Part shown: in pieces, positions 1-64,000 of the stretch
How the letters are laid out: each line of letters starts with the position of its first letter
Position numbering within the stretch: the first letter of the stretch is position 1
Assembly (NCBI GenBank): GCA_024679065.1
Contig: JAGIQG010000004.1
Span: 54,250,001-54,314,000 of the forward strand
Length of the DNA: 64,000 bases
Direction: 5' to 3'
Origin: Sphyrna mokarran
Lineage: Eukaryota
Position numbers and translations under genes: made by a program
Notes under the pieces: model-generated
What the model saw: the letters and a program-made list of their open reading frames with translations, nothing else
Told to the model about the DNA's origin: nothing
The model's database searches: none

Positions 1-299
1 TTTCTATCTCTGAGTGTGTACAGGGTTTGCTCTCAGGTGGAAGGAACACTACTGCCTAACACTAGCTTGAACTCCACACATGAAGAGGAATCACCAACTA
101 TCTAAGCAAGGTGTTTGACGCGGCTGATTTCACCCAACTGGATAAGAAAAAATAGCGAGGTCTTACTGCCCTACCCACTGATCTTTTAGCATATTCCAAG
201 TATGGAATGTAAGATCTCGCCATTTTCCACATACAACATTTGACAACAAGGCTATCAGTTATTGTGTTTTTTGAAACAAGAAACACAAACACCTTGAGT

Positions 300-625
300 A
301 CCAAAATCAAAACTGATCGCTGAGTGTGTACTGTACAGTCGGAGCTGATGTCTTTAAAGATGAGATATTAAGCCGAGGTGGAAGAAATTGTTTAAAAGAG
401 CACGATTTAGAAGGGCAGGACATCAATCTCTGGTGTTCTGGCTAATATTTAACCTTCCGCCTAAATCAGGAAAGCAGATCCCTTGGCCATGATCATATAG
501 TTGTTTGTGGGCAAGTTGGCTGCCGTATTTCCTATATTGCAATAAAGACTACTCTTCAAACTACTTCATTGGCTGTAAAAGGTTTTCAGATTTTAAGCGA
601 TCATTAAAGGCAATGCATTTTTTTT
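300..625 (+). mobile_element. DeuSINE (SacSINE1/AmnSINE1-like) remnant
   Basis: Deu-domain-like gtttgtggg...ttggctgccgtatttcctatattgcaata...cttcaaactacttcattggctgtaaa. Confidence 0.7.
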
Positions 626-1360
626 TCATTTTGAATTTATTTTGAAACAAATAATTAGCTCCAAAACGAACTCTCCTTTAATTACTGGGATAATTTACCT
701 CTGTTGTATCTGTTAAAATCTTAAATGGTTTACTTTAAAGCATCTATAGAATTATTTGAAAATTGGAGCCGGCTAAGCTATTCGGTTCATCGAGCTGCTC
801 CACCTTTATTAGTAAAGATGATTTGATTGTGGCCTTATCTCCACTGTCCTACCACCCACCCATCACCCCACCACTCCAATCCGTCATAATTTTTGACTCC
901 CTCTTCATCAAAAATCTGTTTAACTGAGCCTTGAACATGTTCAATGACCAACCTCCGTGGTTTCTGTAGAAGAGCTACGAAGATCAAAGTCCCTTAAGTA
1001 TGAAATTCCTCTTTATTTCTGCCTCAAACAAGATACTTTTTAAACCGTTTCCCCTCTTTCTCCAGAACATAGATATCTTCCAAATATATTTACGTCTACG
1101 CCAACCAAGGCTAACCCGAGGAGTTGGTTGCCTTTGCGAGGCATTGTTAACTTGGAGATATATTCCATGGAGCTCTATACCGGCTATTATCCTCGGATAA
1201 TATTCCATTACTTTCAATTTGTAAACTGTGGCTCAAATATTCACCTTCAAAGAAGATTAATTTTCACTGCCTTTGGATTGATACAGAGTTATTTGTTGGC
1301 TTACACCAGTATTTTCTTTGCAAAACGATAATGCCTTCTGGTAATAATGGTGTATCTCAC

Positions 1361-1477
1361 CTTTGACAGTACCTCAGTTTAAAATAATTCCCAGCGATGA
1401 CCACGAGCACCATTATTATCAATAAAATAATGCTAAATGTCGAGGCAGCAACAAAAAAATTGTGACTTCAGCAGCAT
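1361..1477 (-). pseudogene. Gene A TM exon (frameshift in a T7 run)
   Basis: Acceptor ttttgcag, donor gtgaga. DAAEVTIF joins FVAASTFSIILLIIMVLVVIAGNYFKLRYCQ only if one T is added at the plus-strand A7 run (1453-1459). Confidence 0.75.
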
Positions 1478-1725
1478 CTGCAAAAGACTATCGAAAATGT
1501 AAGATTCAGGGGTATTAAGTTCAATTCAAACAGCAAAAAAACCCCAGAGACTGATGGGATCATGCAATCATGTAAATCTCTTTTTTTTAATTCAAAGTAA
1601 AATACCATCATGAAACAATTCACAGGTTGAACAATGAATCCTCGTGTAAAAGATGAATTGGTCAAATGTTAAAGTGTTTATCCACGTGTTTGTATCTTAG
1701 TCAAATGACAAATGGGATAACTTTC

Positions 1726-2016
1726 CTGAATTGGATGAATGAACAGTATCTTTCAAGTTATAATTGGAGTTTGAAGAGAAACATGAAACACTTAGTAGCT
1801 GTATTTCGCTCTGCTGCGTGTTGGCACCATATCTTTAAGAGTGCTGAAAACATTTCCACCGTGCTTCGCTCCCAGTTTCAATTTTCGCGTCGTCCTTATA
1901 CCAAGTCACATTGAGATTTCTGGGGTAAAACTTAGTTGTTTTACACAGTAGAGTCGGGGGAGTAGGTGGACGGATTTTGGACTCAACCAAGCTGATTGTC
2001 AAAGGAGTGGGCCGAA
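1726..2016 (-). pseudogene. Gene A decayed C1 exon
   Basis: Reads RPTPLTI...LLCKTTKFYPRNLNVTWYKD, then a deletion/frameshift, then YSY*VFHVSL (second Cys lost, in-frame stop). Acceptor is AA instead of AG and donor is GA instead of GT. Confidence 0.82.
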
Positions 2017-3613
2017 TTTGGGAGGAAAAAGAGCATTTTTTATTGATTGAAATGTTAATTTTTACATTATTTTTATTCAGAACACGAAATTAAGACCGGG
2101 CTATTTAATAGCATGTTTCATTGGAACGTTTTAAAATATTATTAAACGTGAAGCTAGAAATTACCTGGTGTCCTTAATGGAAACATTTTAAAAATTGGTA
2201 ATATAAATGGTCAGCGAGCTAAGGAATGCAGAAAGAAGCTATTGTGGCCATCGTTTCTATGTGAGCTCCATGAAAAATTTAGGCCCACTCCAGTGAACCT
2301 TCTTCTGACCAAAGTTTCCATTTTAAGTATTTATCCAACTTTCCCTTGAGAATTATTATGTACTCGCCTTGCTTCCAGCTAATAACTTTCAAATCATAGA
2401 ATCTGCCGCGCAATACAATTTCTCTTCTCCCCTTTATCCTTTTGGCAATTGGCTTAAATAAATCTGCGAATTCAGGTTAGCGAATTATGTTTGTCTGGCT
2501 TTCGAGTCAAGCTACTTTACAATGATGCAGGAATGCATTTAGCTCAATATTCTGGTTTCTGTTCTGCCACAATAATCCATTTAGCCCCATTGAGATATTT
2601 ATCCAGTTCCCTTTAGAACAGTCAATACATTCTGTTCGCATCAGTTTTCTAAAAATATACCCAACCTCGTACCAATTTTGCCCTCCCTTCAGCTATTTAG
2701 GCATTCCAGTCAGAACAGAAGAGGCTTATATTAGTTCTAATAATTAATTGCAATACTTTCATATACTCTATTCTTTTCCAGACATTTGATCTTCTTTGAC
2801 TCTCCAGAATTTTCGCTAGAAGAGCCGCACGGGCACAAGAGAAACCTCCAGGCCGAGGTTAGAGGAGTTGAGCAAGAGAATGCCTCCGTCTAAGTGATGA
2901 GAGGAACCGTAATAAACAGTGATATTTTAAGTCTGTTTGTAAAAGTCATTGTGCTTTTGAAATCATAACGTTGCTCCAAAAGCAACACTTTACTATCTCG
3001 AGAACAAACTTTCATGCCAATTCTCACTGAATTGTATTGACCTGTCTAACGCTTTTCCGCAGCGGAAATTCGCTACGGTTGATACTTCCTGCAAAATTGT
3101 GGGAACTTGTTCAACAAATATTTGAACAGAAACAACGAGAGGAAATATTTCATCCAAGCATCAGGCCACATCTAGCACGCATCGACTTTGTGTGCATCAA
3201 TACAAACAGAAAATGCTGGAAAATTTCAGCAAGTCTGATAGTATCTGTGGAGAGAGAATAGAGCCAACGTTAAGAGCTCTGATTTAATCTTCCACTGAAG
3301 TTGTAATCACCACTTCACTATCAACTGTTCGGCACCACTCCACAAAGTCAGGTTCTACACATTGCCACTGAGAGAAGAAAATCTTCTCTCCTGTGTTCTG
3401 GAGGGAAATAATATGATTGACCACATTGTGCGGAACACGTGTAGAACGCTTCTCCGTAAGTCGACGGTCTCACTCTTTGAGTATCTTGAGGTTGACGCTG
3501 GATACATAAAAGTGGACAGGTATTCCCTTCCCACACCCTTCTCCATTTCTTTGGTATTTTAGCAAATATTCATTGCACAACTGACACCGGCACCATTAGC
3601 ATCAGGAACTCAC

Positions 3614-3928
3614 CGAACATATGGAGCTCCGAGCCGGTTCCATTCCCAATCATTCTTCCCCCACAGTACACGGAGCAGTAATAGCAACCAGAATCTTTGA
3701 AGCTCGCATTCACAAGATGGAGGACGGCTCTCCCTTTTTTCGAAAGCTTAGATTGTCTGTTGCTCGATTCTTCATCGTCCGAAAACTCGTCCTCATCATA
3801 CCGCCACCAGTGAACCATGATGTCTGATTCCTCTTGGAAGAATGGGAGTGTGCAATAGAAAGTAATATTTGTTCTGCTGACAGCAATTTTAAGTGGCGGG
3901 ATTTGGGCGATTGTGGAATTCCCAACAA
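3614..3928 (-). CDS. Gene A V-set Ig exon (open frame, J-like GNGTGSELHM)
   Basis: Acceptor ctttctgatag, donor gtgagt, 315 nt, phase 1/1. Translation VGNSTIAQIPPLKIAVSRTNITFYCTLPFFQEESDIMVHWW...DSGCYYC...GNGTGSELHMF. Confidence 0.88.
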
Positions 3929-4200
3929 CTATCAGAAAGCCAATATAAGCACAAAAATAAACATCTCAATGTACAGATAAACAAATATAGAAACGAAATT
4001 AAAAAGAACAATAAAGAACCATAAATGGAGATAAATCAATTGATCAAAATCACTGTATAAATATTTGTTCTATCTACTAAATATTAAGGTACCTGTGTAA
4101 GCAATCCCAGGATCAGTATACATGGAAGCAAGTCAGACAATAGAAGGTGAATGAATGAATGCAATCAAGCAAAAGACACCAGGTAGTTCGGACTGAGTGA

Positions 4201-4265
4201 TTTTATAAAAGGCCAGAGGAGAAATCTGTCAGAAGCTGATGACATCACGTGCAGTGCTGTGGTTT
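4201..4265 (-). promoter_or_regulatory. Lymphocyte-type promoter module of gene A
   Basis: TATAAAA within 4201-4210, CRE-like TGATGTCA (4240-4247) overlapping E-box CACGTG (4246-4251), and a RUNX site TGTGGTT (4258-4264). Confidence 0.55.
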
Positions 4266-4619
4266 GAGTAAACCCATACATTTCTTCAGATCATTTTTTA
4301 TAAAGACACTTCTTGTGATAATGGCCGTGTAAATCGCGGAGTCTAATCTGAAACTCTAACCCTTAACTCCAACCACTCGCCCAACCCCTAATACTCATCG
4401 CGAACGCTAAGACACGAACACAAATTCTGTCAAACTAACGCTTAATCTTAAAACGCTACTAACTCTGCTAAACCAACATTCTAGATGGATTTTTTTTTAT
4501 ATCTGGAAGTGCATATTCTCTCATGTGGATTACTGGCTAGTGACTACGACAAAACAGCATTGTTGGCTTCCTGTTGCTGTTCAGGTACTAGGAATCTTTT
4601 TGCTCCACTTGTTTCATAC

Positions 4620-4910
4620 AGAATTAATACAAAAACATGGATATACTGCTAAGCCTTCATAAGATTTCAATCATATCACATTTGGAGCAATATTTAGGAG
4701 CAATTTTCAGCACGTATCTAAGGAAGGATGTGCAGGCCTGGAGAGGTTCCAGAGGAGATTTAAGAGAATGAAAAGCTTGACCAATGACGAACATTTGAGG
4801 ACTCTACCTCTGTATTCGATGGAATTTAGAAGGATGATGGGAGATCTCACTGAAACTTACCAAGTACTGAAAGGCCGGATAGGGTCGATGTGGAGAATAT
4901 GTGAATCCTT
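4620..4910 (+). mobile_element. Decayed CR1 3' fragment
   Basis: Similar to the reverse complement of 44560-44830. Confidence 0.7.
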
Positions 4911-5944
4911 TTAGAGAGAGTTTCTTTACTTAATTTTTATATCTTATTTGAGAGCGTATGGAGCTGAGTATTCGGGTTGGGAAAATATCTAGTGTAACAT
5001 AGGGTGCACTTCTAGGATTGGGGGTGAGGTGAATGGTTGAGAGGAAAACAATTATTTTGGAGCTTGATATTTTTTATTGATCACCTAGCATGGTTAATCC
5101 ACTTATCTTGCACATCTTTGGTATGGGGGAGGAAAGCAGCACCCGGAGAAAGCCCACAGAGACACAGGAAGAATTTACAAATGCAACCCAAGGCTGAAAT
5201 CGAATGAAGGTCACTGGTGATGTGAGGTAGCAGTTCTAACCAGTATGCTGCTGAATATGAGTCACTGTTCCGGGAATGCCTTGGATTAAAATTTTTCATC
5301 TTGCCAGATCTCATTCAACTCTATCTTCCCACCCATAAGCCTCTGAGATCTCTGTGCTTCTGCAATTCTGGCTTGATATTCAACTTTGGGGCACATATAA
5401 AATGTGTGATAGCATCAACGGTTGCCACACACCCGCTGATAAATCGGATGGGATATAATGTTGGTAGACATTCAGCTGCCACTTCTTTTACACCTAGTTA
5501 AAGATGGATTTCATCCATTTTGTGTCTTTCTTTAGCTATTATCATTTTAATATATATCCAGTGCATTGTTAAACCCAGTTGCTGTAGAATAGTGGACAAG
5601 AAAGTTCAGTAAAGTTCAAAATAACCTGCAAATTTCCTCAAGCTAATGAAACAGTTGTCAGGAGAAGTTTGCGGTTTTCCCTGGTTAACTCATTTGCAGA
5701 ATTGCGTATTCATTGGCATAGATTCATGACATAAATACAATTGTCTGCAACAGAAAGAAATTAGGAATGACAACTTTCATAAAAGGTATTTCAATCTACA
5801 TTCTTACTTTTTTGTCCTTCATGCTGGAAGTAAGGAGCAATGCATGGTGCAGTGACTGACTGTCAGACAACTTCACTAGCTTAAGCACCACACCAGCCTT
5901 TATGCCCCCTGGAGCAAATTGAGTTAAAGAGGCACAGACAGCTT

Positions 5945-7100
5945 TTAGAACATATAACATAGAAAAACTAGAGTGCAAATAGACCCTTCAGCCCACAAGT
6001 CACATCGATCATATCTTTACCTACTAGGCTTATCTATAACCCTCAATCCTATTCAGTCCCATGCACTCATCCAGAAGTCTCTAAAAAAGACTCTATCATA
6101 TTTGCCTCCACCACCACCAACGGCAGCAGATTCCACTCACTCACCACCCTCTGAATGAAAAGCTTGTCCCTGACATCTCCTCTGTACCTACTCTTCAGTA
6201 CCTTAAACCCATGTTCTCTTGTGGCAGTCATTTCAGCCTTGGGAAAAAGCCTCTGAGAATCCACCCAATCAATATATTTCAACATCTTATACACCTCTAT
6301 CAGGTCACTGCTCATCCTTTGTCTCTCCAAGGACAAAAGACCGAGTTCTCTCAATCTATCCCCATAAGTCATGCCACCCAATTCAGGTAACATCCTTGTA
6401 AATCTCTCTGTACCTTTTCAATGGCTTCCACATCCTTTTTGTAATGAGGCGACCAGAAGTGAGCACAGTACTCCAAGTGGGGTCTGACCAAGGTCTTATA
6501 AAGCTGCAGCATTATCTCCCGATTCCTAAACTCAATTCCTCGATTGATGAAGGCCAGTACACCAAACGCCTTCTTAATCATATCCTCTACCTGCGAAGCC
6601 AATTTGAGAGTCTTATGAACTTGCACCCCAAGATCCTTCTGATCTTCCACACTGCTAAGAGTCTTACCCCTAATATTATATTTCTTCATCCCATTTGACC
6701 TGCCAAAATGTACCAGCATACATAAATCCAGGTTGAAGTCCATCTGCCACTTCTCTGCCAGTCTTGCATCCTTTCTATGTCACGCTGCAAATTCTGATAT
6801 CCCTCCAAACTATTCACAACACCTCCAACTTTCATGTCATCGGCAAACTTACCAATCCATCCCTCCACTTCCTCATCCAGGTCATTTATAAACATCACAA
6901 ACAGCAAAGGTCCCAGAACAGATCCCTGGGGCACTCCACAGGTGACCGACCTCCATGCAGAAAAAGACCCATCTACAACCATTCCCTGCCTTCTGTGGGC
7001 AAACAAGTTTTGAATCCACAATGAACGTCCCCTTGGATCCCATGCCCCCTCACTTTCTCAGTAAGCCTTGCATGGGGGATCTTATCGATCACCTTGCTGA
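5945..7100 (-). mobile_element. CR1 LINE 3' fragment
   Basis: RT ORFs at 6067-7021 contain GVPQGSVLGP, FADD and RPHLEYC. Confidence 0.92.
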
Positions 7101-7152
7101 AGTGAACTAGAAAGGTGGACAGAAATATAATTTGTACCAATATTCATAATGC

Positions 7153-10100
7153 TGGGCAGAATTTCATGAGAATTTTTCTAAGTGTCCAGCTAGCTTGAAA
7201 ATGGGGCCATTCCTGAACCATTTTTGAGTACGTTTTCACACGCAATCTTATGCACTTGTTCTTTGACAAAGCAGGCTAGACCGTATCTAGCCACTAGAGG
7301 CAGTGGGCAGGGCATATTTTGCCAGCGCTCAGGTTGGAGCCACAAACTGTGCATGCACAGAAAAAAGCAAAAAAAAAAATACAGCTCTCCTGGCACAACA
7401 TCACCAGGCCAGCTACAATCTTTTCTTCCCATCATGGACATGAGAGACCAGGCCCCAATGTTACTGACCCCCTTACCTCTCCAATTCCTGTTGGACCTCC
7501 TTGCACATGATTCCTCATCACCCCATTCAGCCCCGATGGCTGATTGTCATGACCCTCTGTCTCCCTTACCCCGATCATCAAAGCCACAAATCCCACATCC
7601 CCCCCTCTCCTTCCCACCTCTATCAGCACGCTTGTAATTGCAGACTTGATTTTCCTGCCATGGTAACAAGGCAAACTGCATTAAGCTCACTGGAATGCTC
7701 CAACTGGTATAAGACTTTCCAAAACTGCCTGCAGCCAATCTGCCTTAAAAAGCGAAAAATCCATTCAAGATTTCCCAAGGATGAGCAGACAACGCAAGAA
7801 GAAATGGCTTCAGGAAGACAGCTCCCCATTTTTCTGAAGTAAATCTGGTCAGGTTGCTGGGGCAGTGGTGGCAAGATGGCATACCTTCTTTCTCCCCAGC
7901 ACGGCACTGTTCCAAAGGAAGGGAGTGGAAACACAGCCTTGGAAGTGATGGCAGCCTATGTTAGTGTGAGGGCACTGGCCGAGAGAACTGGGAAGCAATT
8001 CCACAAAAAGCTGAATGAACTAATCCAGGCGAAAGGATGGGTGTTTAACCTCATCTAACATATTCCTCCCAAAAATGACCCAAGATCACCCAGCATGCTT
8101 CCAGTTCCTGACTGTCCCCAAGCACATTCCTCCTCCCTTCCAAGAGTTTCACAACCCTTTTCCTATGAATGCAACCCCGCCCCCCCCCCACCCCGGTACC
8201 CTGGAGGACTCATGCCATCAGATTTTACATGTCTCCTTCTGACCTCTCAGAAGAAGGATGCCCATAATCGCCAGGAGAGGGTTATGTGCCCAAGATTCAG
8301 TCCTCACCCCCTTTGAGAAACAGGCACTGGAGCTTATGGGAAAGAAGAGGATGCAGGCCATTAATGACCCTTGCTGCCACCAACCCTCCAACACCTGGGT
8401 GGTGTTGTAATCCTCCTCTTGCTGCGTGGATTCCTGCCCAATGATGCCCAGCTGGTCGGCTTCCACACCTTCCACATCCAAAAGGTCTCCTTGTTGCTGT
8501 GCCAGGTTGTGTAGGGCACTGCAATGACCATAATGCAGAATGATATTAGGTGGGTTCTATTGAAGGGCGCCACCAGAGCAGTCCATGCACATGAACTGCA
8601 TTTTAAGGAGCACTGCTCCACGATTGAACAGGTGACAATGTAGGCCTCATTATATTGTGTTTCCTCATCAGTCTCAGGACTCTGCATTGGCATCAGCAAA
8701 GACCCAAGCGGGTATCCAAGTCCCCCATGAGCCACCCTTGCACCATGGATTTCTCCTCAAATACCTCTGGGACATCAGAACTTCTCAATATAAATCATAT
8801 ATAAACAATATAAATCATGGCATAAAACTGTCATGCATGCTGCCAGGGTGTCTGGCACAGACGTGCATGATATTCAGCTGATTGTCTCACACCAACTGTT
8901 CATTTCAATAATTCTATTCATGAATCTTCCTGGATTTCTCACCAGGACCTTGAGGACGATTAGGGTGCAGTCATCCCCCTGCACATTTGGCATCCTCACG
9001 ATGGCCACAGGCTCTGCAGGACCTAGTCAAATTTAATGTACTGGCCAGCTCGGGTATATAGGTCATCCATAATCTCCTTCACACACTTGTGGGTTGATGA
9101 TTGGGAAATGCCACAAAGGTCTCCACTGACAGTCTGAAAAGACCCCGTAGTGTAAATGTTTAAGGCCATTCACAATCACCAGGAGTGGGTGTTTTGAAAA
9201 ATAACAAAAATGTCGCATGTCTCAAAGCCTCAGCGGCACGTGATGTTCAATAGTTGCTCAAAGGGCACCTGAGTTGGAATTACTATGATCTCCATTCTCT
9301 CCTTCTCTTGCTCCTGCCCCCCTCCCAAGGACGAATGGCGGTCACTTCCTGCAGCTATCTTCCTCTACTGCAAGTGGTAAGGGATTCCTATGCCTGCAAT
9401 TTATCCTCGTGCTCCTTCTCAGCTCCAGCAACAACGAAAAGAACTGAAAGATCAATGGGTTCCGCTGCAAAAACTATCTCGATCTGAAGAGTGGAACAGG
9501 GACTGGGATTTGGGGAAGGGGAGAGGCAGATGGAGAGATTGAAGAACTCTGCTTGCCCCAGCCCAGCAACATGTACTCCCCGTACCCCCCATAGACCCCA
9601 AGCAACACAGGCTCTGCAGCGCCTCCGGAAAGCAATGTATCTCCTTCGCCGCTAGCCCTTCCCCCGCAACTACCCCACCATTCACAAATATACACCCAGA
9701 ACCCTAACGGTAGTGGTCACAGACAGTGCTGCTTGACATGTCCTGAGGTTGCAGCACAGTCACTTCGGAGAGTTTCCAGTCCATCCCTTACCTGCAAGTG
9801 TTTGCTGCTATTACCACTAGGATCTAGAGTCTGCGCTAAGACCCAAGGTCCATCCTGAGAAGTCGAAGTTGGAGCCCCCACACCACTGTCGGCCCTTCAA
9901 CCCAAAATGCAACATGGCTGCTTTGAAACAACTTCCCGAAGCACCACCAACTAGTTAAAAGCAGAGATTCACCCTCTGCTCAAGCACCTGAATGCGACTT
10001 TTATGCTTGGTGTTTGCCTGCCCGATCCAGCTGCAGCGAATGAGGTTGTAAAGACAGGTGAGTAGGAACGATTGGGCATGAAGCTCACTAAATATATCGT

Positions 10101-10288
10101 TATGAATACAAAAAAAAAATGCAAATTGAGATTTTAACTGTTTTGGCGGGGTCCTAATCGCGTCAATTTTTTCTTCTTGGAAAATTGGAATGGGCAGGGG
10201 AACAGGCACCATTCCCGTTTTTTGACATTTTCCTGTCTACAAAACTGGCATGATGAGAGGCATGATGATGTCGTATAATCCTGTCCAC
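7153..10288. mobile_element. Decayed autonomous-type PIF/Harbinger DNA transposon
   Basis: HARBI1-like DDE transposase remnants on - (ALNIYTTGSFQTVSGDLCGISQSSTHKC ~9060-9170; GYPL..LLMP...ETQYNEA...IVEQ ~8600-8730). Myb/SANT-like remnant on + (VSVRALAERTGKQFHKKLNELI ~7950-8030). Imperfect TIR-like ends TGGGCAGAATTT and TGGACAGGATTA. Confidence 0.82.
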
Positions 10289-10479
10289 TGAATCAGAATC
10301 TTTCACTGTGGCTGTCCACTCATGCAAACATTAATTAATTTCACAGTTTCAAGTTTCGTCTAGTTTGCCTGGCTATACATTATCTTAAATGCTATTCATT
10401 TGTAACATCTTCCAGCAGCAATGAAAACCATCAAATCACCATTAACACTATTTTTCTCTTTCCACAACTCTTCCGGTAC

Positions 10480-12620
10480 TGAAGAAATTTGTGTCTGCAA
10501 TTGGGAAGATTTGAACGACATCCAGGTTTAGGCTTTTGGCAAGTAGCTATACAAGTGCCAAGCATTGGGCATAAAAGGAGCAATGAAGTGGCTTAAACTT
10601 AAATAAAAGCAATTATATAGGTATGAAGATGAAGTCATGAGGGAACTATTTTAAAAGTTAAGCTTGTGGGCAAGCAAAGCAACATTTAAGTAGATATTTC
10701 ATAATTTTAACAAAATATGTATTCCTTTGCGGAATGATGAGTCCCAGAGAAGTGTAATCATTCCCTGTGCAACAAAGTAAGTTAATGATGGTATTAAATT
10801 GAAGCAAAAAGCATGCTATTCTGCAAGAATTAGTGGTGGTATTTGTGAAAATTGTAGAGAACAGCAATGGAAAAATCAAAAAGGAGAAATTAAAATATGA
10901 TGGCAAATTAGCAAGAAATCTAAGAATTGGCAGTAAAAGATTCTACATGAAAGGGAAGAGAAGCTAAAGTAAATTTTGGTCCCTTACATGGTAATATGGC
11001 AAAACTACTAACTGGAAAAAGGAAGTGGCAGTAACTTTGAACAAGTAACTTGTATCTGTCTTCATAGTAGATGACATGAAAAACTTCCAAAGAATATCTA
11101 AAAATCAAGAGGCAGAAAGGAAAGGAAAAAAAATCAATGCAATCATTATCACCAGCGAAAAAATACATGATAAACTAATGAGAATAAATTATGCCAAGAC
11201 TCAATTTGATTGCTTGCATTGCTAATATTCTAAATGAAGCAGCTGTAGTTAATAGCTGAAGCATTATTCAGAACCTTCCAAAATTCATTAGATTCTACAG
11301 AAACCAAGTGGATAAGATGGCATAGTAGGACAATGGTTAGCATTGCTGCCTTACAGCACTAGGGACCCAGGTTCAATTCTGGCCTCGAGTGACTCTGTGT
11401 GGAGTTAACACATTCTACCTGTCTGCGTGGGTTTCCTCTGGGTACCCTGGTTTCTTCTCATAGTCCAAATATAGGCAGCGTAGTTTGATCAGCCATGCTA
11501 AATTGACCCTTATTGAGAAGGTAAATAAATGGAGTTATCGGGATAGGGTATGGGTGAAACTGTTGTCAGTGCAGGCATAATGGATTGAAAGGCTTCCTTC
11601 TGAACAGTGGGGATTCTATGATATTCAAAAAAGAAGAGAGATGGAGAGCAGAAAAAAATGAACAAATTGGCTGTGCACTTGCCATTGGAATAATGCTGGA
11701 ATGCATCAATAAAGAAGTAGTAGTACAGCATTCATAACTCATGGTACAACCAAGCAAAGACAACATTATTTGTTAGAAGAAAATAATGTTTGACAAACTT
11801 TGAGATGTAACAAGCAGGTCGGATAAATGGGAACTAATTGATGGAGTGTATTTGGAATTTCAAAAGGGATTCAATAAGTTGACACATCAAAATTTACTGT
11901 ACAAGATGGCAGCTCAAAGTCGTGATGTTAATTACTTAAAATAATAGAGGATTGTCTAACTAATAGGAAATAGAAATTATGAATAAATCAGAAATATTTA
12001 GGCTGGAAGTGAACTAACTGAATGCCAAAAAGATTGTTGCTAAGGACTCAAATATTTGCTCTCTGTGTTAACTAAATGGATGAAAGAACAGAGTATATTG
12101 CTGCTAATTTTGCTGATAACATAAAGATAGATAGAAAAGCAATTGTGAATAGGGCATGAAAAGAGTCTGCAAAATTGTACGATAGTTTAGATGAGTGGGC
12201 TAAAAATTGGAAGATACAATATAATATGAGAAAATATGAGGCTATCCACTTCGGTAGAAAGAATAGAAAAACAGGATATTATTTACATGGACAGAAATTA
12301 CAGAGCACTGAGGGATCTGGGTAATATATGTGAATTACAAAATATTAATATGAAGTTAGATCAAGTGCTTAGGAATGTTTGGAATATTGCCCTTTATTGC
12401 AAGGGTTGGAGAAATATGCAGCGATGACTACAAATGAAATGACATTTCTGAGATAACACTAGAAGACACCATATAATTTTGGCCTTTTTATTTAGAGAGG
12501 ATATTCTTGCACTGGGCAGGTTGGAGAAGGTGCACTAGGTTGATTCCAGGGTTGAAAGGTTCAACTTAGAAGTTTGAGCCAGTTAAAGTGATTAATTCAA
12601 AACATGCAGTCTCGTTTCTT
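10480..12620 (+). mobile_element. Highly decayed CR1 LINE
   Basis: Degenerate ORF2 motifs (tttcaaaagggattcaataag = FQKxFxK; ttttgctgataac = FADN), interrupted by a SINE at 11316-11620. Confidence 0.7.
11316..11620 (+). mobile_element. HE1-type tRNA-derived V-SINE
   Basis: A/B-box-like head (tggttagcattgctgcc...ggttcaattc) and V domain gtgtggagtt..cacattct...gggtttcctctggg. Confidence 0.85.
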
Positions 12621-12879
12621 AGGCATTGAATTAATGATTGTTAAAGTTATATTTTAAATTATTTTTGTATCTAATTTCTATTTCCTTTTCTAATTTGCTA
12701 ATACTAATTCTGCATCTTTTTCAGCCCTTCATTTATTTCTCAATCTCTAAATGTCATTGGTTCACACGCACCTTGCCCTGTTATGAACCAAAGCTTCAGA
12801 AGCCCAATTGCCTTTGTTCTGTTTTCAGTTCATGTCTGTAGCAAAATACAAGGCAAAACTATTCAGCCATTACCAATTA

Positions 12880-14185
12880 CCATGTCAATAGAAGTGTGCT
12901 TGCACTATGAACAATTATGAGGCCAACTTGCTGTTGTGAGTTTGATGAAAAATTAATCTACAAATGCAACAGCTTCATCAAGGAAAAGGACTGAAACTGG
13001 GGATTAATTGGTGCAAAACCTCCATCACAGGATTCCTATCCCAAGTACATTTTGTTTAATGATTTTATTGCTGGGCCTAGTAATTTATTTCTGGTCACCA
13101 ACTTTAATATCAATTCTATATGGAAAGTGTAACTGACTCCGGGGGGTCTTCCAGTTCATGTTAAGTTTGCTGCTTTGAATACAATGATTAACCTCAAGTC
13201 CAAACTGCATTGCAGTTTTAACAATTTCATTCTTTAACGCATTGATATTCAAATACATTGTTCACACTTCAATGAAAAATCATATTTATTTAATGTTCTG
13301 TGTAATATTCTCATTTTTCAATGTATTAGGGCTTCGTAGTTGTTCTTAAATCCTTAGTTTCAATTTTGTTTATAACTGAACATTATTGACATCTCTAACA
13401 CAACATTATATTCATGTAGGTCCAAGTTCCCTGAAAATCTTCAAACTGACATCAATCAGCCTCAGCCAATAATCAATCCATAAACAAAATCCATTGGCAT
13501 TTTATAGAACCTGCCCTAACTTGATTGGTGCCCAATTAAACTCCAAACCATCGTATAAAGACAAAAAGTGTATTTTTGTTAAAGATGAAACTACTTCTTG
13601 TTCATTTATAGTTTTTGCTTTTTCTGCTTTATTTTGTAGAGAAAAGCATCATTATTTTTGAAGTTTTAATTGAAATTTGTGCACTTCATTGTATTTTGCC
13701 CTGTTTATTTTGAGTTCCAAGTTATTATTGGTTGTAGCTGTAAAAACCTAGTTTTATGGATAATTAACTGCTGGATTTTCCTGCTTTGACTTGTGTGGTA
13801 GAACCATGAAATATATCTTGCTTTGGTCTTTGGAACACTATTTTTCTAGGCAGCTCCAGTGTCCTATACTTTTGACATGGTTTATGATCAGTTCTCAACA
13901 TTGAATCTTGGCTATTGGTTCACATGCTAACTCTTTCCTGCTTACACTGAACAGGAATGATTTCTATGCTTCATACCATCTCATTAAAGCATGCAAATTA
14001 TCTGTCTGTTGCTTACATACTGCTGGTTTATGGGCCTGTCCAATTTGCTCCCATATCTGCTGAGTTCATTTTAATTTATATGGGAGCAATTTTAACCTGC
14101 AGAGAATTGAAATGTTCAGAATTAGTGAGCACTACAGTAAATGTCAAATTGTAAGAACTCATAAGGCTTTAGGCAGATCTTCAAT
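12880..14185. repeat. Diverged segmental duplicate, copy 1 (copy 2 at ~25800-27080)
   Basis: Colinear matches such as tgctggtttatgggcctgtccaatttgctcccatatctgctg (14021) versus tgctggtttgtggatctgtccaatttgccccaatatctgctg (26920). Confidence 0.8.
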
Positions 14186-15399
14186 TCCAGTTGATATGTA
14201 TTCATAAAACCATGGGTGGAAATTGTTAAAGATAAAAAGTAAAAGAAAACACATGTACTGTGAGTGCCACTAGCAAGATAACATGTCTGGTTGCCCTTGA
14301 GAACTGCTGCAATCCATTTGGTTTAGTTGCACCCACAGTGCTGTTAGGAAGATTTTAATCCAGCTGAAGTAAGGGACTGGTGATTTAGTTCCAGATCAGG
14401 ATGCCATATGTCTTGGAAGGAGACCTGCAACTGGCAACGTTAACGTGAGAGCAACCTTATCAAAAAAAGTTTTAGTGCCAAATGATCAAGAAAATGGGAG
14501 ACTTTCAGATCCATTTTTTGGGTGAGTTTAAAAATGCAACCTTACATCACTTTGTGCAGAGAAAATGCACAATCTGTTTCTTGCCAGTAGGGGCGGGGGT
14601 GGATTCTAGACTCACATGAATGTTATCTGCTTCCACCAGAAGGTGCAATTATGCATGAACAGACCTCTCCGTTCTGTGGGAGAGAGATCTGTCAAGCAAT
14701 CCCCCTCCAGATATTGCTGGCCTCTCTGGCCAATCAGCAACACCCATTGCGCAAATGATGCTGACCAAAATACCACCACCTACACTTCCTGCCAAACTGA
14801 TTGCCTCCTGAGATCTCGGCCCTGGTCTGGCTGAACGCCGTTGCAGAGTGAATAGCTTCCTTCCCCGCCTCTTGCTCTTTCAGAATGCACAGCTTCCCTG
14901 CCCAGAAAAACTCCATTGCAGAGTGCACAATTTCCCTCCCCCAACTCCCCATCATGGCCCTCTTCCTTCTCTATTCCCCACCCTCTCAGGGCCCGCCTCC
15001 TTGGCATTGACCCCCTCTCCACTGGGCCACCCAGCGGGCCTCAATAGCTTTTGGTCCTACCAGTGAGGCTGTCATGTCAAGTCCTTGTTGATGCTATTTA
15101 AAATAGATTTAAGTATTGATATTAGTCTAATGCCCCTTTAAGGTGCAAGACTGATCATGCTGGGCATCTGGGCTTGGTAAAATCACGTGTGGCGAGAAAT
15201 CGAGAGTGAATCCAATCTTTTATCTCTTGCACAATCTTACCAGTTCATCCTACTGCGTACTTAACATGACAAGAAGGTAAGAATGTTCCCCATGCATTTG
15301 CTATCCTTATTTGTCTAGTGATTAAAATTTGTTGAAGGTAGTCTTGCTGCATCTGGTATACGATACACACTGATGACACTGTACATTGGTAGTGGAGAG

Positions 15400-16290
15400 A
15401 ATGAAATTGAAAATAGCGGTAGATAGAGAATTGATGAAGTGTGATGTTTTGTCCTGGATTGTGTGGACCCACTTGTTGAAGTAACATTCATCAAGGTTAG
15501 TCCATCTCATTCCTGAGTTGTGATTCAATGATGGCAGGAAGGCTTTGAGGAGCCTGAAAGTGAGTGCTTATTGCAAAATTCCTAGTTTCTACCCTGTTCT
15601 TGTAAGCACATTTTCATATGGCTTGTCCAATTAAGTTTCCAGTCAATGATAACCACTAGGTAATGTTTCTAAATGTCAAGGGAAGGTTGTGATATCCCTT
15701 GCTTGATGTGTTCAATTTCTGGCACTTCTGTGATATGAATGTTACTTGCCCACATATCAACACAAATCTGAATATTTTCCAGGTCTTGCTGCATATGGAC
15801 AGACAACCTCTCCAGATGTGGGGGGAGACTCGAGTGAGCCCAGAAAATACTGTTCTGGGTTTGGTAATTATTCTGAAATTGAAACTTCAACATGGTAATC
15901 AGTCTTGCACCAATTTCCAGCGTATGGCTGATTACTTTCAAAAATATTGCCTTGGAGACTTGTGATCAGCCAGACACCAGTCAAAAGTCCCACTATAGGC
16001 TTCCCACTGATGTCTCCCTGCCTGCGCTACTCATACAGTGCAACAGACTGGGATATTTGCCCCTGTGATGAGTTAGACAATAGGGCTGCTGGAATCATCA
16101 TGTACACAGCAATTCAAGGAGAATATGCACTGTAATCTTCTTGATGACAAATATAACTTTGCCCACTCAATCCACATACTAAAAAGAATGTCTTGCTCTA
16201 CTCTGTACACTCAGAGATTTAGAACTCTGACTCTTTTTGATGTTGTCCATCTTGTGGTGCTGCACTTCATTTTGCCAGCACAATGTGGTA
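15400..16290 (-). mobile_element. Non-LTR retrotransposon fragment (CR1/L2 group, clade not assigned); related pieces at ~21560-21925 (-) and ~61180-61800 (+)
   Basis: QQDLENIQ...W motif here, and AQVRNVMEFFPLAWM in the 21.8 kb copy. Confidence 0.6.
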
Positions 16291-16299
16291 GAACATAAA

Positions 16300-17830
16300 T
16301 CGGGATTCTCCTGCCCCACTGTGTCTGGACCACCATGAATCTCCCATGCCCTTTTTTGGTATAATCTCCTCCATGATGGAAGTATATGTGGGGCTGGTGA
16401 GCATATTGATTTCAATTTCAGTATGATTAGCAGGCCTAGGATGGTTGACTCAGGGTGTACTAGAGTCTTCCCTGTGTCGGGAGAGTTTCCCACCAGTGGG
16501 GTTTATAAGTGCTTCCCACCAATGGGAAAAAGGCATGCTCACGCTGCTGGTGAGGATGAAGCCATAGAGGGCCCCCCTGGGAGGTCAGGGGAGGGGATGC
16601 CCCTTAGGCATTGCTGGCTTGGCCATTGGGCACGATGCAGTGCCAAGGAGGTGGGGCCAGAGGGGGAGGGACACACTGGAAAGGCAGAAGATGCTGGTGG
16701 GGTGAGTGATGGTGGTGGTTGGGAACACACTGCCACTCTGAAATGGTATTAATGGGGGAGGGATAAGGCAGCGATCGGAGCTGGCCTTGGGGGCCGGACT
16801 GGTAGGCTAGCAGTCGTGTGGGGGGACCGGGAAGGCCTACGATTGGGAGAGGCCAATGTCCATGCACTAATCTCCCCTCTGGCAGATTGGTGCATATGCA
16901 GTATCCGCTGAGCGCTTTGCTGGCACACTCTAGAATAGGCCCCGACCCCTAGTTACAATCATGAATTTCCCTACGGCAGTCTATGGAGAACAGGGGCTGA
17001 GATTTTACCAGTTTGCTCTGCACATTAATGCTTGGGACATTGGCAATTCCCATTGGGCACCAAGGGGGCGGAACTATGGTGAGCGGGACATGAAGAAGTG
17101 GGACCTTTGTGATAGATCCTGAATTGATTGGCCCTATGCTGGGCAGGGACTGCGGAATAGGGCATTTGGTGGTAATATCTGAAGGGGATGGGGCCTGAAG
17201 GCCCTTGGGGGCGGGGCTTGAAGTAGACGGTGCCAGTAGGGTGGGGCCTGGAGGGGTGGAGTCAGATTGGGGGCATATCACAGAGAGAGTGGGACTTGCT
17301 GTGTACTGTAAAGCTATGATGGTGAAGCCCACTGCTGTACTGAAGCTGTGATCTGTGGGGGTGAGAAGGAGGGCCGCTGCCCAGTCTGCATGCGATTGGC
17401 AGTGGGGGACAGGGGCTGCACTGGCAATCTTTTGTGATTGTTGAGGGGGAAGGAATGGGAGGGCCGCTGCCATTCTGCATGCGACCAGTGGGAGTGGAAT
17501 TGGTCTAGGCACGAGATGGGGGCCATATTTTCAGACAATGTGGGACTTGTGGTTGTCCATGGGCCCCTGTGGTTGTAATGGGGGGTGTGGCAGATGGTGC
17601 TGCATTGATGCCTGGCGGTTCTCTGTGGCTGTCAGGCCTCTGCTGTTGGAATTGCCTATATGTAGACACAGAGATATGTGCATGTGCAATAGCTCCCTCT
17701 GCTTCCTGATTAGGCTGGTTGGCAAATATATTCCTGCCCAGAGACTGTAGTAGCTAGAAACAGTCTGGCCCATTTTATCATACATATTGTGCAAACGTTG
17801 GGAATAAAAACTCGCCGCCAAAAAGGATTT
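16300..17830. mobile_element. GC-rich non-autonomous DNA-transposon-like sequence (Harbinger-like ends); similar blocks at ~14590-15250 and ~63415-64000
   Basis: G/C-run-rich noncoding blocks beginning with gggattctcc, gagattttacc or gtgattcttcc, resembling the end of the 7153 element. Confidence 0.4.
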
Positions 17831-19271
17831 GCAACTCTTCTATTTACATGCTAGCTGGATAGGGTTAGGTTGGAATTTTACTGTCCCACTTGCCACGGGA
17901 ATCAGAAATGAATATTGCAGGGGTGACTCATTGGTGTCAGATAACTTCGGCAACCCAAAAGGAATGCATAAATGGCTGCTTACACTTATCTTCCAGTTGC
18001 CACTTGCTGCTCCATAACTAGGCCATAACTTTATAGAGAAACACTTAGTCTATTGGTATTAGTAATCTTAACTTTCTGCAGCCTAAATCTTACTGGATTC
18101 AGCCATCTGACACATATTACAATGTCACAGTAAAAACTGCACAACCCTGAATCACAGGCAGATGGACATCAGCCAGAATACCTGTGCTATCTCATTTTTC
18201 CTGTTGGATCTCCAGGATTTGTCTCTGTCTGAGCTTTGTTCCCTTGGGAGTGACAAGGAATCAATTTCTTCTACATTACAGTGGAACTGCCTGTACTATT
18301 CTCTCCAGCTCATTCCAGCTCATCTAGTGCAGATGTGATACAAACACATGGACCACATATTTATTTTTTCAAGTTAATTTTGAATACCACATTACATTAA
18401 ATGTAATTGAAAATAATTTATTGAATCAGCCTCTTGTCTATACTTCTGTAGCACTTGGGATGAATGAGAACAAAGTTATGGAGAAAAACAGGATTAGGCT
18501 ATTGAGTCGGATGATCAGCCATGATAGTAATGAATGGCTGAGCAGACTTGAAGGGCCAAATGCTTCCTCTTGCTCCCATCTTCTACGTTTCTGTGTCTTC
18601 TAGTGATCTTTCCTCCCTAACAGTATGTGTCCCTATGCAGATTAGCTTGTCTGACTCTCTAATGGAATGGGCTACTTTAAAGAATAATTTTGGAAGCAGC
18701 TTCAGTGCATTTTATGGAGTTTCGGGCACAGAGGCTTTCCTCATCCGTCTCCATCCTGTGAGCGAAAAGATGGTGATTCAAATAGTATTTACAGCGAATG
18801 ATTGCTGTCACCTCAGATAGTCACTCGGTGACAATGGACTTTGAAAAGCAACTGTTAAATTTGTTACACAATGGAAATTAATACTCATTTTTTAAAAGTT
18901 GAACTGATTGACAGTTTCTTGAAGTTCTCGTGACTCCTCGTGAAATTGTATGATACAAACCATGCACGCTGCATTTTAAGAACGATCACAAGTTGAAGTT
19001 ACAAAATGTCGATGCCACTTAGTTGCTAATATCGTAAGAAGATCGTCCTGCACATTTGAAATCTGGAAGATTTTCAACTGGTCGACAATTTCAATCTGGT
19101 TTTGGAAATCTTGCCCGGTCACGGAAAGCACCCAATTTTGGATTTGTTCTATAATATTCCAGCGAGCAATTCTGCCAGTTGTGATGTTTGAGATAGTTAG
19201 CCTGGCTGCAATCAATGTAAACAGCAATGGATGCATTTTAAGATTTATAATCGAACAGTCTGATCCTGCAC

Positions 19272-20832
19272 TCATAAATATCTTACACCTGCAAACAGTA
19301 TTTAGATTCTCAACTTCTTTCTTTGTCACATTCACTTCAGCATACAATGGGCGTTTGTTTTGTTTAAGTTTTGATGGGTCCTTGGAATCAGCAAGCTGCA
19401 AAGTGGCATATATCAGCTTCTTATCTCCACCTCTTTGTTTAGCCCGTTAAAGTAATATTTAATATCATTGTAAATCCATCGTCCAATCATTATTGAGACA
19501 ATTGACATTTTAACGAAAGACTTATGGAATTTCCTTCCATTAGTTCCAATTTCAGATTGTAATCGGATTTTGGTTTGGCTTCCTTTCCCTTTTCTGCAGC
19601 CCTCCCCCAAATCTTGTTGAAATTCCATTTGAACTTTCATGTAAAATTAATTCTTCTGTTAATATAGCTCATTGAAGAAAACAGATTAATTATTTGACTA
19701 AAATAAAAAAAAGTAATTCCATGCTGCTCTTTAAGGCAGTTGGGAAAGCTGATAGGACACAAGATTAATTTAAGGCCCAATTGTCTGAACATCGATAGTC
19801 GCAGTGCCCTGCTTATCTCACGGAGGAAGGCTCTGGGTCACATTTTTCATTCGCCTTACCGCCATTCCCACTAATCTCGTGATCTCTGGGACTTGAGGCA
19901 AAAATGACGAACTTGTTTGAAATCAGCCGACAGAGCACAGTTGGTAGATTAAACAAGAACCTTCCTATTTCCTGCATCTCAGTGTGGTATTACATAATAT
20001 TGATGCCATTACAGTAAATGACCTAAGATGTACCTGGGAATATACGATGCTCTCCTCCCTTTGTCTGGGGTTTGCCTTTTTCCTGGTGTCAATTTTGACT
20101 GTGGCAGAGCCAGGCTGTTGTCTTGTTTTGTCTGTAAAATAGATATTTTACGCATGTCATTGAAGAATTTCTTGTTTCGTAGTTGGGACAAGCATTATTC
20201 CAGGCAGACCCGAAAAAGAAACGTGGATAATATTGACTCTGATTTTTGTGTAAAACCGATTACGAGCCCGCAGCCTGATTAACATCTCTCCCGATTGCTA
20301 TTTCCAACCAAGTCAGTAAGAGAAATGTCAATTAATAAGGATTTGTTGAAATCTGTCCCATAAAGACAAAACCAATCCCCTCAGATTCTGAACAATTAAT
20401 CAATATGTTGTAATGTATAGTCATATCGTAGAATCCATACAGTGCCATTCGACCTATAGAGTCTGCAACCATCACAATCCCACCCAGGTTCTATCCCCTT
20501 AAATCCACCTAATCCCCGCTAATCCGCTGAAATTAAGAGGTAATTCACTTCACTGCATATCTCTGGAATGTAGGAGGAAAGCTGAGTACCCGGTGGAAAC
20601 CTAAACCAACGTGGGGAGAATATGAATGTACAAACTCCACATAAATAGTTACCCGACTGAACCCGGGTACCTGGCGCTGACCACCTAGTTGACTATCTTT
20701 CACCTCAATCCGTCAGTCCTGCCTGAGAATAGATGGTGTGCTCTTTCTTGTGTTTTGGTTTGGAGGGGCCTTTTTCTTCTCGCAGGCTTGAGTAGCGTAG
20801 GCGTCAATGTTCTCATCTGGCCTTTGTCTAAC
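19272..20832 (-). pseudogene. Three tandem homologous cytoplasmic exons with ITIM/ITSM-like Tyr motifs, all disrupted
   Basis: Exon 20832-20723 (110 nt; AYAT, TIYSQ; GC donor). Exon 20131-20034 (98 nt; LA-ATV, IVYSQ). Exon 19443-19272 (LIYATL, PLYAEV, TV-AGV; acceptor GG instead of AG). Confidence 0.72.
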
Positions 20833-21360
20833 CTGTAAAAATAAGACCCAAATTGAAAGTGGCGACTCTGCCTCTATAGCCAGCTACTGTCAATTCTAAT
20901 TAATTCTGTCAATGTAAATATGCAGACAGTAAACGATAAAACTAATTTGCAAGTGCACTCTCTTCCTTCTCGACTATAGTATTCAATATCGAACAATAGG
21001 GTGGAGAGTATTTGTTTAATCAGTTCAAGGGACGTTGGCTTCGCTGGCTACGCTAACGTATATTGACAGTCGATAATTGCACTTAAACCGCCCCAGTCGG
21101 TGTTGGGTACGTGCGTTTCCGGTATTTTTAGGGAAGTCCTCCCACGATTCTGACTCAGCAACAGTGAAGGAACTGCGATATTTTTCCAAGCCAGGATTTT
21201 CAATGGTTTAGAGGGGAACTTCAACGTAGTGTTCCTATATATCTGGCAGCTTTGAGATAGGGCGAGTTGGTGCTGCTGGAGAGAGAGATCAGTCGGAAAG
21301 AAAAGCAGAACTTCTTCAGATAGGCATTCCTGGAAGATAAATGGCAGTGAAGTAAACATT

Positions 21361-21565
21361 AAGATAAAAACAAAATATTGCAATGCTGGAATCTGAAACG
21401 AAATCAGAAAACACAGGAAAATCTCAGTAGGCCTGACAGCATCTGAGGAGAGAGAATAGAATATTAGCTCTATTCTGTTTCCACTGATGCTGTCAGACCT
21501 GCCGAGATTTCCAGCATTTTCTGTTTTTGTCTCAGATTCCAGCATCTACAGTATTTTACTTTTAG
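21361..21565. repeat. ~200-bp hairpin (foldback) element; relatives at ~3200-3300, 36500-36590, 38245-38450, 39955-40090
   Basis: aaaatattgcaatgctggaatctga...gacagcatc pairs with gatgctgtc...tcagattccagcatctacagtatttt. Confidence 0.8.
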
Positions 21566-21929
21566 CTTTTGGGCCGTATGTTCGCTGCCCTTGTCCTTTT
21601 AGATGACAGTGGTCGTGAGTTTGGAAGGTGCTGTCCATGAAGCCTTAATGCGTTTCTGCAATGTATCTTGCAGATGGTATACACTGCTGCCACTGTATGT
21701 CGGTGGTAGAGGAAATTTTCTTTCTGGTTGGGTTGCCAATCAGACGCCCGCTTTGTCCTGGATGGTGTCGAGCTTCTTGAGTGTTGTGGAACTGCTGTCA
21801 TCCAGGCAAGTGGAAAGAATTCCATCACATTCCTCACTTGTGCCTGCTTTGGGGAGTCAGGAGGTGAGATACTCGCTGCTAGATTCTTAGCCTCTGACCT
21901 GCCCTTGTAGCTACAATCTTTATGTAAGA

Positions 21930-22400
21930 ACATAATAAACATAAGAGTACAACTAGGAACAGGAATAGGCAAGTTAACACCTCTGCCATTCAGTACGATC
22001 ACAGCTGATTTCATGTCAGCTTCATCTGCACCTTCCTAACCATTCCCCATAACTATTCATCAGAGGGAGCAAACCATGGGACACACTACTAGTTACATCT
22101 TGCTGAATAGAAAAAGACCCATTGTTCCCACTTTCTGTTTTCTGTTGGCTAGTGAATCCTCTATCCAAACTAACATATTACCCCTAACCCCATTTTACCG
22201 TCGGTATTAATCCTTTGTGTGGCACCTTATCAAATGCATTCTGAAAGTCCAGATATTCTGTACCTATAGAATCTGCTGTAACAATCTCATCTTTGAAGAG
22301 TTAGTTAAACATGATTTACTCTTCTTAAAAACATGCTGACTCTGATGGTTTGCGTTTTGATTTTCCAAATGTCCCTTTATTACTTCCTTAATGAATAACA
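21930..22400 (-). mobile_element. CR1 fragment
   Basis: SQHVFKKSKSCLTN motif plus a CR1 3' end. Confidence 0.7.
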
Positions 22401-23412
22401 TGCTCTTTTGGTGACCCAACCCAGGTCCCTGCTGCTGTGAGGCAGCCATACTAAGCACTGTCATCATACCTTATGAAAGAGAGCCTGATGTCAGCAGAGG
22501 GGAAAAATTCGAGTCCGATTGTTCAGGTTAAAGTAACAATACTTGGAAAAACGTGGCAGAATTAGACAGTGTGCATTTAAGAGGGAAAGGATGCTTGACA
22601 AATCAACTGGGATTCTTCGATCATGTAACTAGTAGAGTTGATGATAGGGAGCCAATGGATGTGGTTTATTTCCATTTTCAGAATGCTTATGATAGTTAAA
22701 TACATGGGATTGCAGTTAAGTGCGTTGAGATGGATAGGAAATTCATTGGCAGACGTAGAAATAGATCTCTTTCTAAATGACAGGCAGAGACTCGTGTGGT
22801 ACCACAGGGATCAATGCAAGGACCTAAGTAGTCACAATTATATATTAATGAACTTAGATGGAGCCAAGTACAATATATCCACATTTACAGATGAGATGAA
22901 GCTGGATGGGAGGATGAGCTGAGGGATGTAGAATACTTCATCATTATTACTTGGATAAGCTGAATGAGGTGGGCAAATATACAGCAGATGCAGTATAATG
23001 TGAATAAATATGAGGTTATCCCCTTTGGTAGCAAAAACGGGAAGGCAGGTTATTATCTGGCTGTAAGTTGAGAAGAAGGAATGTGCAATGAGATCGGGGT
23101 GTCCTCCTAACACCTGTCACTGAAAGAAAGGAAATGGTATGCTGGCCTTAGTGAGAGGATTTGAGTAGAGGAGCTGGAATTAGTTGGCAGTTATAACCTT
23201 AGTATGCTCCAATGATCCCATTCTTATTGCTGACTCTGAAGAGAAACTGAAAGATTTTGGATTGAGTTCAGTGAAAGTGAGAAGGACTGAGCATAAATTG
23301 TAAAAATGTTTAGCAGTGTCCAAAAAGAAAATCAGTGCAACCAAGAAATAAGACAAAGAATGCAGTGGTTAAAGATGCATTTCAAAACTCCAAATTCTGT
23401 GAAAACTGTACC

Positions 23413-23897
23413 CAGGCATTGGAGAGGGTACAGAGGAGGTTTACCAGGATGTTGCCTGGTATGGAGGGCAGGTCTTATGAAGAGAGGCTGAGGGATTTGA
23501 GGTTGTTTTCGTTAGAAAGGAGGCGGCTAAGAGGGGACCTTATCGAAACATATAAGATGATTAGAGGTTTAGATAGGGTGGACAGTGATAGCCTTTTTCC
23601 TAGGATGGAGAAAGCTAGCACGAGGGGACACAGCTTTAAATTAAGGGGTGATAGTTATAGGACGGATATCAGAGGTAGGTTCTTTACCCAAAGGGTGGTT
23701 CGGAAGTGGAATGCCCTGCCTGCAGCAGTTGTAGATGCGCCAAGTTTGGTGGCGTTTAAGAGGTTAGTTGCTAAGTATATGGAAGAGAAGGGAACGGTTT
23801 AGTTTGGAGGGTCATTGCTTTTTATATTGGTCGGTGCAACATTGAAGGCCGAAGGGCCTGTTCTGTGCTGTAATGTTCTATGTTCTATGTTCTATGT
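23413..23897 (+). mobile_element. Young CR1 3' fragment closely related to the 56.5-57.0 kb element
   Basis: ALERVQRRFTRMLPGM...RGDLIETYK with a (TTCTATG)n tail. Flanked by older CR1 pieces at ~22550-23170 and ~23940-24410. Confidence 0.92.
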
Positions 23898-25799
23898 AAC
23901 AAAGCTGAGAATTCTGGAATACTATATCATAATTGTCATAAGGAGTGCTACAATTATACAAGGCCTTGGTGAGGTCACACCTGGAATATGGTGTGCAGTT
24001 TTGATCTCCTAGTGTGAGGAAGGACATTCTTGCTGTACAGGAAATGCAGCAAACGTTTACCAGGCTGATTCCTGGGATAGTGGGACTGATGTCTGAGGAG
24101 CAGTTGAGGTGGGTAGGATTATATTTGCTAGAGATCAGAAGAATGAGGGGGCAATCTCGTAAATGTATAAAATTCTTGCAGGACCTGATGTTGGGGGGAG
24201 TCTAGAATCAGGGATCATAGTCCACAGATATGGGGTAAATCTTTTTTAAGACTGAAATGAGAAGTAATTTCTTCACGCAGAGAGGGGGGCTTGTGGCATT
24301 TAATTTCAGAAAGCATTTGAGGCCAAAACATTTTGTTCTCAAGAAGTTAGATTAATTCTTGGGCAAAGGGAGATCAAAGAGTCTGGGGAAAGGGTGGGAT
24401 TGAGTTGGATGATATGGCACAATGGTCAGCACTGCTGCTTCAGTGCTAGGTACAGGTTTCGATTCTGGTGAGTTCTATCTGTGGAGTTTGCACAATCTCT
24501 CCACATCTGTGGGTTTCCTCCAGATGCTGCAATAAGCGAAGGTGGATTAGCAATTGTAAAGGCTCAGTTATGAAAATCGGCCTGAAAAAGATGCTCTTTT
24601 CAAATGTCCTCCTGCACTGTAAGTGTTCTATGATCTGCCCATGATACTGAATGGTGTGTTCTGAGCTTGCTGTTTTCCTGCCAAGTTTAGGCTACTCTGT
24701 TCACTAGCTAAACAATGAGGATAGCTATTTTAATAGATGCCAGTTCTGTATTTGTGAGATAGCTTTGTTTCTGCTGGTGTCTAATGATCTGTGTTTGATT
24801 ACAGCCCTGTTTGCAGTGCCAAAGAATTACAATCTGGTTGCTGCACTCTTATTTGAGCTTTACGCAATGCTCCAGATTATAGACCCATGATCTCCAGTCT
24901 TCCTCAGCTTTTGAGCAGGTAATAAAGGAATATAATTCTTGCACACTACTTTATTCAGATTTATAGATTGTTTAAAACTTAGAGGGAAAGCTCAAGAGGG
25001 GAATCAGCACTAATTTGTTCTATTATTTTTGCATTGGCTTTTTATGGTAGTTGCCTTAACTGCAGACAATAAATGTACCAATTTTGAATCTGATCTACAC
25101 TGATGCATTTGGATCCTTGCATCTTAAAAGTAAGACGGAGAGAGCAGGTCCAACTGGGAATCTATGTAGAATATTGTGACAACACGTAGTATGTTTTTTT
25201 TTGTTAACCTGATTGCCTTATTTACTATCTAATGTGTATTTGAGCAAATTAAACTCTTCTTTCTTTTCCCTACTTACATTAGGGAAATGAGTAGGCCATT
25301 TAACCCTGTAAACCTATTCCATGATTCAGAGATGTGATGGCAGACCTACGACCGAACTCCAAATACAAGGCATTCTCTCTCATGCCCCATGCTATTTCTT
25401 TAAATTTCTATAAAAGGCCTTGTTCTTGAAATAGTGTGAAACTGAAGAGACATTCTGATTTAGAAACCCTTTTTTAAATCATCCAGAATCTTCCTGTAGA
25501 AACCCTGCCTTAGCAAATTCAGCCCATTGTGTCTTGTATGTATGGTTAATTGGATCTTCAGTGAAAATTTTTGCTTTGTAAATTGCTGCAGCTGCCAGTA
25601 GTTAATAGAACGAGGGGATTTTTGAAACTCTCAAACAACAAGGTGAAGTGCATCTTATGAGAGATAAAGATTGAGAAATAGGGTGGTTTGTGTCCAATCT
25701 GAACAGGATACAAAGATTAGATTGGTGAGGAAAAATCCATTAAAGGGGTACTTGTGTGATCAAAAATTATTAAGTTTAATTTTGCGGTCAGTTAATGAA

Positions 25800-27080
25800 C
25801 TGTTAATATAAAAATCTCATGGGACTTTGACTTTTCACAAAACAAGTGATATAGTTTGCCCAGCAACCTGTGGCAATTCACAATTTTGGGAATAACCCTT
25901 CAATATCAAGTTGGTAGCCAGTTTTCACATAAGCAGTGTGTATCAATTGTTTGCTTTTCTCCCCCCTGAATGTTGTCCCTATCAAAAGTTGGGATGTTTA
26001 CATGAGTTGAGGGAAAAGACTCCTTTTAATAAAGGGCATCTGTCCCCACCATCCTGTCTGTTACTGTGACTCATTTTCTGCGAAGAACTTGTTGACACTT
26101 TAAAACCATCCCTATTAGCATAGTATAACAGATTCGGAGGGATTCCAAATTGGGTTACATCTGCTGCTCTAGTGCATACAATTGGGCAGCCTGAAAACTA
26201 ATGCAGCTTTCTTGAAATTATTTAATTAATGCCTTATAATTAATTGCTCATATTTAAGAGAAAATCAATTTCTTTACAATAAATGTTTACATTTTTCAAT
26301 GTATCTCTTTTGAATTCTAGGTTTAATTTTACTTATAACTGAAGTTTATGAATATCTCAGACAACATCATGGTGACCATCTAAGTCCAGTTTCCCTGAAC
26401 ATTGACCATGGCTTCTATCAGCCACGGACTTGATCAGTTCTTCAAATCCAACCAATGGCATTTTGTAGCACCTACCCTGATTGGCTGGTACTTCTGTTCA
26501 ACTCTACAATGAATGAAGACAAAGAATTAACTGGCTCATTTTTTTAAAAAGAAGAAATGTTTCTTTCTGCTTGAGTAATTGTTGCATTTTCTACTTTATT
26601 AGATGGATAAAAATAACTTTTCTGAGGGTTTTAATTGTATAGAGAGATTTCACCCTGATCATTTTGACTTTGTAATTGGATGTAGCACTCAATCTAGTAG
26701 GATTGGCAATTCACTGAATGGATTTTGTGGCTTTGAGTTCTATGATAGAAAATGTTTCACAGCTCCTCTTGCTGACCAACTCAAATCTCAAACATATTTA
26801 GTCTTGTTTATGATTATATCCGAGAGTCATGGGTTGAGATTTTAACTTTCACCTGTTTTATACAAATGAATGTTTTCTGCTCATTCCATGTGATTAAGGT
26901 GTGTAAATAACATGACTGCTGCTGGTTTGTGGATCTGTCCAATTTGCCCCAATATCTGCTGTGTATGATTTAGATTGTGTGAAGTATTTTGATCTTCAGA
27001 AAATTGCAATGCCCAGAATCAGTGGGAATTACAGTAAATGCCAGATTGCAAGCAGTCATAAGGCTGTTTGCATTTCTTAA
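25800..27080. repeat. Diverged segmental duplicate, copy 2
   Basis: Matches 13140-14185 in order and orientation. The left boundary is uncertain. Confidence 0.75.
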
Positions 27081-30000
27081 GTTTTTTTAAAAAAACACAC
27101 ACTGAGTCTTAAAACTATAAGCAATTTGAACTACACTAAAATATTGAGGTTAGCCCAAAAAAATTTTAATTCTGAATGGTAACAAACCAAATGCAGGTTT
27201 AGGAGCCTTGTGTTCCCAGTTGGTGGGAAAATTGTTTATTTATGACTAATTTTGCATGGGAAAGATGTTGCCTTCCTTCTTAGCAAGAAATCTGGAAGTT
27301 CGAGTATGAGACTTTTAGAATCATTGTTGACTGTCGTAGCTCCAGGCTCACTGTAATCTTGGTGATAAGTGAGTCCTTGGCTGTATTATCCACACTTGCA
27401 TATAGAATCTTGCCTGTCTTGAATCTGTATGTCTATAGTGTTGCCCATCACCCTGGTAGAATGGAATGTTAGAACATCACCTTTGGCAGATGTAGGATGC
27501 AATGAAAAGTGCTTCTGGTAGGATTGCCGTAATCCTATATAATTAAACTGCACTGAAAACATTGCAATTTATACAATGTTTTGCCTTAAAATTGGTTGGT
27601 GCCTCGAGAGAATTGTAAGGATAGTAAAGTAAGAATAGAGCTATCTCTAGTGGGAGTGATTTTAAAAAAAATACTTTAGTATACAGCACCTGACTTTATA
27701 TAGTCCTGCTGATTATCACTTGTTTTGCTGTAGCTTTGACAACCTAAAAGAACTAAACAGTTGGTTATACCTTTTGTGGTTTCCGTCCATCTCTGTCTTC
27801 TCGGCCCCTGTTTCTTATCACCTTTCCACCTGTTCCCCAGTGCCAAATAAAGATTTAAAACTGATCTCCATTTTCAGGAAAGTAACCCTGTGAAATTTCT
27901 TAATCTGTGTCTCCAATCCCTCTATTCTTAGTTATGGAATCTGACCATGGTTCCTGTATCATCTAACCCATAGAAATTAGTTGATTTACAATGTTTATGC
28001 ACAAGGTTCACTAATGTGCTTAGCCAGTTGGCATATCTTATATCACTGCATTGAAAATTGCAGTGGTTAGTACTGCTGTCTGTGCCAGAGACCTACATGT
28101 GATTCCTTGCGTGGGTCACTGTGTGGAGTTTGCACATCGTCGCAATGTGGGTTTCTTCCAGATGATCCAGTTTCCTTCTACATTCTGAAGATGTGCTGGT
28201 AAGGTTGAACATGCTAAATTGCCCCATAGTGTCAGGGGGTTAGAAGGGCTATGAGATAGGTCCTGGGTGGGATTGCAATTGGCCACCTCCTGCACTGTAG
28301 GAATTCTATGACAGCGCAGGTGGTGTCTGTTAGCTAAAATGTTTCCTTGACCCTGTTGGATCTTTTGGGTTGACTAACTGAACTGTACTTCCCTGGGAGC
28401 AGCACAAAAATGAAGCAATTTTTCAGTAATTGCTGTCCATAAAGTATTCTGATTAGCCTAGTTATGTTTTCTCCTTTTTTAAAAGGTAGGATTATATTGT
28501 TGCAGGCAACAGGCTGATCTGTCCCTCTTTTGAAACTAGATAGCATATTCTTGGGTTCTATTAAATAGTTTGAATTTTGCAGAATGGTGGTGCATTGAAG
28601 TTCCCATTATCCTTTGCCACATTATTGGTGATTACAACACGTTTGCTGTTGCTTCAAACAGAACAAATTTTAAAAAGAAAACTGTTAAACAAAAATATTT
28701 GTTTTATTGCAGTTGAATTGATTGGCACCTAACGCTTCATAAGGAATCTCCAAATCTGATCTCAAACCATGGAAACTCAATTTTAAGAACTATCATAAAC
28801 TGACAGTATAAATCTATATGACTTGGTTGATATTGTTTCAAACTTGAGCAAATTTATGACATGCTACTCAAAGAAATAAGATATTTGAAAGCCTTCTTGG
28901 TATGGAAAAAAACACTGATATTAGACTTGTTTCATTGGATAAGTGACCAATTCTCTTGTTTTACTACCTTGGCTTTGTAGATTCTCACCATTATTCTGTA
29001 CTTTAATTGCAATAAATGAAACTGTATGGTTAATGAACAAGTATCAGGAAGCCTTGTGACACAGTGGGCACCTGCTTCTAAGGCAGAAGCTCTGGGTTCA
29101 AGTCTGATCCAGGAGTTGCTTGTCAAGAAAGGTTGGTCAAGGAATGATGCTAAATAAGTTGAGTAACTTGTGAATGCTTAATGTACACCAATGGTAGACA
29201 GTAAAAACAGGAGAAATTTCCATCACATGGTCATCCACGTGATGGAAATTAATTGAAGCCTCTACTATCACTACCCACTTGGGATTGAACATAATGGCAT
29301 ATTATTAGAACAACAGACTCCTTGGAGGGCTAAATAGCTGGTGTCTGTCAGACTGGTACCAATAGCTGGATTAATCCCCAGATTGGAATGGATTCCTTGC
29401 TGTGAAGTCAGAGTGCTGTAGATTAGATCTGCCTTTAGGCAGAGTTGAGGAATGAAATACCTGGGTCTACTTCTATAAAAAGCTCAATTTTGTGTTGTTT
29501 TAAGATTTTCAACTTCTCTCTCTATGTCATGTTTATTTCTGCATACTCTACATGTTTGTCTTGCTGTTTAAATTTTGATGCTTTCTTGAAGTGAGCGAGC
29601 TGCAGAGTGGCGTAAGTCAGCTTGTTATCTCTGCGTTGTTTAGTCTGTGAAAGCAATATGTAATATTTGTTAACTCATCAGCTCATTACTTGAGGCAATC
29701 AGGTTTTTAAAAGTTTTCTCTCATTTCAAGTCACAGTTAATAAGAACACAGCCCATCAAGTTTAGAGCAATTTAGTTCCCTTTTCTCTTATGCTAAAGAA
29801 AAGTGACCATCCAATTTCTTTTTGAAATTATTGGTCTCTGTTTCCCTTTATCCCTGGCAGCCCACAAACTCATCTCCAACCTGTTCTTAATCTCCACCCC
29901 TCTCCCAAGTCCCTTGCCCAAAAACCTCATTCTCATACCACCAGTTAATGGAAACACCACAATGAATCTTTTCTCCAAGGAGAGAAATGCTAGCTTTTCC

Positions 30001-33000
30001 ATGCATAGAACCATTTTACATTTCCCCCGTAGGGCTCGCACATACTAATATGTGCTGATCTGATCAGGCTGCAAAATCTGTGGCCTAACCAAAACTTGAT
30101 AAAGTTTTAATATTAAAACTGTGGAATCCATCTATGTGTGCACTAATTATCCAGACCCCAAACCCTCTCTATCCTATAACCCTGTGTCTTCAGTATCCCT
30201 AACTTACATAATCTACTTTTCATGTTTTACTAACTAATTTCTTACGATGTCCTGCACTACCACCTTCAAAGATTGATATACATAGAATCCCAGCTTCCAG
30301 TTCTGCACTCTGTTTAGAACTGTGCCAGTACATCTCCGGTATTTATCCCTATCCCTCCTGCCAAAGTCCAGCATCTTGTGTTTTTAGATCGCATTTTGCC
30401 ACTAATCTGCCTATTCTGCTATTTGTGTCCTGAAGCAGCCCATTAAAACTCATCCTTTGTTAGCTCCTCCAAATTTGGTATCATTGAGAATTGTTTGTAT
30501 TGGTTTTATTTTGGGTCTCTCTCCTCTTCAAAGTCTTTCCCCAAATCGTATTGGTATTCTGTTTCAATCTTAATGTCTCCTGCTATTATAACCAATTTAA
30601 GACAGCAGATGCATACTTCAATTAAAATAGCAGACAAATGAATTTCATACTTGCAGACTGGTGGTTACTTGGATGCTGTGATAAGGCTACATATGGGGTC
30701 ATGTGATAGGAATGCAGGTAGATGCACCATGCTGTGCAGAGTATTCCATAAACTGTTTTGTTTTCATACTTGGTCACCAGTTATTGAAACCCCCAAAGAA
30801 TATTTGAATTGCTGGTGTTACAATTGGGGCTTAAGACTGAATTTTGCATGAGCCCTGCCAATTTATCTGATCTATCTACTCCCTGGATCAAGGTTTCAAG
30901 ATCCTACTTACTCACTGGGTTCCTCTTCCCTCTTCCCCCATCCCCCAATCTCTGGGTCATGAGGCAAAAATGAATGCTAGTTGAGATCAGTCAACACCAT
31001 CAGTTAGTTGATTTTAAATGTGGGGCCTTGCCAATCACTGCAGCTAAGTGTAGTACCACTTAACAATGACAGTGTTTCAATTAATGATCTGAGCTGTACT
31101 TGAAATATACAATGCTCTTCTCTATCTGTATGTGTTTGCATTTTTCCTAGTGCTGGTTTCGACAGGGGCATTGTTATGTGAGTTTCTTATTTTGTGGTTT
31201 AGAACATCATCATAGCCAGCCCCCAATAGGAAACAGAGTCCAGTGTCCTTTTTATATTGCCTCTGATTGCTTTTTGCAACTAAATCAGTTGGAGATATGC
31301 TGGTGCTTTATTGGACAGAATAAAATGAGTCCTAAGTCAAACCAACCTGTGCAATTTCTTTCATGATTGTGATAACAGAGTATTGATCTTGAATGAAAAT
31401 AGTTTGGATATTAATTGGCCCTACATGGGAATAGGTGGCGTGCTCTGTCTCATGTCTCCGTTTGAAGAATCCATTCTCATGTTAGTACCGTCAATTAATT
31501 TAGCTGCATGCAAACACAATCATTTCTTTTTACTACATTTTTCTTCTTTGACCTTATTTGTTCTTGCACTCCTTTGTTTGTATGCTCTGCTCCTGTCAAA
31601 TTGTGGCTATCATTTCTCAAATCTTTAACCTGCACTATTGCTTTGTTCTTTTTTTCAACTCTCAGAACCAGGCACCTTCCTAATATCTCTGATTATGATA
31701 CAAAATGTGTTAACAAGCACCTGGGCATATAGGAACCTCCTATTTTTGGAACAAGTTGAATTATGAAAATGTTATCAATTGGTAGAATATGTCACAATAA
31801 ATACTAATATTTATCTTACCCTTATAAATAATAGAATGCCTACAGTGTACAAACAGGCCATTCCACCCATCAAGTCTACACTCGAATCTCAACATATGAT
31901 CTTTCTCTGGCCCATCCCACAGCCTATCTCCATAACCCTACTCATTTACCTCACTAATTCCCCTAACCTACATGATTTGGGATACTAAGAGATACTTTAG
32001 CATGGCCAGTTCACCTAACCAGCACATCTTTGGACTGTGGGCAGTAACTGGACCATTCAGAAGAAACCCACACAGATAGGGGAAGAATGTGCAAGCTCCA
32101 CACATTCACCCAAAGCTGCAATTGGTCTTAGGTCCCTGGTGCTTTAAGACAGCAGTGCTCACCACTGTGCCATCCTTAATAATAAAAGCACGTGGCAAAA
32201 AAGAAGGAATTGATGCTAAAACATTATAAATCACTAGTAAGTTGTCATTGCTGTATCATGCCCCATTCTGGGAACAACATTGTTGGGAGTGTTAGAAAGC
32301 AGGGGTATGTTCAAGTGATCTCAATCTGTATTGCTGAATATTAGAAATAAGGTATAGATTTATGTGAGTCTACTTTAATGTTTCTGTATAAGAAAGGATA
32401 AAACTTCGATTAGATTATTGTTAAACAAAGGTGCATATGTGTACGGGGGTGGGGGGAATGGAGGCATTGGTTTCATTTAAAACTGTTTCTATTGTCCTTA
32501 GAGAGTTTACAGTATGAAAAGTAAGCAAACGTTTCAAGAAAGATTGAGTTTTTGTTTAGCAACTAGGTCGTCTTTAGGGAAGAAAAAGTGCTTGTGCTTT
32601 TAATTTAACTGAACTCATGGCAGGTAGATCTTAGCAGCTAGAGAGACAACAGCTCACTCAGTTCTGTCAGAAAGAAGACAGTGAAGTAATGGGCATGAAT
32701 GCAAGTCCCAGAAACTAAAAAAAAGTTAGTTCTAGAAACCAGAGATTGAAAAGAAAGGTTGCAGGAAACTGAGGTTTTGAGAACAAGACTGAAAAAATTG
32801 AACAATTGTACTATTTATTGAAGTTAAGGACGGAGCTGAAAAGTACAGCTTAGTGAGAAACCAAATAATCATAAGATTGGGGATATCTTGTTGCAGCCTG
32901 TGAAGCAATAGTTGAAACAATTGTGAAGCAGTTGGTGGTTCGATTACTGAGAGATTATGTGGAAAACTTAAAAATGCATGGCTATTGAAGACATATGAGT

Positions 33001-33104
33001 TACTGAAATGTAGTTGGAAATCCTGGAAGTGAATTCTTCGTGGAACCAGTTGATGGAAAGCATGATTTGAAAGAAGGTTTTAAGGCATGCCTTTTTGAGA
33101 GTGA

Positions 33105-33220
33105 TGATGTGGAGTTGCCGGCATTGGACTAGGGTAGACACAGTAAGTAGTCTCACAACACCTCATTAAAGTCCAACAGGTTTACTTGGTAGCAGGAGCT
33201 CGGAGCACAGTGCCTTTAGC
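33105..33220 (-). mobile_element. Penelope-like terminal repeat fragment
   Basis: Reverse complement of 46870-46980, with the hammerhead core partly deleted. Confidence 0.65.
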
Positions 33221-33506
33221 GTGATAATCACAAACATGTGATAAGAAAGTCGCTAAATTGCGATTGAAATACAACCAAGGGGAAATGTAAAACAGTCTGC
33301 CAGTTCCATATTAGCCATTTTACATTGCCGCAGGAAATTACTTAAGAGTGTTTACATTACAAGGTCCTGATATTTTACCAAATGCGGAACGTTAAGAAGG
33401 TGTACAAATTAAATAAACAGTTCGAATGGGAAAATTGAACATTTGCATTTCAGAAGTGATTTGCCCTGCCATATTCAACTCTCAATCTCATAACGCTCTT
33501 GAGGCA

Positions 33507-36500
33507 TCAACTTCGTTCTTTAAAGATGCAACAAAACAAAAGATTTATACCCTTCAATGAAGCACTATTCACCCGCCGTTTCTGTCTTAACAGTTCAACT
33601 GGGCATAACAAAATAAGAATTTGCGGTGAAATAAGAAAACTTCTTACCAGCTGAAGCTTTAAATTTGAGTCTCGTCAAAAAAATTATCAACAGTACAACA
33701 GCCAATGCGCCACCTGCACATCCCAAAATGAGTGGAAAATGGTTTCCTGAAATAGCGACAAGATCAACAAATGATTGAAATCAGAAAGTTCCGAACACAG
33801 CGAGATTTATACACAATCTTGGGTCTAGCGCGGGAGGACGCGGTGCAATGTTGTCTTTCCCGAAATTGTGTCCATTTACTCTGTGTGGGGACCGATACTT
33901 TTATTTCTATAGGCAGTAGCTATAAAAGGATTATAACGTTGTCCAAACAACAGTAACGCTATTTATGGAGGAAACTAATCTATAAAGGCGCAGGAAATTT
34001 CTCTCTAGACCTGGGGGAATTTGCGGTCAAAGTAAAGGGGTTTATATTTGTGCCACACCAGACAGACGCGCACCGGCTACAAGTAATAGCAAAGCTTTTC
34101 ATTCTTCGGCACTGACAACCAGAGAACACACACTGCAGCTCTTAGTAGGTAACAAGAACAGTTTGCATTTAACATTCTAAAATGCCCAAACGCAGCGTTA
34201 TCAAACACAGTCAAACCACATGAATAATATTTTGACAGCTGGAGGTAGAGTTGAGGGAACGTCGAAAATGAGAGTTGAAAAGGCGGGGATACTCAAGAGC
34301 GAGAGTTGAATTCAGATAGCGGAAGGCATTATGCGGACATAACGATTTTACCTTACATGCAATTCAAATATTCAGGATATAAAAGTGACTACTAAAACTG
34401 ATCATTTTTATATGTACGTTTATTTCACTCGGCAAGAATTTGACGAGAAATAAGCACATAAATTAGAGCACCATAGGAAAGTTAAAGCACAGAAGGAGGC
34501 CAATCGGCTCATCTTGTCCATGTCAGCTCGTGGACACGAGGTGCCCTTTCCAATTTCACCTTCCTGCGTCCGGCCCTTAGCCCTGTGGCTTACTTAAGGT
34601 ACAGATCTATGTACCTTTAAAAAAAGTTTACGGTCTCTGCCTTCACCAACTCAAGCAGCGAATTCCAGACCCCATCTTTCTTTGTGTAAAAAAAGATATT
34701 CCTCGTGTCTTCTCTACATCTTCTGCCACTTATATTAAATCCATGACCCCTGTTTCTAGAATTCTCCGTCAAGGGAAACGATTTCATCCTGTCCATTCCA
34801 CCTTTTCCTCTCATAATTGTGCACACCTCTATCAAGTTACTTATCAGGCTTTTTTCTCAGGAAAATAAATTCAGCCCATCCAATCTCTCTTCATAACAAC
34901 ACATTTCTAGCCCCGGCAATCTCTAGTTTTAGGTCTTTTCAGGAAAATATTCTCTCTCCTCCAGCTACAAACTATCTTGATCATTTTAATTCGTTACTAT
35001 TGATGTGACATTGTAATTAAATAAAGTCTACAATCACCTTGTAAATTCAAGTTTGAACAGCTGCCAGCTACATTAATAATAAATAATACAAATCGGAGTC
35101 TTTACCCCCGCTCGTTTCTGTAAATGTTTCGAATCTTACCTTGCAATACGGTGTAGCTGACGCTGGCGGGCATCTTAAGGGAGATATGAGATGCCAGACA
35201 TGTATAAACGACTCTGTTTTGGAGAGGTAGTGCTTCTTCCAAAGAACTGGTGACCTCAAAAAGACCATCCACTGCCTCATTTCTCACAGTTTGTATTCCG
35301 GCCAGAATTTCCACACCATCTCTGCGCCAGGAGATGTTTAAACCCTCCGGGTAAAATGCAGCCGTTTTGCACTTGAATTTTAGAGAAGTCACTGTATTCT
35401 CTTCAATCCGAACGATTTTCAGTGGTGTTGGAGGAACTATTAACAGGGGGAAGAATCATTTTTGAATTGAAAAGAGTAAATTCTCAATTGCCGAACCTCG
35501 AACGCTTTTATACTCATACTGAGATAATAGTTATCATGCTGTCGCGTTTTTTTAAACTTCGGGCGTGCATTTATTTTATATAATGTTGTACGACGCTCAG
35601 CAAAATTGTCGGACGTTTTGAAAGCGGATCGTTCTCCCATAAATGATTACAATCAGGGAAGAAAGACATGATAGAGTTAAAGCCGGAATTAAAGCCATGA
35701 TGTGCCGGCGTTGGACTGGGGTAAATATAGTAAGAAGTCTCACAAAACCAGGTTATAAATGAAAAATAAATGAATATTTGCCAAATAAACCTGTTGGGCT
35801 TTAACCTGGTGTTGTGTGACTTCTTACAGAATTAAAGCAGCAGATTCTGGCGCGGGATTGTGTTCGGCAGCAGTGACCTGCATTCAGATTCCGGTCCGAA
35901 TGTATCACGGGGAGCACCAAAAAGTCAGCACGAACATTGGGTTCTACTCGGGTTTTTCTGTAAGAATCATTGTAGCACTAAACATTGCGTGTTCGTTTGA
36001 AAAATGACCCACTTCAAATTTTTAATTATTAACCAACACAGCACGGGAAACAGGCCCTTCGGCCCAACGAGCCCGCGCCACCGTAATACCAAATACATTA
36101 TCCTATTTTAATATTCCTATATAATAATATATATATTAATCCTAATTTGGAAAATTTTCACCATAGGGACAATTTGTTACCCAATCAGCCTAAGAGCGAA
36201 TTTTTGTGTTTCCAAACGTATTTTGTTGTACTGATTAATGTTAAGATGCGTGAAATCAAAATACATCTCATTTCTAAATTGGCACCAGACAAGATATAGT
36301 TATATGTATAGATTAAAACCTATGAGTTACCATTGATTACACAACATTTCAATGCCCCTGGTTGAGGTTTCAGATCATGCACCTTTCACCAAAACATCTT
36401 TCTGTAGGCCGGATGCGAATGTTGGAGTATTTTGCAAGCCAGGATAATTTTTGTTAATTATATATCGCTATGCAGATCACAACACCCATGAATTAATTCC

Positions 36501-39152
36501 AGAGATAAAAACAGGTCATGTTAAGTAAACTCAGCTAGTTTGGCTGAGTTTTCATTTCAGATTTCCAGCATCCGCAGTATTTTGCTTTTATTTGACTGTG
36601 CAGTTTGCCCCTCTGCAATTTTACTCAATCTGCTGAGCACATTTTTTCTGGAGAAGATCCTGCTTCGAACAGTCCAAAGTTACAATTTTCTGATGTGAAC
36701 CGCTCTATCTGTCCGCGCTATCAGTCTTCTACCTCAGCTTCCTTCTGTTCATGGGGACTGTACACAGAAGTAATGAATTACATATACCAGGTGTATAGAA
36801 ATGTTGGGTAGTATCCATTCCCCTCTTCACCAGTTGTGTGTGCATCATAGAAAATCCAGTTGGCGTACCGCAGAAGTTCAAACAAGGGCATCGGGCACTT
36901 TAACTGTCCTGAAAAGTCCAGGACCCGGGGTGGAAACCAGCACTGAGGGAAAGATCAAAATCCTCCTTCTCAGTTGATTGTAGGATTGCATTGTGGAAAA
37001 ACCTTGGAATTTCAGACAAGTTACTAATGAACACAACTACAATATATAAACTATTATCCTAGGAACAGGGGCTCATTCAGCCCGACTCATTGTGCTCTGC
37101 CAACCTTGGTGATAGTGATTGGCACTGCTGTCTCACGACGCTAGGGAGCGGAGTTCAATTCCGGCCTCGGGTCGGTGTGGAATTTGCATGTTCTCCCCTT
37201 GTCTGGGTAGGTTTCCCCCCAATGCTCCGGTTTCCTTCCCACTCCAAAGATGTGCTGATTAGATGGGTTGGCCATGCTAAATCGCCCCTTAATGTTAGGT
37301 GGTTTAGCAGGGTAAAGACGTAGGGTTAGGGGGAAGGAGCCTGGGTGTCGATGCAAGTTCGATGGACAAATACTGTAGGTATTCTATGGCTCTGCCTGAT
37401 CTCTAACCTAACTCCATTTGTCCGACTTAATTCGTTCTTAGCAAAAATTGAGCCGTCGCAAATTTAAGGCAATGACGTAAAGAAAGTGTTACATCGGCAA
37501 TTTCGAACAGCCGGCGGAAAAGGAAGCTGATTTCGGAAATATTTGTTGCTGTAGTAGGGGAATTTTCACCTGTATTTATCATGAAGGCACTAAGAGTGAG
37601 GGTTCAGGAAAGATTTGTTGGAGTTAATCAGAGTCAAAGGACTTAGGTTATGTGCAGAGACTGAAGAAGCTACGATCGTTCTCTTTAGGCCTGATAGTTT
37701 TAAGAGGCGGGCGGTGAATTTTGATAAAGTCAGTAAGCAAAAAGTGTTCTGTGACACCAGAGTCGGCAACCAGAAGATGTTTGGCAAAAGAACGCAAGGA
37801 TTCTTTGAGTGGAACGTAATTACAGTCTAGTACCTATTATTGTTATCATATTGTTCAGCTTCAATCGCGAGCAGTGAGTGCAGGGGATCCCGATTCATTT
37901 TCGCTTCCTGGTTAGATCAACTAACTCGGCAGTGAGAGCATTTCGGAAGGGCCCTCAACAAACTGAAATGCCGTGAATAACCGCTGTTACTTTCCTCGAA
38001 ATCTTCTTCTTGCAATTACCTTTGCGGGGCAAGGAGGTGGGGGTGGCGCGGGGGAGGGGAGTGATGTTTACTCCGTGTAGTTCTCACCCCGCACGCCGCC
38101 AATATTCCTTCCTCTTTGGTGTAAATTAAATCTTTGAAGTTTCAAAGAAGGTTTGAGCTGGGAGGTGTTAAGATTGCTTACATTGTTCAATTGTGACGCC
38201 ATTGTGGCGAGAAAGAATCAGACCCTGACATTTCATTACAACATCAATGCAAAATACTGCAGAAGCTGGGCATTTGAAATACAAACGGAAAATATCGAGA
38301 ATGTTCAGAGGTCGGGTAATACCTGTGTAGAGAAACTGAGTTAACGTTTCGGATCATTTCATCATCGACATGAAATGTTAACTTTGTTTTCCTCCACAGA
38401 GAGAACTGACCTGTTGAGGTTATTTCGTGTATTTCCATTGCTTAATTTCAAAATAAAAATATCCACTATACATCGAAGTCAGTGGAAGACAATCCAATGT
38501 TCTCTAAAAATAATTCGTTAAAAGCAGCTTTTCCTCCAATGATAAAAAATCAAATGGCAGATATGGCGCCGAGCTGAAATCCTCCCGTTTACAATTACAC
38601 CTACCGTATACAGTAAGCTGGGTGCCAGTTCCAGTTTCAATAGATTTTTCTGGATATTTTACTTTACAATAATACACTCCGGAATCTGCAAAAGTCACAT
38701 TCAGGAATTCAAACGAACTACTTCCCTTGTTCGTATTAAATCGCTTTCTATTGTCTGGTTCGAGAAAGGATTGTTCTCCACGTCTCCACCAACGAACATC
38801 GGGCATATCTGGAAATAAGGGAAATGTGCAGAGTATGGAAGCATTCGCGCCTCTGTTCACCTTCAAGTATTTAGGGATCTGAACCACTTTGGCCCAAGTT
38901 ACTCTGGCGGCTGTCAGGAAAGAAACAAAGGCGGTGATGTAACAGATAAATAAAAATAACTGAGAGAAGTAAATTATAAAAACAAGCAATCGAATTAGAG
39001 AAGCACAATATCCAATTTTACAGTGCGTAACAGCTGTAGAGTATTTTAAATTAGGACCTGCCGTTGTGAAATCGGCAGGATCTAATAATGAATATACCTG
39101 GCCAAAACACGCCCAGAAGAACCATGTAGTGCACTGTGACTTGTATCCACAT
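33507..39152 (-). CDS. Gene B: intact type I membrane IgSF receptor, leader-V(J-joined)-C1-TM-short tail (SIRP/NKp30/VJC1-like), ~255 aa
   Basis: Four phase-1 GT-AG exons splice in frame: leader 39152-39098, V 38910-38605, C1 35436-35140, TM 33746-33648. A putative terminal exon 33517-33507 adds ERS*. No stops or frameshifts. The last exon is uncertain. Confidence 0.88.
33648..33746 (-). CDS. Gene B transmembrane exon
   Basis: Acceptor ctatttcag, donor gtaaga, 99 nt. Encodes GNHFPLILGCAGGALAVVLLIIFLTRLKFKASA, a hydrophobic helix followed by basic stop-transfer residues. Absent from the ORF track. Confidence 0.88.
34470..34920 (-). mobile_element. CR1 3' fragment in the gene B C1-TM intron
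   Basis: IEVCTIMRG...RGHGFNI...VWNSL. Confidence 0.75.
35140..35436 (-). CDS. Gene B C1-set Ig exon
   Basis: Acceptor ctgttaatag, donor gtaaga, 297 nt. Translation includes VPPTPLKI, FKCKTAAFYPEGLNISW, DGLFEVTSSL and YTCLASHISL, giving the C1 motifs CxxxxFYP and YxCxxxHxSL. Confidence 0.93.
35696..35827. mobile_element. Collapsed Penelope-like inverted repeat in the gene B V-C1 intron
   Basis: gtaagaagtctcacaaaaccaggtta and taacctggtgttgtgtgacttcttac form inverted arms. Confidence 0.7.
37108..37390 (+). mobile_element. HE1-type V-SINE (gene B intron)
   Basis: Same head and V domain as 11316-11620. Confidence 0.85.
38605..38910 (-). CDS. Gene B V-set Ig exon with germline J-like G strand
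   Basis: Acceptor cctgacag, donor gtaggt, 306 nt. Translation includes KVVQIP, ASILC, VRWW, DSGVYYC and TGTGTQLTVY. Confidence 0.93.
39098..39152 (-). CDS. Gene B leader (signal peptide) exon
   Basis: Encodes MWIQVTVHYMVLLGVFWP plus one G, followed by donor gtata. 55 nt, phase 1, separated from the V exon by a 187-nt intron. Confidence 0.85.
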
Positions 39153-39214
39153 GTTGCATTTCGTTGGCTACTTACTGCAAATGACAATGTTATCGACGAT
39201 GGTTTGCATAAGTA

Positions 39215-39390
39215 ATAGATTCCATCGTTAAATATAAGAAACGCGTGACCATGACATGAGAGATCACATGATTGAAACAGCGTATTGCGTTCGTTTAAAT
39301 TGGGGCGGGATCTGTGGAGAGGGAGGGAGGAGGGGAGGGGAGAGGGAGGGAGGAGGGGAGAGGGGAGGGAGGAGGGGAGAGGAGATCCGC
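39215..39390 (-). promoter_or_regulatory. Putative promoter of gene B
   Basis: TATA-like TATATTTA on the minus strand (~39229-39236), TGACATGA and CACATG motifs (~39250-39270), GC box GGGGCGGGA (39302-39310) and a purine tract (39316-39385). Confidence 0.4.
39316..39385 (+). repeat. Pure purine (GGA/GGGA) low-complexity tract
   Basis: About 70 nt of only G and A with repeated GGG/GGGG runs. Confidence 0.9.
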
Positions 39391-39729
39391 AGTAGAAGCT
39401 GACCTCTTAACTGCCGCTGGAAGACTATCACTTAAAGATCAATTTTTTTGCAGCCACTTTCGGAACACTTCGTCCCCGACTTTCTTTGTCAATACCAGAC
39501 TTTGATTCTTCACTTAATCCTGAAAATAAAGATGCCCGCTGCGGACGGCCCTTCAGCACTTCATCTGAGATATTCTTCTTCCTGTAGGAGCATAAAGTCT
39601 GAAAATGTTTAGACCTGAGTACTTTGAACTGGGTGCGATCGGACCTCAAGCAACTTCCAGCCATCTGACTTGTAGCAGAATCACTGGAATAACCATTCAG
39701 ATTAACAATCTCCTTATATTAGTTGCACT

Positions 39730-39818
39730 CCACTCACTTGATGAAGGAGCAGCGCTCTGAAAGCTCATGATACCAAATAAACCTGCTGGATTGAACCTGG
39801 TGTTGTGAGACTTATTAC
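39730..39818 (+). mobile_element. Solo Penelope-like terminal repeat with a degenerate hammerhead (C3>U)
   Basis: CAC UUGAUGA A GGAGC-AGC-GCUCU GAAA GCUC, followed by the same ccaaataaacc...aacctggtgttgtgagactt tail seen at 46897-46943. Confidence 0.7.
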
Positions 39819-40499
39819 GTTAATTCCAAAGTTGTTGAGGCCAAGTTTAACTCACGAAGCCGGACATAAAATTTTAGCCCTATTTCTACATGTTTTCATT
39901 TTACAAACCAGCAGACCTGATGCGCAACTACTGACTGTCGTGGGAATTGCAATAGCAAAATACCCCCACGGATACCAGAAACCTGGAAAAAGAAAGCCAG
40001 AAAGCGCTGTAAACATCTCAGCAGACTTGGCAGTATCTGCAGAGGGAGCAAACCAGTTAAAATTTCGAGTCGAATATAGCTTTATTCGGAAGGAAGGAAT
40101 TTTTGCCGTGTGTTGGATGATTCCCGCAGATGGAATTGCCAGGAGAAAAAAATTAAATCGACCTTTGTCAAGTTGGTTGCAAAGGCGAAGGATGCCTCAC
40201 TAAAAATAAGGCCAATTATTCGCGATATTCAGTTTGTGATGGGTTGCAGTTTTCAAATCCGCTCTTTTGTCGATTTCATTGATCTGAATCAGGGGAGAAA
40301 ATCAGCCTGGAATCCTGTTCCTCGCTGCCGCCCGTTGCAGCTGCAGGCTCGGTAAGAACAGGATGAGACTGTAATTAACTTCCACCTGTATACCCGAAAC
40401 CTCTGGTTCTTTTGTCAATCACCTTAAATCTGTCTTGTATTTCGCGATGTTTGTGTTACTGGGAACCCTTCTTATGTTGTCAAAATTGTTAGTAACTTG

Positions 40500-40895
40500 A
40501 ACAAGATAATGACGGGGCTAGATAGGGTAGAGGTAGAGAAATTCTTCTGGCTTAGAAAGGATAGCAGAACTAGATGGCACAGCTTCAAAATAAGGGGGGG
40601 GGGAGATGCAGTTTAAATCGAAGTTGAGGAGGAACTTCTTCACTCAAAGGGTCGTGAATCTCTGGAATTCTTTGCCCAATGAAGTGGTGGCGGCTACCTC
40701 GCTGAATATACTTAAGTCACAAGTAGATAGATTTCTGATAGACAAGGGAATTAAGAGTAATGGGGAGAAAGAGGGAAAGTGGAACTGATCTTCTTCAGAT
40801 CACCCAAGTCAGATCAGCAATGATCTTATTAAATGGCGGGGCAGGCTTGAAGGGCTAGATGATCTACTCCTTCTCCTATTTCTTATGTTCTTTAA
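40500..40895 (+). mobile_element. CR1 3' fragment
   Basis: RRNFFTQRVVNLWNSLP followed by a 3' UTR. Confidence 0.85.
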
Positions 40896-43800
40896 GTTCA
40901 CTATGCAGCCTCGTTTTAACCTTCTGGACTCTAAGGAGAGCGACTATATCTTCTTCGGTCTCTCTACTTAATCCCTGTCCCCAACATTGGCAATTCTTCA
41001 ACAAATCTGCATCCTCTCTAAATACCCGACATCTTTCAGACTTGAACAGAATTGCCCAACTCAGGCTGAACTGATGTCTTATGAAGGTTTAGAGTAGCTT
41101 TTTTTACTGCATTCTTCTCTCTTTTAAAGAAGCCAAATATTCTCTATGTTCTCAAAAGCTGCCACATTTTTCTGAAATCTTCAAATATCGCATATTCATC
41201 CCGAGATCTTTATTTTCATTGAAATCTCCTTTCTCTCTGCAATCAGTAAAATGTGATTATCTCAGTTTCTTCTCACAGTTCTACTTTTACGAAGGGTAGC
41301 AAAGATGGCATAACTTTAATAACTATCAATGTAAGTGAGCTGATATCTGAGCTAATTAGATGCGGGTTAGCCCTACAATTACTTCTGTTATTTGATAACA
41401 GTGAATGCAAATTCAATCTTGCCGTGAGACATATGATAGCGAAGTGGAATAGATAGTATTTATATTTACTCCGGACTGTTCTAAAGGAGGGAACTTGCGG
41501 TAGCAACTTGATTAGTGAAGAATAATTGTCCTCAACTGTCCTCCCTTACTGAATCCAATATTTGCCCAACGCTTCACTCCTATAGAGGAACCTGTTATCC
41601 CGCGGGGATTTACAAGGAACAACTAAAATAAAAAAAAATCATGATGGCCAACACTGGAACAGCTCCAGAACGCCAAGTTCAAGAATGTCATAATTGTTTG
41701 TGATCTTTCTCGTGACCGCTCCTGAACTTTTCAAAGGGAAGAAAGCGGCGGCACGGTGACAGAGTGCCTCTATACCTAACCCACCGCGGCCTCACAGCGC
41801 CAGCCTTGGGTGACTGTGTGAAGTTTGCACATTCTCCTGGTGCCTGCGCGGGTTTCCTCCAGGTGCTCCAGTTTCCTCTCACAGTTCAAAGTTTACGTGG
41901 ACTGGCCCTTTGTGCCCCAAGTATGTAACTTAGGGTTATTGTGTGGGGTTACAGAGATGGGAAGGAAGGATGTTTGGTAAACTGCTCTGACGGAAATTCG
42001 GTGTCGACCTGATGGGCAAAATGGCCTTCTACCGGACTGCAGGGATTCTAAAAATGCTGCATGACATTTTCCATTAGAAGCGCTTGCAGTGGTGAGTAAA
42101 CCACTATGTCACAGACCAATAATTTCTCATTAAACAGAAGATCTAGAATCTTGAAAACAAAATTGATGAATATTGGAAACATGAAATTAAATATTAAATA
42201 TTCGAAATAGAATAAAGAGATCCCGGCTTCTGTGGAAAAAGTCTGGAGTCACGGAGAGACTGATATACTCCTGAAAATTGAATCAAATGTAATGTGAGAT
42301 GACGTTGTCCATGTAATCTGAAATGTCATTGGAACAAGACTCTCGCTCTTCAACTCTGTGAGAAGGGCAGTGAGTAGGAGAATCGAAGGAGGGAAGTGGT
42401 AAATGATAGGGGGTGAGAGGAAAGCAGCTAATGGGAAGGTCAGGCCAGAGAAACGGCGAGCGGGAAGTTTGGGAGGGGAAAGTGGCGGATAGGAGTTTCA
42501 GCAAGTGGGAAGTTTAAGAGAGCTGGTGAGCAGATGGGTCGGGAAAGGCGACAAATGATGAAAGTGGTGGTGAGCAGAAGCTTTGAGAAAGCAGCAAGCA
42601 TGAGAAAAGTAATGGTGTCAATAAGTTATGTGGAGTTAACAAGTTAGTTTGAGTATTTTTTTGCCAGCTAGGTTTAAGGCAGCGCATAGAATCTTTCAAT
42701 CAGCTTTATATAACAATACTGAGTCTATTAGAGAGAGATGGCATTTGGATTAAATTGATGATGGTAAACAAACGTGTCAATCTTAGCTCATTGGTAGTAT
42801 TCCAATTCCTGACTTGCGTCACTGTCTGTGGAGTTTTCACGTTCTCCCTGTGTCTCCGTGTATTTCCTGCGGGTGCTCCCGTTTCCTGTCACAGTCCAGA
42901 GATATTCAGCTTAGGTGCATTGACCATGCTAAGTTCTTCCTCAGTGTACCCAAATAGGCACCGAGTGTGCTGACAAGGGGATTTTCACAGTAGTTTGATT
43001 GCAGTGTTAATGTAAGACTATTGTGACACTAATAAATAAACTTTAACACTTTCTCCATGTGCCAAAGATGATGGGCTCTATTCCCACTCCAATAAGGTGA
43101 AAACAAATTCTAGCAGCACTGATGAAGAATTGCGTGACAGATCATGCTGTATTTTGCAAAAGACGTTAGGACAAACCTCCCTCATTCTCCAGCGGTGAAT
43201 GTGAATAATCCTAACAGACAATTGGAATAAGAGCAGATGTGTTCTCCTTTCATGCTATATTTATCACTCGTCGCTTAAAAATAAATGGCCGGAATTTTTT
43301 GGCCCCTAGTCCTGCAAGTGAAGGCGGAAAATGTGGCGTTCAGTCAAATGCCATTAATTGCAGCAAAACCAGAGAATGCCGCTGGCATGAACGCCGGAAA
43401 ATATCTCATATTTATCTCATATTGTTTGGAGGACTCTGCACAAATTGTTGTCTATTTACAAAAACAGTGACTGCATTTTGAAATGTTAAAACGTTCTGGG
43501 GCGTTTGTGTAGCTTGCATACAAGGTTTGTATAGACTTTCTTTCTTTTCTTCAATGCCAGTCGCACCTGCGGATTCCCTGATCCGCTTCAGCGAACAAAG
43601 ATTTGGCTCAGTGCCGAATTTTCTTTCCTTTCAGGTCGAGAACAACCGGAAAATTATGATCACACAGCTTCTATATGTGATGCATGTTTTTCCAATGGCC
43701 TTGATGTGCCAAACAAACTCCACCAACTTGACTGGAGTTGTTGTAAGTAAACGGTTGGGCATTTTGCTGCACTGAGAAGGATTAGATCAGATATATCTGT

Positions 43801-44224
43801 ACTACTGAAAAGGGATATGTTATCGAAGCTTTTTCTCTTGTACTGATCAGATATAATGCAAGAATATCCTATTTCAAACTAATAAAAAAAATGCAGCAGG
43901 AGATTGCTTTATAAGTCAACTCATATTGACTAAAATATTGCCCCGAAGAAAACAACTGGGAACTGTAGATGCTGCATGCTTCCAAACAATTCAGAAAGAT
44001 GCAGAATATGTTTGTTTTGTTTGCAGAGAACCGGCTCCTAAATTTGAATGGAGGTTATAAGTAGCATGTGTAAAACAGCCATTTTACTAACTTGACTAAT
44101 TATTTTAATTGGTTGTTAATATATAAAGCACAGCCATAATTGTTCAGCAAGTACTGCCAAGTCACAAAATCACATCTAACAGTAGATGTTTGGTTTAGAT
44201 TTTGCAAACATGGCCTGTTGACTA

Positions 44225-45140
44225 TAGAGACCATAGGATATGGGAACAGAATTAGGCCATTCAGTCTATCAAGTCTGCTCTATCATTTGATCATGCCGGA
44301 TATGTTTAACAACCCCATTCTCCCACCTTTCCCCGCAACTTTTGATCCCATTAACAATCAAGAATTTATCTTCTCTGTCTTAAATAAACTCAATGAACTG
44401 GCCTCCACACTTTCTGTGACAATTAATTCCACAGATTCACCATCCTCTGACTGAAGAAATTCCTCCTCAACTATGTTCTAAATGATTCTCCCTTTATTCT
44501 GAGGCTGTGCCTTTGGATCCTAATCTTTCTTACTAATGGAAATATCTTCTCTATATCCATCGTATCCAGGCCTTTCAGTATTCTATACGTTTCAATGAGA
44601 TTCCCCTTCAACCTTCTAAACTTTATTGAGCACAGAACAGAGTGCTCAAATGCTCCTCATACATCAAGCCTTTCATTCCTGGGATCATCCTCATGAACCT
44701 CCTCTGGACCATCTCCAAGGTTAACATATCCATCCTTAGATACCGGACCCAAAATTGCTCACAGTATTTCCAATGTGGCCTGACCAGAGTCTTATAAAGC
44801 CCCAGCAGTGCATCCCTGCTTTTGTATTCCAGTCCTCTTGAAATGAATGCTAACATTACATTTGCCTTCCTAATTATTAACTAACCTGCAAGTTAATCTT
44901 ATGAGAATCCCGAACTAGGATTCCCAAGACCCCTTGCGCTTCTGATTTCTGAATACTTTCCCCATTTAGGAAATAGTCTATGCCGCTATTCTTTCTACCA
45001 AGGTGCATAACCTCACACTTTTCTACATTGCATTCCGTTTGCCATTTCTTTGTCTACCCTCCTAGCCTAAGCAAGTCTCTCTGTCTTTTCAATACTACGT
45101 GTATCTCCACCTAAACTTGCATCATCTGCAAATGTTGCCA
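44225..45140 (-). mobile_element. CR1 3' fragment
   Basis: MLAFISRGLEYKSR...LYKTLVRPH. Confidence 0.85.
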
Positions 45141-45950
45141 CAATGTTATTATTCATTATAGCTGAAAATGAAGCAAGCTGTACGCAAAGCTAGTTCTGGA
45201 ATGTTCTCAGAACAACAGCGATATTTCTCTAAAATTAACTATATTTAACATTCAAGCTGATTTCAAGATTTTTGGTTCGTTTTTCAGTTTTCAGAATCAG
45301 GACGCTGGGGATTGCAAAACATATTTACAAATATTTTGTTGAGAGATGCGAAGTTTCAAATTAACGTCATAAATTATTCTTCATCTCAACTTTGAATGAG
45401 TAACACAGGCATTGTGCATTGTACGACATTTCAGATCGTAAGATGGGAGCAGCGTCTAACCACAAATGTTTCCGTTATACCATGAGCAGAATCGCTGTGC
45501 AGTTCTTGCAATTTCCCATTAGCTCTAGTTATCAGTGCACGTTGTGGTATATAATTAGTTGACTGAAAATATCAGCTATAAGAAATGGCATTTTATATAG
45601 ATAAGTTGCAAAGGTTCTCACTCGAGCAACAGCAACCGCGCATTACAATCTGAAATCTAAAATTAACGTCTTTGTAGTCATCAACAGAATTGAACATATT
45701 ATAAATAGGAAGAACTTACAAAGGATAAGAAATGGGAATAAGAGTTAAAGTCACACATCAAGACCACCCACACAGTCACACACGTAGAACAAGTGGTATT
45801 TATAATGTACCTTCAACGTAGTAAATTATCACAAGAACATTATCAAACACGTTTTAATACTGAGCAATGTTGGTGACTAGCAGGATTTAAAGGAAGTAAG
45901 AAGTCTTACAATACCAGGTTAAATTCGAATAAGTTTATTTATAGTAAATC

Positions 45951-45986
45951 CACAAACTTTCAGAAACGCAGTTCCTTCGTCAGGTG
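45951..45986 (-). ncRNA. Minimal type I hammerhead ribozyme motif (intact catalytic core)
   Basis: Minus strand reads CAC CUGACGA AGGAAC-UGC-GUUUCU GAAA GUUU GUG: CUGANGA core, 6-bp stem II, GAAA, and a CAC/GUG stem I. Confidence 0.65.
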
Positions 45987-46851
45987 TGTGGAAAGTTCTG
46001 ATCAGCGAAGGACATATAAAGGCACAGACAGTTTACAGAATACTGATTAGAATTGAATTTTTACAGCTAATCTGCTATTCAAGTCTTAAAGATGCAGGCA
46101 ATGTGAGTGGAGATAGCATTAGACATAGATTAAAGAGATCGGTATTGTCTCCAGACTGGACAGTAAGTGACAGGTCGTTCGAAATGAATCCAAGATCCTC
46201 ATGTGTGCGGAACTCGGCCATGCATTTCTGCTCAGTGACTCTTCACTGTTGTGTGTCATGAAGGCCTCGTTGAAAGATGCTTACCTAAAGATCGGAGGCC
46301 AAATGCCTATGACCGCCGAAGTGTCGCCAACTGGAAGGGAACCATCTTACCTGGTGATTGTCGAGGATGTTCGTTCATCCGATGTAGGTCGTCAGACAAT
46401 GTTGTCAACGATGAATGAACATCGCTTGACAATGACCAGGCAAGACTGTTTACTTCTTGTTGGTGAACACTTCAGCAGTCATGGGCATTCGGTCTCTGAT
46501 CTTCGGGTAAGCGGTCTCCAAGGTGGCCTTCATGACACACAATAATGCAGAGTCACTGAGCAGAGACTGATGGCCGAGTTCCATACATATAAGGACGGCC
46601 TCAACTCGGATCCTGAGTTCATGTCGCATTATCTATAACCCCCATGACTTACCTGGGCTTGTGAATCTCACTTACTGTCCTGTCTGGAGACAATACATAT
46701 CTTTTTAACCTATGCCTAATGTTATCTCCACTCACATCGTCAGCATCTTTAATCTTGAATAGTAGATTAGCTGTAAAGACTTGCATTCTAGTAAATATTC
46801 TGTAATCTGTGTGTGCCTTCATGTATCCTTCTCTGATCAGAACTCTCCATA

Positions 46852-46887
46852 CAGTTGATGAAGGAACAGCATTTCTGAAAGCTTGTG
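46852..46887 (+). ncRNA. Degenerate hammerhead ribozyme motif (C3>U) in the right arm of the Penelope-like element
   Basis: UUGAUGA AGGAAC-AGC-AUUUCU GAAA GCUU GUG. Confidence 0.5.
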
Positions 46888-47060
46888 TATTTACTATCAA
46901 ATAAACTGGTTGGATTTTAACCTGGTGATGTGAGACTTCTTACTGTGTTTACCCCAGTCCAATGCCCACATCTCCACATCAAGACTTTAAAGGAAGACAG
47001 AGAGAAGCTTTGGGTATGGGATTCCAGACCTTAGCCCCTTTGCAGCTGGCATGACTGCCA

Positions 47061-47815
47061 ATTTTGATTTTGATTCGATTTATTATTGCAACATGTATTA
47101 ACATACAGTGAGAAGTATTGCTTCTTGCGCACTGCGCAGACAAAGCATACCATTCATAGAAAAGGAAAGGAAAGAGTGCAGAATGTATTGTTACATTCAT
47201 AGCTAGGGTGTAGAGAAAGATTAACTTAATGCAAGGTAAGTCCATTCAAAAGTCTGAAAGCAACAGGGAAGAAACTGTTCTTGAGTTACATTGGTACATG
47301 ACCTCAGACTTTTTTATTTTCTTCCCAAGGAAGAAAGTGGAAAAGAAAATGTCCAGTGTGTGTGGGTCCTCAATTATGCTGGTTGCTTTATCAAGGCAGT
47401 GGAAAGTGTAGACAGAGTCAATGGATGGGAGGCTAGTTTGCATAATAGATTGGGCTGCATTCATGACTTTTTGTAGTTCCTTGAATCTTGGGCAGAGCAG
47501 GAGCCAACCATGATGTGATACAACCATAGAAAGAATGCTTTCTATGGTGCATCTGTAAAAGTTGGTGAGAGTTGTAGCTGACATACCAAATTTCCTTAGT
47601 CTTCCGAGGAAGTCGAGGCGTTGATGGGCTTCCTTAACTATAGTGTCAGCATGGGAGGGGGAGCAGGGGGACCAGGACAGGTTGTTGGTGATCTGGACAC
47701 ATAAAAATGTGAAGCTCTTGACACTTTCTACTTCATCCTTGATGATATAGACAGCAGCATATTCTCCTTTACGTTTCTGAAGTTGATAACAATCTCCTTT
47801 GTTTTGTTCATATTG
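47061..47815 (-). mobile_element. Rex1/Babar-type LINE 3' fragment
   Basis: TNFYRCTIESILS...LQKVMNAAQSI...LPSIDSVY...KATSIIEDP, with an (AATCAA)-type tail at ~47061-47080. Confidence 0.8.
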
Positions 47816-49191
47816 TCTGCCAATGGCAGACTGATGAAAATTGGGCTACAACTGAAGTAGTCTCAAGCTCCTGGAGGTTTTTGAAAGCTAGGATGGGAAT
47901 TTTAAACTAACTGTGCTATAGGACCAGAAGGCAATGTTGAACAGCAAGCATGGAGTGATGAATTAACAGGTTGTGGGATAGGTTCTACATATGTACACAA
48001 ATTCATATAAACACACAATACATAGTCACATATAAGCACGTGCATGTGCAGAAACACAGGTACACATAGATATTCACACTCACTCATGAATAGTCACTTT
48101 GTTGTAAAAAATCTTTAATATTGCTGATGATATAAGTTGAGATGTGATATTCTTTTGAATCTGTCCTGGTAAGTTAAAGATGAAAGCCTTCAATAGCATG
48201 TTTCTTTTTCAGCAATGCTCATGAATGGAAAGAATTATTTCTGGAGCAACTTGTATGACTTCAGAATGCCCCAAAACGTTTTTCTGCCAATGAAGAGTAG
48301 CCACTGCTATAATTTTTTTTATTCATTTACAACATGTTTACATCATTGGCCAGATCATCATTTATTGTCCATTCCTAGTTATCCTTTAGAAGATGGTGGT
48401 GAGCTGTCTTCTTGAACTGTTACAGTCAGTGATTTGTAAGTACTCCCACAGTGATGTTAGAAAGGGAATTCCATGATTTTGACCCAGCGATACAGGAACA
48501 AAGATATGTTTTGAAATCAGAATGGTGTGTGACTAGGAATACGTACGCAAGCTCATATACACACAGGTATTCCAGTTGGCATTCACACACATATATAAGC
48601 ATGTTCATATCTGCAAACATACAGCCATACGTAGGCATGCATGCACACACACAGGCAGAGAAGTTGCAAAACACTTAAATGGAAAATAATGGATCAATTT
48701 TCTTCCTTGTTCAAACAGCATGTTTATATTTTCACATTCCTTTTGTTTTATGCACTTTTATCTACAATATTTTGCTTGTTCAGGTTTCCACCCCACCATA
48801 GCTAACCTGGACAAGTTCACAAATGAAATTCTCTGTGCTGATGCCTACACACCCTCTTCATTGCAAAGACTGTCTTCTATTACCCTGTAGCATTATCTGT
48901 CGTCACCCCATCTCAATCCTCCGAGCTGGAACAGTTAATCATGCCGAATTGAATTCCATTGCAGAAATAAAATCTGAGGAGATATGAAATGGACTGTCCA
49001 CCCGCTTGCATCACTATACACAGTGTCAATTACATCAATGTATTCTTGGCTAACTTCTTCCACCCTGCTGACTTCCAGTTTGCATAACTTTAGCTCATTC
49101 ATAACTCTGCTGCCAATATAATTTCTTTCACCAAGTCTTGTAAAACTTTTATTCTTATTCTGGCTACCTACAATTGTTCCTTAAACCCTCG

Positions 49192-50170
49192 TGCTTCAAA
49201 TGTAAAATTCTCATATTTAGTTAGATTTAGTCTTGACCGTGATTATGCCCACCTCAGGAACTTGCCCAGCTAATCACACCCCCCTCCCGTCCATTATTCA
49301 TTCCTTATCTGCGGAACGTAATGCATTAGCTAAACTTTTACCTTCATTGCCCAGACCTTATTCTCTTTCTAAACCTGTTTCCTGCACTTCTTCTGTTCCG
49401 TTCACATTTCCAGGGTATAGAATACTTACAGTGCAAAAGACTATCTGGTCCATCAAGTCTGCACTGACTCTTCAACAGACCAATTTACCTAGGCCTGATC
49501 TCCATCATCCCATGTTTTTACTCCGCTATTCTCACTTACCCAACCATCCTGGGACTCTGAAGGGCTGTTTAACATGGCCAATCCATCTAACCTGTTGGAA
49601 CCACGTTTTCAATCAAAATTAGTCACAGAGGTTGATAGCATGGGAACAGGTCCTTTGGGCCAACTTGTCCATGCCATACAGTTTTTACCATTAAGCTAGC
49701 CCCAATTGCCCACATTTGGCCCATATCTCTCTTACCTTTGTTACCCATGTATCTGTCTAAATGAATTTTAAAAGACAAAATTGTATCTGCCTCTACTATT
49801 ACTTTTAATAACTCATTCCAGATGCTCACCACGCTCTCAGTGAAAAGATTTCCCCTTTGAATCCTTTTGTATCTTTCCCCTCTCACCTTAAATCTATGTC
49901 CTCTACCTTTAGACCCCCATACATTTTGGAAAATATGTTGAATATCTATGTCCCTCATTATGCTTCAAATGTAAAATTCTCATATTTAGTTAGATTTAGT
50001 CTTGACCGTGATTATGCCCATCTCAGGAACTCGCCCAGCCAATCACGCCCCCCTCCTGCCCATTATTCATTCCCTATCTGCGGAATGTAATGCATTAGCT
50101 AAACTTTTACCTTCATTGCCCAGACCTTATTCTCTTTCTAAACCTGTTTCCTGCATTTCTTCTGTTCCGT
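49192..50170 (+). repeat. ~210-bp near-identical direct repeat (49192-49401 and 49961-50170)
   Basis: tgcttcaaatgtaaaattctc...cttctgttccgt occurs twice with about ten substitutions. Confidence 0.95.
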
Positions 50171-50387
50171 ATAACATATATGGAATATATATAAGATCAC
50201 TCCTGAGCACCCCTGCACTCTAGGGTTCAAAAGTCTCAGTCTATCCAATCTCTTTTTATAATTCAAACCATCAAGTCCCAGTAGCATCTACGTAAATCTT
50301 TTCTGTACTCTTTCTAGTTTAATAATATCCTTTCGATAATAGGGAGGTCAGAACTGTGTGGCCTTACAAGGAGATGTCCCAACTCCT

Positions 50388-53044
50388 ACAAAGAACAAAG
50401 AACTACACACCACTGGAAACAGGCCCTTCGGCCCAATGAACCCATGTCGCCATTTAACATTGTGAGTGCCCTCCTCTATCTATGACCTTTGTCTATGCCT
50501 ATTGGGGAAGATTGAGGGAAGACGAATTTAGGGACAATTTGTTACACCAATCAGCTTAACAGCATGTTTCTGGGGCGTGGGAGAAAACCCACGCAATCAC
50601 GGGGAGAATGTGCTAACTGTCACAGACACTGGCCCAAATCCATGTATCTGCACAGCAAACGGTGATAGTCACTGAGCTGTCATGTTGCCCGTCAGATGGT
50701 CCAGTTTAAGTGTACACCAATGACGTGAAGCAGTAGGCAACTCTTGAAGCAGCATCAAAGAGCAGCCCTCGCACGATCCACCTTGTGTATGCCCCTTGTT
50801 GGATAACAAATCGGGCTGAATCACCTGTGAAGTAAAAGAAAAGACATTAATAAACATGCACGACTTAGACAGATGTTTACGGAATCCCCAGAAGCTCAGA
50901 AGTAAGACAAGTGAGCCATGAAATATGTTGGAAGGTTCATAGAAATCAGTTGATTCCCAGGGATGTCCCAATGCTCTTGATCTTTATTTAGAACAGTCTC
51001 CTGTATCCCTCCATCTCTGCTCCGCTCATGTGCCTATCTAAATAAATCTTAAACAACTCTAGCATTCTTGCCTCCACCACCTTGCTTGGCAGTGCATTCC
51101 AGGTCCCCATTGTGTAAAAAACCTCCCTCTAACATCCGAATTATACCTTGCCCCACTGATCCTAAGTCGGCAGCCCCTCGTAATTTTTGTATCCAACCTA
51201 GGAAAAGGTTTACCAGTGTTCACTCTATCTATACCCTTCATAATCTTATACATCTCTATTAGATCTTCCCTTATTCTCCACCTTTCTAAGGAGAACAGCC
51301 CCAATTTACCAAATTTCTCCTCATAGCTCAGTCCTTCCATACCAGGCAGCATCTTGGTAAACCTCCTTTGCACTCTCTCCAGGTTCTCCACGCCCTTCTT
51401 GTAGTAAGACTACCAGAACTGGATGCAGTACTCCAAATGTGGATGAACCAACGTTCTGTACAACTTCAACATTAGACGCCAGCTTTCATACTCTATACCC
51501 CTCCCTATAAAGGCAATCATACCATAGGCCTTCTTTGCCACCTTCTCCACCTGTACTGCCACCTTCAAGGACTTGTATACTTGCACCTCCAGGTCCTTCT
51601 CCATTTCTATACTCTTAATAGGCCTACCATTTATTGTGTAACACCCCCATCCTACATTATTTCTTCCAAAATGCATCACCTCGCATTTATCTGGATTAAA
51701 TTCCATCTGCATTTCTCTGCTCAATATACCAGCCTATCTATATATCCTGCTGTATTGCCTGATACTGCTCCTCACTATTAGCAAGTCCAGCCATCTTCGT
51801 ATCATCTGCAAACTTGCTGATCACACCACTTACTCCCTCTTCCAAGTCATTTATGTATATTACAAATAGCAAAGGTCCCAGTACTGAGCCGTGGGGCACA
51901 CCACTAATTACAGACCTCCAGCTAGAAAAGGACCCTTCCACTTCTACTCTCTGTCTCCTGTTACCAAGCCAGTTCTCAATCCATCTGGACACCTGTCCTT
52001 GTATCCCATGAGCGTTAACTTTTTCAACTAACCTCCCATGAGGGACTTTGTCAAATGCCTTACTGAAATCCATGTAGGCGACATCCACGGCTCGTCTTTC
52101 GTCGATCGTTTTTGTCACCTCCTGAAAAATTTCTACCAGACTCATAAGGCAGGACCTCCCCTTTACAAAACCATGCTGCCTATCACTAATCAAATTGCCA
52201 CACTCTAAATGCGTATACATCCTATGAATCCTTTCAACATCTTCCCTACTACTGACAGCAAACTCACTGGCCTATAATTACCCAGGTTATTCCTACTACC
52301 CTTTTTAAACAACGGTACCACGTTCGCTATCCTCCAGTCCTCTGGGACCTCACCTGTGTCCAACAAAGAGACAAATATTTGCGTCAGAGGCCCAGCAATT
52401 TCATCTCTCGTCTCCCTAAGCAGCCTAGGATAAATGCCATCAGGCCCCGGAGATTTATCAATTTTAATACCACCTAAAAACCCAAACACTTCCTCCCTCG
52501 TAATAGATATTTCGTCCAACGAGTCTACAACTCTGTCCAAGACAGTACCAGACAACAAGTCCCTCTCCTTCTTGAATACTAACACAAAGTATTCATTCAG
52601 GATCTCCACCATTCCCTTGGAGTCTAAGCACAGTTCCCCTCCTCTGTCCCTAAGAGAACTGATTTTTCCTCTAACCACCCTTTTGTTCCTAACATAGGAG
52701 TAAAATACCATTGGATTTTCCTTAATCCTGTCTGCCAAGACCATTTCATGCTCCTTTTCGCCATTCTAACTCCTTGTTTGAGCTCCCCCCTACTCTCCCT
52801 GTATTCCCCCAATGCTCTCTCCATTCCCAGTTGCTTAGACCTAACATACGCCTCTCTTTTCTTCCTGACCCTCCTCAATCTCTCTAGTTATCCGCAGCTC
52901 TCTGATCCTACCTTTCCCATCCTTCCTCTTAACTGGTACATGTCTTTCCTGCAACCTTTTCAGCTGTACCTTAAAAGACTCCCACATGCCGAACGTGGAC
53001 TTACCCTCAAACAACCTCTCCCAATCTGTATCTATATCAGTATG
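50388..53044 (-). mobile_element. CR1 LINE ORF2 fragment with 3' region and V-SINE-like tail, inserted in an older CR1
   Basis: Frameshifted RT ORFs from 52878 to 51059 (KSPGPDG, QHGF, DFSKAFD, FADD, HLEYCIQFW). (GTTCTTT)-type tail at 50388. Confidence 0.88.
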
Positions 53045-53918
53045 CTGTATTTAATGTTCTAACCAATGAAACCAAGCACACCGAATGCCTACATCAGCAG
53101 CCTGTCCACCTGTGACTCCACTTTCTAGAAGCTATATACCTGTTCTCCTATATCTCTTTGTTCCATAACTCTCCCCAATGCCCTACCACAACTGAGGTAG
53201 TTATGCCCTGATTTGATCTACCAAAATGTATCACATTTATCTAAATTACGTTCCATCCTGCCGTACATCAGCCACTAGTGTAACTGATCAAGTTCCTGTT
53301 GCAATCCCAGATAATCTTCTCACTGTGCCACTATGCCACCAATCCTAGTGTCATCTGCAAACTTACTATCCATGCCTCTTAAATTTTTATCCAAATCATT
53401 AATATAAATGATAAATTATAGCGGATACAGCACTGATCCCTGGGCATACCACTGATCCCATGCCTTCAGTTTGAAAAACAACTCTCTACAGCCACCGCCT
53501 GTCTTTTGTCATCCAGCTAATTTTGTATCCAGCTGGCTATCTTACCCTGGATCCCATGAGATTTAACGTTATGCAACAACCTACCATGCGGTACCTTGTC
53601 AAAGTCCATATAGGCAAAATCAACTGCACCGTCCTCATCTACATTCTTGGTTATCCCTTCACAACGCTCAATCAAATTCATGAGACATGATTTTCCACTC
53701 ACAAAGCCACATTTGCTGTCCCTCATCAGTCCTTGCCTCTCTCAATGCCTGTAGGTCCTATCCCTCAGAATACCTTTTCACAACTTACTTATTACACTTG
53801 TTTAGCTCACCTGTCTGTGGCTCCCAGGTTTTTCCCTGCAGCTGTTCTCAAAGAAAGGTGCAATATTTGCCACCTCCAATCTTCAAGCACCTCACCCATG
53901 GCGATCGACAATCCAAAT

Positions 53919-56900
53919 TTCTGCACCTGAACCGGAGGGGTACCAATATCTTGGGGGGTAAATTTACCAGTGCTATTCGGGGGGGATTAAACTGATTCGG
54001 GGGGGATGGGAACCTGAATTGTTGTGCCAGTATACAGGAGGATGTGAATAGGGAGGTCACGGATAAGGTTTCTAGGTTGCAGCAGTATAGTGGCAAACGG
54101 GAGGGGGGTTTGAAGTGTGTATACTTTAATGCGAGGAGCATACGCAATAAGGTGGATGAACTTGCAGCCTGGATTGGTGCTGGGGACTTCGATGTTGTGG
54201 CCATTTCAGAGACGTGGATAGAGCAGGGGCAGGAATGGTTGTTGCAGGTTCCGGGGTTCAGATGTTTCAGTCAGAACAGAGGTGGTGGTAGAAGAGGGGG
54301 AGGAGTGGCATTGTTAGTTAAGGACAGCATTACGGTCGCAGAAAAGACGTTTGATGTGGACTTGTCTGCTGAGGTAGTGTGGGCTGAGATTAGAAACAAG
54401 AAAGGAGAGGTCACACTGTTGGGAGTTTTTTATAGGCCTCCAAAAAGTTCCAGAGAAGTAGAGGAAGGGATTGCAAAATTGATCCTGGATAGGTGTGAAA
54501 GTGTAAGTGTGAGTGTAAGTGTAAGTGAAACTGCAAATGTGAAAGTAACAGGGTAGTTGTAATGGGGGACTTTAAATTTTCTAACATCGATTGGAAAAGC
54601 TATAGTTCAAGTACGTTAGAGGGGTCAGTTTTTGTTCAATGTGTGCAGGAGGGTTTCATGACTCAGTTTGTAGATAGGCCAACAAGAGGTGAGGCTATAT
54701 TGGATTTGGTACTGGGTAATGAACCAGACAGGTGTTAGACTTGGAGATGGGTGTGCACTTTGGTGATAGCGACCACAATTTGGTTACGTTTACCTTAGTG
54801 ATGGAAAGGGACGGGCATGTACCGAATAACAGTAGTTATAGCTGGGGGAAAGGTAGTTATGAGGCTATTAGGAGAGATTTAGGATGCATACGGTGGAGCA
54901 GGAAATTGCAGGGGCTGGGGACATCTGAAATGTGGAGCATATTTAAGGAACAGCTTCTGCATGTCCTTAATGAATATGTACCTGGCAGGCAGGGAGGAAG
55001 TGGTCGAGTGAGGGAAGCATGGTGTATTAGGGAAGTTGAATCTCTGGTGAAGAGGAAGAAGGGGGCTTATATAATGATGAGACGTGAAGGGTCAGTTAGG
55101 GCAATAGAGAGCTATAAATCAGCCAGGAAGGAGCTAAAGAGGGAGTTGAGAAGAGCTAGAAGAAGACACGAGAAGACTTTGGCGGATAGGATTAAGGAGA
55201 ATCGTAAAGCTTTTTACAGGTATATAAATAATAAAAGATTGGTTAGGGCAAGATTAGGGCCAGTCAGAGATAGCAGTGGGAAGTTGTGAGTGGAGCCTGA
55301 GGAGATAGGAGAGACACTGAATGAGTATTTTTCGTCAGTATTCACGCAGGAGAAAGACAGTGTTGTCAGGGAGAATACTGCGATACCAGGTTGTAGACTG
55401 GGTAGGATTGAGGTTCATAAGGAGGAGGTGTTAGCGAATCTTGAGGGTATGAAAATTGATAAGTCCCCTGGGCCAGATGGGATTGACCCTAGGATTCTCT
55501 GGGAGGCTAGAGAGGAGATTGCAGAGCCTTTGGCTTTGATCTTCATGTCGTCGTTAGCTACAGGTATAGTGCCGGAAGACTGGAGGATGGCAAATGTTGT
55601 CCCTTTGTTCAAAAAGGGGGGTAGGGACCATCCTGGAAATTATAGACCGGTGAGCCTGACTTCTGTTGTGGGCAAGGTCTTGGAAAGAATTATAAGGGAT
55701 AGGATTTATAAGCATCTAGAGAGAAATAAATTGATTAGGGATAGTCAGCACGGTTTTGTGAAGGGTAGGTCGTGCCTCACAAACCTTATTGAGTTTTTGA
55801 GGAGGTGACCAAAGAGGTAGATAAGGGTAAGGCAGTTGATGTAGTGTATATGGATTTTAGCAAAGCGTTTGATAAGGCTCCCCATGGTAGGCTACTGCAG
55901 AAAGTGCAGATGCATGGGATTGAAGGTGATTTAGCAGTTTGGATTAGGAATTGGCTAGCTGATAGACGACAGAGGGTGGTGGTTGATGGGAAATATTCAA
56001 CCTGGAGTGCAGTTACAAGTGGTGTACCTCAAGGATCTGTTTTGGGGCCACTGCTGTTTTTCATTTTTATAAATGACCTAGATGAGGGTGTAGAGGGTTG
56101 GATTAGTAAATTTGCTGACGATACCAAAGTGGGGGGAGTTGTAGACAGCGAGGATGGATGTTACAGTATGCAGAGGGACATAGATAGGTTGCAGAGCTGG
56201 GCCGTGAGGTGGCAAATGGAATTCAATACGGATAAGTGTGAGGTGATTCACTTTGGTACGAATAACAGGCATATGAAATATAGGGTTAATGGAAGGACCC
56301 TTAATAGCGTTGTTGAGCAGAGGGATCTTGGGGTACAAGTACACAGCTCTTTGAAAGTTGGCACCCAGGTTGATAAAGTTGTTAAGAAGGCGTACGGTGT
56401 GTTAGCTTTTATTGGTAGAGGGATTGAATTTAGGAGCCGTGAGGTTATGTTACAACTATACAAAACTCTGGTGCGGCCGCACTTGGAGTATTGCGTACAG
56501 TTCTGGTCGCCGCATTATAAGAAAGATGGGGAAGCATTGGAAAGGGTGCAGAGGAGGTTTACCAGGATGTTGCCTGGTATGGTGGGAAGGCCTTATGAGG
56601 AAAGGCTGAGGGACCTGAGGTTATTTTCATTAGAGAGAAGAAGGGTACTCGGTGACCTAATTGAGGCGTATAAGATGATCAAGGGATTGGATAGGGTGGA
56701 TAGTGAGAGCCTTTTTCCTCAGATGGTGATGACCAACACGAGGAGACATAACTTTAAATTAAGAAGTGGTAGTTATAGGACGGATGTCAGAGGCAGGTTG
56801 TTTACACAGAGGGTGGTGAGAGCGTGGAATGCACTGCCTGCAGCAGTTGTGGACTCGCCTACTTTGGGGGCATTCAAATGTTCAGTGGATAGGCATATGG

Positions 56901-57000
56901 ATGATATTGGAATAGTTTAGGTTAGAGGGTCCACTGGCTGGCGCAACATCGAGGGCCGAAGGGCCTGTACTGCGCTGTAATGTTCTATGTTCTATGTTCT
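53919..57000 (+). mobile_element. Young 5'-truncated CR1 LINE: ORF1 esterase C-terminus plus near-complete ORF2 (APE + RT), inactivated
   Basis: ORF1 SGNH-type end LHLNRRGTNILGG. APE motifs NARSIRNK, ISETW, YRPP, GDFK, SDH. RT motifs YRPVSLTS, DFSKAFD, GVPQGSVLGP, FADD. (TTCTATG)n tail ends at 57000. Lesions near 54500, 54730, 55288 and 55800. Confidence 0.95.
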
Positions 57001-58012
57001 AAATATCTCTGCTAGTGACTGCAACTGTCACTCTAGCCTCCTCCCAGAATATATTTCATTGGGTCACGGGGATTTATCTAACCTGATATGCTTTAATACT
57101 TCTTCTTTCTCTGAAATAAGTATATTCCTCAGGCCATCATTACTTATTTCTCCAACTTTAAATACCAATGAGAAATATTAATTTAGGATCTCACCCACCG
57201 CTTGTGGATCTGCACACAGATGACCTTTTTGATCGTTAAAAGGTCTACTCTCTTCTTAGTTAGTCTTTTGCTCTTTGTGCATTCATTTGTAGAAGCTTTT
57301 TGGATTCTACTTTGCTTTATCGGCTAAGCAACTTTATGCCCCCTTTTTTGCCCTCCTGATTTCTCTCTTAATTCTACCCCTACACCCTCTATATCCTTCT
57401 AGGGTTCCAATTGGTCTCAGCTATCTATGCATGTCATATGCCCCCTTGTTCTTGTTAACCAGGGCCTCCATATCCCAAGTCACCCACGGTTCCTTTCTTC
57501 TACCAGCCTTGCCCTTCACTCTAAGAGAACGTGTTTACCCTGAACTCTGGTTAGCACTGTTTTGAAAGCCTTCCACTTACCAACTAATGCTTTGCCTGCC
57601 AACAGACTCCCCCAATCAACTTTCTATCTAATCCTATCTAATGTCATGGAAATTGATCTTGCTCCAATTTCTATTTTAAATTTTGGGAAATTTTACTATT
57701 CTCCTTAGTTATCTTAAAACTAAAATAATTAGTACCAAAGTGATCCCTCATTAAGTGTCACCAGTCAGCCCTTATTTCCCAAGAGGAGGTCGCACTTTGC
57801 TCCCTCTCTAGCTTTCCTTCCTGCTAATATGCCTTTGGCTGGGTGCATTATTCTTTTTGGTTAGATCTTTTGGAAAATCTTTAGTACACATTTCTAATTC
57901 AAACGCATACTTATAGATATAAGAGGTGAGTTTCCTCTTCTTTTCCAGGTCTGTTGGTGTTGTGATAATGTCACTATACTCTCTGTTGTGATTTTGGCTA
58001 ATACTATGGGGT

Positions 58013-58323
58013 TGGCATGGTGGCATAGTGGTTCGCGCTACTGCTCCACAGTGCCAGAGACCTGGGTTCAATTCCAGCCCTGGATCACTGTTGGTGTGGT
58101 GTTTACACATTTCCCTGTGTCTGCGTGGCTTTCCTCTGAGTGCTCCGGTTTCCTCCCAAGTCTAAAGATATGCGGATTATGTTAATTGGCCTTGCTAAAT
58201 TGTCCTTTACTTAGTTCGGGGGATTAGCAGAGTAACGATGTGGGGTTATGGAGATCGGTAGGATTGTGTTGGTGCAGGCTCAATGGGCCAAATAGTCTTC
58301 TTCTCCACTGTTCAGATTCTATG
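58013..58323 (+). mobile_element. HE1-type V-SINE; further copies at ~5080-5250(-), 20430-20690(-), 24415-24635(+), 28060-28310(+), 31830-32170(-), 41745-42050(+), 42790-43045(+)
   Basis: ggcatggtggcatagtggtt...gggttcaattcc...tctgcgtgg.tttcctc..agtgctccggtttcctccca. Confidence 0.85.
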
Positions 58324-58834
58324 ACAAAGTGGTTTGATTGAGAGGTTAACTTATTGTTTCTTTTGACAGATAGTGATTTGCACATTGAGCATTTCCAGTA
58401 TGTTCTCTTTTACATTACATACAATTGCACTGAGTCTACAGCACAGACGATTCGGCCCAATTGATATATGCTGGCATTTATGCATCTCTCCCTCTATTTA
58501 TCCCGACCAACATCTTTCCTTCTGCCTCATCTACGTTTCAGGCTTCTTTCTTCAATGTTCTACACCATTCCACTGAATGATCCCTATATTTAATATGTTC
58601 CATATTCTTACCACTTACCATGTGTAGAAGCTACTCATGAATTCTCGACTGGATATATTTATATCTGTTTTATGTTTCTATCCTCAGGTTTCGGATTCCC
58701 TCATAAGTGGACTCATTTTCTCTACATCAAATCTATTAACGCTGTTCCTAATTTCAATAACCTCGATCGGGTCTCCCTTTAGCTTCCATTTTTTCACTCA
58801 TATACAACGATTCAAATGTTAGCCATTATTCAGT

Positions 58835-59190
58835 TAGTAACACTCACTCCTGCCTGAGAAAGTTGTGTTTTCAAGCCGTACTCCGCGATCTGGCCACCAA
58901 GAATTTAAATTGACATACCAGTGCAGTACTGAGCGAGTGCTGCATTGTCCGACGTGCTGTCTCCACAAGTCAACGTTATACCTAGGCCCCAGCTACCTTC
59001 GTGGGTAACCATTAAATACGTTATGCCACTAGTTGGTGAAGAACAGAAGAGTTATCCCCAGTGCCCTGATCAACTTCATCACTCAATCAACATCTCAAAA
59101 AATAAGGTTTTGGGGCGTTTGTTGTGTACATGTTTCCTTAACACGCAATGGCCACACTTCAGAATTTGTCTGCAAATGGCTATGCCAAAT
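58835..59190 (+). mobile_element. DeuSINE remnant at the position equivalent to 300-625
   Basis: ccagtgcagtactgagcgagtgctgcattgtc...gaagaacagaagagttatccccagtgccctg. Confidence 0.65.
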
Positions 59191-59500
59191 TCGGATTAAA
59201 AAAAATACGAATCCCTCCCAGTAATCGGGACCGTTGGTATTTTACTCGTTAATAATTGAAGAAAAATATCTAGCAGCTCTTTCTAGCGAAATCTTACGTA
59301 CCTCAACAAAACACTTCTTTTCCTAAGAACAGGGAACATCCTGCAAGTGTCTTCGCAACACTGCTAACCCAGATTAACAGAGGAGGTCGCTGTTTCCTGA
59401 AAATTGTTGCTGGGCTGGAGGAATAATTGTCGGAATTATGCACCGGATGTTGCTCCGGAATGTCTCATTATTCTCAATGTGTAATTTGTAGTCCAAATGC

Positions 59501-60206
59501 TCACCTTCAAATAACATTCATTTTAATGTGAATTTGCAATCTTATTATAAAGGTTTGAATTGAAAGGCGATGTGCGCACTGGTGATAAACATTGTCTTGC
59601 CTTTGGCACTGTGACAGCTTGAAATACTGCCCAAGGATGACTATCAGCACCATTATTACTAATAGACTCACTCAATACCGAGCACTATTAGAGGATAATG
59701 ACATTGTGAGCGCCGCAAACGAAGAACAGCGGAGACATAAGACCGTTAATATCATTACATCCAGCGAGAATACCAGGAATACACTGGATCAGAACTTATT
59801 AGTGTAATGACCATTCAATATAAATACAGAGTTATTAAAAAATCAAGTTACTGCCTGTTGAAACAGTTCACATTCGGACTAATGCTTCAAAATGTACTAA
59901 AAGAATACAACAAATTCAAATGCTAATATGGTTCTCAAAATAATTACTGGATTATGTAACAGAACAAATGAACAAGAGTTTCCGAAAAAGAAGTGAACAT
60001 TTGTAATTTACAAATTTGGATCTGAACAGAAAGAGGAGCCCACTTCTCCGCGTTAATGCCGCATCTTCATACATTCCGACCGTCCTTCACTATTTATTTG
60101 TGTTGACCCCAGGTTCAATTTTCATGCTGTTTTTCCAGGAAAGTCGATGAGGAGGATGGACAGAATTTACACTCCATCCAGTCAATCCTCGGATGAATGG
60201 GGCGAA
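59501..60206 (-). pseudogene. Gene D: decayed paralog of gene A (C1 remnant, TM, last exon)
   Basis: Colinear with 1200-2140 at an offset of about 58.2 kb. TM reads LLVIMVLIVILGQYFKLSQCQ with a GC donor, the last exon begins G TGA at 59504, and a C1 remnant with deletions and stops starts at 60206. No V exon seen in the window. Confidence 0.78.
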
Positions 60207-62169
60207 TTTGGAAGGGAAGGAAAATGATTTTGTTTTTTAAATATTGATTACTATTTTACTTCAATAGCCTATAATTTAGCACGCATATTTAGGATAGAAC
60301 TTTTAACATCGTGCTTCATTGGAACTTTTTAAATTTCTTCCTGTTACAACATTATTTATCATGGAATTAGAAATTATATGGACCCCTGAGTAGAGAAAGA
60401 GAAGTAACAGACATAAATATGTATAATAGATTCACTGGGCTATAGAGCATAGAGAGAAGTCATTCAGCTCATATTGACTGTATTGGTTCTTTGAAAGAAT
60501 TATATAATTGGTCTCACCATTGGTCTTTTTCCAAAGCTCTGGATTTCTAAATTTTTATGTATGTATCCTATTCCCAATAATAAAATTATTATTGCTTCTT
60601 CCAAATAAGGAAGTCCGGATCGTAGCATTTTAGCTCGGAAAACATTTTTTCCCTTCCGATTTTTCTCTTATAACCATTTTCTTGAATTTGGTCCTTTGGT
60701 TCCTGAATCATGGTTTATGCTGTTACAAAATTTGATGACCATACAGCGTAAGGATCCATTTATTCAATGTGCTAGGTTGATTCTGCAAATGTAATCCAGT
60801 TTGTCTAATTGACTTATTTATTCATTTACCTTTAAAAAATATGGATAATCTTTTACAATAACAAGTTGTAAACATAAATAGATGTTCGTAAGTCGGTAAT
60901 CTTACTCCGAGGCTGGCTGGATAATGATACTGGATGCAAAACCCTATGCAGTTGTCGCATTCCTGCACTCTTCACTAACTCGTTGATATTTTACCAAACC
61001 TTTGGGCTTTGCTTAATAAGAGGCAAGTGACATTTGCACTAATCTCGTGCAAGACAATAATCATTTCCAAACCGAGATAATCAACCCATCATTCCTGAGT
61101 TTCAAGGGATATCCTACGGCATAATATCCCCCTCCCCCTGTCACCAGCACAAAAGCAACTGCCAACTCTAACTATTCTGACTGCTATTGACAAGAGTACT
61201 AATTGACTCAGCCTTGCAAATATTGTGGTTATATGAACAGATGAGAGGCTGGGAATTCTTTGACAAGTAACTCACCGCCTGAAATTTCAAATTCTCTGTA
61301 TTATCTACTATACATAACTTAATTGTATGATGGAGATTGGCTGGATGAATGTGGTTCCAGAGGCTGGACACTATCAAGGACAAAGCCATGCATTTGATTG
61401 GCACCCCATCCATCACTTCACACATTCGCTTTCTCTACCATTTGTCCTAAGAGCAAAAACATCTACACAATGCAATGTTACAACTCATCAAGTGTGCATG
61501 GACGACATGATCAGCTCCAAAACCTTTATCTTGAAGACCTGAAGAACAAGAGCAGCAGATGCATGGGAATTCCAGACCTGTACGTTCCTTTCTGAGTGAC
61601 ACAACATCTTGACCTGAGACCATATCACCATTTCGTCACTACCCCTGGGCTAAAATCCTGTAACAACCCCCCGACCATCACCCCCGGAACACTGTTTATC
61701 ATATGGATTGCAATGATTTAAGAAACAGCTCACTATCATCTTCTCAAGGGAAATTAGGGATGGATAATTAATGCCTGTTTTGCCATATCCCATGAAGCAG
61801 TAAAATATGTGATTCAACCAATGGAATATTTCCTGTTTTACTTTCAGATTTCCAGTGTCCACATCATATTATAATTCAAAAATGCTCTCTAAGTGGTTCT
61901 GTCTTGTGGAGTAATTATTATTGGAAAGGAAAACAGCAAGTTTGAAGGGCAAAAATGCTTAAGTGGTAAATTGGTTGTAAGGGACTTATTAAATGGACAA
62001 TATGTTTGGAACATCATTTGTGACCAAAAATGAATATGTCCTTTCTTAAAAAACTATCTGTACTCCAGCTTATAAGATAACAATCACTCCTTCTTTACCT
62101 GCACATATACTTTCAGTGATTGATATATGAGAACATCAAAGACTCGAGTATCCACTCAACTACACTCAT

Positions 62170-63060
62170 TTGATTATTAATCTGAATTCCTATTATTACT
62201 ACCAAAGTGGATAACCTCATATTTATTCACATTATACTGCATCTATCATGCATATGTCCATAAACTCAATGTATCCAAAACACAGAAACTTCGCTGCATG
62301 CTCTTCACAGCTCACCTTTCCACTCAACTTTATGTAATCCACAAATATTGGGCTGATATTAGCCACCCTCCAATTTATAGGAACCAGAATAGAGTTCAAA
62401 GAATTTTGGGAAGTAAGCATCAATGGATATACTATTTCCATGGATAATTCCTCAAGCACACGGAGATGAAGATAATCAGGCCCTGAAGATTTATCCACCT
62501 TCAATTCGATCAATTTTGCATTTATTTTTCTCTATGATTGCTGATTTCCTTCAATTCCTTACTGAAACTTATTTCTCTCAGGAGTTCCGGTACATTATTC
62601 GTGTTATTTCTTTGTGGAGATTGAAGCAAAGTATTAATCACTTCTTTGTTCCCGTTATGAATTCTCCTGTTTCCCACTGTAAGGGGCCTACTTTCGTTTT
62701 TACAATCTTTTTCTCTCTACATATCTGTAGAAACGTTTACAGTCAATTTTTATGTTCCTCACTAACTTACTTCCATACTCTATTTTCCCCTCGTTAATCA
62801 ATCCCTTGGTCCTGTTTGGCTGAATTTTAAACTGCACACAATTGACAGGCTATTGCTTTTCCTTGTCAATATGTGTGCTTCTTCCTTGAATATAATATTA
62901 TCTCTAATTTCCCTTGTAAGCCATGGTTTGGCCACAGTTCCCTTACCATTCTTAAGCCAGATAGGAATAAACAGTTTCTGGGGTTCACCTATTCATTTCT
63001 TAAATGCCTGCCATTGTCTACCCACTGTCTTTCCTTTCAGTAATGTTTCCCAGTCCATCA
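62170..63060 (-). mobile_element. Decayed CR1 fragment
   Basis: LKVDKSSGPD...NWRVANISPIF. Confidence 0.75.
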
Positions 63061-64000
63061 TGGAATGTGACATGAAGGGACAGAGCACACCAATATAACA
63101 GCGCACCAGCAAATGGGAGCAAAGTAGGAAACAAGGTACAAGGACACAATTTGATTCAATTGTGGTTTCCAAAGAAGAATTGGACAATCATCAGGTGAGA
63201 GAAAATGTAGGGCTGTGGGGACGAGGAGAGTTGCCATTGCAAACAGCTGGCATGGACATGACAGGCAACAGGCCCTTTTATATGCCGCAAACATTTTATT
63301 AGTTGACTCTAAGTGAATTTATCTGAATGCATGCAAGATTAATTTCAAGGTAGATGAAGAGACAGCACAAGTAGGAACAAACTGATATTTCATTGTTGTT
63401 TTTGTAGAAACATAGGCTGTGATTCTTCCATTGCAGCCCACAACTTTTCTGTTGGGTTGCAGTGAGAGATGCGTGTCATCGTCATTGAACAGGGATTTGC
63501 ACATGCACCAGGAACGCATCTCCCAGAGCCGGTGAACAGTCGCTAATCAGACCTGGAAGCTGACGGGAAGGCAGGTAAATAATTTAAATCTTTTTTTATT
63601 ATGTTTAAATACGTTTACTAATTCATTATCAGGACTTTCAAATTAAATCTCCCATCACACCAGGAATACTTCATTCCGACAGGGTTCAGACCAGCTTTCA
63701 TGTTCAGGGATCTTGTGGGAGTTGCTTCTGCAATGAAGTGTGGAGGGTGGCACCTAGGGTTCCTCAGTGGGTTGGACGGCATTGGGGTGGTGCCCCTGGG
63801 GCATGGGCACACTGACAATGCCAGCATGCTGCCATGGGGTACCTTGGCACTGCTAGTTGAGCATGGGCTGTGCTAATGGGGAGGGCTTATTGTGGGAAGG
63901 GCTCGGGGTGATCAGTGGGTGTAGGTGTCTATCTGCCACTATGCAGACAGTATCAGTCTGGGATGGAGGGAGTGCAATGATTGGGGTGTGGTGGAAGAGG

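Follow-up and report, generated by a model that had tools for sequence, protein, structure and literature searches.

A 64,000-nucleotide stretch of the genome of the shark Sphyrna mokarran (hereafter the window) is read here, with a probability of about three in four, as one tandemly duplicated unit of ~60 kb from a shark family of germline, non-rearranging VJ-C1-TM genes that likely encode paired immune receptors, with all copies inside the window damaged. An initial annotation had proposed a paired-receptor family undergoing birth and death with rapid turnover. The family and its birth and death are supported, in a cluster larger than was noted (at least 40 V exons); rapid turnover is not, as the split between the two V-bearing loci of the window, A and B, is old.

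The putative receptor family and its neighbourhood

Genes of the family consist of leader, VJ, C1 and TM exons, and at least 40 V exons lie on the same contig, arranged as two blocks (38 V matches, none on other contigs, with two added). Every V is trailed by a C1, with exactly one C1 per gene in 11 of 11 V1/V2 models. The V exon carries a G-x-G-T/S motif from which the F of FxGxGT is missing. A count of intact members, as the initial annotation had proposed, gave five modelled as intact ITIM genes, four intact Arg-TM genes and two with damaged tails (B and g54230) among the 11 V1/V2 genes with both V and C1. Beside the window stand five intact ITIM genes of B's subfamily on the minus strand, so that intact ITIM-bearing relatives sharing B's ectodomain, on which the original proposal hung, do exist, and four intact short-tailed Arg-TM genes of the same subfamily on the plus strand. 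The two classes thus have opposite orientations and are separated by ~0.4-0.8 Mb. Members of the ITIM class have an uncharged TM and 2-4 ITIM-type motifs, whereas in the Arg-TM class an Arg sits at the outer edge of the TM and the tail is only a few residues long. The second block adds two more members that are intact and short-tailed and have a charged TM residue, and the Arg position is found in 6/6 short-tailed models.

From established ITIM/ITAM biology, the ITIM class would recruit SHP-1/2-type phosphatases and damp the leukocyte. The Arg-TM class would pair with an adaptor of the FcR-gamma/CD3-zeta type and activate it, a TM Arg being no proof of activation since one also occurs near the TM start of some ITIM-tailed members (P0045, g54721). 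The genome contains two adaptor genes of the zeta family. The accessible part of a 2014 survey records neither LRC-type genes nor FcR-gamma in sharks (PMC4016189).

The receptor cluster is adjoined by AMFR on the S. mokarran contig. A Pfam scan of 150 of the 984 flank ORFs returned AMFR G2BR, two LINE endonucleases, one weak GST-like match and nothing else, and identified no gene on the right flank. AMFR and family members occur on contigs of equal size in six species including a chimaera. A search for MHC II beta gave zero matches anywhere and is hence uninformative on MHC linkage. Relatives are present in sharks, rays and chimaera, and the RefSeq/UniRef models of cartilaginous fish (horn shark XP_067906043, catshark XP_038662025, chimaera XP_007902825) belong to the same family with the same exon-level structure and 58-75% identity within B's subfamily; they are predicted only, under borrowed automatic names (SIRPa-like, tapasin-related, B7H6-like or NCR3LG1-like). 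Both classes are found in other sharks with an identical exon set, the ITIM form in horn shark (P0154) and the Arg form in catshark (P0001). A literature search, whose coverage took in few subscription journals and no supplements, found no description of the cluster as a paired family.

Matching V domains in the two classes

V domains are closely alike across the classes (g54413/g54903 95% identical, g54516/g54877 97%, g54516/g55007 95% and g54475/g55030 89%), and introns across the same classes are 63-79% identical or unalignable. V-exon DNA rejected grouping the two activating V1 genes as a clade (AU p=0.0014), whereas the alternative topology was rejected by the intron after C1 (AU, p 1e-62) and likewise by the C1 exon (p=0.007); the intron before C1 did not separate the trees (AU, p=0.057). 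Because the V-exon and intron trees conflict, these tests point to gene conversion between the classes. The V of g55030 has a dS of 0.098 to inhibitory B and g54475, against 0.224 to its activating neighbour g54903. Cross-class dS is 0.10-0.32, not near zero, and the conversions would therefore be old or partial.

It is unlikely that the receptors are paired but owe their V likeness to common descent and to purifying selection imposed by a shared self ligand, conversion having played little or no part and a pathogen-decoy role being absent. The closest cross-class pairs do have a dN/dS of 0.04-0.12 at dS 0.17-0.32, and catshark P0001 groups in the tree with g54413/g54903 as an ortholog of that type, so the likeness of that pair can also be a shared ancestral sequence under purifying selection. 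Such an account sits poorly with the AU tree conflict and with g55030, whose flanks are 83-85% identical to g54903 across 8 kb although its V has derived residues and synonymous sites in common with the inhibitory block. Under the paired-receptor reading with conversion, V exons would have been copied between classes and conversion would keep each activating V in step with its inhibitory counterpart. The activating copy would then most likely act as a decoy for pathogens that target the inhibitory receptor, much as mammalian receptor pairs counter pathogen mimicry.

The comparison of dN/dS on V loops suggested in the initial annotation gave no significant value above 1. In V1 pN/pS was 0.72 (loops 0.56; BC loop 1.64 on few sites) and in V2 0.14, neither giving significant positive selection, and the fastest pairs gave Fisher p 0.35-0.52.

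Gene remains within the window

The features of the window are as follows.

1241-1476, minus: A, Arg-TM (activating-type) TM exon; frameshift after the Arg, then a 3'UTR splice donor motif as in intact Arg-TM genes
1740-2016, minus: A, broken C1 exon (Pfam C1-set E 4e-6); acceptor lost, stop, and 9, 7 and 9 nt deleted relative to the paralog at contig 54.533 Mb
3614-3928, minus: A, open VJ exon (Pfam V-set), 68% identical to horn shark ortholog P0031
4093-4131, minus: A, leader exon; start codon lost, 1-nt deletion
19300-19443, minus: last exon of the dead tail, with two Tyr motifs; it lacks its acceptor, and a 4-nt deletion takes out the stop (aligned to intact paralog g54516)
20034-20131, minus: middle exon of the dead tail, frameshifted and missing 7 nt
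20723-20832, minus: first exon of the dead tail, with a 1-nt deletion and its donor changed from GT to GC
29522-29644, minus: B, terminal exon, intact and carrying the ITIM-type motifs LTYATL and VEYAEI; out of frame if joined straight to the TM exon
31102-31475, minus: B, decayed remains of two more tail exons (sequence remnants)
33200-33206, minus: B, junction of a ~4.2-kb deletion relative to paralog g54348 that removed a 44-nt linker exon; known from the assembly alone
33573-33598, minus: B, possible cryptic 26-nt exon (speculative), an AG..GT piece that would bring the ITIM exon back into frame
33648-33746, minus: B, intact uncharged TM exon of the inhibitory class, AG/GT ends
35140-35436, minus: B, intact C1 exon with two Cys (Pfam C1-set E 2e-6), AG/GT ends
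38605-38910, minus: B, intact VJ exon whose J-like G-x-G-T motif is joined in the germline (Pfam V-set E 5e-12), AG/GT ends
39098-39152, minus: B, intact leader exon, AG/GT ends
39450-46000, no strand: "C", upstream portion of the duplicated ~60-kb unit; non-coding, with no match in the DNA profile search
59507-59712, minus: D, decayed TM exon of the Arg-TM type seen in A, with a stop, a frameshift and loss of the acceptor; the block contains five copies of this kind
60065-60206, minus: D, C1 remnant (match 60143-60065, E 8e-6)

The same-strand copies A, B and D noted initially are all present, as is the dead multi-ITIM tail at 19-21 kb, whose lesions are evident against g54516 and which is the remnant of a V2-type inhibitory gene with its V, C1 and TM gone. 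A is an Arg-TM pseudogene. D, whose V exon is deleted near 60996, is a V-less remnant of A's Arg-TM type. The supposed fourth paralog, C, was rejected: its region (39.4-45.8 kb) gave 0 matches at E<=1 when searched with DNA profiles for V, C1, TM and tail, and the longest ORF there is disrupted in 4/4 duplicates.

Very divergent V domains had been claimed for the window. The claim holds for A and B, the sole two V domains there, which are about 33-37% identical, and fails for D, which without a V exon cannot have a divergent one. In a check set beforehand the tree placed A and B in one family, the clade being weakly supported against long outgroups. Since A's V is 68% identical to its horn shark ortholog, the A-B divergence is an old subfamily split, not fast recent turnover.

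The initial annotation had counted one clearly intact gene in the window, and had seen short-tailed members together with an inhibitory tail and a possible Arg-containing TM. An Arg-bearing TM (in A) and an inhibitory tail (the dead one) do occur together, but B is not natively short-tailed. Its own tail, overlooked initially, comprises the two-ITIM exon at 29644-29522 and the decayed exons at 31.1-31.5 kb, which make it a damaged inhibitory gene; with a TM of inhibitory type as well, a native short-tailed or activating gene is out. Having lost the linker exon, and with its ITIM exon out of frame, B is predicted to yield a tailless protein or none. The window is a graveyard unit with no fully intact gene inside.

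That the damage is assembly error and B an intact inhibitory gene, or that B is rescued by the cryptic exon, is distinctly improbable. The B deletion is seen in the assembly alone, the ITIM exon retains an open frame and 95% identity to that of g54348, and the frame-restoring piece is present; its acceptor AG, however, is missing in 2/4 V1 paralogs, and the deletion junction is clean, with short microhomology, when compared with four paralogs. An independent short-read contig over 1100-2141 has 0 differences from the assembly and so reproduces the C1/TM lesions of A exactly; no indel is listed for the dead tail. The short-read run may come from the same animal. The lesions themselves are several-base deletions and splice losses common to duplicates.

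Comparison with known receptor systems

The family resembles SIRP (SIRPa/SIRPb1/SIRPg) in its V plus C1-set ectodomain and its ITIM and charged-TM members. The activating SIRP has a central TM Lys for DAP12, whereas the short-tailed shark members have Arg at the TM edge and no central Lys. SEP-domain and PI31 genes, which we take to mark the human SIRP region, have matches on other contigs (C668/C1326), not resolved to gene level, and the neighbour of the receptor cluster is AMFR. SIRP also has two C1 domains to the shark family's one, in the part of the source available (PMC12975943). The NITRs of teleosts and holosteans share germline VJ domains, clustering, pseudogenes and many inhibitory with few Arg-TM members, but are defined by a six-Cys I domain where the shark C1 has two Cys (available part of bioRxiv 10.1101/2021.06.11.448072). 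By these domain tests the shark family is neither SIRP nor NITR, and the likeness to SIRP, NITR and KIR drawn initially lies in how the system works and not in family membership.

A non-rearranging VJ-C1 N-terminus is shared with UrIg/UrIg2, PRARP, tetrapod VJC1 and NKp30/NCR3. The amphibian VJ-C1-TM protein P0146 is a distant match to the shark family, and two amphibian-type VJ-C1 proteins fall outside it on long branches of the tree. NKp30/NCR3 has a single VJ domain with a TM Arg, whereas a C1 follows every V here. In UrIg/UrIg2 the VJ precedes several C1 domains and an Fc-like dimer is formed. UrIg2 has many C domains and lies with the Ig/TCR genes, in contrast to the single C1 then TM of the shark family; UrIg and NCR3 are MHC-linked, and the accessible portions of the same sources mention no ITIM or pairing for UrIg, UrIg2 or NCR3 (PMC12227049, PMC10751288). 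The ceacam pairs of Xenopus, as covered by the available part of PMC5112662, likewise show opposite orientation and conversion limited to the ligand-binding-domain exon. They differ in having other Ig domains, in activators that bear their own ITAM, and in conversion that leaves almost no synonymous change, compared with the cross-class dS seen here. Further paired systems that work alike are the mammalian CEACAM pairs, KIR and Siglec-5/14.

That these are ligands or co-signalling molecules (V plus C) of the B7/butyrophilin/B7H6-like kind, the short-tailed members being tailless ligands, is very unlikely: some relatives are auto-named "NCR3 ligand 1-like" or "tapasin-related", with weak CD80-like and butyrophilin C-domain Pfam matches, but the second domain, with its two invariant Cys, matches C1-set best, the best PDB sequence matches are Ig chains, UrIg2 (second-best profile match) and SIRP (SIRPa and SIRPg among the top), and a conserved TM Arg and repeated ITIM exons are typical of receptors.

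Significance

The window alone is of little interest. As a tentative and rather doubtful wider view, the paired complex may be older than the shark-chimaera split, anchored by AMFR, outside the SIRP, NITR and LRC-type families and derived from an unsplit VJ-C1 antigen-receptor module, with V-exon conversion ongoing across classes; it might then be the principal germline NK/myeloid receptor system so far missing from cartilaginous fish, and a living model for how recognition worked before RAG. Among germline receptors that could hold activation and inhibition in balance in shark leukocytes, the cluster gives a defined candidate set with matched on/off pairs, and a decoy strategy maintained by conversion would extend to the oldest jawed lineage.

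Extent and layout of the cluster

A search of the whole genome (2.77 Gb) with the V exon of gene B returned 38 matches, every one on the contig that holds the window (C993, positions 54250001-54314000), and later searches added two V loci; both counts are lower bounds. The B V exon matches and an ITIM exon lie at these contig positions:

50.24 Mb: isolated gene with a V match
54.19-55.03 Mb: first block of V matches
62.4-63.3 Mb: second block of V matches
63.147 Mb: ITIM exon in the second block

The sequence examined was gap-free from 54.07 to 55.16 Mb and comprised selected stretches of the second block. Profile matches in the contiguous block, fragments counted, numbered 24 for V and 28 for C1. 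The repeat unit, with a period of 59-94 kb, consists of an inhibitory gene of V type 1 (V1), an inhibitory gene or remnant of V type 2 (V2) and a remnant like locus D. The lone member at 50.237-50.247 Mb (L067-L068), 4 Mb off the cluster, has a Cys-rich juxtamembrane part and a sevengill shark ortholog. Orphan Tyr-motif tail exons at 54.811-54.813 Mb (L046) and an orphan TM exon at 54.826 Mb (L134) have no V or C1 close by. The V proteins of the genes at 54.708 and 54.770 Mb (L036, L042) are identical and their C1 and TM exons differ, the cause being either a recent conversion of V or a duplication made by the assembly. Elsewhere, about 27 near-identical C1-type exons spaced at ~30 kb (G000:C1548:81.0-81.9 Mb) are probably an Ig gene cluster.

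Loci in the window

The cluster recognised by the initial annotation is real, though its members within the window were partly mis-described. The exons of gene B, at window positions, are:

39152-39098, minus: leader, canonical splice ends, open frame
38910-38605, minus: V exon (Pfam V-set), canonical splice ends, open frame
35436-35140, minus: C1 exon (Pfam C1-set), canonical splice ends, open frame
33746-33648, minus: TM exon, canonical splice ends, open frame
29644-29522, minus: last tail exon, intact, with LTYATL and VEYAEI motifs

In paralogs of B, one to three Tyr-motif exons come after the TM exon, separated from it by a linker exon of 44 nt (phase 1-to-0). Comparison with these paralogs places a deletion of ~4.2 kb at 33,202, which took the linker exon from B, and the two tail exons that come next have decayed. 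Direct splicing of the TM exon to the last tail exon meets a stop two codons past the TM exon, giving 253 aa; speculatively, a cryptic 26-nt exon would put the ITIM exon back in frame (301 aa). Locus A is also broken, its V being open but its start codon lost, its leader and Arg-bearing TM frameshifted and its C1 broken, so that the window lacks the one clearly intact gene first credited to it. A short-read contig matches the A region (1100-2141) with 0 differences, the reads possibly coming from the same animal. D, read initially as a paralog with a V domain, is only a C1 scrap and a decayed TM exon of A's type, and no family exon was found in C, the other suggested paralog. The block holds five remnants of D's kind and, besides A itself, one more pseudogene resembling it, which leaves A's Arg-TM lineage with 7 copies here, every one dead; horn shark retains an ortholog model (P0031). 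The dead multi-ITIM tail was correctly identified: at 19.3-20.8 kb it aligns exon for exon to the intact related gene g54516, against which all three exons carry frameshifts and splice losses.

An imperfect palindrome of ~1 kb (45895-46944) is 74% self-complementary, and its end motif is seen again near the B deletion junction. A 480-bp retroelement 3' end (23414-23897) has dozens of copies, 92-98% identical, within both receptor blocks; this young, active-looking family may drive rearrangement. Reverse-transcriptase ORF fragments at 51059-56920 and 6067-7101, on both strands and up to 375 aa, are LINE-like.

Predicted inhibitory and activating classes

V and C1 are both present in eleven V1/V2 genes. 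The minus strand carries five that are modelled as intact inhibitory receptors (314-384 aa, 2-4 ITIM-type motifs). Four on the plus strand are predicted to give proteins of 252-253 aa in which the TM has an Arg at its outer edge and is followed within a few residues by a stop; B and g54230 are tail-damaged. The second block adds two intact Arg-TM genes. V domains cluster by V type rather than signalling class, with cross-class identities of 95% (g54413/g54903), 95-97% (g54516 versus g54877 and g55007) and 89% (g54475/g55030), against 50-56% between V1 and V2. These intact genes of both classes beside the window, with their matched V domains, support the paired-receptor reading proposed at the outset.

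Probable gene conversion, and tests for selection

Across classes, V1 introns are 63-79% identical and V2 introns unalignable; within the V and C1 exons, identity in 150-base windows climbs to 85-98%. AU tests on seven V1 genes revealed conflicting trees. With the V exon, a tree that unites the two activating V1 genes is rejected (p=0.0014), the C1 exon and the intron behind it each reject the alternative tree, and the intron before C1 favours neither tree. The clearest case is the V of g55030, with dS of 0.098 to inhibitory genes and 0.224 to its activating neighbour. Cross-class dS is 0.10-0.32, hence exchange was partial or dates far back; purifying selection is at work as well. The dN/dS check, suggested for the V loops, showed no significant positive selection (pN/pS 0.72 for V1 and 0.14 for V2; Fisher p 0.35-0.52). 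In a notable post hoc contrast, the sites that separate g54413 from B number ~24 nonsynonymous and 4 synonymous, against 5 and 12 for g54903 (p=0.0003).

Relatives and age

Relatives under automatic names occur in horn shark, catshark, white shark, bamboo shark, sevengill, rays and chimaera. In the family tree (9 near-duplicate genes omitted; family-clade support 56/53 versus four long outgroups) most genes are closer to a gene of another species than to any in their own genome, and the subfamilies are therefore old. At least two additional subfamilies also pair an ITIM form with an Arg form as its sister. The cluster's left neighbour is AMFR (gp78; contig 54.09-54.14 Mb; L103:2368-2838 and L108:5064-5297, both minus), 35 kb from the first tail exon of the block. 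In six species the contigs that carry AMFR and those that carry family members are equal in length; this evidence of co-location, as distinct from gene order, suggests that the AMFR-linked locus predates the shark-chimaera split.

Comparison with known systems and proposed function

By sequence the ectodomain is closest to Ig chains, UrIg2 and SIRP. In its predicted mode of action the family is like SIRP, NITR, CEACAM and KIR pairs, and to that extent the SIRP/NITR analogy drawn initially stands. It does not extend to family membership: the shark family has one C1, which sets it apart from SIRP by the test in PMC12975943, and no six-Cys I domain, which sets it apart from NITR by that in bioRxiv 10.1101/2021.06.11.448072. 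Shark and tetrapod VJ-C1 genes have been treated in PMC10751288 and PMC12227049, whose VJ-C1 accounts, in the parts available, mention no ITIM, SIRP term or such cluster. A literature search found no description of the cluster, which is provisionally regarded as undescribed.

The proposed mechanism starts from what is observed: the structures of the genes, their two TM/tail classes with V domains that match, the conflict between trees, and two zeta-family adaptor genes, each with a TM Asp (L141:1501-1587, L142:1501-1584). We take one adaptor to resemble CD3-zeta and the other (L142:1501-1584) FcR-gamma. FcR-gamma was not found in sharks by a 2014 survey (PMC4016189). From established biology, the ITIM tails would recruit SHP phosphatases and the outer-edge Arg would pair with FcR-gamma/zeta. 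By analogy with the ceacam pairs described in PMC5112662, the opposite orientation of the classes may permit conversion, and the activating copy would be a decoy. That the family consists of paired receptors is well supported.

Follow-up and report, generated by a model that had tools for sequence, protein, structure and literature searches.

A headless receptor tail in a hammerhead VJ-C1 gene cluster is probably a dead copy of a neighbouring gene's final three exons

A block of three tyrosine-bearing tail exons on the minus strand of the window (19272-20832; the window being the whole 64,000-nt stretch of Sphyrna mokarran DNA that was analysed) reproduces, in broken form, the three final exons of a VJ-C1-TM receptor gene in the same cluster, and is, with a probability that we put at roughly 0.85, a dead, non-functional remnant. 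Judged from its sequence, it is most likely real but ordinary duplication debris in a fast-turning receptor cluster, not a working or a purposely disabled off-switch. Its value is that of a marker, which leads to the intact parent and dates the order of duplications, and it shows the turnover of a cartilaginous-fish VJ-C1 receptor cluster that has both inhibitory-type and Arg-TM members.

An intact parent gene and other broken copies

A preliminary description, made from the letters of the block alone, had seen an orphan, broken tail of repeated exons with Tyr motifs, and had expected an intact parent. Both points held: exons for an ectodomain or a TM are missing from the block, and its parent was found in the same genome as the tail of a complete receptor. 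A DNA search of the block's own genome (40 of 1988 candidates scored) gave four full-length paralogs with 83-88% identity, located 53, 114, 174 and 236 kb away, and one truncated paralog 52 kb away on the other side; the remaining scored matches were short and mostly to a repeat in intron 1. When parent T3 was used in a protein search, 9 matches were obtained among 14 candidates, all at 54.18-54.51 Mb of the same contig. Sequence was examined over 400 kb surrounding the window and, in a second cluster, over 200 kb.

The farthest paralog (L004, 236 kb) forms the tail of a complete gene, named gene B in what follows (G000:C993:54516524-54505772, minus strand), which has eight exons in the order leader, single-exon V, C1, TM, a 44-nt phase 1-to-0 linker, T1 (111 nt), T2 (105 nt) and T3. 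All of its splice sites are AG/GT and its open frame runs to 384 residues. Pfam recognised a V-set domain in the V exons of gene B and of gene A, the receptor gene of the window described below, and a C1-set domain in the C exon of gene A. The TM of gene B is uncharged and its tail has six Tyr; two of the six motifs (LAYATV and LTYAAL) fit the ITIM consensus, and the tail is predicted to be inhibitory.

The other three full-length paralogs (L002, L003 and L005) are broken remnants that have no leader, V or C1. All four remnants, the window block included, carry frameshifts or stops, at different places, and the LTY tyrosine has been lost from L002 and L003 and, through a 34-nt deletion, from L005. 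A second B-type gene was also seen at G000:C993:54231034-54217660 (L041-L042, L006), in which leader, V, C1 and TM are present, the linker exon contains a stop and a deletion extends from mid-T1 through T3.

Structure of the block and its lesions

As originally noted, the three exons are phase 0 and mutually homologous. In the window DNA, the similarity of T1 to T2 and of T1 to T3 was equalled by none of 2000 shuffles and that of T2 to T3 by 3 of 2000, and with the parent protein the three comparisons gave 0, 0 and 13 of 5000; parent introns 1 and 2 resembled each other weakly, at a score reached by 3/300 shuffles. The introns separating T1 from T2 and T2 from T3 measure 591 and 590 nt, in agreement with the spacing of about 600 bp first reported, and the sequence likewise bears out the exon lengths of 110 and 98 nt, the GG acceptor of the third exon and its intact LIYATL and PLYAEV.

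T1 (20832-20723, minus) has 110 nt where the parent has 111, owing to a 1-nt loss at ~20790, two codons past the first Tyr, that is common to L003; its acceptor is AG, and its donor reads GC in place of the parental GT, a change common to L002 and L003. T2 (20131-20034, minus) has 98 nt compared with 105 in the parent, through losses of 6 nt and 1 nt that are private to the window copy. Its AG acceptor and GT donor are canonical and IVYSQ is intact, but the Tyr codon of LAYATV (~20108-20106) has been destroyed and is also substituted. Both exons had been thought to be 1 nt short, which is correct for T1, whereas T2 lacks 7 nt. Similarly, LAYATV had been proposed from a 1-nt repair of the second exon, and it is indeed the motif of the parent exon, but none of 396 single insertions gave YATV and the one-base repair was rejected.

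In T3 (19443-19310, minus), the acceptor is GG instead of AG, again private to the window copy, with a different acceptor change (AA) in L002. A 4-nt loss in an AAAG run before the ancestral stop, also found in L005, leaves the ancestral TGA (19312-19310) out of frame, and the frame continues to 18976. The preliminary description had instead placed the fourth lesion in a 2-nt loss further on, the repair of which would give a terminal ITSM, TVYAGV. The sequence concerned (19309-19272, minus) is derived from the 3' UTR and is non-coding in the parent, which stops before it. None of the four paralogs has two extra bases there; three stop right after KKE(R/K)S and the fourth has the 4-nt loss of the window copy, while KKERS closes four of five horn-shark homologs, the fifth being shorter. 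The ITSM was therefore rejected, as in the parent and the horn-shark homologs alike it falls beyond the stop, and the coding tail has no TxYxxV/I motif of the kind borne by PD-1/SLAM-type receptors. The maximum number of Tyr is accordingly six, not the seven once envisaged. "Quadruply broken" was right as to the breakage, although the GC donor of T1 had been missed. A cryptic acceptor at 19395 that would skip LIYATL does exist as an AG, but it has no better support than the seven other AGs; eight in all occur in the first 110 nt of T3, four of them in frame, and two of those four keep LIYATL.

Between the block and gene A (20860-29480), no credible match to leader, V, C1, TM or linker was found (best blastn E 0.007 over 28 nt; best tblastn E 0.37), and hidden TM or ectodomain exons in this interval were rejected on that ground. 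The block has two properties of a gene-fragment pseudogene from partial duplication, in that it is homologous to part of an intact paralog without its 5' exons and carries disabling lesions (losses of 1, 7 and 4 nt, a GC donor and a GG acceptor).

It is scarcely credible that these lesions are assembly or consensus errors in a tail that is really intact. The T2 losses and the GG acceptor, being private to the window copy, are what such errors might look like, but other copies, 6-17% diverged, also carry the 1-nt loss in T1, the GC donor or the 4-nt loss, and these three are therefore not read errors. Moreover, the absence of the TM and ectodomain exons extends over several kb and is common to another unit, and the reading frame holds in the nearby exons of gene A and of the parent.

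Origin of the headless copies

The array alternates complete type-A genes with B-type pieces. Type-A genes have the same plan as gene B, with V exons ~72% identical to those of B, and each of the four headless tails follows a complete or near-complete type-A gene. Two remnants keep a TM exon, broken by deletions, and start 48 nt before the TM exon of B. The window block and L003, the next unit, have lost the TM and begin further down, at a common junction (22392-22411 in the window) where homology to the parent ends after a second loss of ~6 kb that also took the linker exon. Placed on the parent sequence, two of the start points fall at 54511420 and two at 54508885.

On the strength of this arrangement, the block probably owes its headless state to duplication and not to deletion. 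A tandem duplication reaching from just before the TM exon of B, in the C1-TM intron, to ~9 kb past gene A would have produced the first headless copy, and unequal crossing-over would then have multiplied the unit. Tails that possessed neither promoter nor ectodomain would subsequently have gathered frameshifts and splice-site changes. The alternative, which we regard as doubtful, is that a second copy of the parent was once complete, was deprived of leader, V and C1 by deletion and then decayed. This would yield the same junction; deletions are common here, as in the near-complete parent-type gene at 54231k that lost T2-T3, and the excess of synonymous changes described below could be the trace of an earlier working phase. 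However, the sequence that precedes the remnants matches the 3' flank of the array's last gene, behind which no parent-type exon occurs within 29.7 kb, and the 5' flank of the parent was not seen before the remnants (in blocks of at least 250 nt).

Duplication followed by unequal exchange also bears on L003, which is a mosaic: its upstream junction and T1 lesion are like those of the window copy and its T2-T3 like those of L002 (96% vs 76%), the pattern expected from unequal crossover. A tree of the five blocks placed the window copy as sister to L002+L003, which does not match the pattern of the common junction unless recombination has occurred.

Gene A and possible splicing into the block

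Gene A was reconstructed on the minus strand upstream of the block. Its leader (39152-39098), single-exon VJ-type V domain (38910-38605; Pfam V-set E 6e-12), C1-set exon (35436-35140; Pfam C1-set E 2e-06) and uncharged TM exon (33746-33648, with a phase-1 donor at 33648) are intact. Comparison with the type-A genes revealed the junction of a ~4.2-kb loss at 33202-33206, with which the 44-nt phase 1-to-0 linker exon has gone; the linker is kept in the other four of the five type-A genes, and the window gene A is the only one without it. The first two tail exons of gene A are degenerate, and its own terminal exon (29644-29522, minus; LTYATL and VEYAEI), a paralog of T3, has been out of frame with the TM exon since the linker was lost, such that joining 33648 to 29644 gives a stop after one residue. 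Gene A is consequently predicted to be a tail-less receptor with an uncharged TM, and may possibly act as a decoy. The search of its intron for a replacement linker exon produced a single weak candidate at 33128, which begins in repeat DNA.

The preliminary description had drawn attention to splicing from 33648 into the block. Joining this donor to T1 gives an immediate stop, and that splice was rejected. The join to T2 is open and in frame, and read-through into the next intron would supply IVYSQV, with a stop 21 codons later. In principle, then, gene A could have co-opted T2, 13.5 kb downstream, as a spare tail with one canonical ITIM. The private 7-nt loss makes T2 a phase 1-to-0 exon, gene A alone of the five type-A genes is without a linker just as the window copy alone has the T2 loss, the splice sites of T2 are canonical and there is a mild synonymous excess. 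Nevertheless, we consider co-option very unlikely. Chance gives the fitting phase in one in three frameshifts, and the transcript must skip both the terminal exon of gene A, which has a good acceptor at 29644 and AATAAA/ATTAAA at 29007 and 28708, and the acceptor of T1; furthermore, divergence in the exons is not below that in the introns. Equally improbable is the stronger form of the idea, in which the two losses would cancel out and gene A would yield a tail-less decoy form together with a one-ITIM form rescued from a pseudogene fragment. Should the in-frame TM-to-T2 splice take place, a receptor would clearly have recovered a signalling motif from a pseudogene next to it.

Selection on the block and the cause of the lesions

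If the block were a dead remnant, its exons would not be expected to be better preserved than its introns, and they are no closer to the parent (305/339 identical positions in exons vs 1019/1156 in introns, p 0.38). Changes private to the window copy were found at 12/280 exon sites and 33/1069 intron sites (p 0.35), with gapped columns and columns lacking a 3-of-4 majority left out of the count. Pointing the other way, synonymous changes made up 6/12 of the private exon changes against an expected share of 0.28 (p 0.09), or 6/9 (p 0.02) after three changes beside the T2 indel were dropped as alignment artefacts. The corresponding figures were 7/13 for L003 (p 0.05), 2/7 for L002, 3/16 for L005 and 2/13 for the intact parent, and 18/48 (p 0.10) for the four remnants pooled; these are several tests on small counts. 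Between the window block and the parent, pN/pS was 0.49 (p 0.06), a path of which half is a working gene. Gene conversion from a working copy could be another cause of the mild synonymous excess.

It had been suggested that two of four lesions fell on Tyr codons, and hence that the lesions were favoured because they removed Tyr motifs, with selected loss of inhibitory signalling. That one Tyr codon of the window block is destroyed, that the LTY tyrosine is missing from L002, L003 and L005, and that type-A tails also erode through exon loss are compatible with such selection. Against this, five of the six Tyr codons of the window block are intact and a single one is altered, the second supposed Tyr lesion resting on the 3' UTR sequence read as an ITSM; the majority of lesions shift the frame or alter a splice site outside the Tyr codons. 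As the block has neither an ectodomain nor a TM exon, selection would find no signalling to remove, and we hold this explanation to be even less probable than co-option.

The receptor family and its cluster

Four V-C1 genes lie ~0.6 Mb away on the opposite strand (G000:C993:54877139-55035210, plus; L052-L068). Their V exons are 94-95% identical to the gene B type and 88-94% identical to type A, and all four have a different TM exon, which in the three that were translated contains an Arg and is followed at once by a stop. Such genes are predicted to be the activating partners of the inhibitory-type genes. Paired receptors, according to PMC3533184, share near-identical ectodomains, to which some members add a Tyr-motif tail and others a short tail with a TM Arg. 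Gene B, with its uncharged TM and ITIM-type tail, and the Arg-TM genes, with their near-identical ectodomains and short tails, fit this definition, and the VJ-C1-TM family of the cluster looks, from its gene structures, like a set of paired receptors. Homogenised ectodomains between opposing partner receptors are described in PMC3210942.

Among the type-A genes (the others being at G000:C993 54195k, 54348k, 54413k and 54475k), all five have a T2 that looks dead, as does T1 in two. Tail length in the family is tuned by whole phase-0 exons, giving six Tyr in the parent and, by prediction, four, two or none in type-A genes.

A third gene type was observed in the window on the minus strand, with a V exon at 3965-3570 that matches V-set weakly and another exon, at ~1430-1360, that is hydrophobic and resembles a TM; this type has a paralog at 54535k, and every unit contains fragments of it, among them window 59466-59664. 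Single-exon V genes that are more distant (35-46% identity) were seen in large number at G000:C993:54937k-54982k (minus), 54.60-54.85 Mb and 62.4-63.3 Mb, two of them with a C1 exon.

Relation to known receptor families

Named V homologs from horn shark and catshark were 63-71% identical to the parent V (7 of 199 candidates), and tail homologs, all from horn shark, accounted for 5 of 46 candidates. RefSeq represents the family under loose labels: its V-C1-TM models (horn shark P0002 and P0005-P0008; catshark P0001 and P0004) are automatically called SIRP-alpha-like, NCR3LG1-like or tapasin-related-like. The shark models resemble gene B in having an uncharged TM, a linker, three tail modules and a KKERS end, with some models skipping modules, and they are intact, in contrast to the headless and broken block of the window.

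The best non-titin PDB match was the human SIRP-alpha chain 2wng (E 1e-09), a match that is not specific, antibody (Ig) light chains giving 2e-09 and UrIg2 1e-08. The SIRP family is similar in combining a V-set plus C1-set ectodomain with a multi-Tyr tail, and in having partner genes with a charged TM. SIRP-alpha, -beta and -gamma have a V plus two C1 domains, and the TM of SIRP-beta carries a Lys. The shark family differs in having one V and a single C1, an Arg in the partner TM and six Tyr spread across three repeated exons.

NKp30 consists of a V domain only. It belongs with PRARP, the tetrapod VJ-C1 genes and UrIg/UrIg2 to the non-rearranging VJ and VJ-C1 genes, which share with the present family a single-exon V and a J-like end, then a C1. 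Non-rearranging VJ-C1 genes are named as a class in PMC10751288 and PMC12227049; in the latter UrIg2 has nine C1 domains, compared with one here. The paired receptors KIR, LILR, PILR and CEACAM are alike in their near-identical ectodomains with a Tyr tail or with a short tail and a TM Arg. The traits of their clusters that recur here are two clusters in opposite orientation and gene fragments in the array; unlike them, the shark family has a VJ-C1 ectodomain. No paper describing this VJ-C1-TM family was among the matches listed by a literature search.

Other features of the window

Nested inverted repeats of ~1 kb, 78-88% complementary, occupy 45888-46966 and are likely to be a non-autonomous mobile element. 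Remains of LINE-type reverse transcriptase were seen at 51059-57001 and 6067-7057, and the cluster contains several copies that are 94-98% identical to a LINE 3' piece at 23416-23894, which indicates a young insertion. Finally, a 210-nt direct repeat, 96% identical, is present at 49192-49401 and 49961-50170, the two copies being 769 nt apart.

What the first reader, a model, noticed from the sequence alone, without database searches (positions are those of the whole stretch)
33507..39152. Intact non-rearranging antigen-receptor-like gene: germline-joined VJ exon plus a C1 exon
Seen: one exon encodes a full V domain including the J-like G strand (YYC...GTGTQLTV), followed by a true C1-set exon and a TM exon, all phase 1, with no RSS at the V/J position. 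Known: C1-set domains are largely confined to Ig/TCR, MHC, beta-2-microglobulin, tapasin, SIRP and B7-type molecules, and single-exon VJ domains occur in NKp30, NITR, SIRP and CD8-type genes. Inference: this is a shark V(J)-C1-TM receptor with the architecture proposed for the pre-RAG ancestor of TCR/Ig chains, probably covered only by automated 'SIRP-like' annotation.
Basis: partly seen in the sequence, partly recalled or inferred. Interest (0 to 1): 0.85.

Follow-up and report, generated by a model that had tools for sequence, protein, structure and literature searches.

The report
Shark non-rearranging VJ-C1 receptor gene
This is a real shark gene for a membrane receptor with an antibody-like variable domain that needs no DNA rearrangement plus one constant domain; it is one of a large, barely studied shark and ray family of paired immune receptors.

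Summary
On the minus strand there is a leader exon (39152-39098), a single-exon V domain with a J-like G strand (38910-38605), a C1-set exon (35436-35140) and a TM exon (33746-33648). All junctions are phase 1 and there is no RSS.

It is not a lone relic. It belongs to a family found here only in cartilaginous fish: 97 stored proteins, some of them isoforms. Public names are automated and inconsistent: SIRP-like, NCR3LG1-like, tapasin-related-like, Ig-lambda-like. The nearest protein is catshark XP_038662025 (V 75%, C1 71%).

The family is a paired-receptor system. Near-identical ectodomains carry either an uncharged TM with an ITIM-rich tail, or a charged-flank TM with a short tail.

This gene has the inhibitory-type TM, but its tail looks eroded. 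An intact two-ITIM exon lies at 29644-29522, in the wrong splice phase.

The V is short, without a C'' strand, and folds like shark VNAR.

No RNA test was possible.

The scan's first readers noted at least eight similar genes elsewhere in this genome.

The parts
39098..39152 (-). Leader exon (ATG at 39152, 18 codons plus 1 base, phase-1 donor)
   Evidence: It aligns with the N-termini of P0005, P0008, P0009 and P0011, and by eye with the leader of P0001.
38605..38910 (-). Single-exon VJ-type V domain. It holds the end of the split leader, Cys27, Trp40, the DSGVYYC motif (D75-C81), and a G strand GTGTQLTV.
   Evidence: Pfam V-set E 4.8e-12. Family V HMM 136.8 bits. 75% identity to P0001. Model pLDDT 92. 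Foldseek top matches are VNAR and TCR V-alpha. No RSS.
35140..35436 (-). C1-set constant-type domain exon
   Evidence: Pfam C1-set E 2.2e-06, above the cut-off. Family C1 HMM 134.3 bits. 71% identity to P0001. Model pLDDT 85. Foldseek top matches are MHC II beta-2 domains.
33648..33746 (-). Stalk and uncharged transmembrane exon of the family's 'inhibitory-type' kind, ending KFKASA plus 1 base (phase 1)
   Evidence: 82% identity to Mustelus P0055 and 76% to S. torazame P0054. 75% to Heterodontus P0011.
33507..33598 (-). It follows a 49-nt intron, reads ...QKRRVNSASLKG... and stops at 33509-33507. It is probably the degenerate homologue of the family's short 'K(K/R)NS(V/E)EAGQ.EE' exon.
   Evidence: Compared by eye with P0007, P0011, P0054 and P0055. 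No tblastn hit of its own.
31425..31481 (-). Remnant of the first tyrosine cassette (HENGFFKRRHETEHATYSH), with three in-frame stops in the nine codons just upstream
   Evidence: 66.7% identity to P0055 over 18 aa. Frames shown.
29522..29644 (-). Intact terminal tail exon. It has a good acceptor (TTGCTTTCACAG|), two ITIM-like motifs (LTYATL, VEYAEI) and a stop. Its acceptor is phase 0, so it is out of phase with the phase-1 donors upstream.
   Evidence: 74.5% identity to P0055 over 55 aa..

Best explanation
The locus encodes a type I membrane glycoprotein: signal peptide, one short V domain with a J-like G strand made from a single non-rearranging exon, one C1-set domain, and an uncharged transmembrane helix. 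It belongs to a large family of paired immune-type receptors, found here only in cartilaginous fish and clustered on one chromosome per species.

In this family, closely similar ectodomains are joined to one of two back ends. One is an uncharged TM followed by a tail of two to five ITIM/ITSM-like tyrosine motifs. By analogy with SIRP-alpha and other ITIM receptors, these would recruit SH2 phosphatases and inhibit the cell. The other is a different TM flanked by a conserved basic and a conserved acidic residue, with a short tail. That would fit an adaptor-coupled, activating or decoy partner.

The window gene has the inhibitory-type TM. Its nearest V relative, catshark P0001, has the other TM type.

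Its own tyrosine tail looks uncoupled. The short exon after the TM runs into a stop. The first cassette is degenerate. The intact two-ITIM terminal exon 4 kb downstream is in phase 0, whereas the upstream donors are phase 1. So the most likely product is a ligand-binding, tail-less (non-signalling or decoy) version of an inhibitory receptor, as seen in several relatives.

Shown: exon anatomy, domain types, family membership, and the two TM/tail types. Inferred: ligand binding by the V domain, ITIM signalling, adaptor pairing, and which 3' exons are used.
For: - Exon anatomy and splice sites.
- Domain identity.
- Family range. 28 of 28 homologues of P0001 are chondrichthyan. In the profile search, 27 of 40 hits are chondrichthyan family members and the other 13 are reptile, teleost or frog multi-Ig proteins.
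- Exhaustive profile search: 251 proteins at E<=1e-30. Of the 20 looked up by name, 15 are family members by the criterion, and all 15 are chondrichthyan.
- A clear score gap separates 97 stored proteins (V >=60 and C1 >=50 bits) from outsiders (C1 <=41 bits).
- Two TM/tail types. Of 97 proteins, 72 have a recognisable TM. 13 of these are the charged-flank type, with tails of 8-41 aa. 59 are other types, of which 33 carry at least one ITIM-like motif, 24 carry at least two, and 26 carry none.
- Paired design. Catshark P0005 and P0007 differ at 16 of the first 218 positions (my count), then have unrelated TM and tails.
- Trees. The window V groups with P0001/P0004 (support 100/99), inside a 22-row shark and ray clade (100/95) that holds both TM types. 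The window C1 falls in the matching 21-row clade (quick tree).
- Tail analysis.
Against: - No transcript evidence. No RNA run was listed, so no junction is confirmed.
- An in-frame route to the ITIM exon exists on paper. It needs a 26-nt micro-exon using a CGG|GTGAAT donor, then the cassette remnant, then the terminal exon. A signalling tail is therefore not excluded.
- The terminal exon keeps an open frame and both motifs. That fits continued use as well as recent decay.
- The ITIM and adaptor functions are inferred from motifs only.
- My TM classification uses a simple hydropathy and regular-expression rule, and the set includes isoforms of the same genes.
- Public gene models in this family are automated, and some are visibly wrong. 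P0002 reads into the intron. P0006 and P0009 lack a TM.
Confidence: 0.72

Rival explanations
1. It is a fully functional inhibitory receptor. The true mRNA continues past 33507 and joins, in frame, the terminal exon at 29644-29522, which carries two ITIMs (LTYATL, VEYAEI), possibly through the cassette remnant at 31.4 kb.
For: - The terminal exon has an intact acceptor, an open frame and both motifs, and is 74.5% identical to Mustelus P0055.
- An in-frame path exists if the exon after the TM ends at the CGG|GTGAAT donor (my reading).
- The TM is of the type that carries ITIM tails in relatives.
Against: - That path needs a 26-nt exon after a 49-nt intron.
- Both strong donors upstream (GCTG|GTAAGA and AAGG|GTATAA) are phase 1, while the terminal acceptor is phase 0. 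By my reading, that join gives one codon and then a stop.
- The first cassette has three in-frame stops just upstream of its conserved part.
Confidence: 0.2
2. It is an unexpressed, recently disabled duplicate (pseudogene). Its ectodomain exons are still open only because too little time has passed.
For: - The tail is eroded.
- The window also holds a clearly broken paralogue, with V intact at 3615-3917 and C1 truncated by a stop, and an orphan broken tail at 19.3-20.8 kb. Gene death is therefore common in this cluster.
- The translated intron upstream of the V exon is about as similar to P0002 (17 of 27, my count) as the V exon is to P0001 (75%). This hints at weak constraint on V.
Against: - All five exons are open, with consensus splice sites.
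- Every invariant family residue is kept in V and C1.
- Both exons score as high as annotated members against the family HMMs.
- Fast V evolution is usual for immune receptor families.
Confidence: 0.12
3. The family is simply the cartilaginous-fish orthologue of a named family: SIRP, or the published shark NCR3 (NKp30) family. The gene would then be an ordinary member of something already described.
For: - 10 of the 28 proteins are auto-named SIRP-alpha-like or SIRP-beta-like.
- Human SIRP-alpha (2wng) is the best match of V plus one C1 in a single stretch to the family profile in the PDB: 100.4 bits in all, with the best stretch covering V and C1 together.
- SIRP V domains are the best full-length V matches to the window exon.
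- The tails are ITIM-rich, like SIRP-alpha.
- A C1-less Callorhinchus isoform is auto-named NCR3-like.
Against: - SIRPs have two C1 domains and this gene has one.
- A skink SIRP-like protein scores only 27.7 bits (V) and 30.3 bits (C1) against family HMMs, where members score at least 60 and 50.
- SIRP C1 domains are not among the 60 best PDB matches of the C1 exon. B7H6, MHC and Ig C domains are.
- Human NKp30 matches only the F-G strands, at 17.6 bits.
- Other first-reader notes place V-only NKp30-like clusters on other pieces of this genome (unchecked).
- The shark NCR3 paper could not be read.
Confidence: 0.25
4. It is a germline-joined immunoglobulin light-chain or TCR gene, a product of RAG activity in the germ line as known for some shark Ig clusters.
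For: - 3 of 28 family proteins are auto-named Ig lambda-1-like and 1 is auto-named TCR-beta-like.
- Light chains score about 75-92 bits against the family profile.
Against: - The gene has a TM of a non-TCR type, and relatives have ITIM tails.
- The C1 is closer to B7H6 and MHC C1 domains than to Ig or TCR C domains.
- Both V exons in the window are contiguous and there is no RSS in the window.
- The family is distinct and old, reaching the chimaera Callorhinchus.
Confidence: 0.02

Closest known systems
SIRP family (SIRP-alpha, -beta, -gamma)
   Same: Non-rearranging V domain with a J-like G strand, followed by C1-set domain(s). Paired design, with ITIM-tailed and short-tailed charged-TM members. 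Best V-plus-C1 profile match in the PDB. It is the commonest automated name in the family.
   Different: One C1 instead of two. The V is much shorter, with no C'' strand. Sequence similarity is weak (about 26-30 bits per domain). Orthology, synteny and CD47 binding are untested.
UrIg and UrIg2 (shark non-rearranging 'antibody-like' genes; PMC12227049, sections 4 and 7 read)
   Same: Cartilaginous-fish genes with a single-exon VJ domain, a split leader and C1-type domains. UrIg2 also has a TM. UrIg2 (9dmx) gives the highest summed score to the C1 exon and ties for highest with the family profile.
   Different: According to the paper, UrIg has three C domains and is secreted, and UrIg2 has nine to eleven. 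The high PDB score is a sum over three C domains of 13.8, 14.1 and 21.4 bits. UrIg2 is not among the 60 best matches to the V exon. The window gene has one C1 and belongs to a multigene paired-receptor family.
NKp30 (NCR3) and the shark NCR3 family
   Same: Non-rearranging VJ-type domain on a membrane receptor. There is F-G strand similarity. One C1-less isoform in the family is auto-named NCR3-like.
   Different: By recall, NKp30 has no C domain and an Arg in its TM. Human NKp30 matches only the last 40 residues of the V. The paper on shark NCR3 genes is not held, so I could not compare.
B7H6 (NCR3LG1)
   Same: V-C1-TM layout. Human B7H6 C1 is the best single-domain PDB match of the C1 exon, at 31.3 bits. 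Six of 28 family proteins are auto-named NCR3LG1-like.
   Different: The lead is small (MHC class I alpha-3 scores 30.8 bits). B7H6 is absent from the 60 best matches of the V exon. The family V carries the G.G..L.V J-type motif.
Shark IgNAR variable domain (VNAR)
   Same: Closest predicted fold of the V exon, TMq 0.76-0.83. Both are short V domains. The lack of a C'' region in VNAR is recalled; for this gene it is seen in the model.
   Different: VNAR is assembled by RAG rearrangement and sits on a five-C-domain secreted or membrane heavy chain. Sequence identity is only 21-27%. This is a resemblance of fold, not evidence of descent.
[quoted passage not shown] 2019; known to me only from its citation in PMC10751288)
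   Same: Described in the citing paper as MHC-linked VJ genes. By recall, the layout is VJ-C-TM.
   Different: Not testable here. No sequence could be fetched and the paper is not held.

Membership tests
Ig C1-set domain | Match to the C1-set profile above the curated threshold | tested here: met
   PF07654, 28.4 bits against a cut-off of 21, E 2.2e-06
Ig C1-set domain | Seven-strand C-type fold resembling Ig, TCR or MHC constant domains | tested here: met
   Model pLDDT 85 with strands A-G. The top Foldseek matches are almost all MHC class II beta-2 domains, TMq 0.72-0.85.
Ig C1-set domain | FYP...W in strands B-C and Y.C.V.H in strand F | tested here: met
   AAFYPEGLNISW and VYTCLASH in the exon translation. 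That these are the hallmark motifs is recalled.
VJ-type (non-rearranging antigen-receptor-like) V domain | V-set domain and J-like G strand (G.G..L.V) encoded in one exon, with no RSS | tested here: met
   One open exon, 38910-38605, ending GTGTQLTVY. V-set E 4.8e-12. 0 RSS patterns. No heptamer in the exon.
VJ-type (non-rearranging antigen-receptor-like) V domain | Full-length V with C' and C'' strands | tested here: not met
   54 residues between the Cys. The model has no C'' strand. I-set domains are the best sequence matches over residues 12-93. The nearest folds are short VNARs.
VJ-type (non-rearranging antigen-receptor-like) V domain | Split leader, with a phase-1 intron inside the signal peptide | tested here: met
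   The leader exon ends after 18 codons plus 1 base, and the V exon begins with the last leader residues.
SIRP family | V domain followed by two C1-set domains | tested here: not met
   One C1 exon lies between the V and TM exons. tblastn finds no second C1 in the 5 kb gene.
SIRP family | Sequence membership (scores like a member) | tested here: inconclusive
   Human SIRP-alpha scores 100.4 bits against the family profile, the best match of V plus C1 in one stretch. A skink SIRP-like protein scores only 27.7 and 30.3 bits where members score at least 60 and 50. No tree with authentic SIRPs could be built.
SIRP family | Paired ITIM-tailed and charged-TM members | tested here: met
   Met at family level. 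33 of 59 uncharged or other TM members have ITIM-like motifs. 13 members have a charged-flank TM and short tails. P0005 and P0007 form a pair.
SIRP family | Binds CD47; orthologous locus | not testable with these tools
   No binding assay is possible, and no flanking non-family genes lie in the window.
Rearranging or germline-joined Ig/TCR genes | RSS-flanked V and J segments in the gene or in close relatives | tested here: not met
   0 RSS in the window. Both family V exons here are contiguous.
UrIg/UrIg2 | VJ domain followed by three or more C1-type domains | tested here: not met
   One C1 exon. The per-domain scores to UrIg2 are 13.8-21.4 bits.
NKp30/NCR3 | Single VJ domain without a C domain, and a basic residue in the TM | tested here: not met
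   A C1 exon is present, and the hydrophobic TM core (PLILGCAGGALAVVLLIIFL) has no charged residue. The definition of NKp30 is recalled.
PRARP | Sequence relationship to chicken PRARPA/B | not tested

The most novel reading that the evidence does not exclude
The family this gene belongs to could be an uncharacterised lineage of membrane-bound, single-C1, non-rearranging VJ receptors, found so far only in cartilaginous fish. It would descend independently from the same VJ-C1-TM precursor as TCR and Ig chains. That would make it a closer architectural stand-in for the pre-RAG antigen-receptor chain than UrIg/UrIg2 (many C domains) or NKp30 (no C domain). Its short, VNAR-like V might then show what the V domain looked like before the C'-C'' region (CDR2) was elaborated. 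The paired inhibitory and charged-TM design would suggest that the precursor was already an innate paired receptor.
Probability: 0.15. Interest if true: 0.8.

Novelty: new variant of a known kind. Interest (0 to 1): 0.5.

Why it matters
Non-rearranging genes that join a VJ-type V domain to a C1 domain are the main living clues to what the RAG transposon split when antibodies and T-cell receptors arose. Two such shark genes, UrIg and UrIg2, have recently drawn attention for that reason (PMC12227049).

This locus shows that cartilaginous fish also keep a large family with exactly the layout of one TCR-like chain: one V(J), one C1 and a TM. It is present from chimaeras to sharks and rays. It is organised as paired inhibitory and charged-TM receptors, and in public databases it sits under a mix of automated names.

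Proper domain trees, synteny and expression data for this family could test three things: whether it is a SIRP relative, an NKp30/B7H6 relative, or an independent branch near the antigen-receptor root.

The single gene studied here is an ordinary member of that family and probably lacks a signalling tail.

Tried and rejected
**Searches that gave little**
- I looked for relatives of the V exon alone. The language-model atlas returned only generic V-set clusters, one of them called 'putative antigen receptor (fragment)'.
- I hoped the exhaustive profile search would reach named outgroups for a tree. Its 150 listed hits were filled by family members and by giant multi-Ig proteins whose many domains add up (hemicentin-like). 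Only one lungfish, one agamid and one skink protein came out as possible outgroups. No authentic TCR, IgL, NKp30, B7H6, PRARP or UrIg sequence could be stored. I therefore built no cross-family tree and make no claim of descent.
- The profile search with names scored only the 8000 candidates that share most words. Outside the family it brought turtle, lizard, snake, carp and frog multi-V proteins, which I did not pursue.

**Ideas rejected**
- Close kinship with UrIg2. Its top PDB score is a sum of three weak domain matches.
- A special NKp30 link. Human NKp30 matches only the F-G strands.

**Tests that could not be run**
- Chromosome linkage to the MHC. The white shark MHC is on chromosome 19 (legend of Fig. 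2 in PMC10751288, seen as a passage), but I cannot tell which chromosome the 193.5-Mb record of P0027 is. The window holds only family members and LINE elements.
- RNA evidence. No run was listed.

**Literature**
- Searches found no paper describing a cartilaginous-fish VJ-C1-TM/ITIM family.
- The most relevant papers are not held and were not read: Kinlein 2021 on shark NCR3, Flajnik 2012 on B7H6/NKp30, Ohta 2019, and Flajnik 2023 on UrIg. Fu 2019 on PRARP was not looked up, because I had no id for it. I therefore do not claim the family is unpublished.
- Supplements were not requested. Those of PMC12227049 and PMC10751288 may list such genes.
Full report
**What is there**

Reading the minus strand of 33.0-39.6 kb, with the ORF list and exon translations, gives a clean five-exon gene.

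- The leader exon runs from the ATG at 39152 to 39098. It has 18 codons plus one base and the donor CAG|GTATAT.
- The V exon is 38910-38605. Its acceptor is a pyrimidine tract ending CAG and its donor is ACG|GTAGGT.
- The C1 exon is 35436-35140, with donor CAAG|GTAAGA.
- The TM exon is 33746-33648, with donor GCTG|GTAAGA.

Splice contexts were printed. By my reading every junction is phase 1.

Each exon was analysed on its own.

**Domain identity**

- Pfam calls the V exon V-set (E 4.8e-12, 46.5 bits) and the next exon C1-set (28.4 bits, cut-off 21).
- The C1 exon folds with pLDDT 85. Its best structural matches are almost all MHC class II beta-2 domains, TMq about 0.72-0.85. It carries FYPE...ISW and YTCLASH.
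- The V exon folds with pLDDT 92. It has the canonical Cys27, Trp40, DSGVYYC, and a G strand GTGTQLTV inside the same exon.
- There is no RSS. The heptamer-spacer-nonamer pattern has 0 matches in the window. None of 13 bare heptamers (8.6 expected) lies in the V exon. One lies in the coding part of the leader exon, with no nonamer.

One correction is needed. The V is short. Only 54 residues separate its two cysteines and the model has no C'' strand. Over residues 12-93 its best PDB sequence matches are I-set domains, such as DCC at 45.6 bits. SIRP (26 bits) and TCR V domains (about 23 bits) are the best matches that run through the G strand. The nearest folds are shark VNAR domains and a TCR V-alpha.

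**It is a member of a large family**

The closest protein in 5.8 billion is XP_038662025 of Scyliorhinus canicula. Its automated name is 'tyrosine-protein phosphatase non-receptor type substrate 1-like isoform X2'. It is 75% identical in V and 71% in C1. Its leader also matches.

Searching with that protein gave 28 relatives, all from cartilaginous fish: sharks, rays and the chimaera Callorhinchus. Their automated names are scattered:

| Automated name | Count |
|---|---|
| SIRP-alpha-like | 8 |
| SIRP-beta-like | 2 |
| NCR3LG1-like | 6 |
| Ig lambda-like | 3 |
| tapasin-related-like | 2 |
| TCR-beta-like | 1 |
| uncharacterised | 6 |

- A profile search with names returned 40 proteins. 27 are chondrichthyan family members and 13 are reptile, teleost or frog multi-Ig proteins.
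- An exhaustive profile search of 1.84 billion representatives found 9034 proteins at E<=0.001, 2000 at 1e-10 and 251 at 1e-30.
- With domain HMMs, 97 stored proteins of 900 aa or less score at least 60 bits in V and 50 in C1. Outsiders reach at most 41 bits in C1. The 97 include isoforms of the same genes. Longer proteins were left out.
- The window exons score 136.8 and 134.3 bits.
- Of the 20 proteins I looked up by name, 15 meet that family criterion (6, 9). All 15 are chondrichthyan.
- The other five are a scallop and a teleost hemicentin-like protein, a lungfish B7-like protein, a Pogona protein and a skink SIRP-like protein.
- Members of one species sit on one large record. Examples are 99,651,266 bp in Heterodontus, 198,790,641 bp in S. 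canicula and 18,121,395 bp in Callorhinchus. The family is therefore clustered.

The scan's first readers noted at least eight similar 'VJ-C1-TM-ITIM' genes elsewhere in this same genome, two within 150 kb of this window. Those notes are unchecked, but they agree with what I see.

**Paired design**

The alignment and a simple classification show two back ends.

- Of 97 proteins, 72 have a recognisable TM.
- 13 of these have a TM flanked by a conserved basic residue on the outside and Asp/Glu-His on the inside, for example ...PRLVLGFLIILGLLGIIVDH.... Their tails are 8-41 aa long.
- 59 have other, mostly uncharged, TMs. Of these, 33 carry at least one ITIM/ITSM-like motif, 24 carry at least two, and 26 carry none.
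- Catshark P0005 and P0007 differ at only 16 of their first 218 positions (my count). After that they switch to the two unrelated TM/tail types. This is the hallmark of paired receptors.

In the V tree the window exon groups with P0001/P0004 (support 100/99). It sits inside a 22-row shark and ray clade (100/95) that contains both TM types. In the quick C1 tree it is sister, weakly (82), to the three catshark C1s, inside the corresponding 21-row clade (97).

**The 3' end**

The window's TM exon is of the uncharged kind that carries ITIM tails in relatives. It is 82% identical to a Mustelus asterias protein (P0055) and 76% to S. torazame P0054.

In relatives the TM exon is followed by three kinds of exon:
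- a short exon reading about G.K(K/R)NS(V/E)EAGQ.EE;
- one or more tyrosine cassettes;
- a terminal exon with two tyrosine motifs.

Heterodontus isoforms with and without the TM (P0014, P0009) show that the TM exon ends exactly where the window's donor lies.

The orphan tail in this window shows that cassette and terminal exons have phase-0 acceptors, for example CAG|GTT AGA CAA... and CAG|ACA AAA CAA....

In the window gene:
- The exon after the TM lies only 49 nt downstream. It reads ...QKRRVNSASLKG... and runs to a stop at 33507. Its only strong internal donor, AAGG|GTATAA, is phase 1.
- The first cassette survives only as HENGFFKRRHETEHATYSH (31481-31425), with three stops in the nine codons upstream.
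- The terminal exon (29644-29522) is intact. It has a good acceptor, LTYATL and VEYAEI, and 74.5% identity to P0055. Its acceptor is phase 0, so a join from either phase-1 donor gives one codon and then a stop (my reading).
- An in-frame route exists only through a 26-nt micro-exon ending at CGG|GTGAAT.

I conclude that the product most likely lacks the tyrosine tail, as P0007 and 25 other family members do. I cannot exclude the ITIM form.

PolyA signals lie about 690 nt below 33507 (32819), and at 29007 and 28708 below the terminal exon. They do not decide the matter.

**What it is like, and what it is not**

- Among solved structures, the family profile scores UrIg2 and a composite IgA model highest, at 117.9 bits each. 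For UrIg2 this is a sum over several domains.
- The best match of V plus one C1 in a single stretch is human SIRP-alpha: 100.4 bits in all, with the best stretch covering V and C1 together. Light chains follow at about 75-92 bits.
- For the window C1 exon alone, the best single domain is the C1 of human B7H6 (31.3 bits). MHC class I alpha-3 (30.8) and class II beta-2 (about 30) are close behind. The three UrIg2 C domains give 13.8-21.4 bits each.
- Human NKp30 matches a family V only over the F-G strands, at 17.6 bits.
- A skink SIRP-like protein scores 27.7 and 30.3 bits against the family HMMs.

So the gene works like a SIRP-type paired receptor and has the chain layout of a TCR or Ig chain. 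It fails the SIRP membership test on the number of C1 domains and shows no close sequence tie to any named family.

The UrIg2 paper (PMC12227049; outline, sections 4 and 7, and passages read) describes UrIg and UrIg2 as the non-rearranging antigen-receptor genes of elasmobranchs. It uses NCR3 as the other non-rearranging VJ gene. The word SIRP does not occur in it.

The paper on shark NCR3 genes, and the 2012, 2019 and 2023 papers of the same group, are not held. I cannot say whether part of this family has been described under another name.

**Surroundings**

The rest of the window holds the following.
- A second family member of another subfamily. Its V exon is intact at 3615-3917, with nearest relative Heterodontus P0096 at 66%. 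Its C1 is cut by a stop after its first half.
- An orphan tail at 20835-19315, with frame shifts, a GC donor and a lost acceptor.
- LINE reverse-transcriptase ORFs at 51.7-52.2 kb and 55.3-56.9 kb.

No non-family cellular gene was seen, so synteny cannot be judged from this window.

**Limits**

- No RNA run was listed.
- Function is inferred from architecture and motifs.

**Verdict**

The gene is an ordinary, probably tail-less, member of a large and apparently uncharacterised VJ-C1 paired-receptor family of cartilaginous fish. The family, rather than this gene, is the interesting object.

Noticed in passing
window 3615-3917 (-) and 1871-2011 (-): A second family gene of a different subfamily. 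Its VJ exon is open (ends IGNGTGSELHMF; nearest relative Heterodontus P0096, 66%). Its C1 exon keeps only the first half and then hits a stop.
   Followed up: partly
window 19315-20835 (-): An orphan tyrosine-motif tail of four exon remnants. It has frame shifts inside two cassettes, a GC in place of a GT donor, and a terminal exon whose acceptor AG has become GG. No V, C1 or TM exon was detected for it between 20.9 and 29.5 kb.
   Followed up: partly
window 51741-52744 (-) and 54732-56917 (+): LINE-type reverse-transcriptase ORFs (RVT_1, E 4.2e-20 and 1.1e-20), one on each strand. These are ordinary repeats filling the space between receptor genes.
   Followed up: partly
window 39300-39390: A purine-rich GGGAGG-type simple repeat about 150-240 nt upstream of the leader ATG. 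It lies where a promoter would be. Not analysed.
   Followed up: no
public proteins P0005 and P0007 (Scyliorhinus canicula): Ectodomains are about 93% identical, then the TM and tails are completely different (charged-flank versus uncharged). This is a textbook paired-receptor pair inside the family.
   Followed up: yes
public proteins P0043-P0048, P0051-P0053 (turtles, lizard, python): Reptile proteins with two to five tandem V domains are the best matches to the family V HMM outside cartilaginous fish (48-60 bits, against 27.7 for a skink SIRP-like V). Their identity was not pursued.
   Followed up: no
C1 quick tree versus V tree: The C1 domains of three S. canicula genes cluster together (96), while their V domains fall in different subclades. 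This suggests homogenisation of C1 within a species, or faster divergence of V.
   Followed up: no
public proteins P0006 (Chiloscyllium plagiosum) and P0063 (Amblyraja radiata): These family members have two nearly identical tandem C1 domains. The SIRP-like V-C1-C1 layout therefore arises by exon duplication within the family.
   Followed up: no
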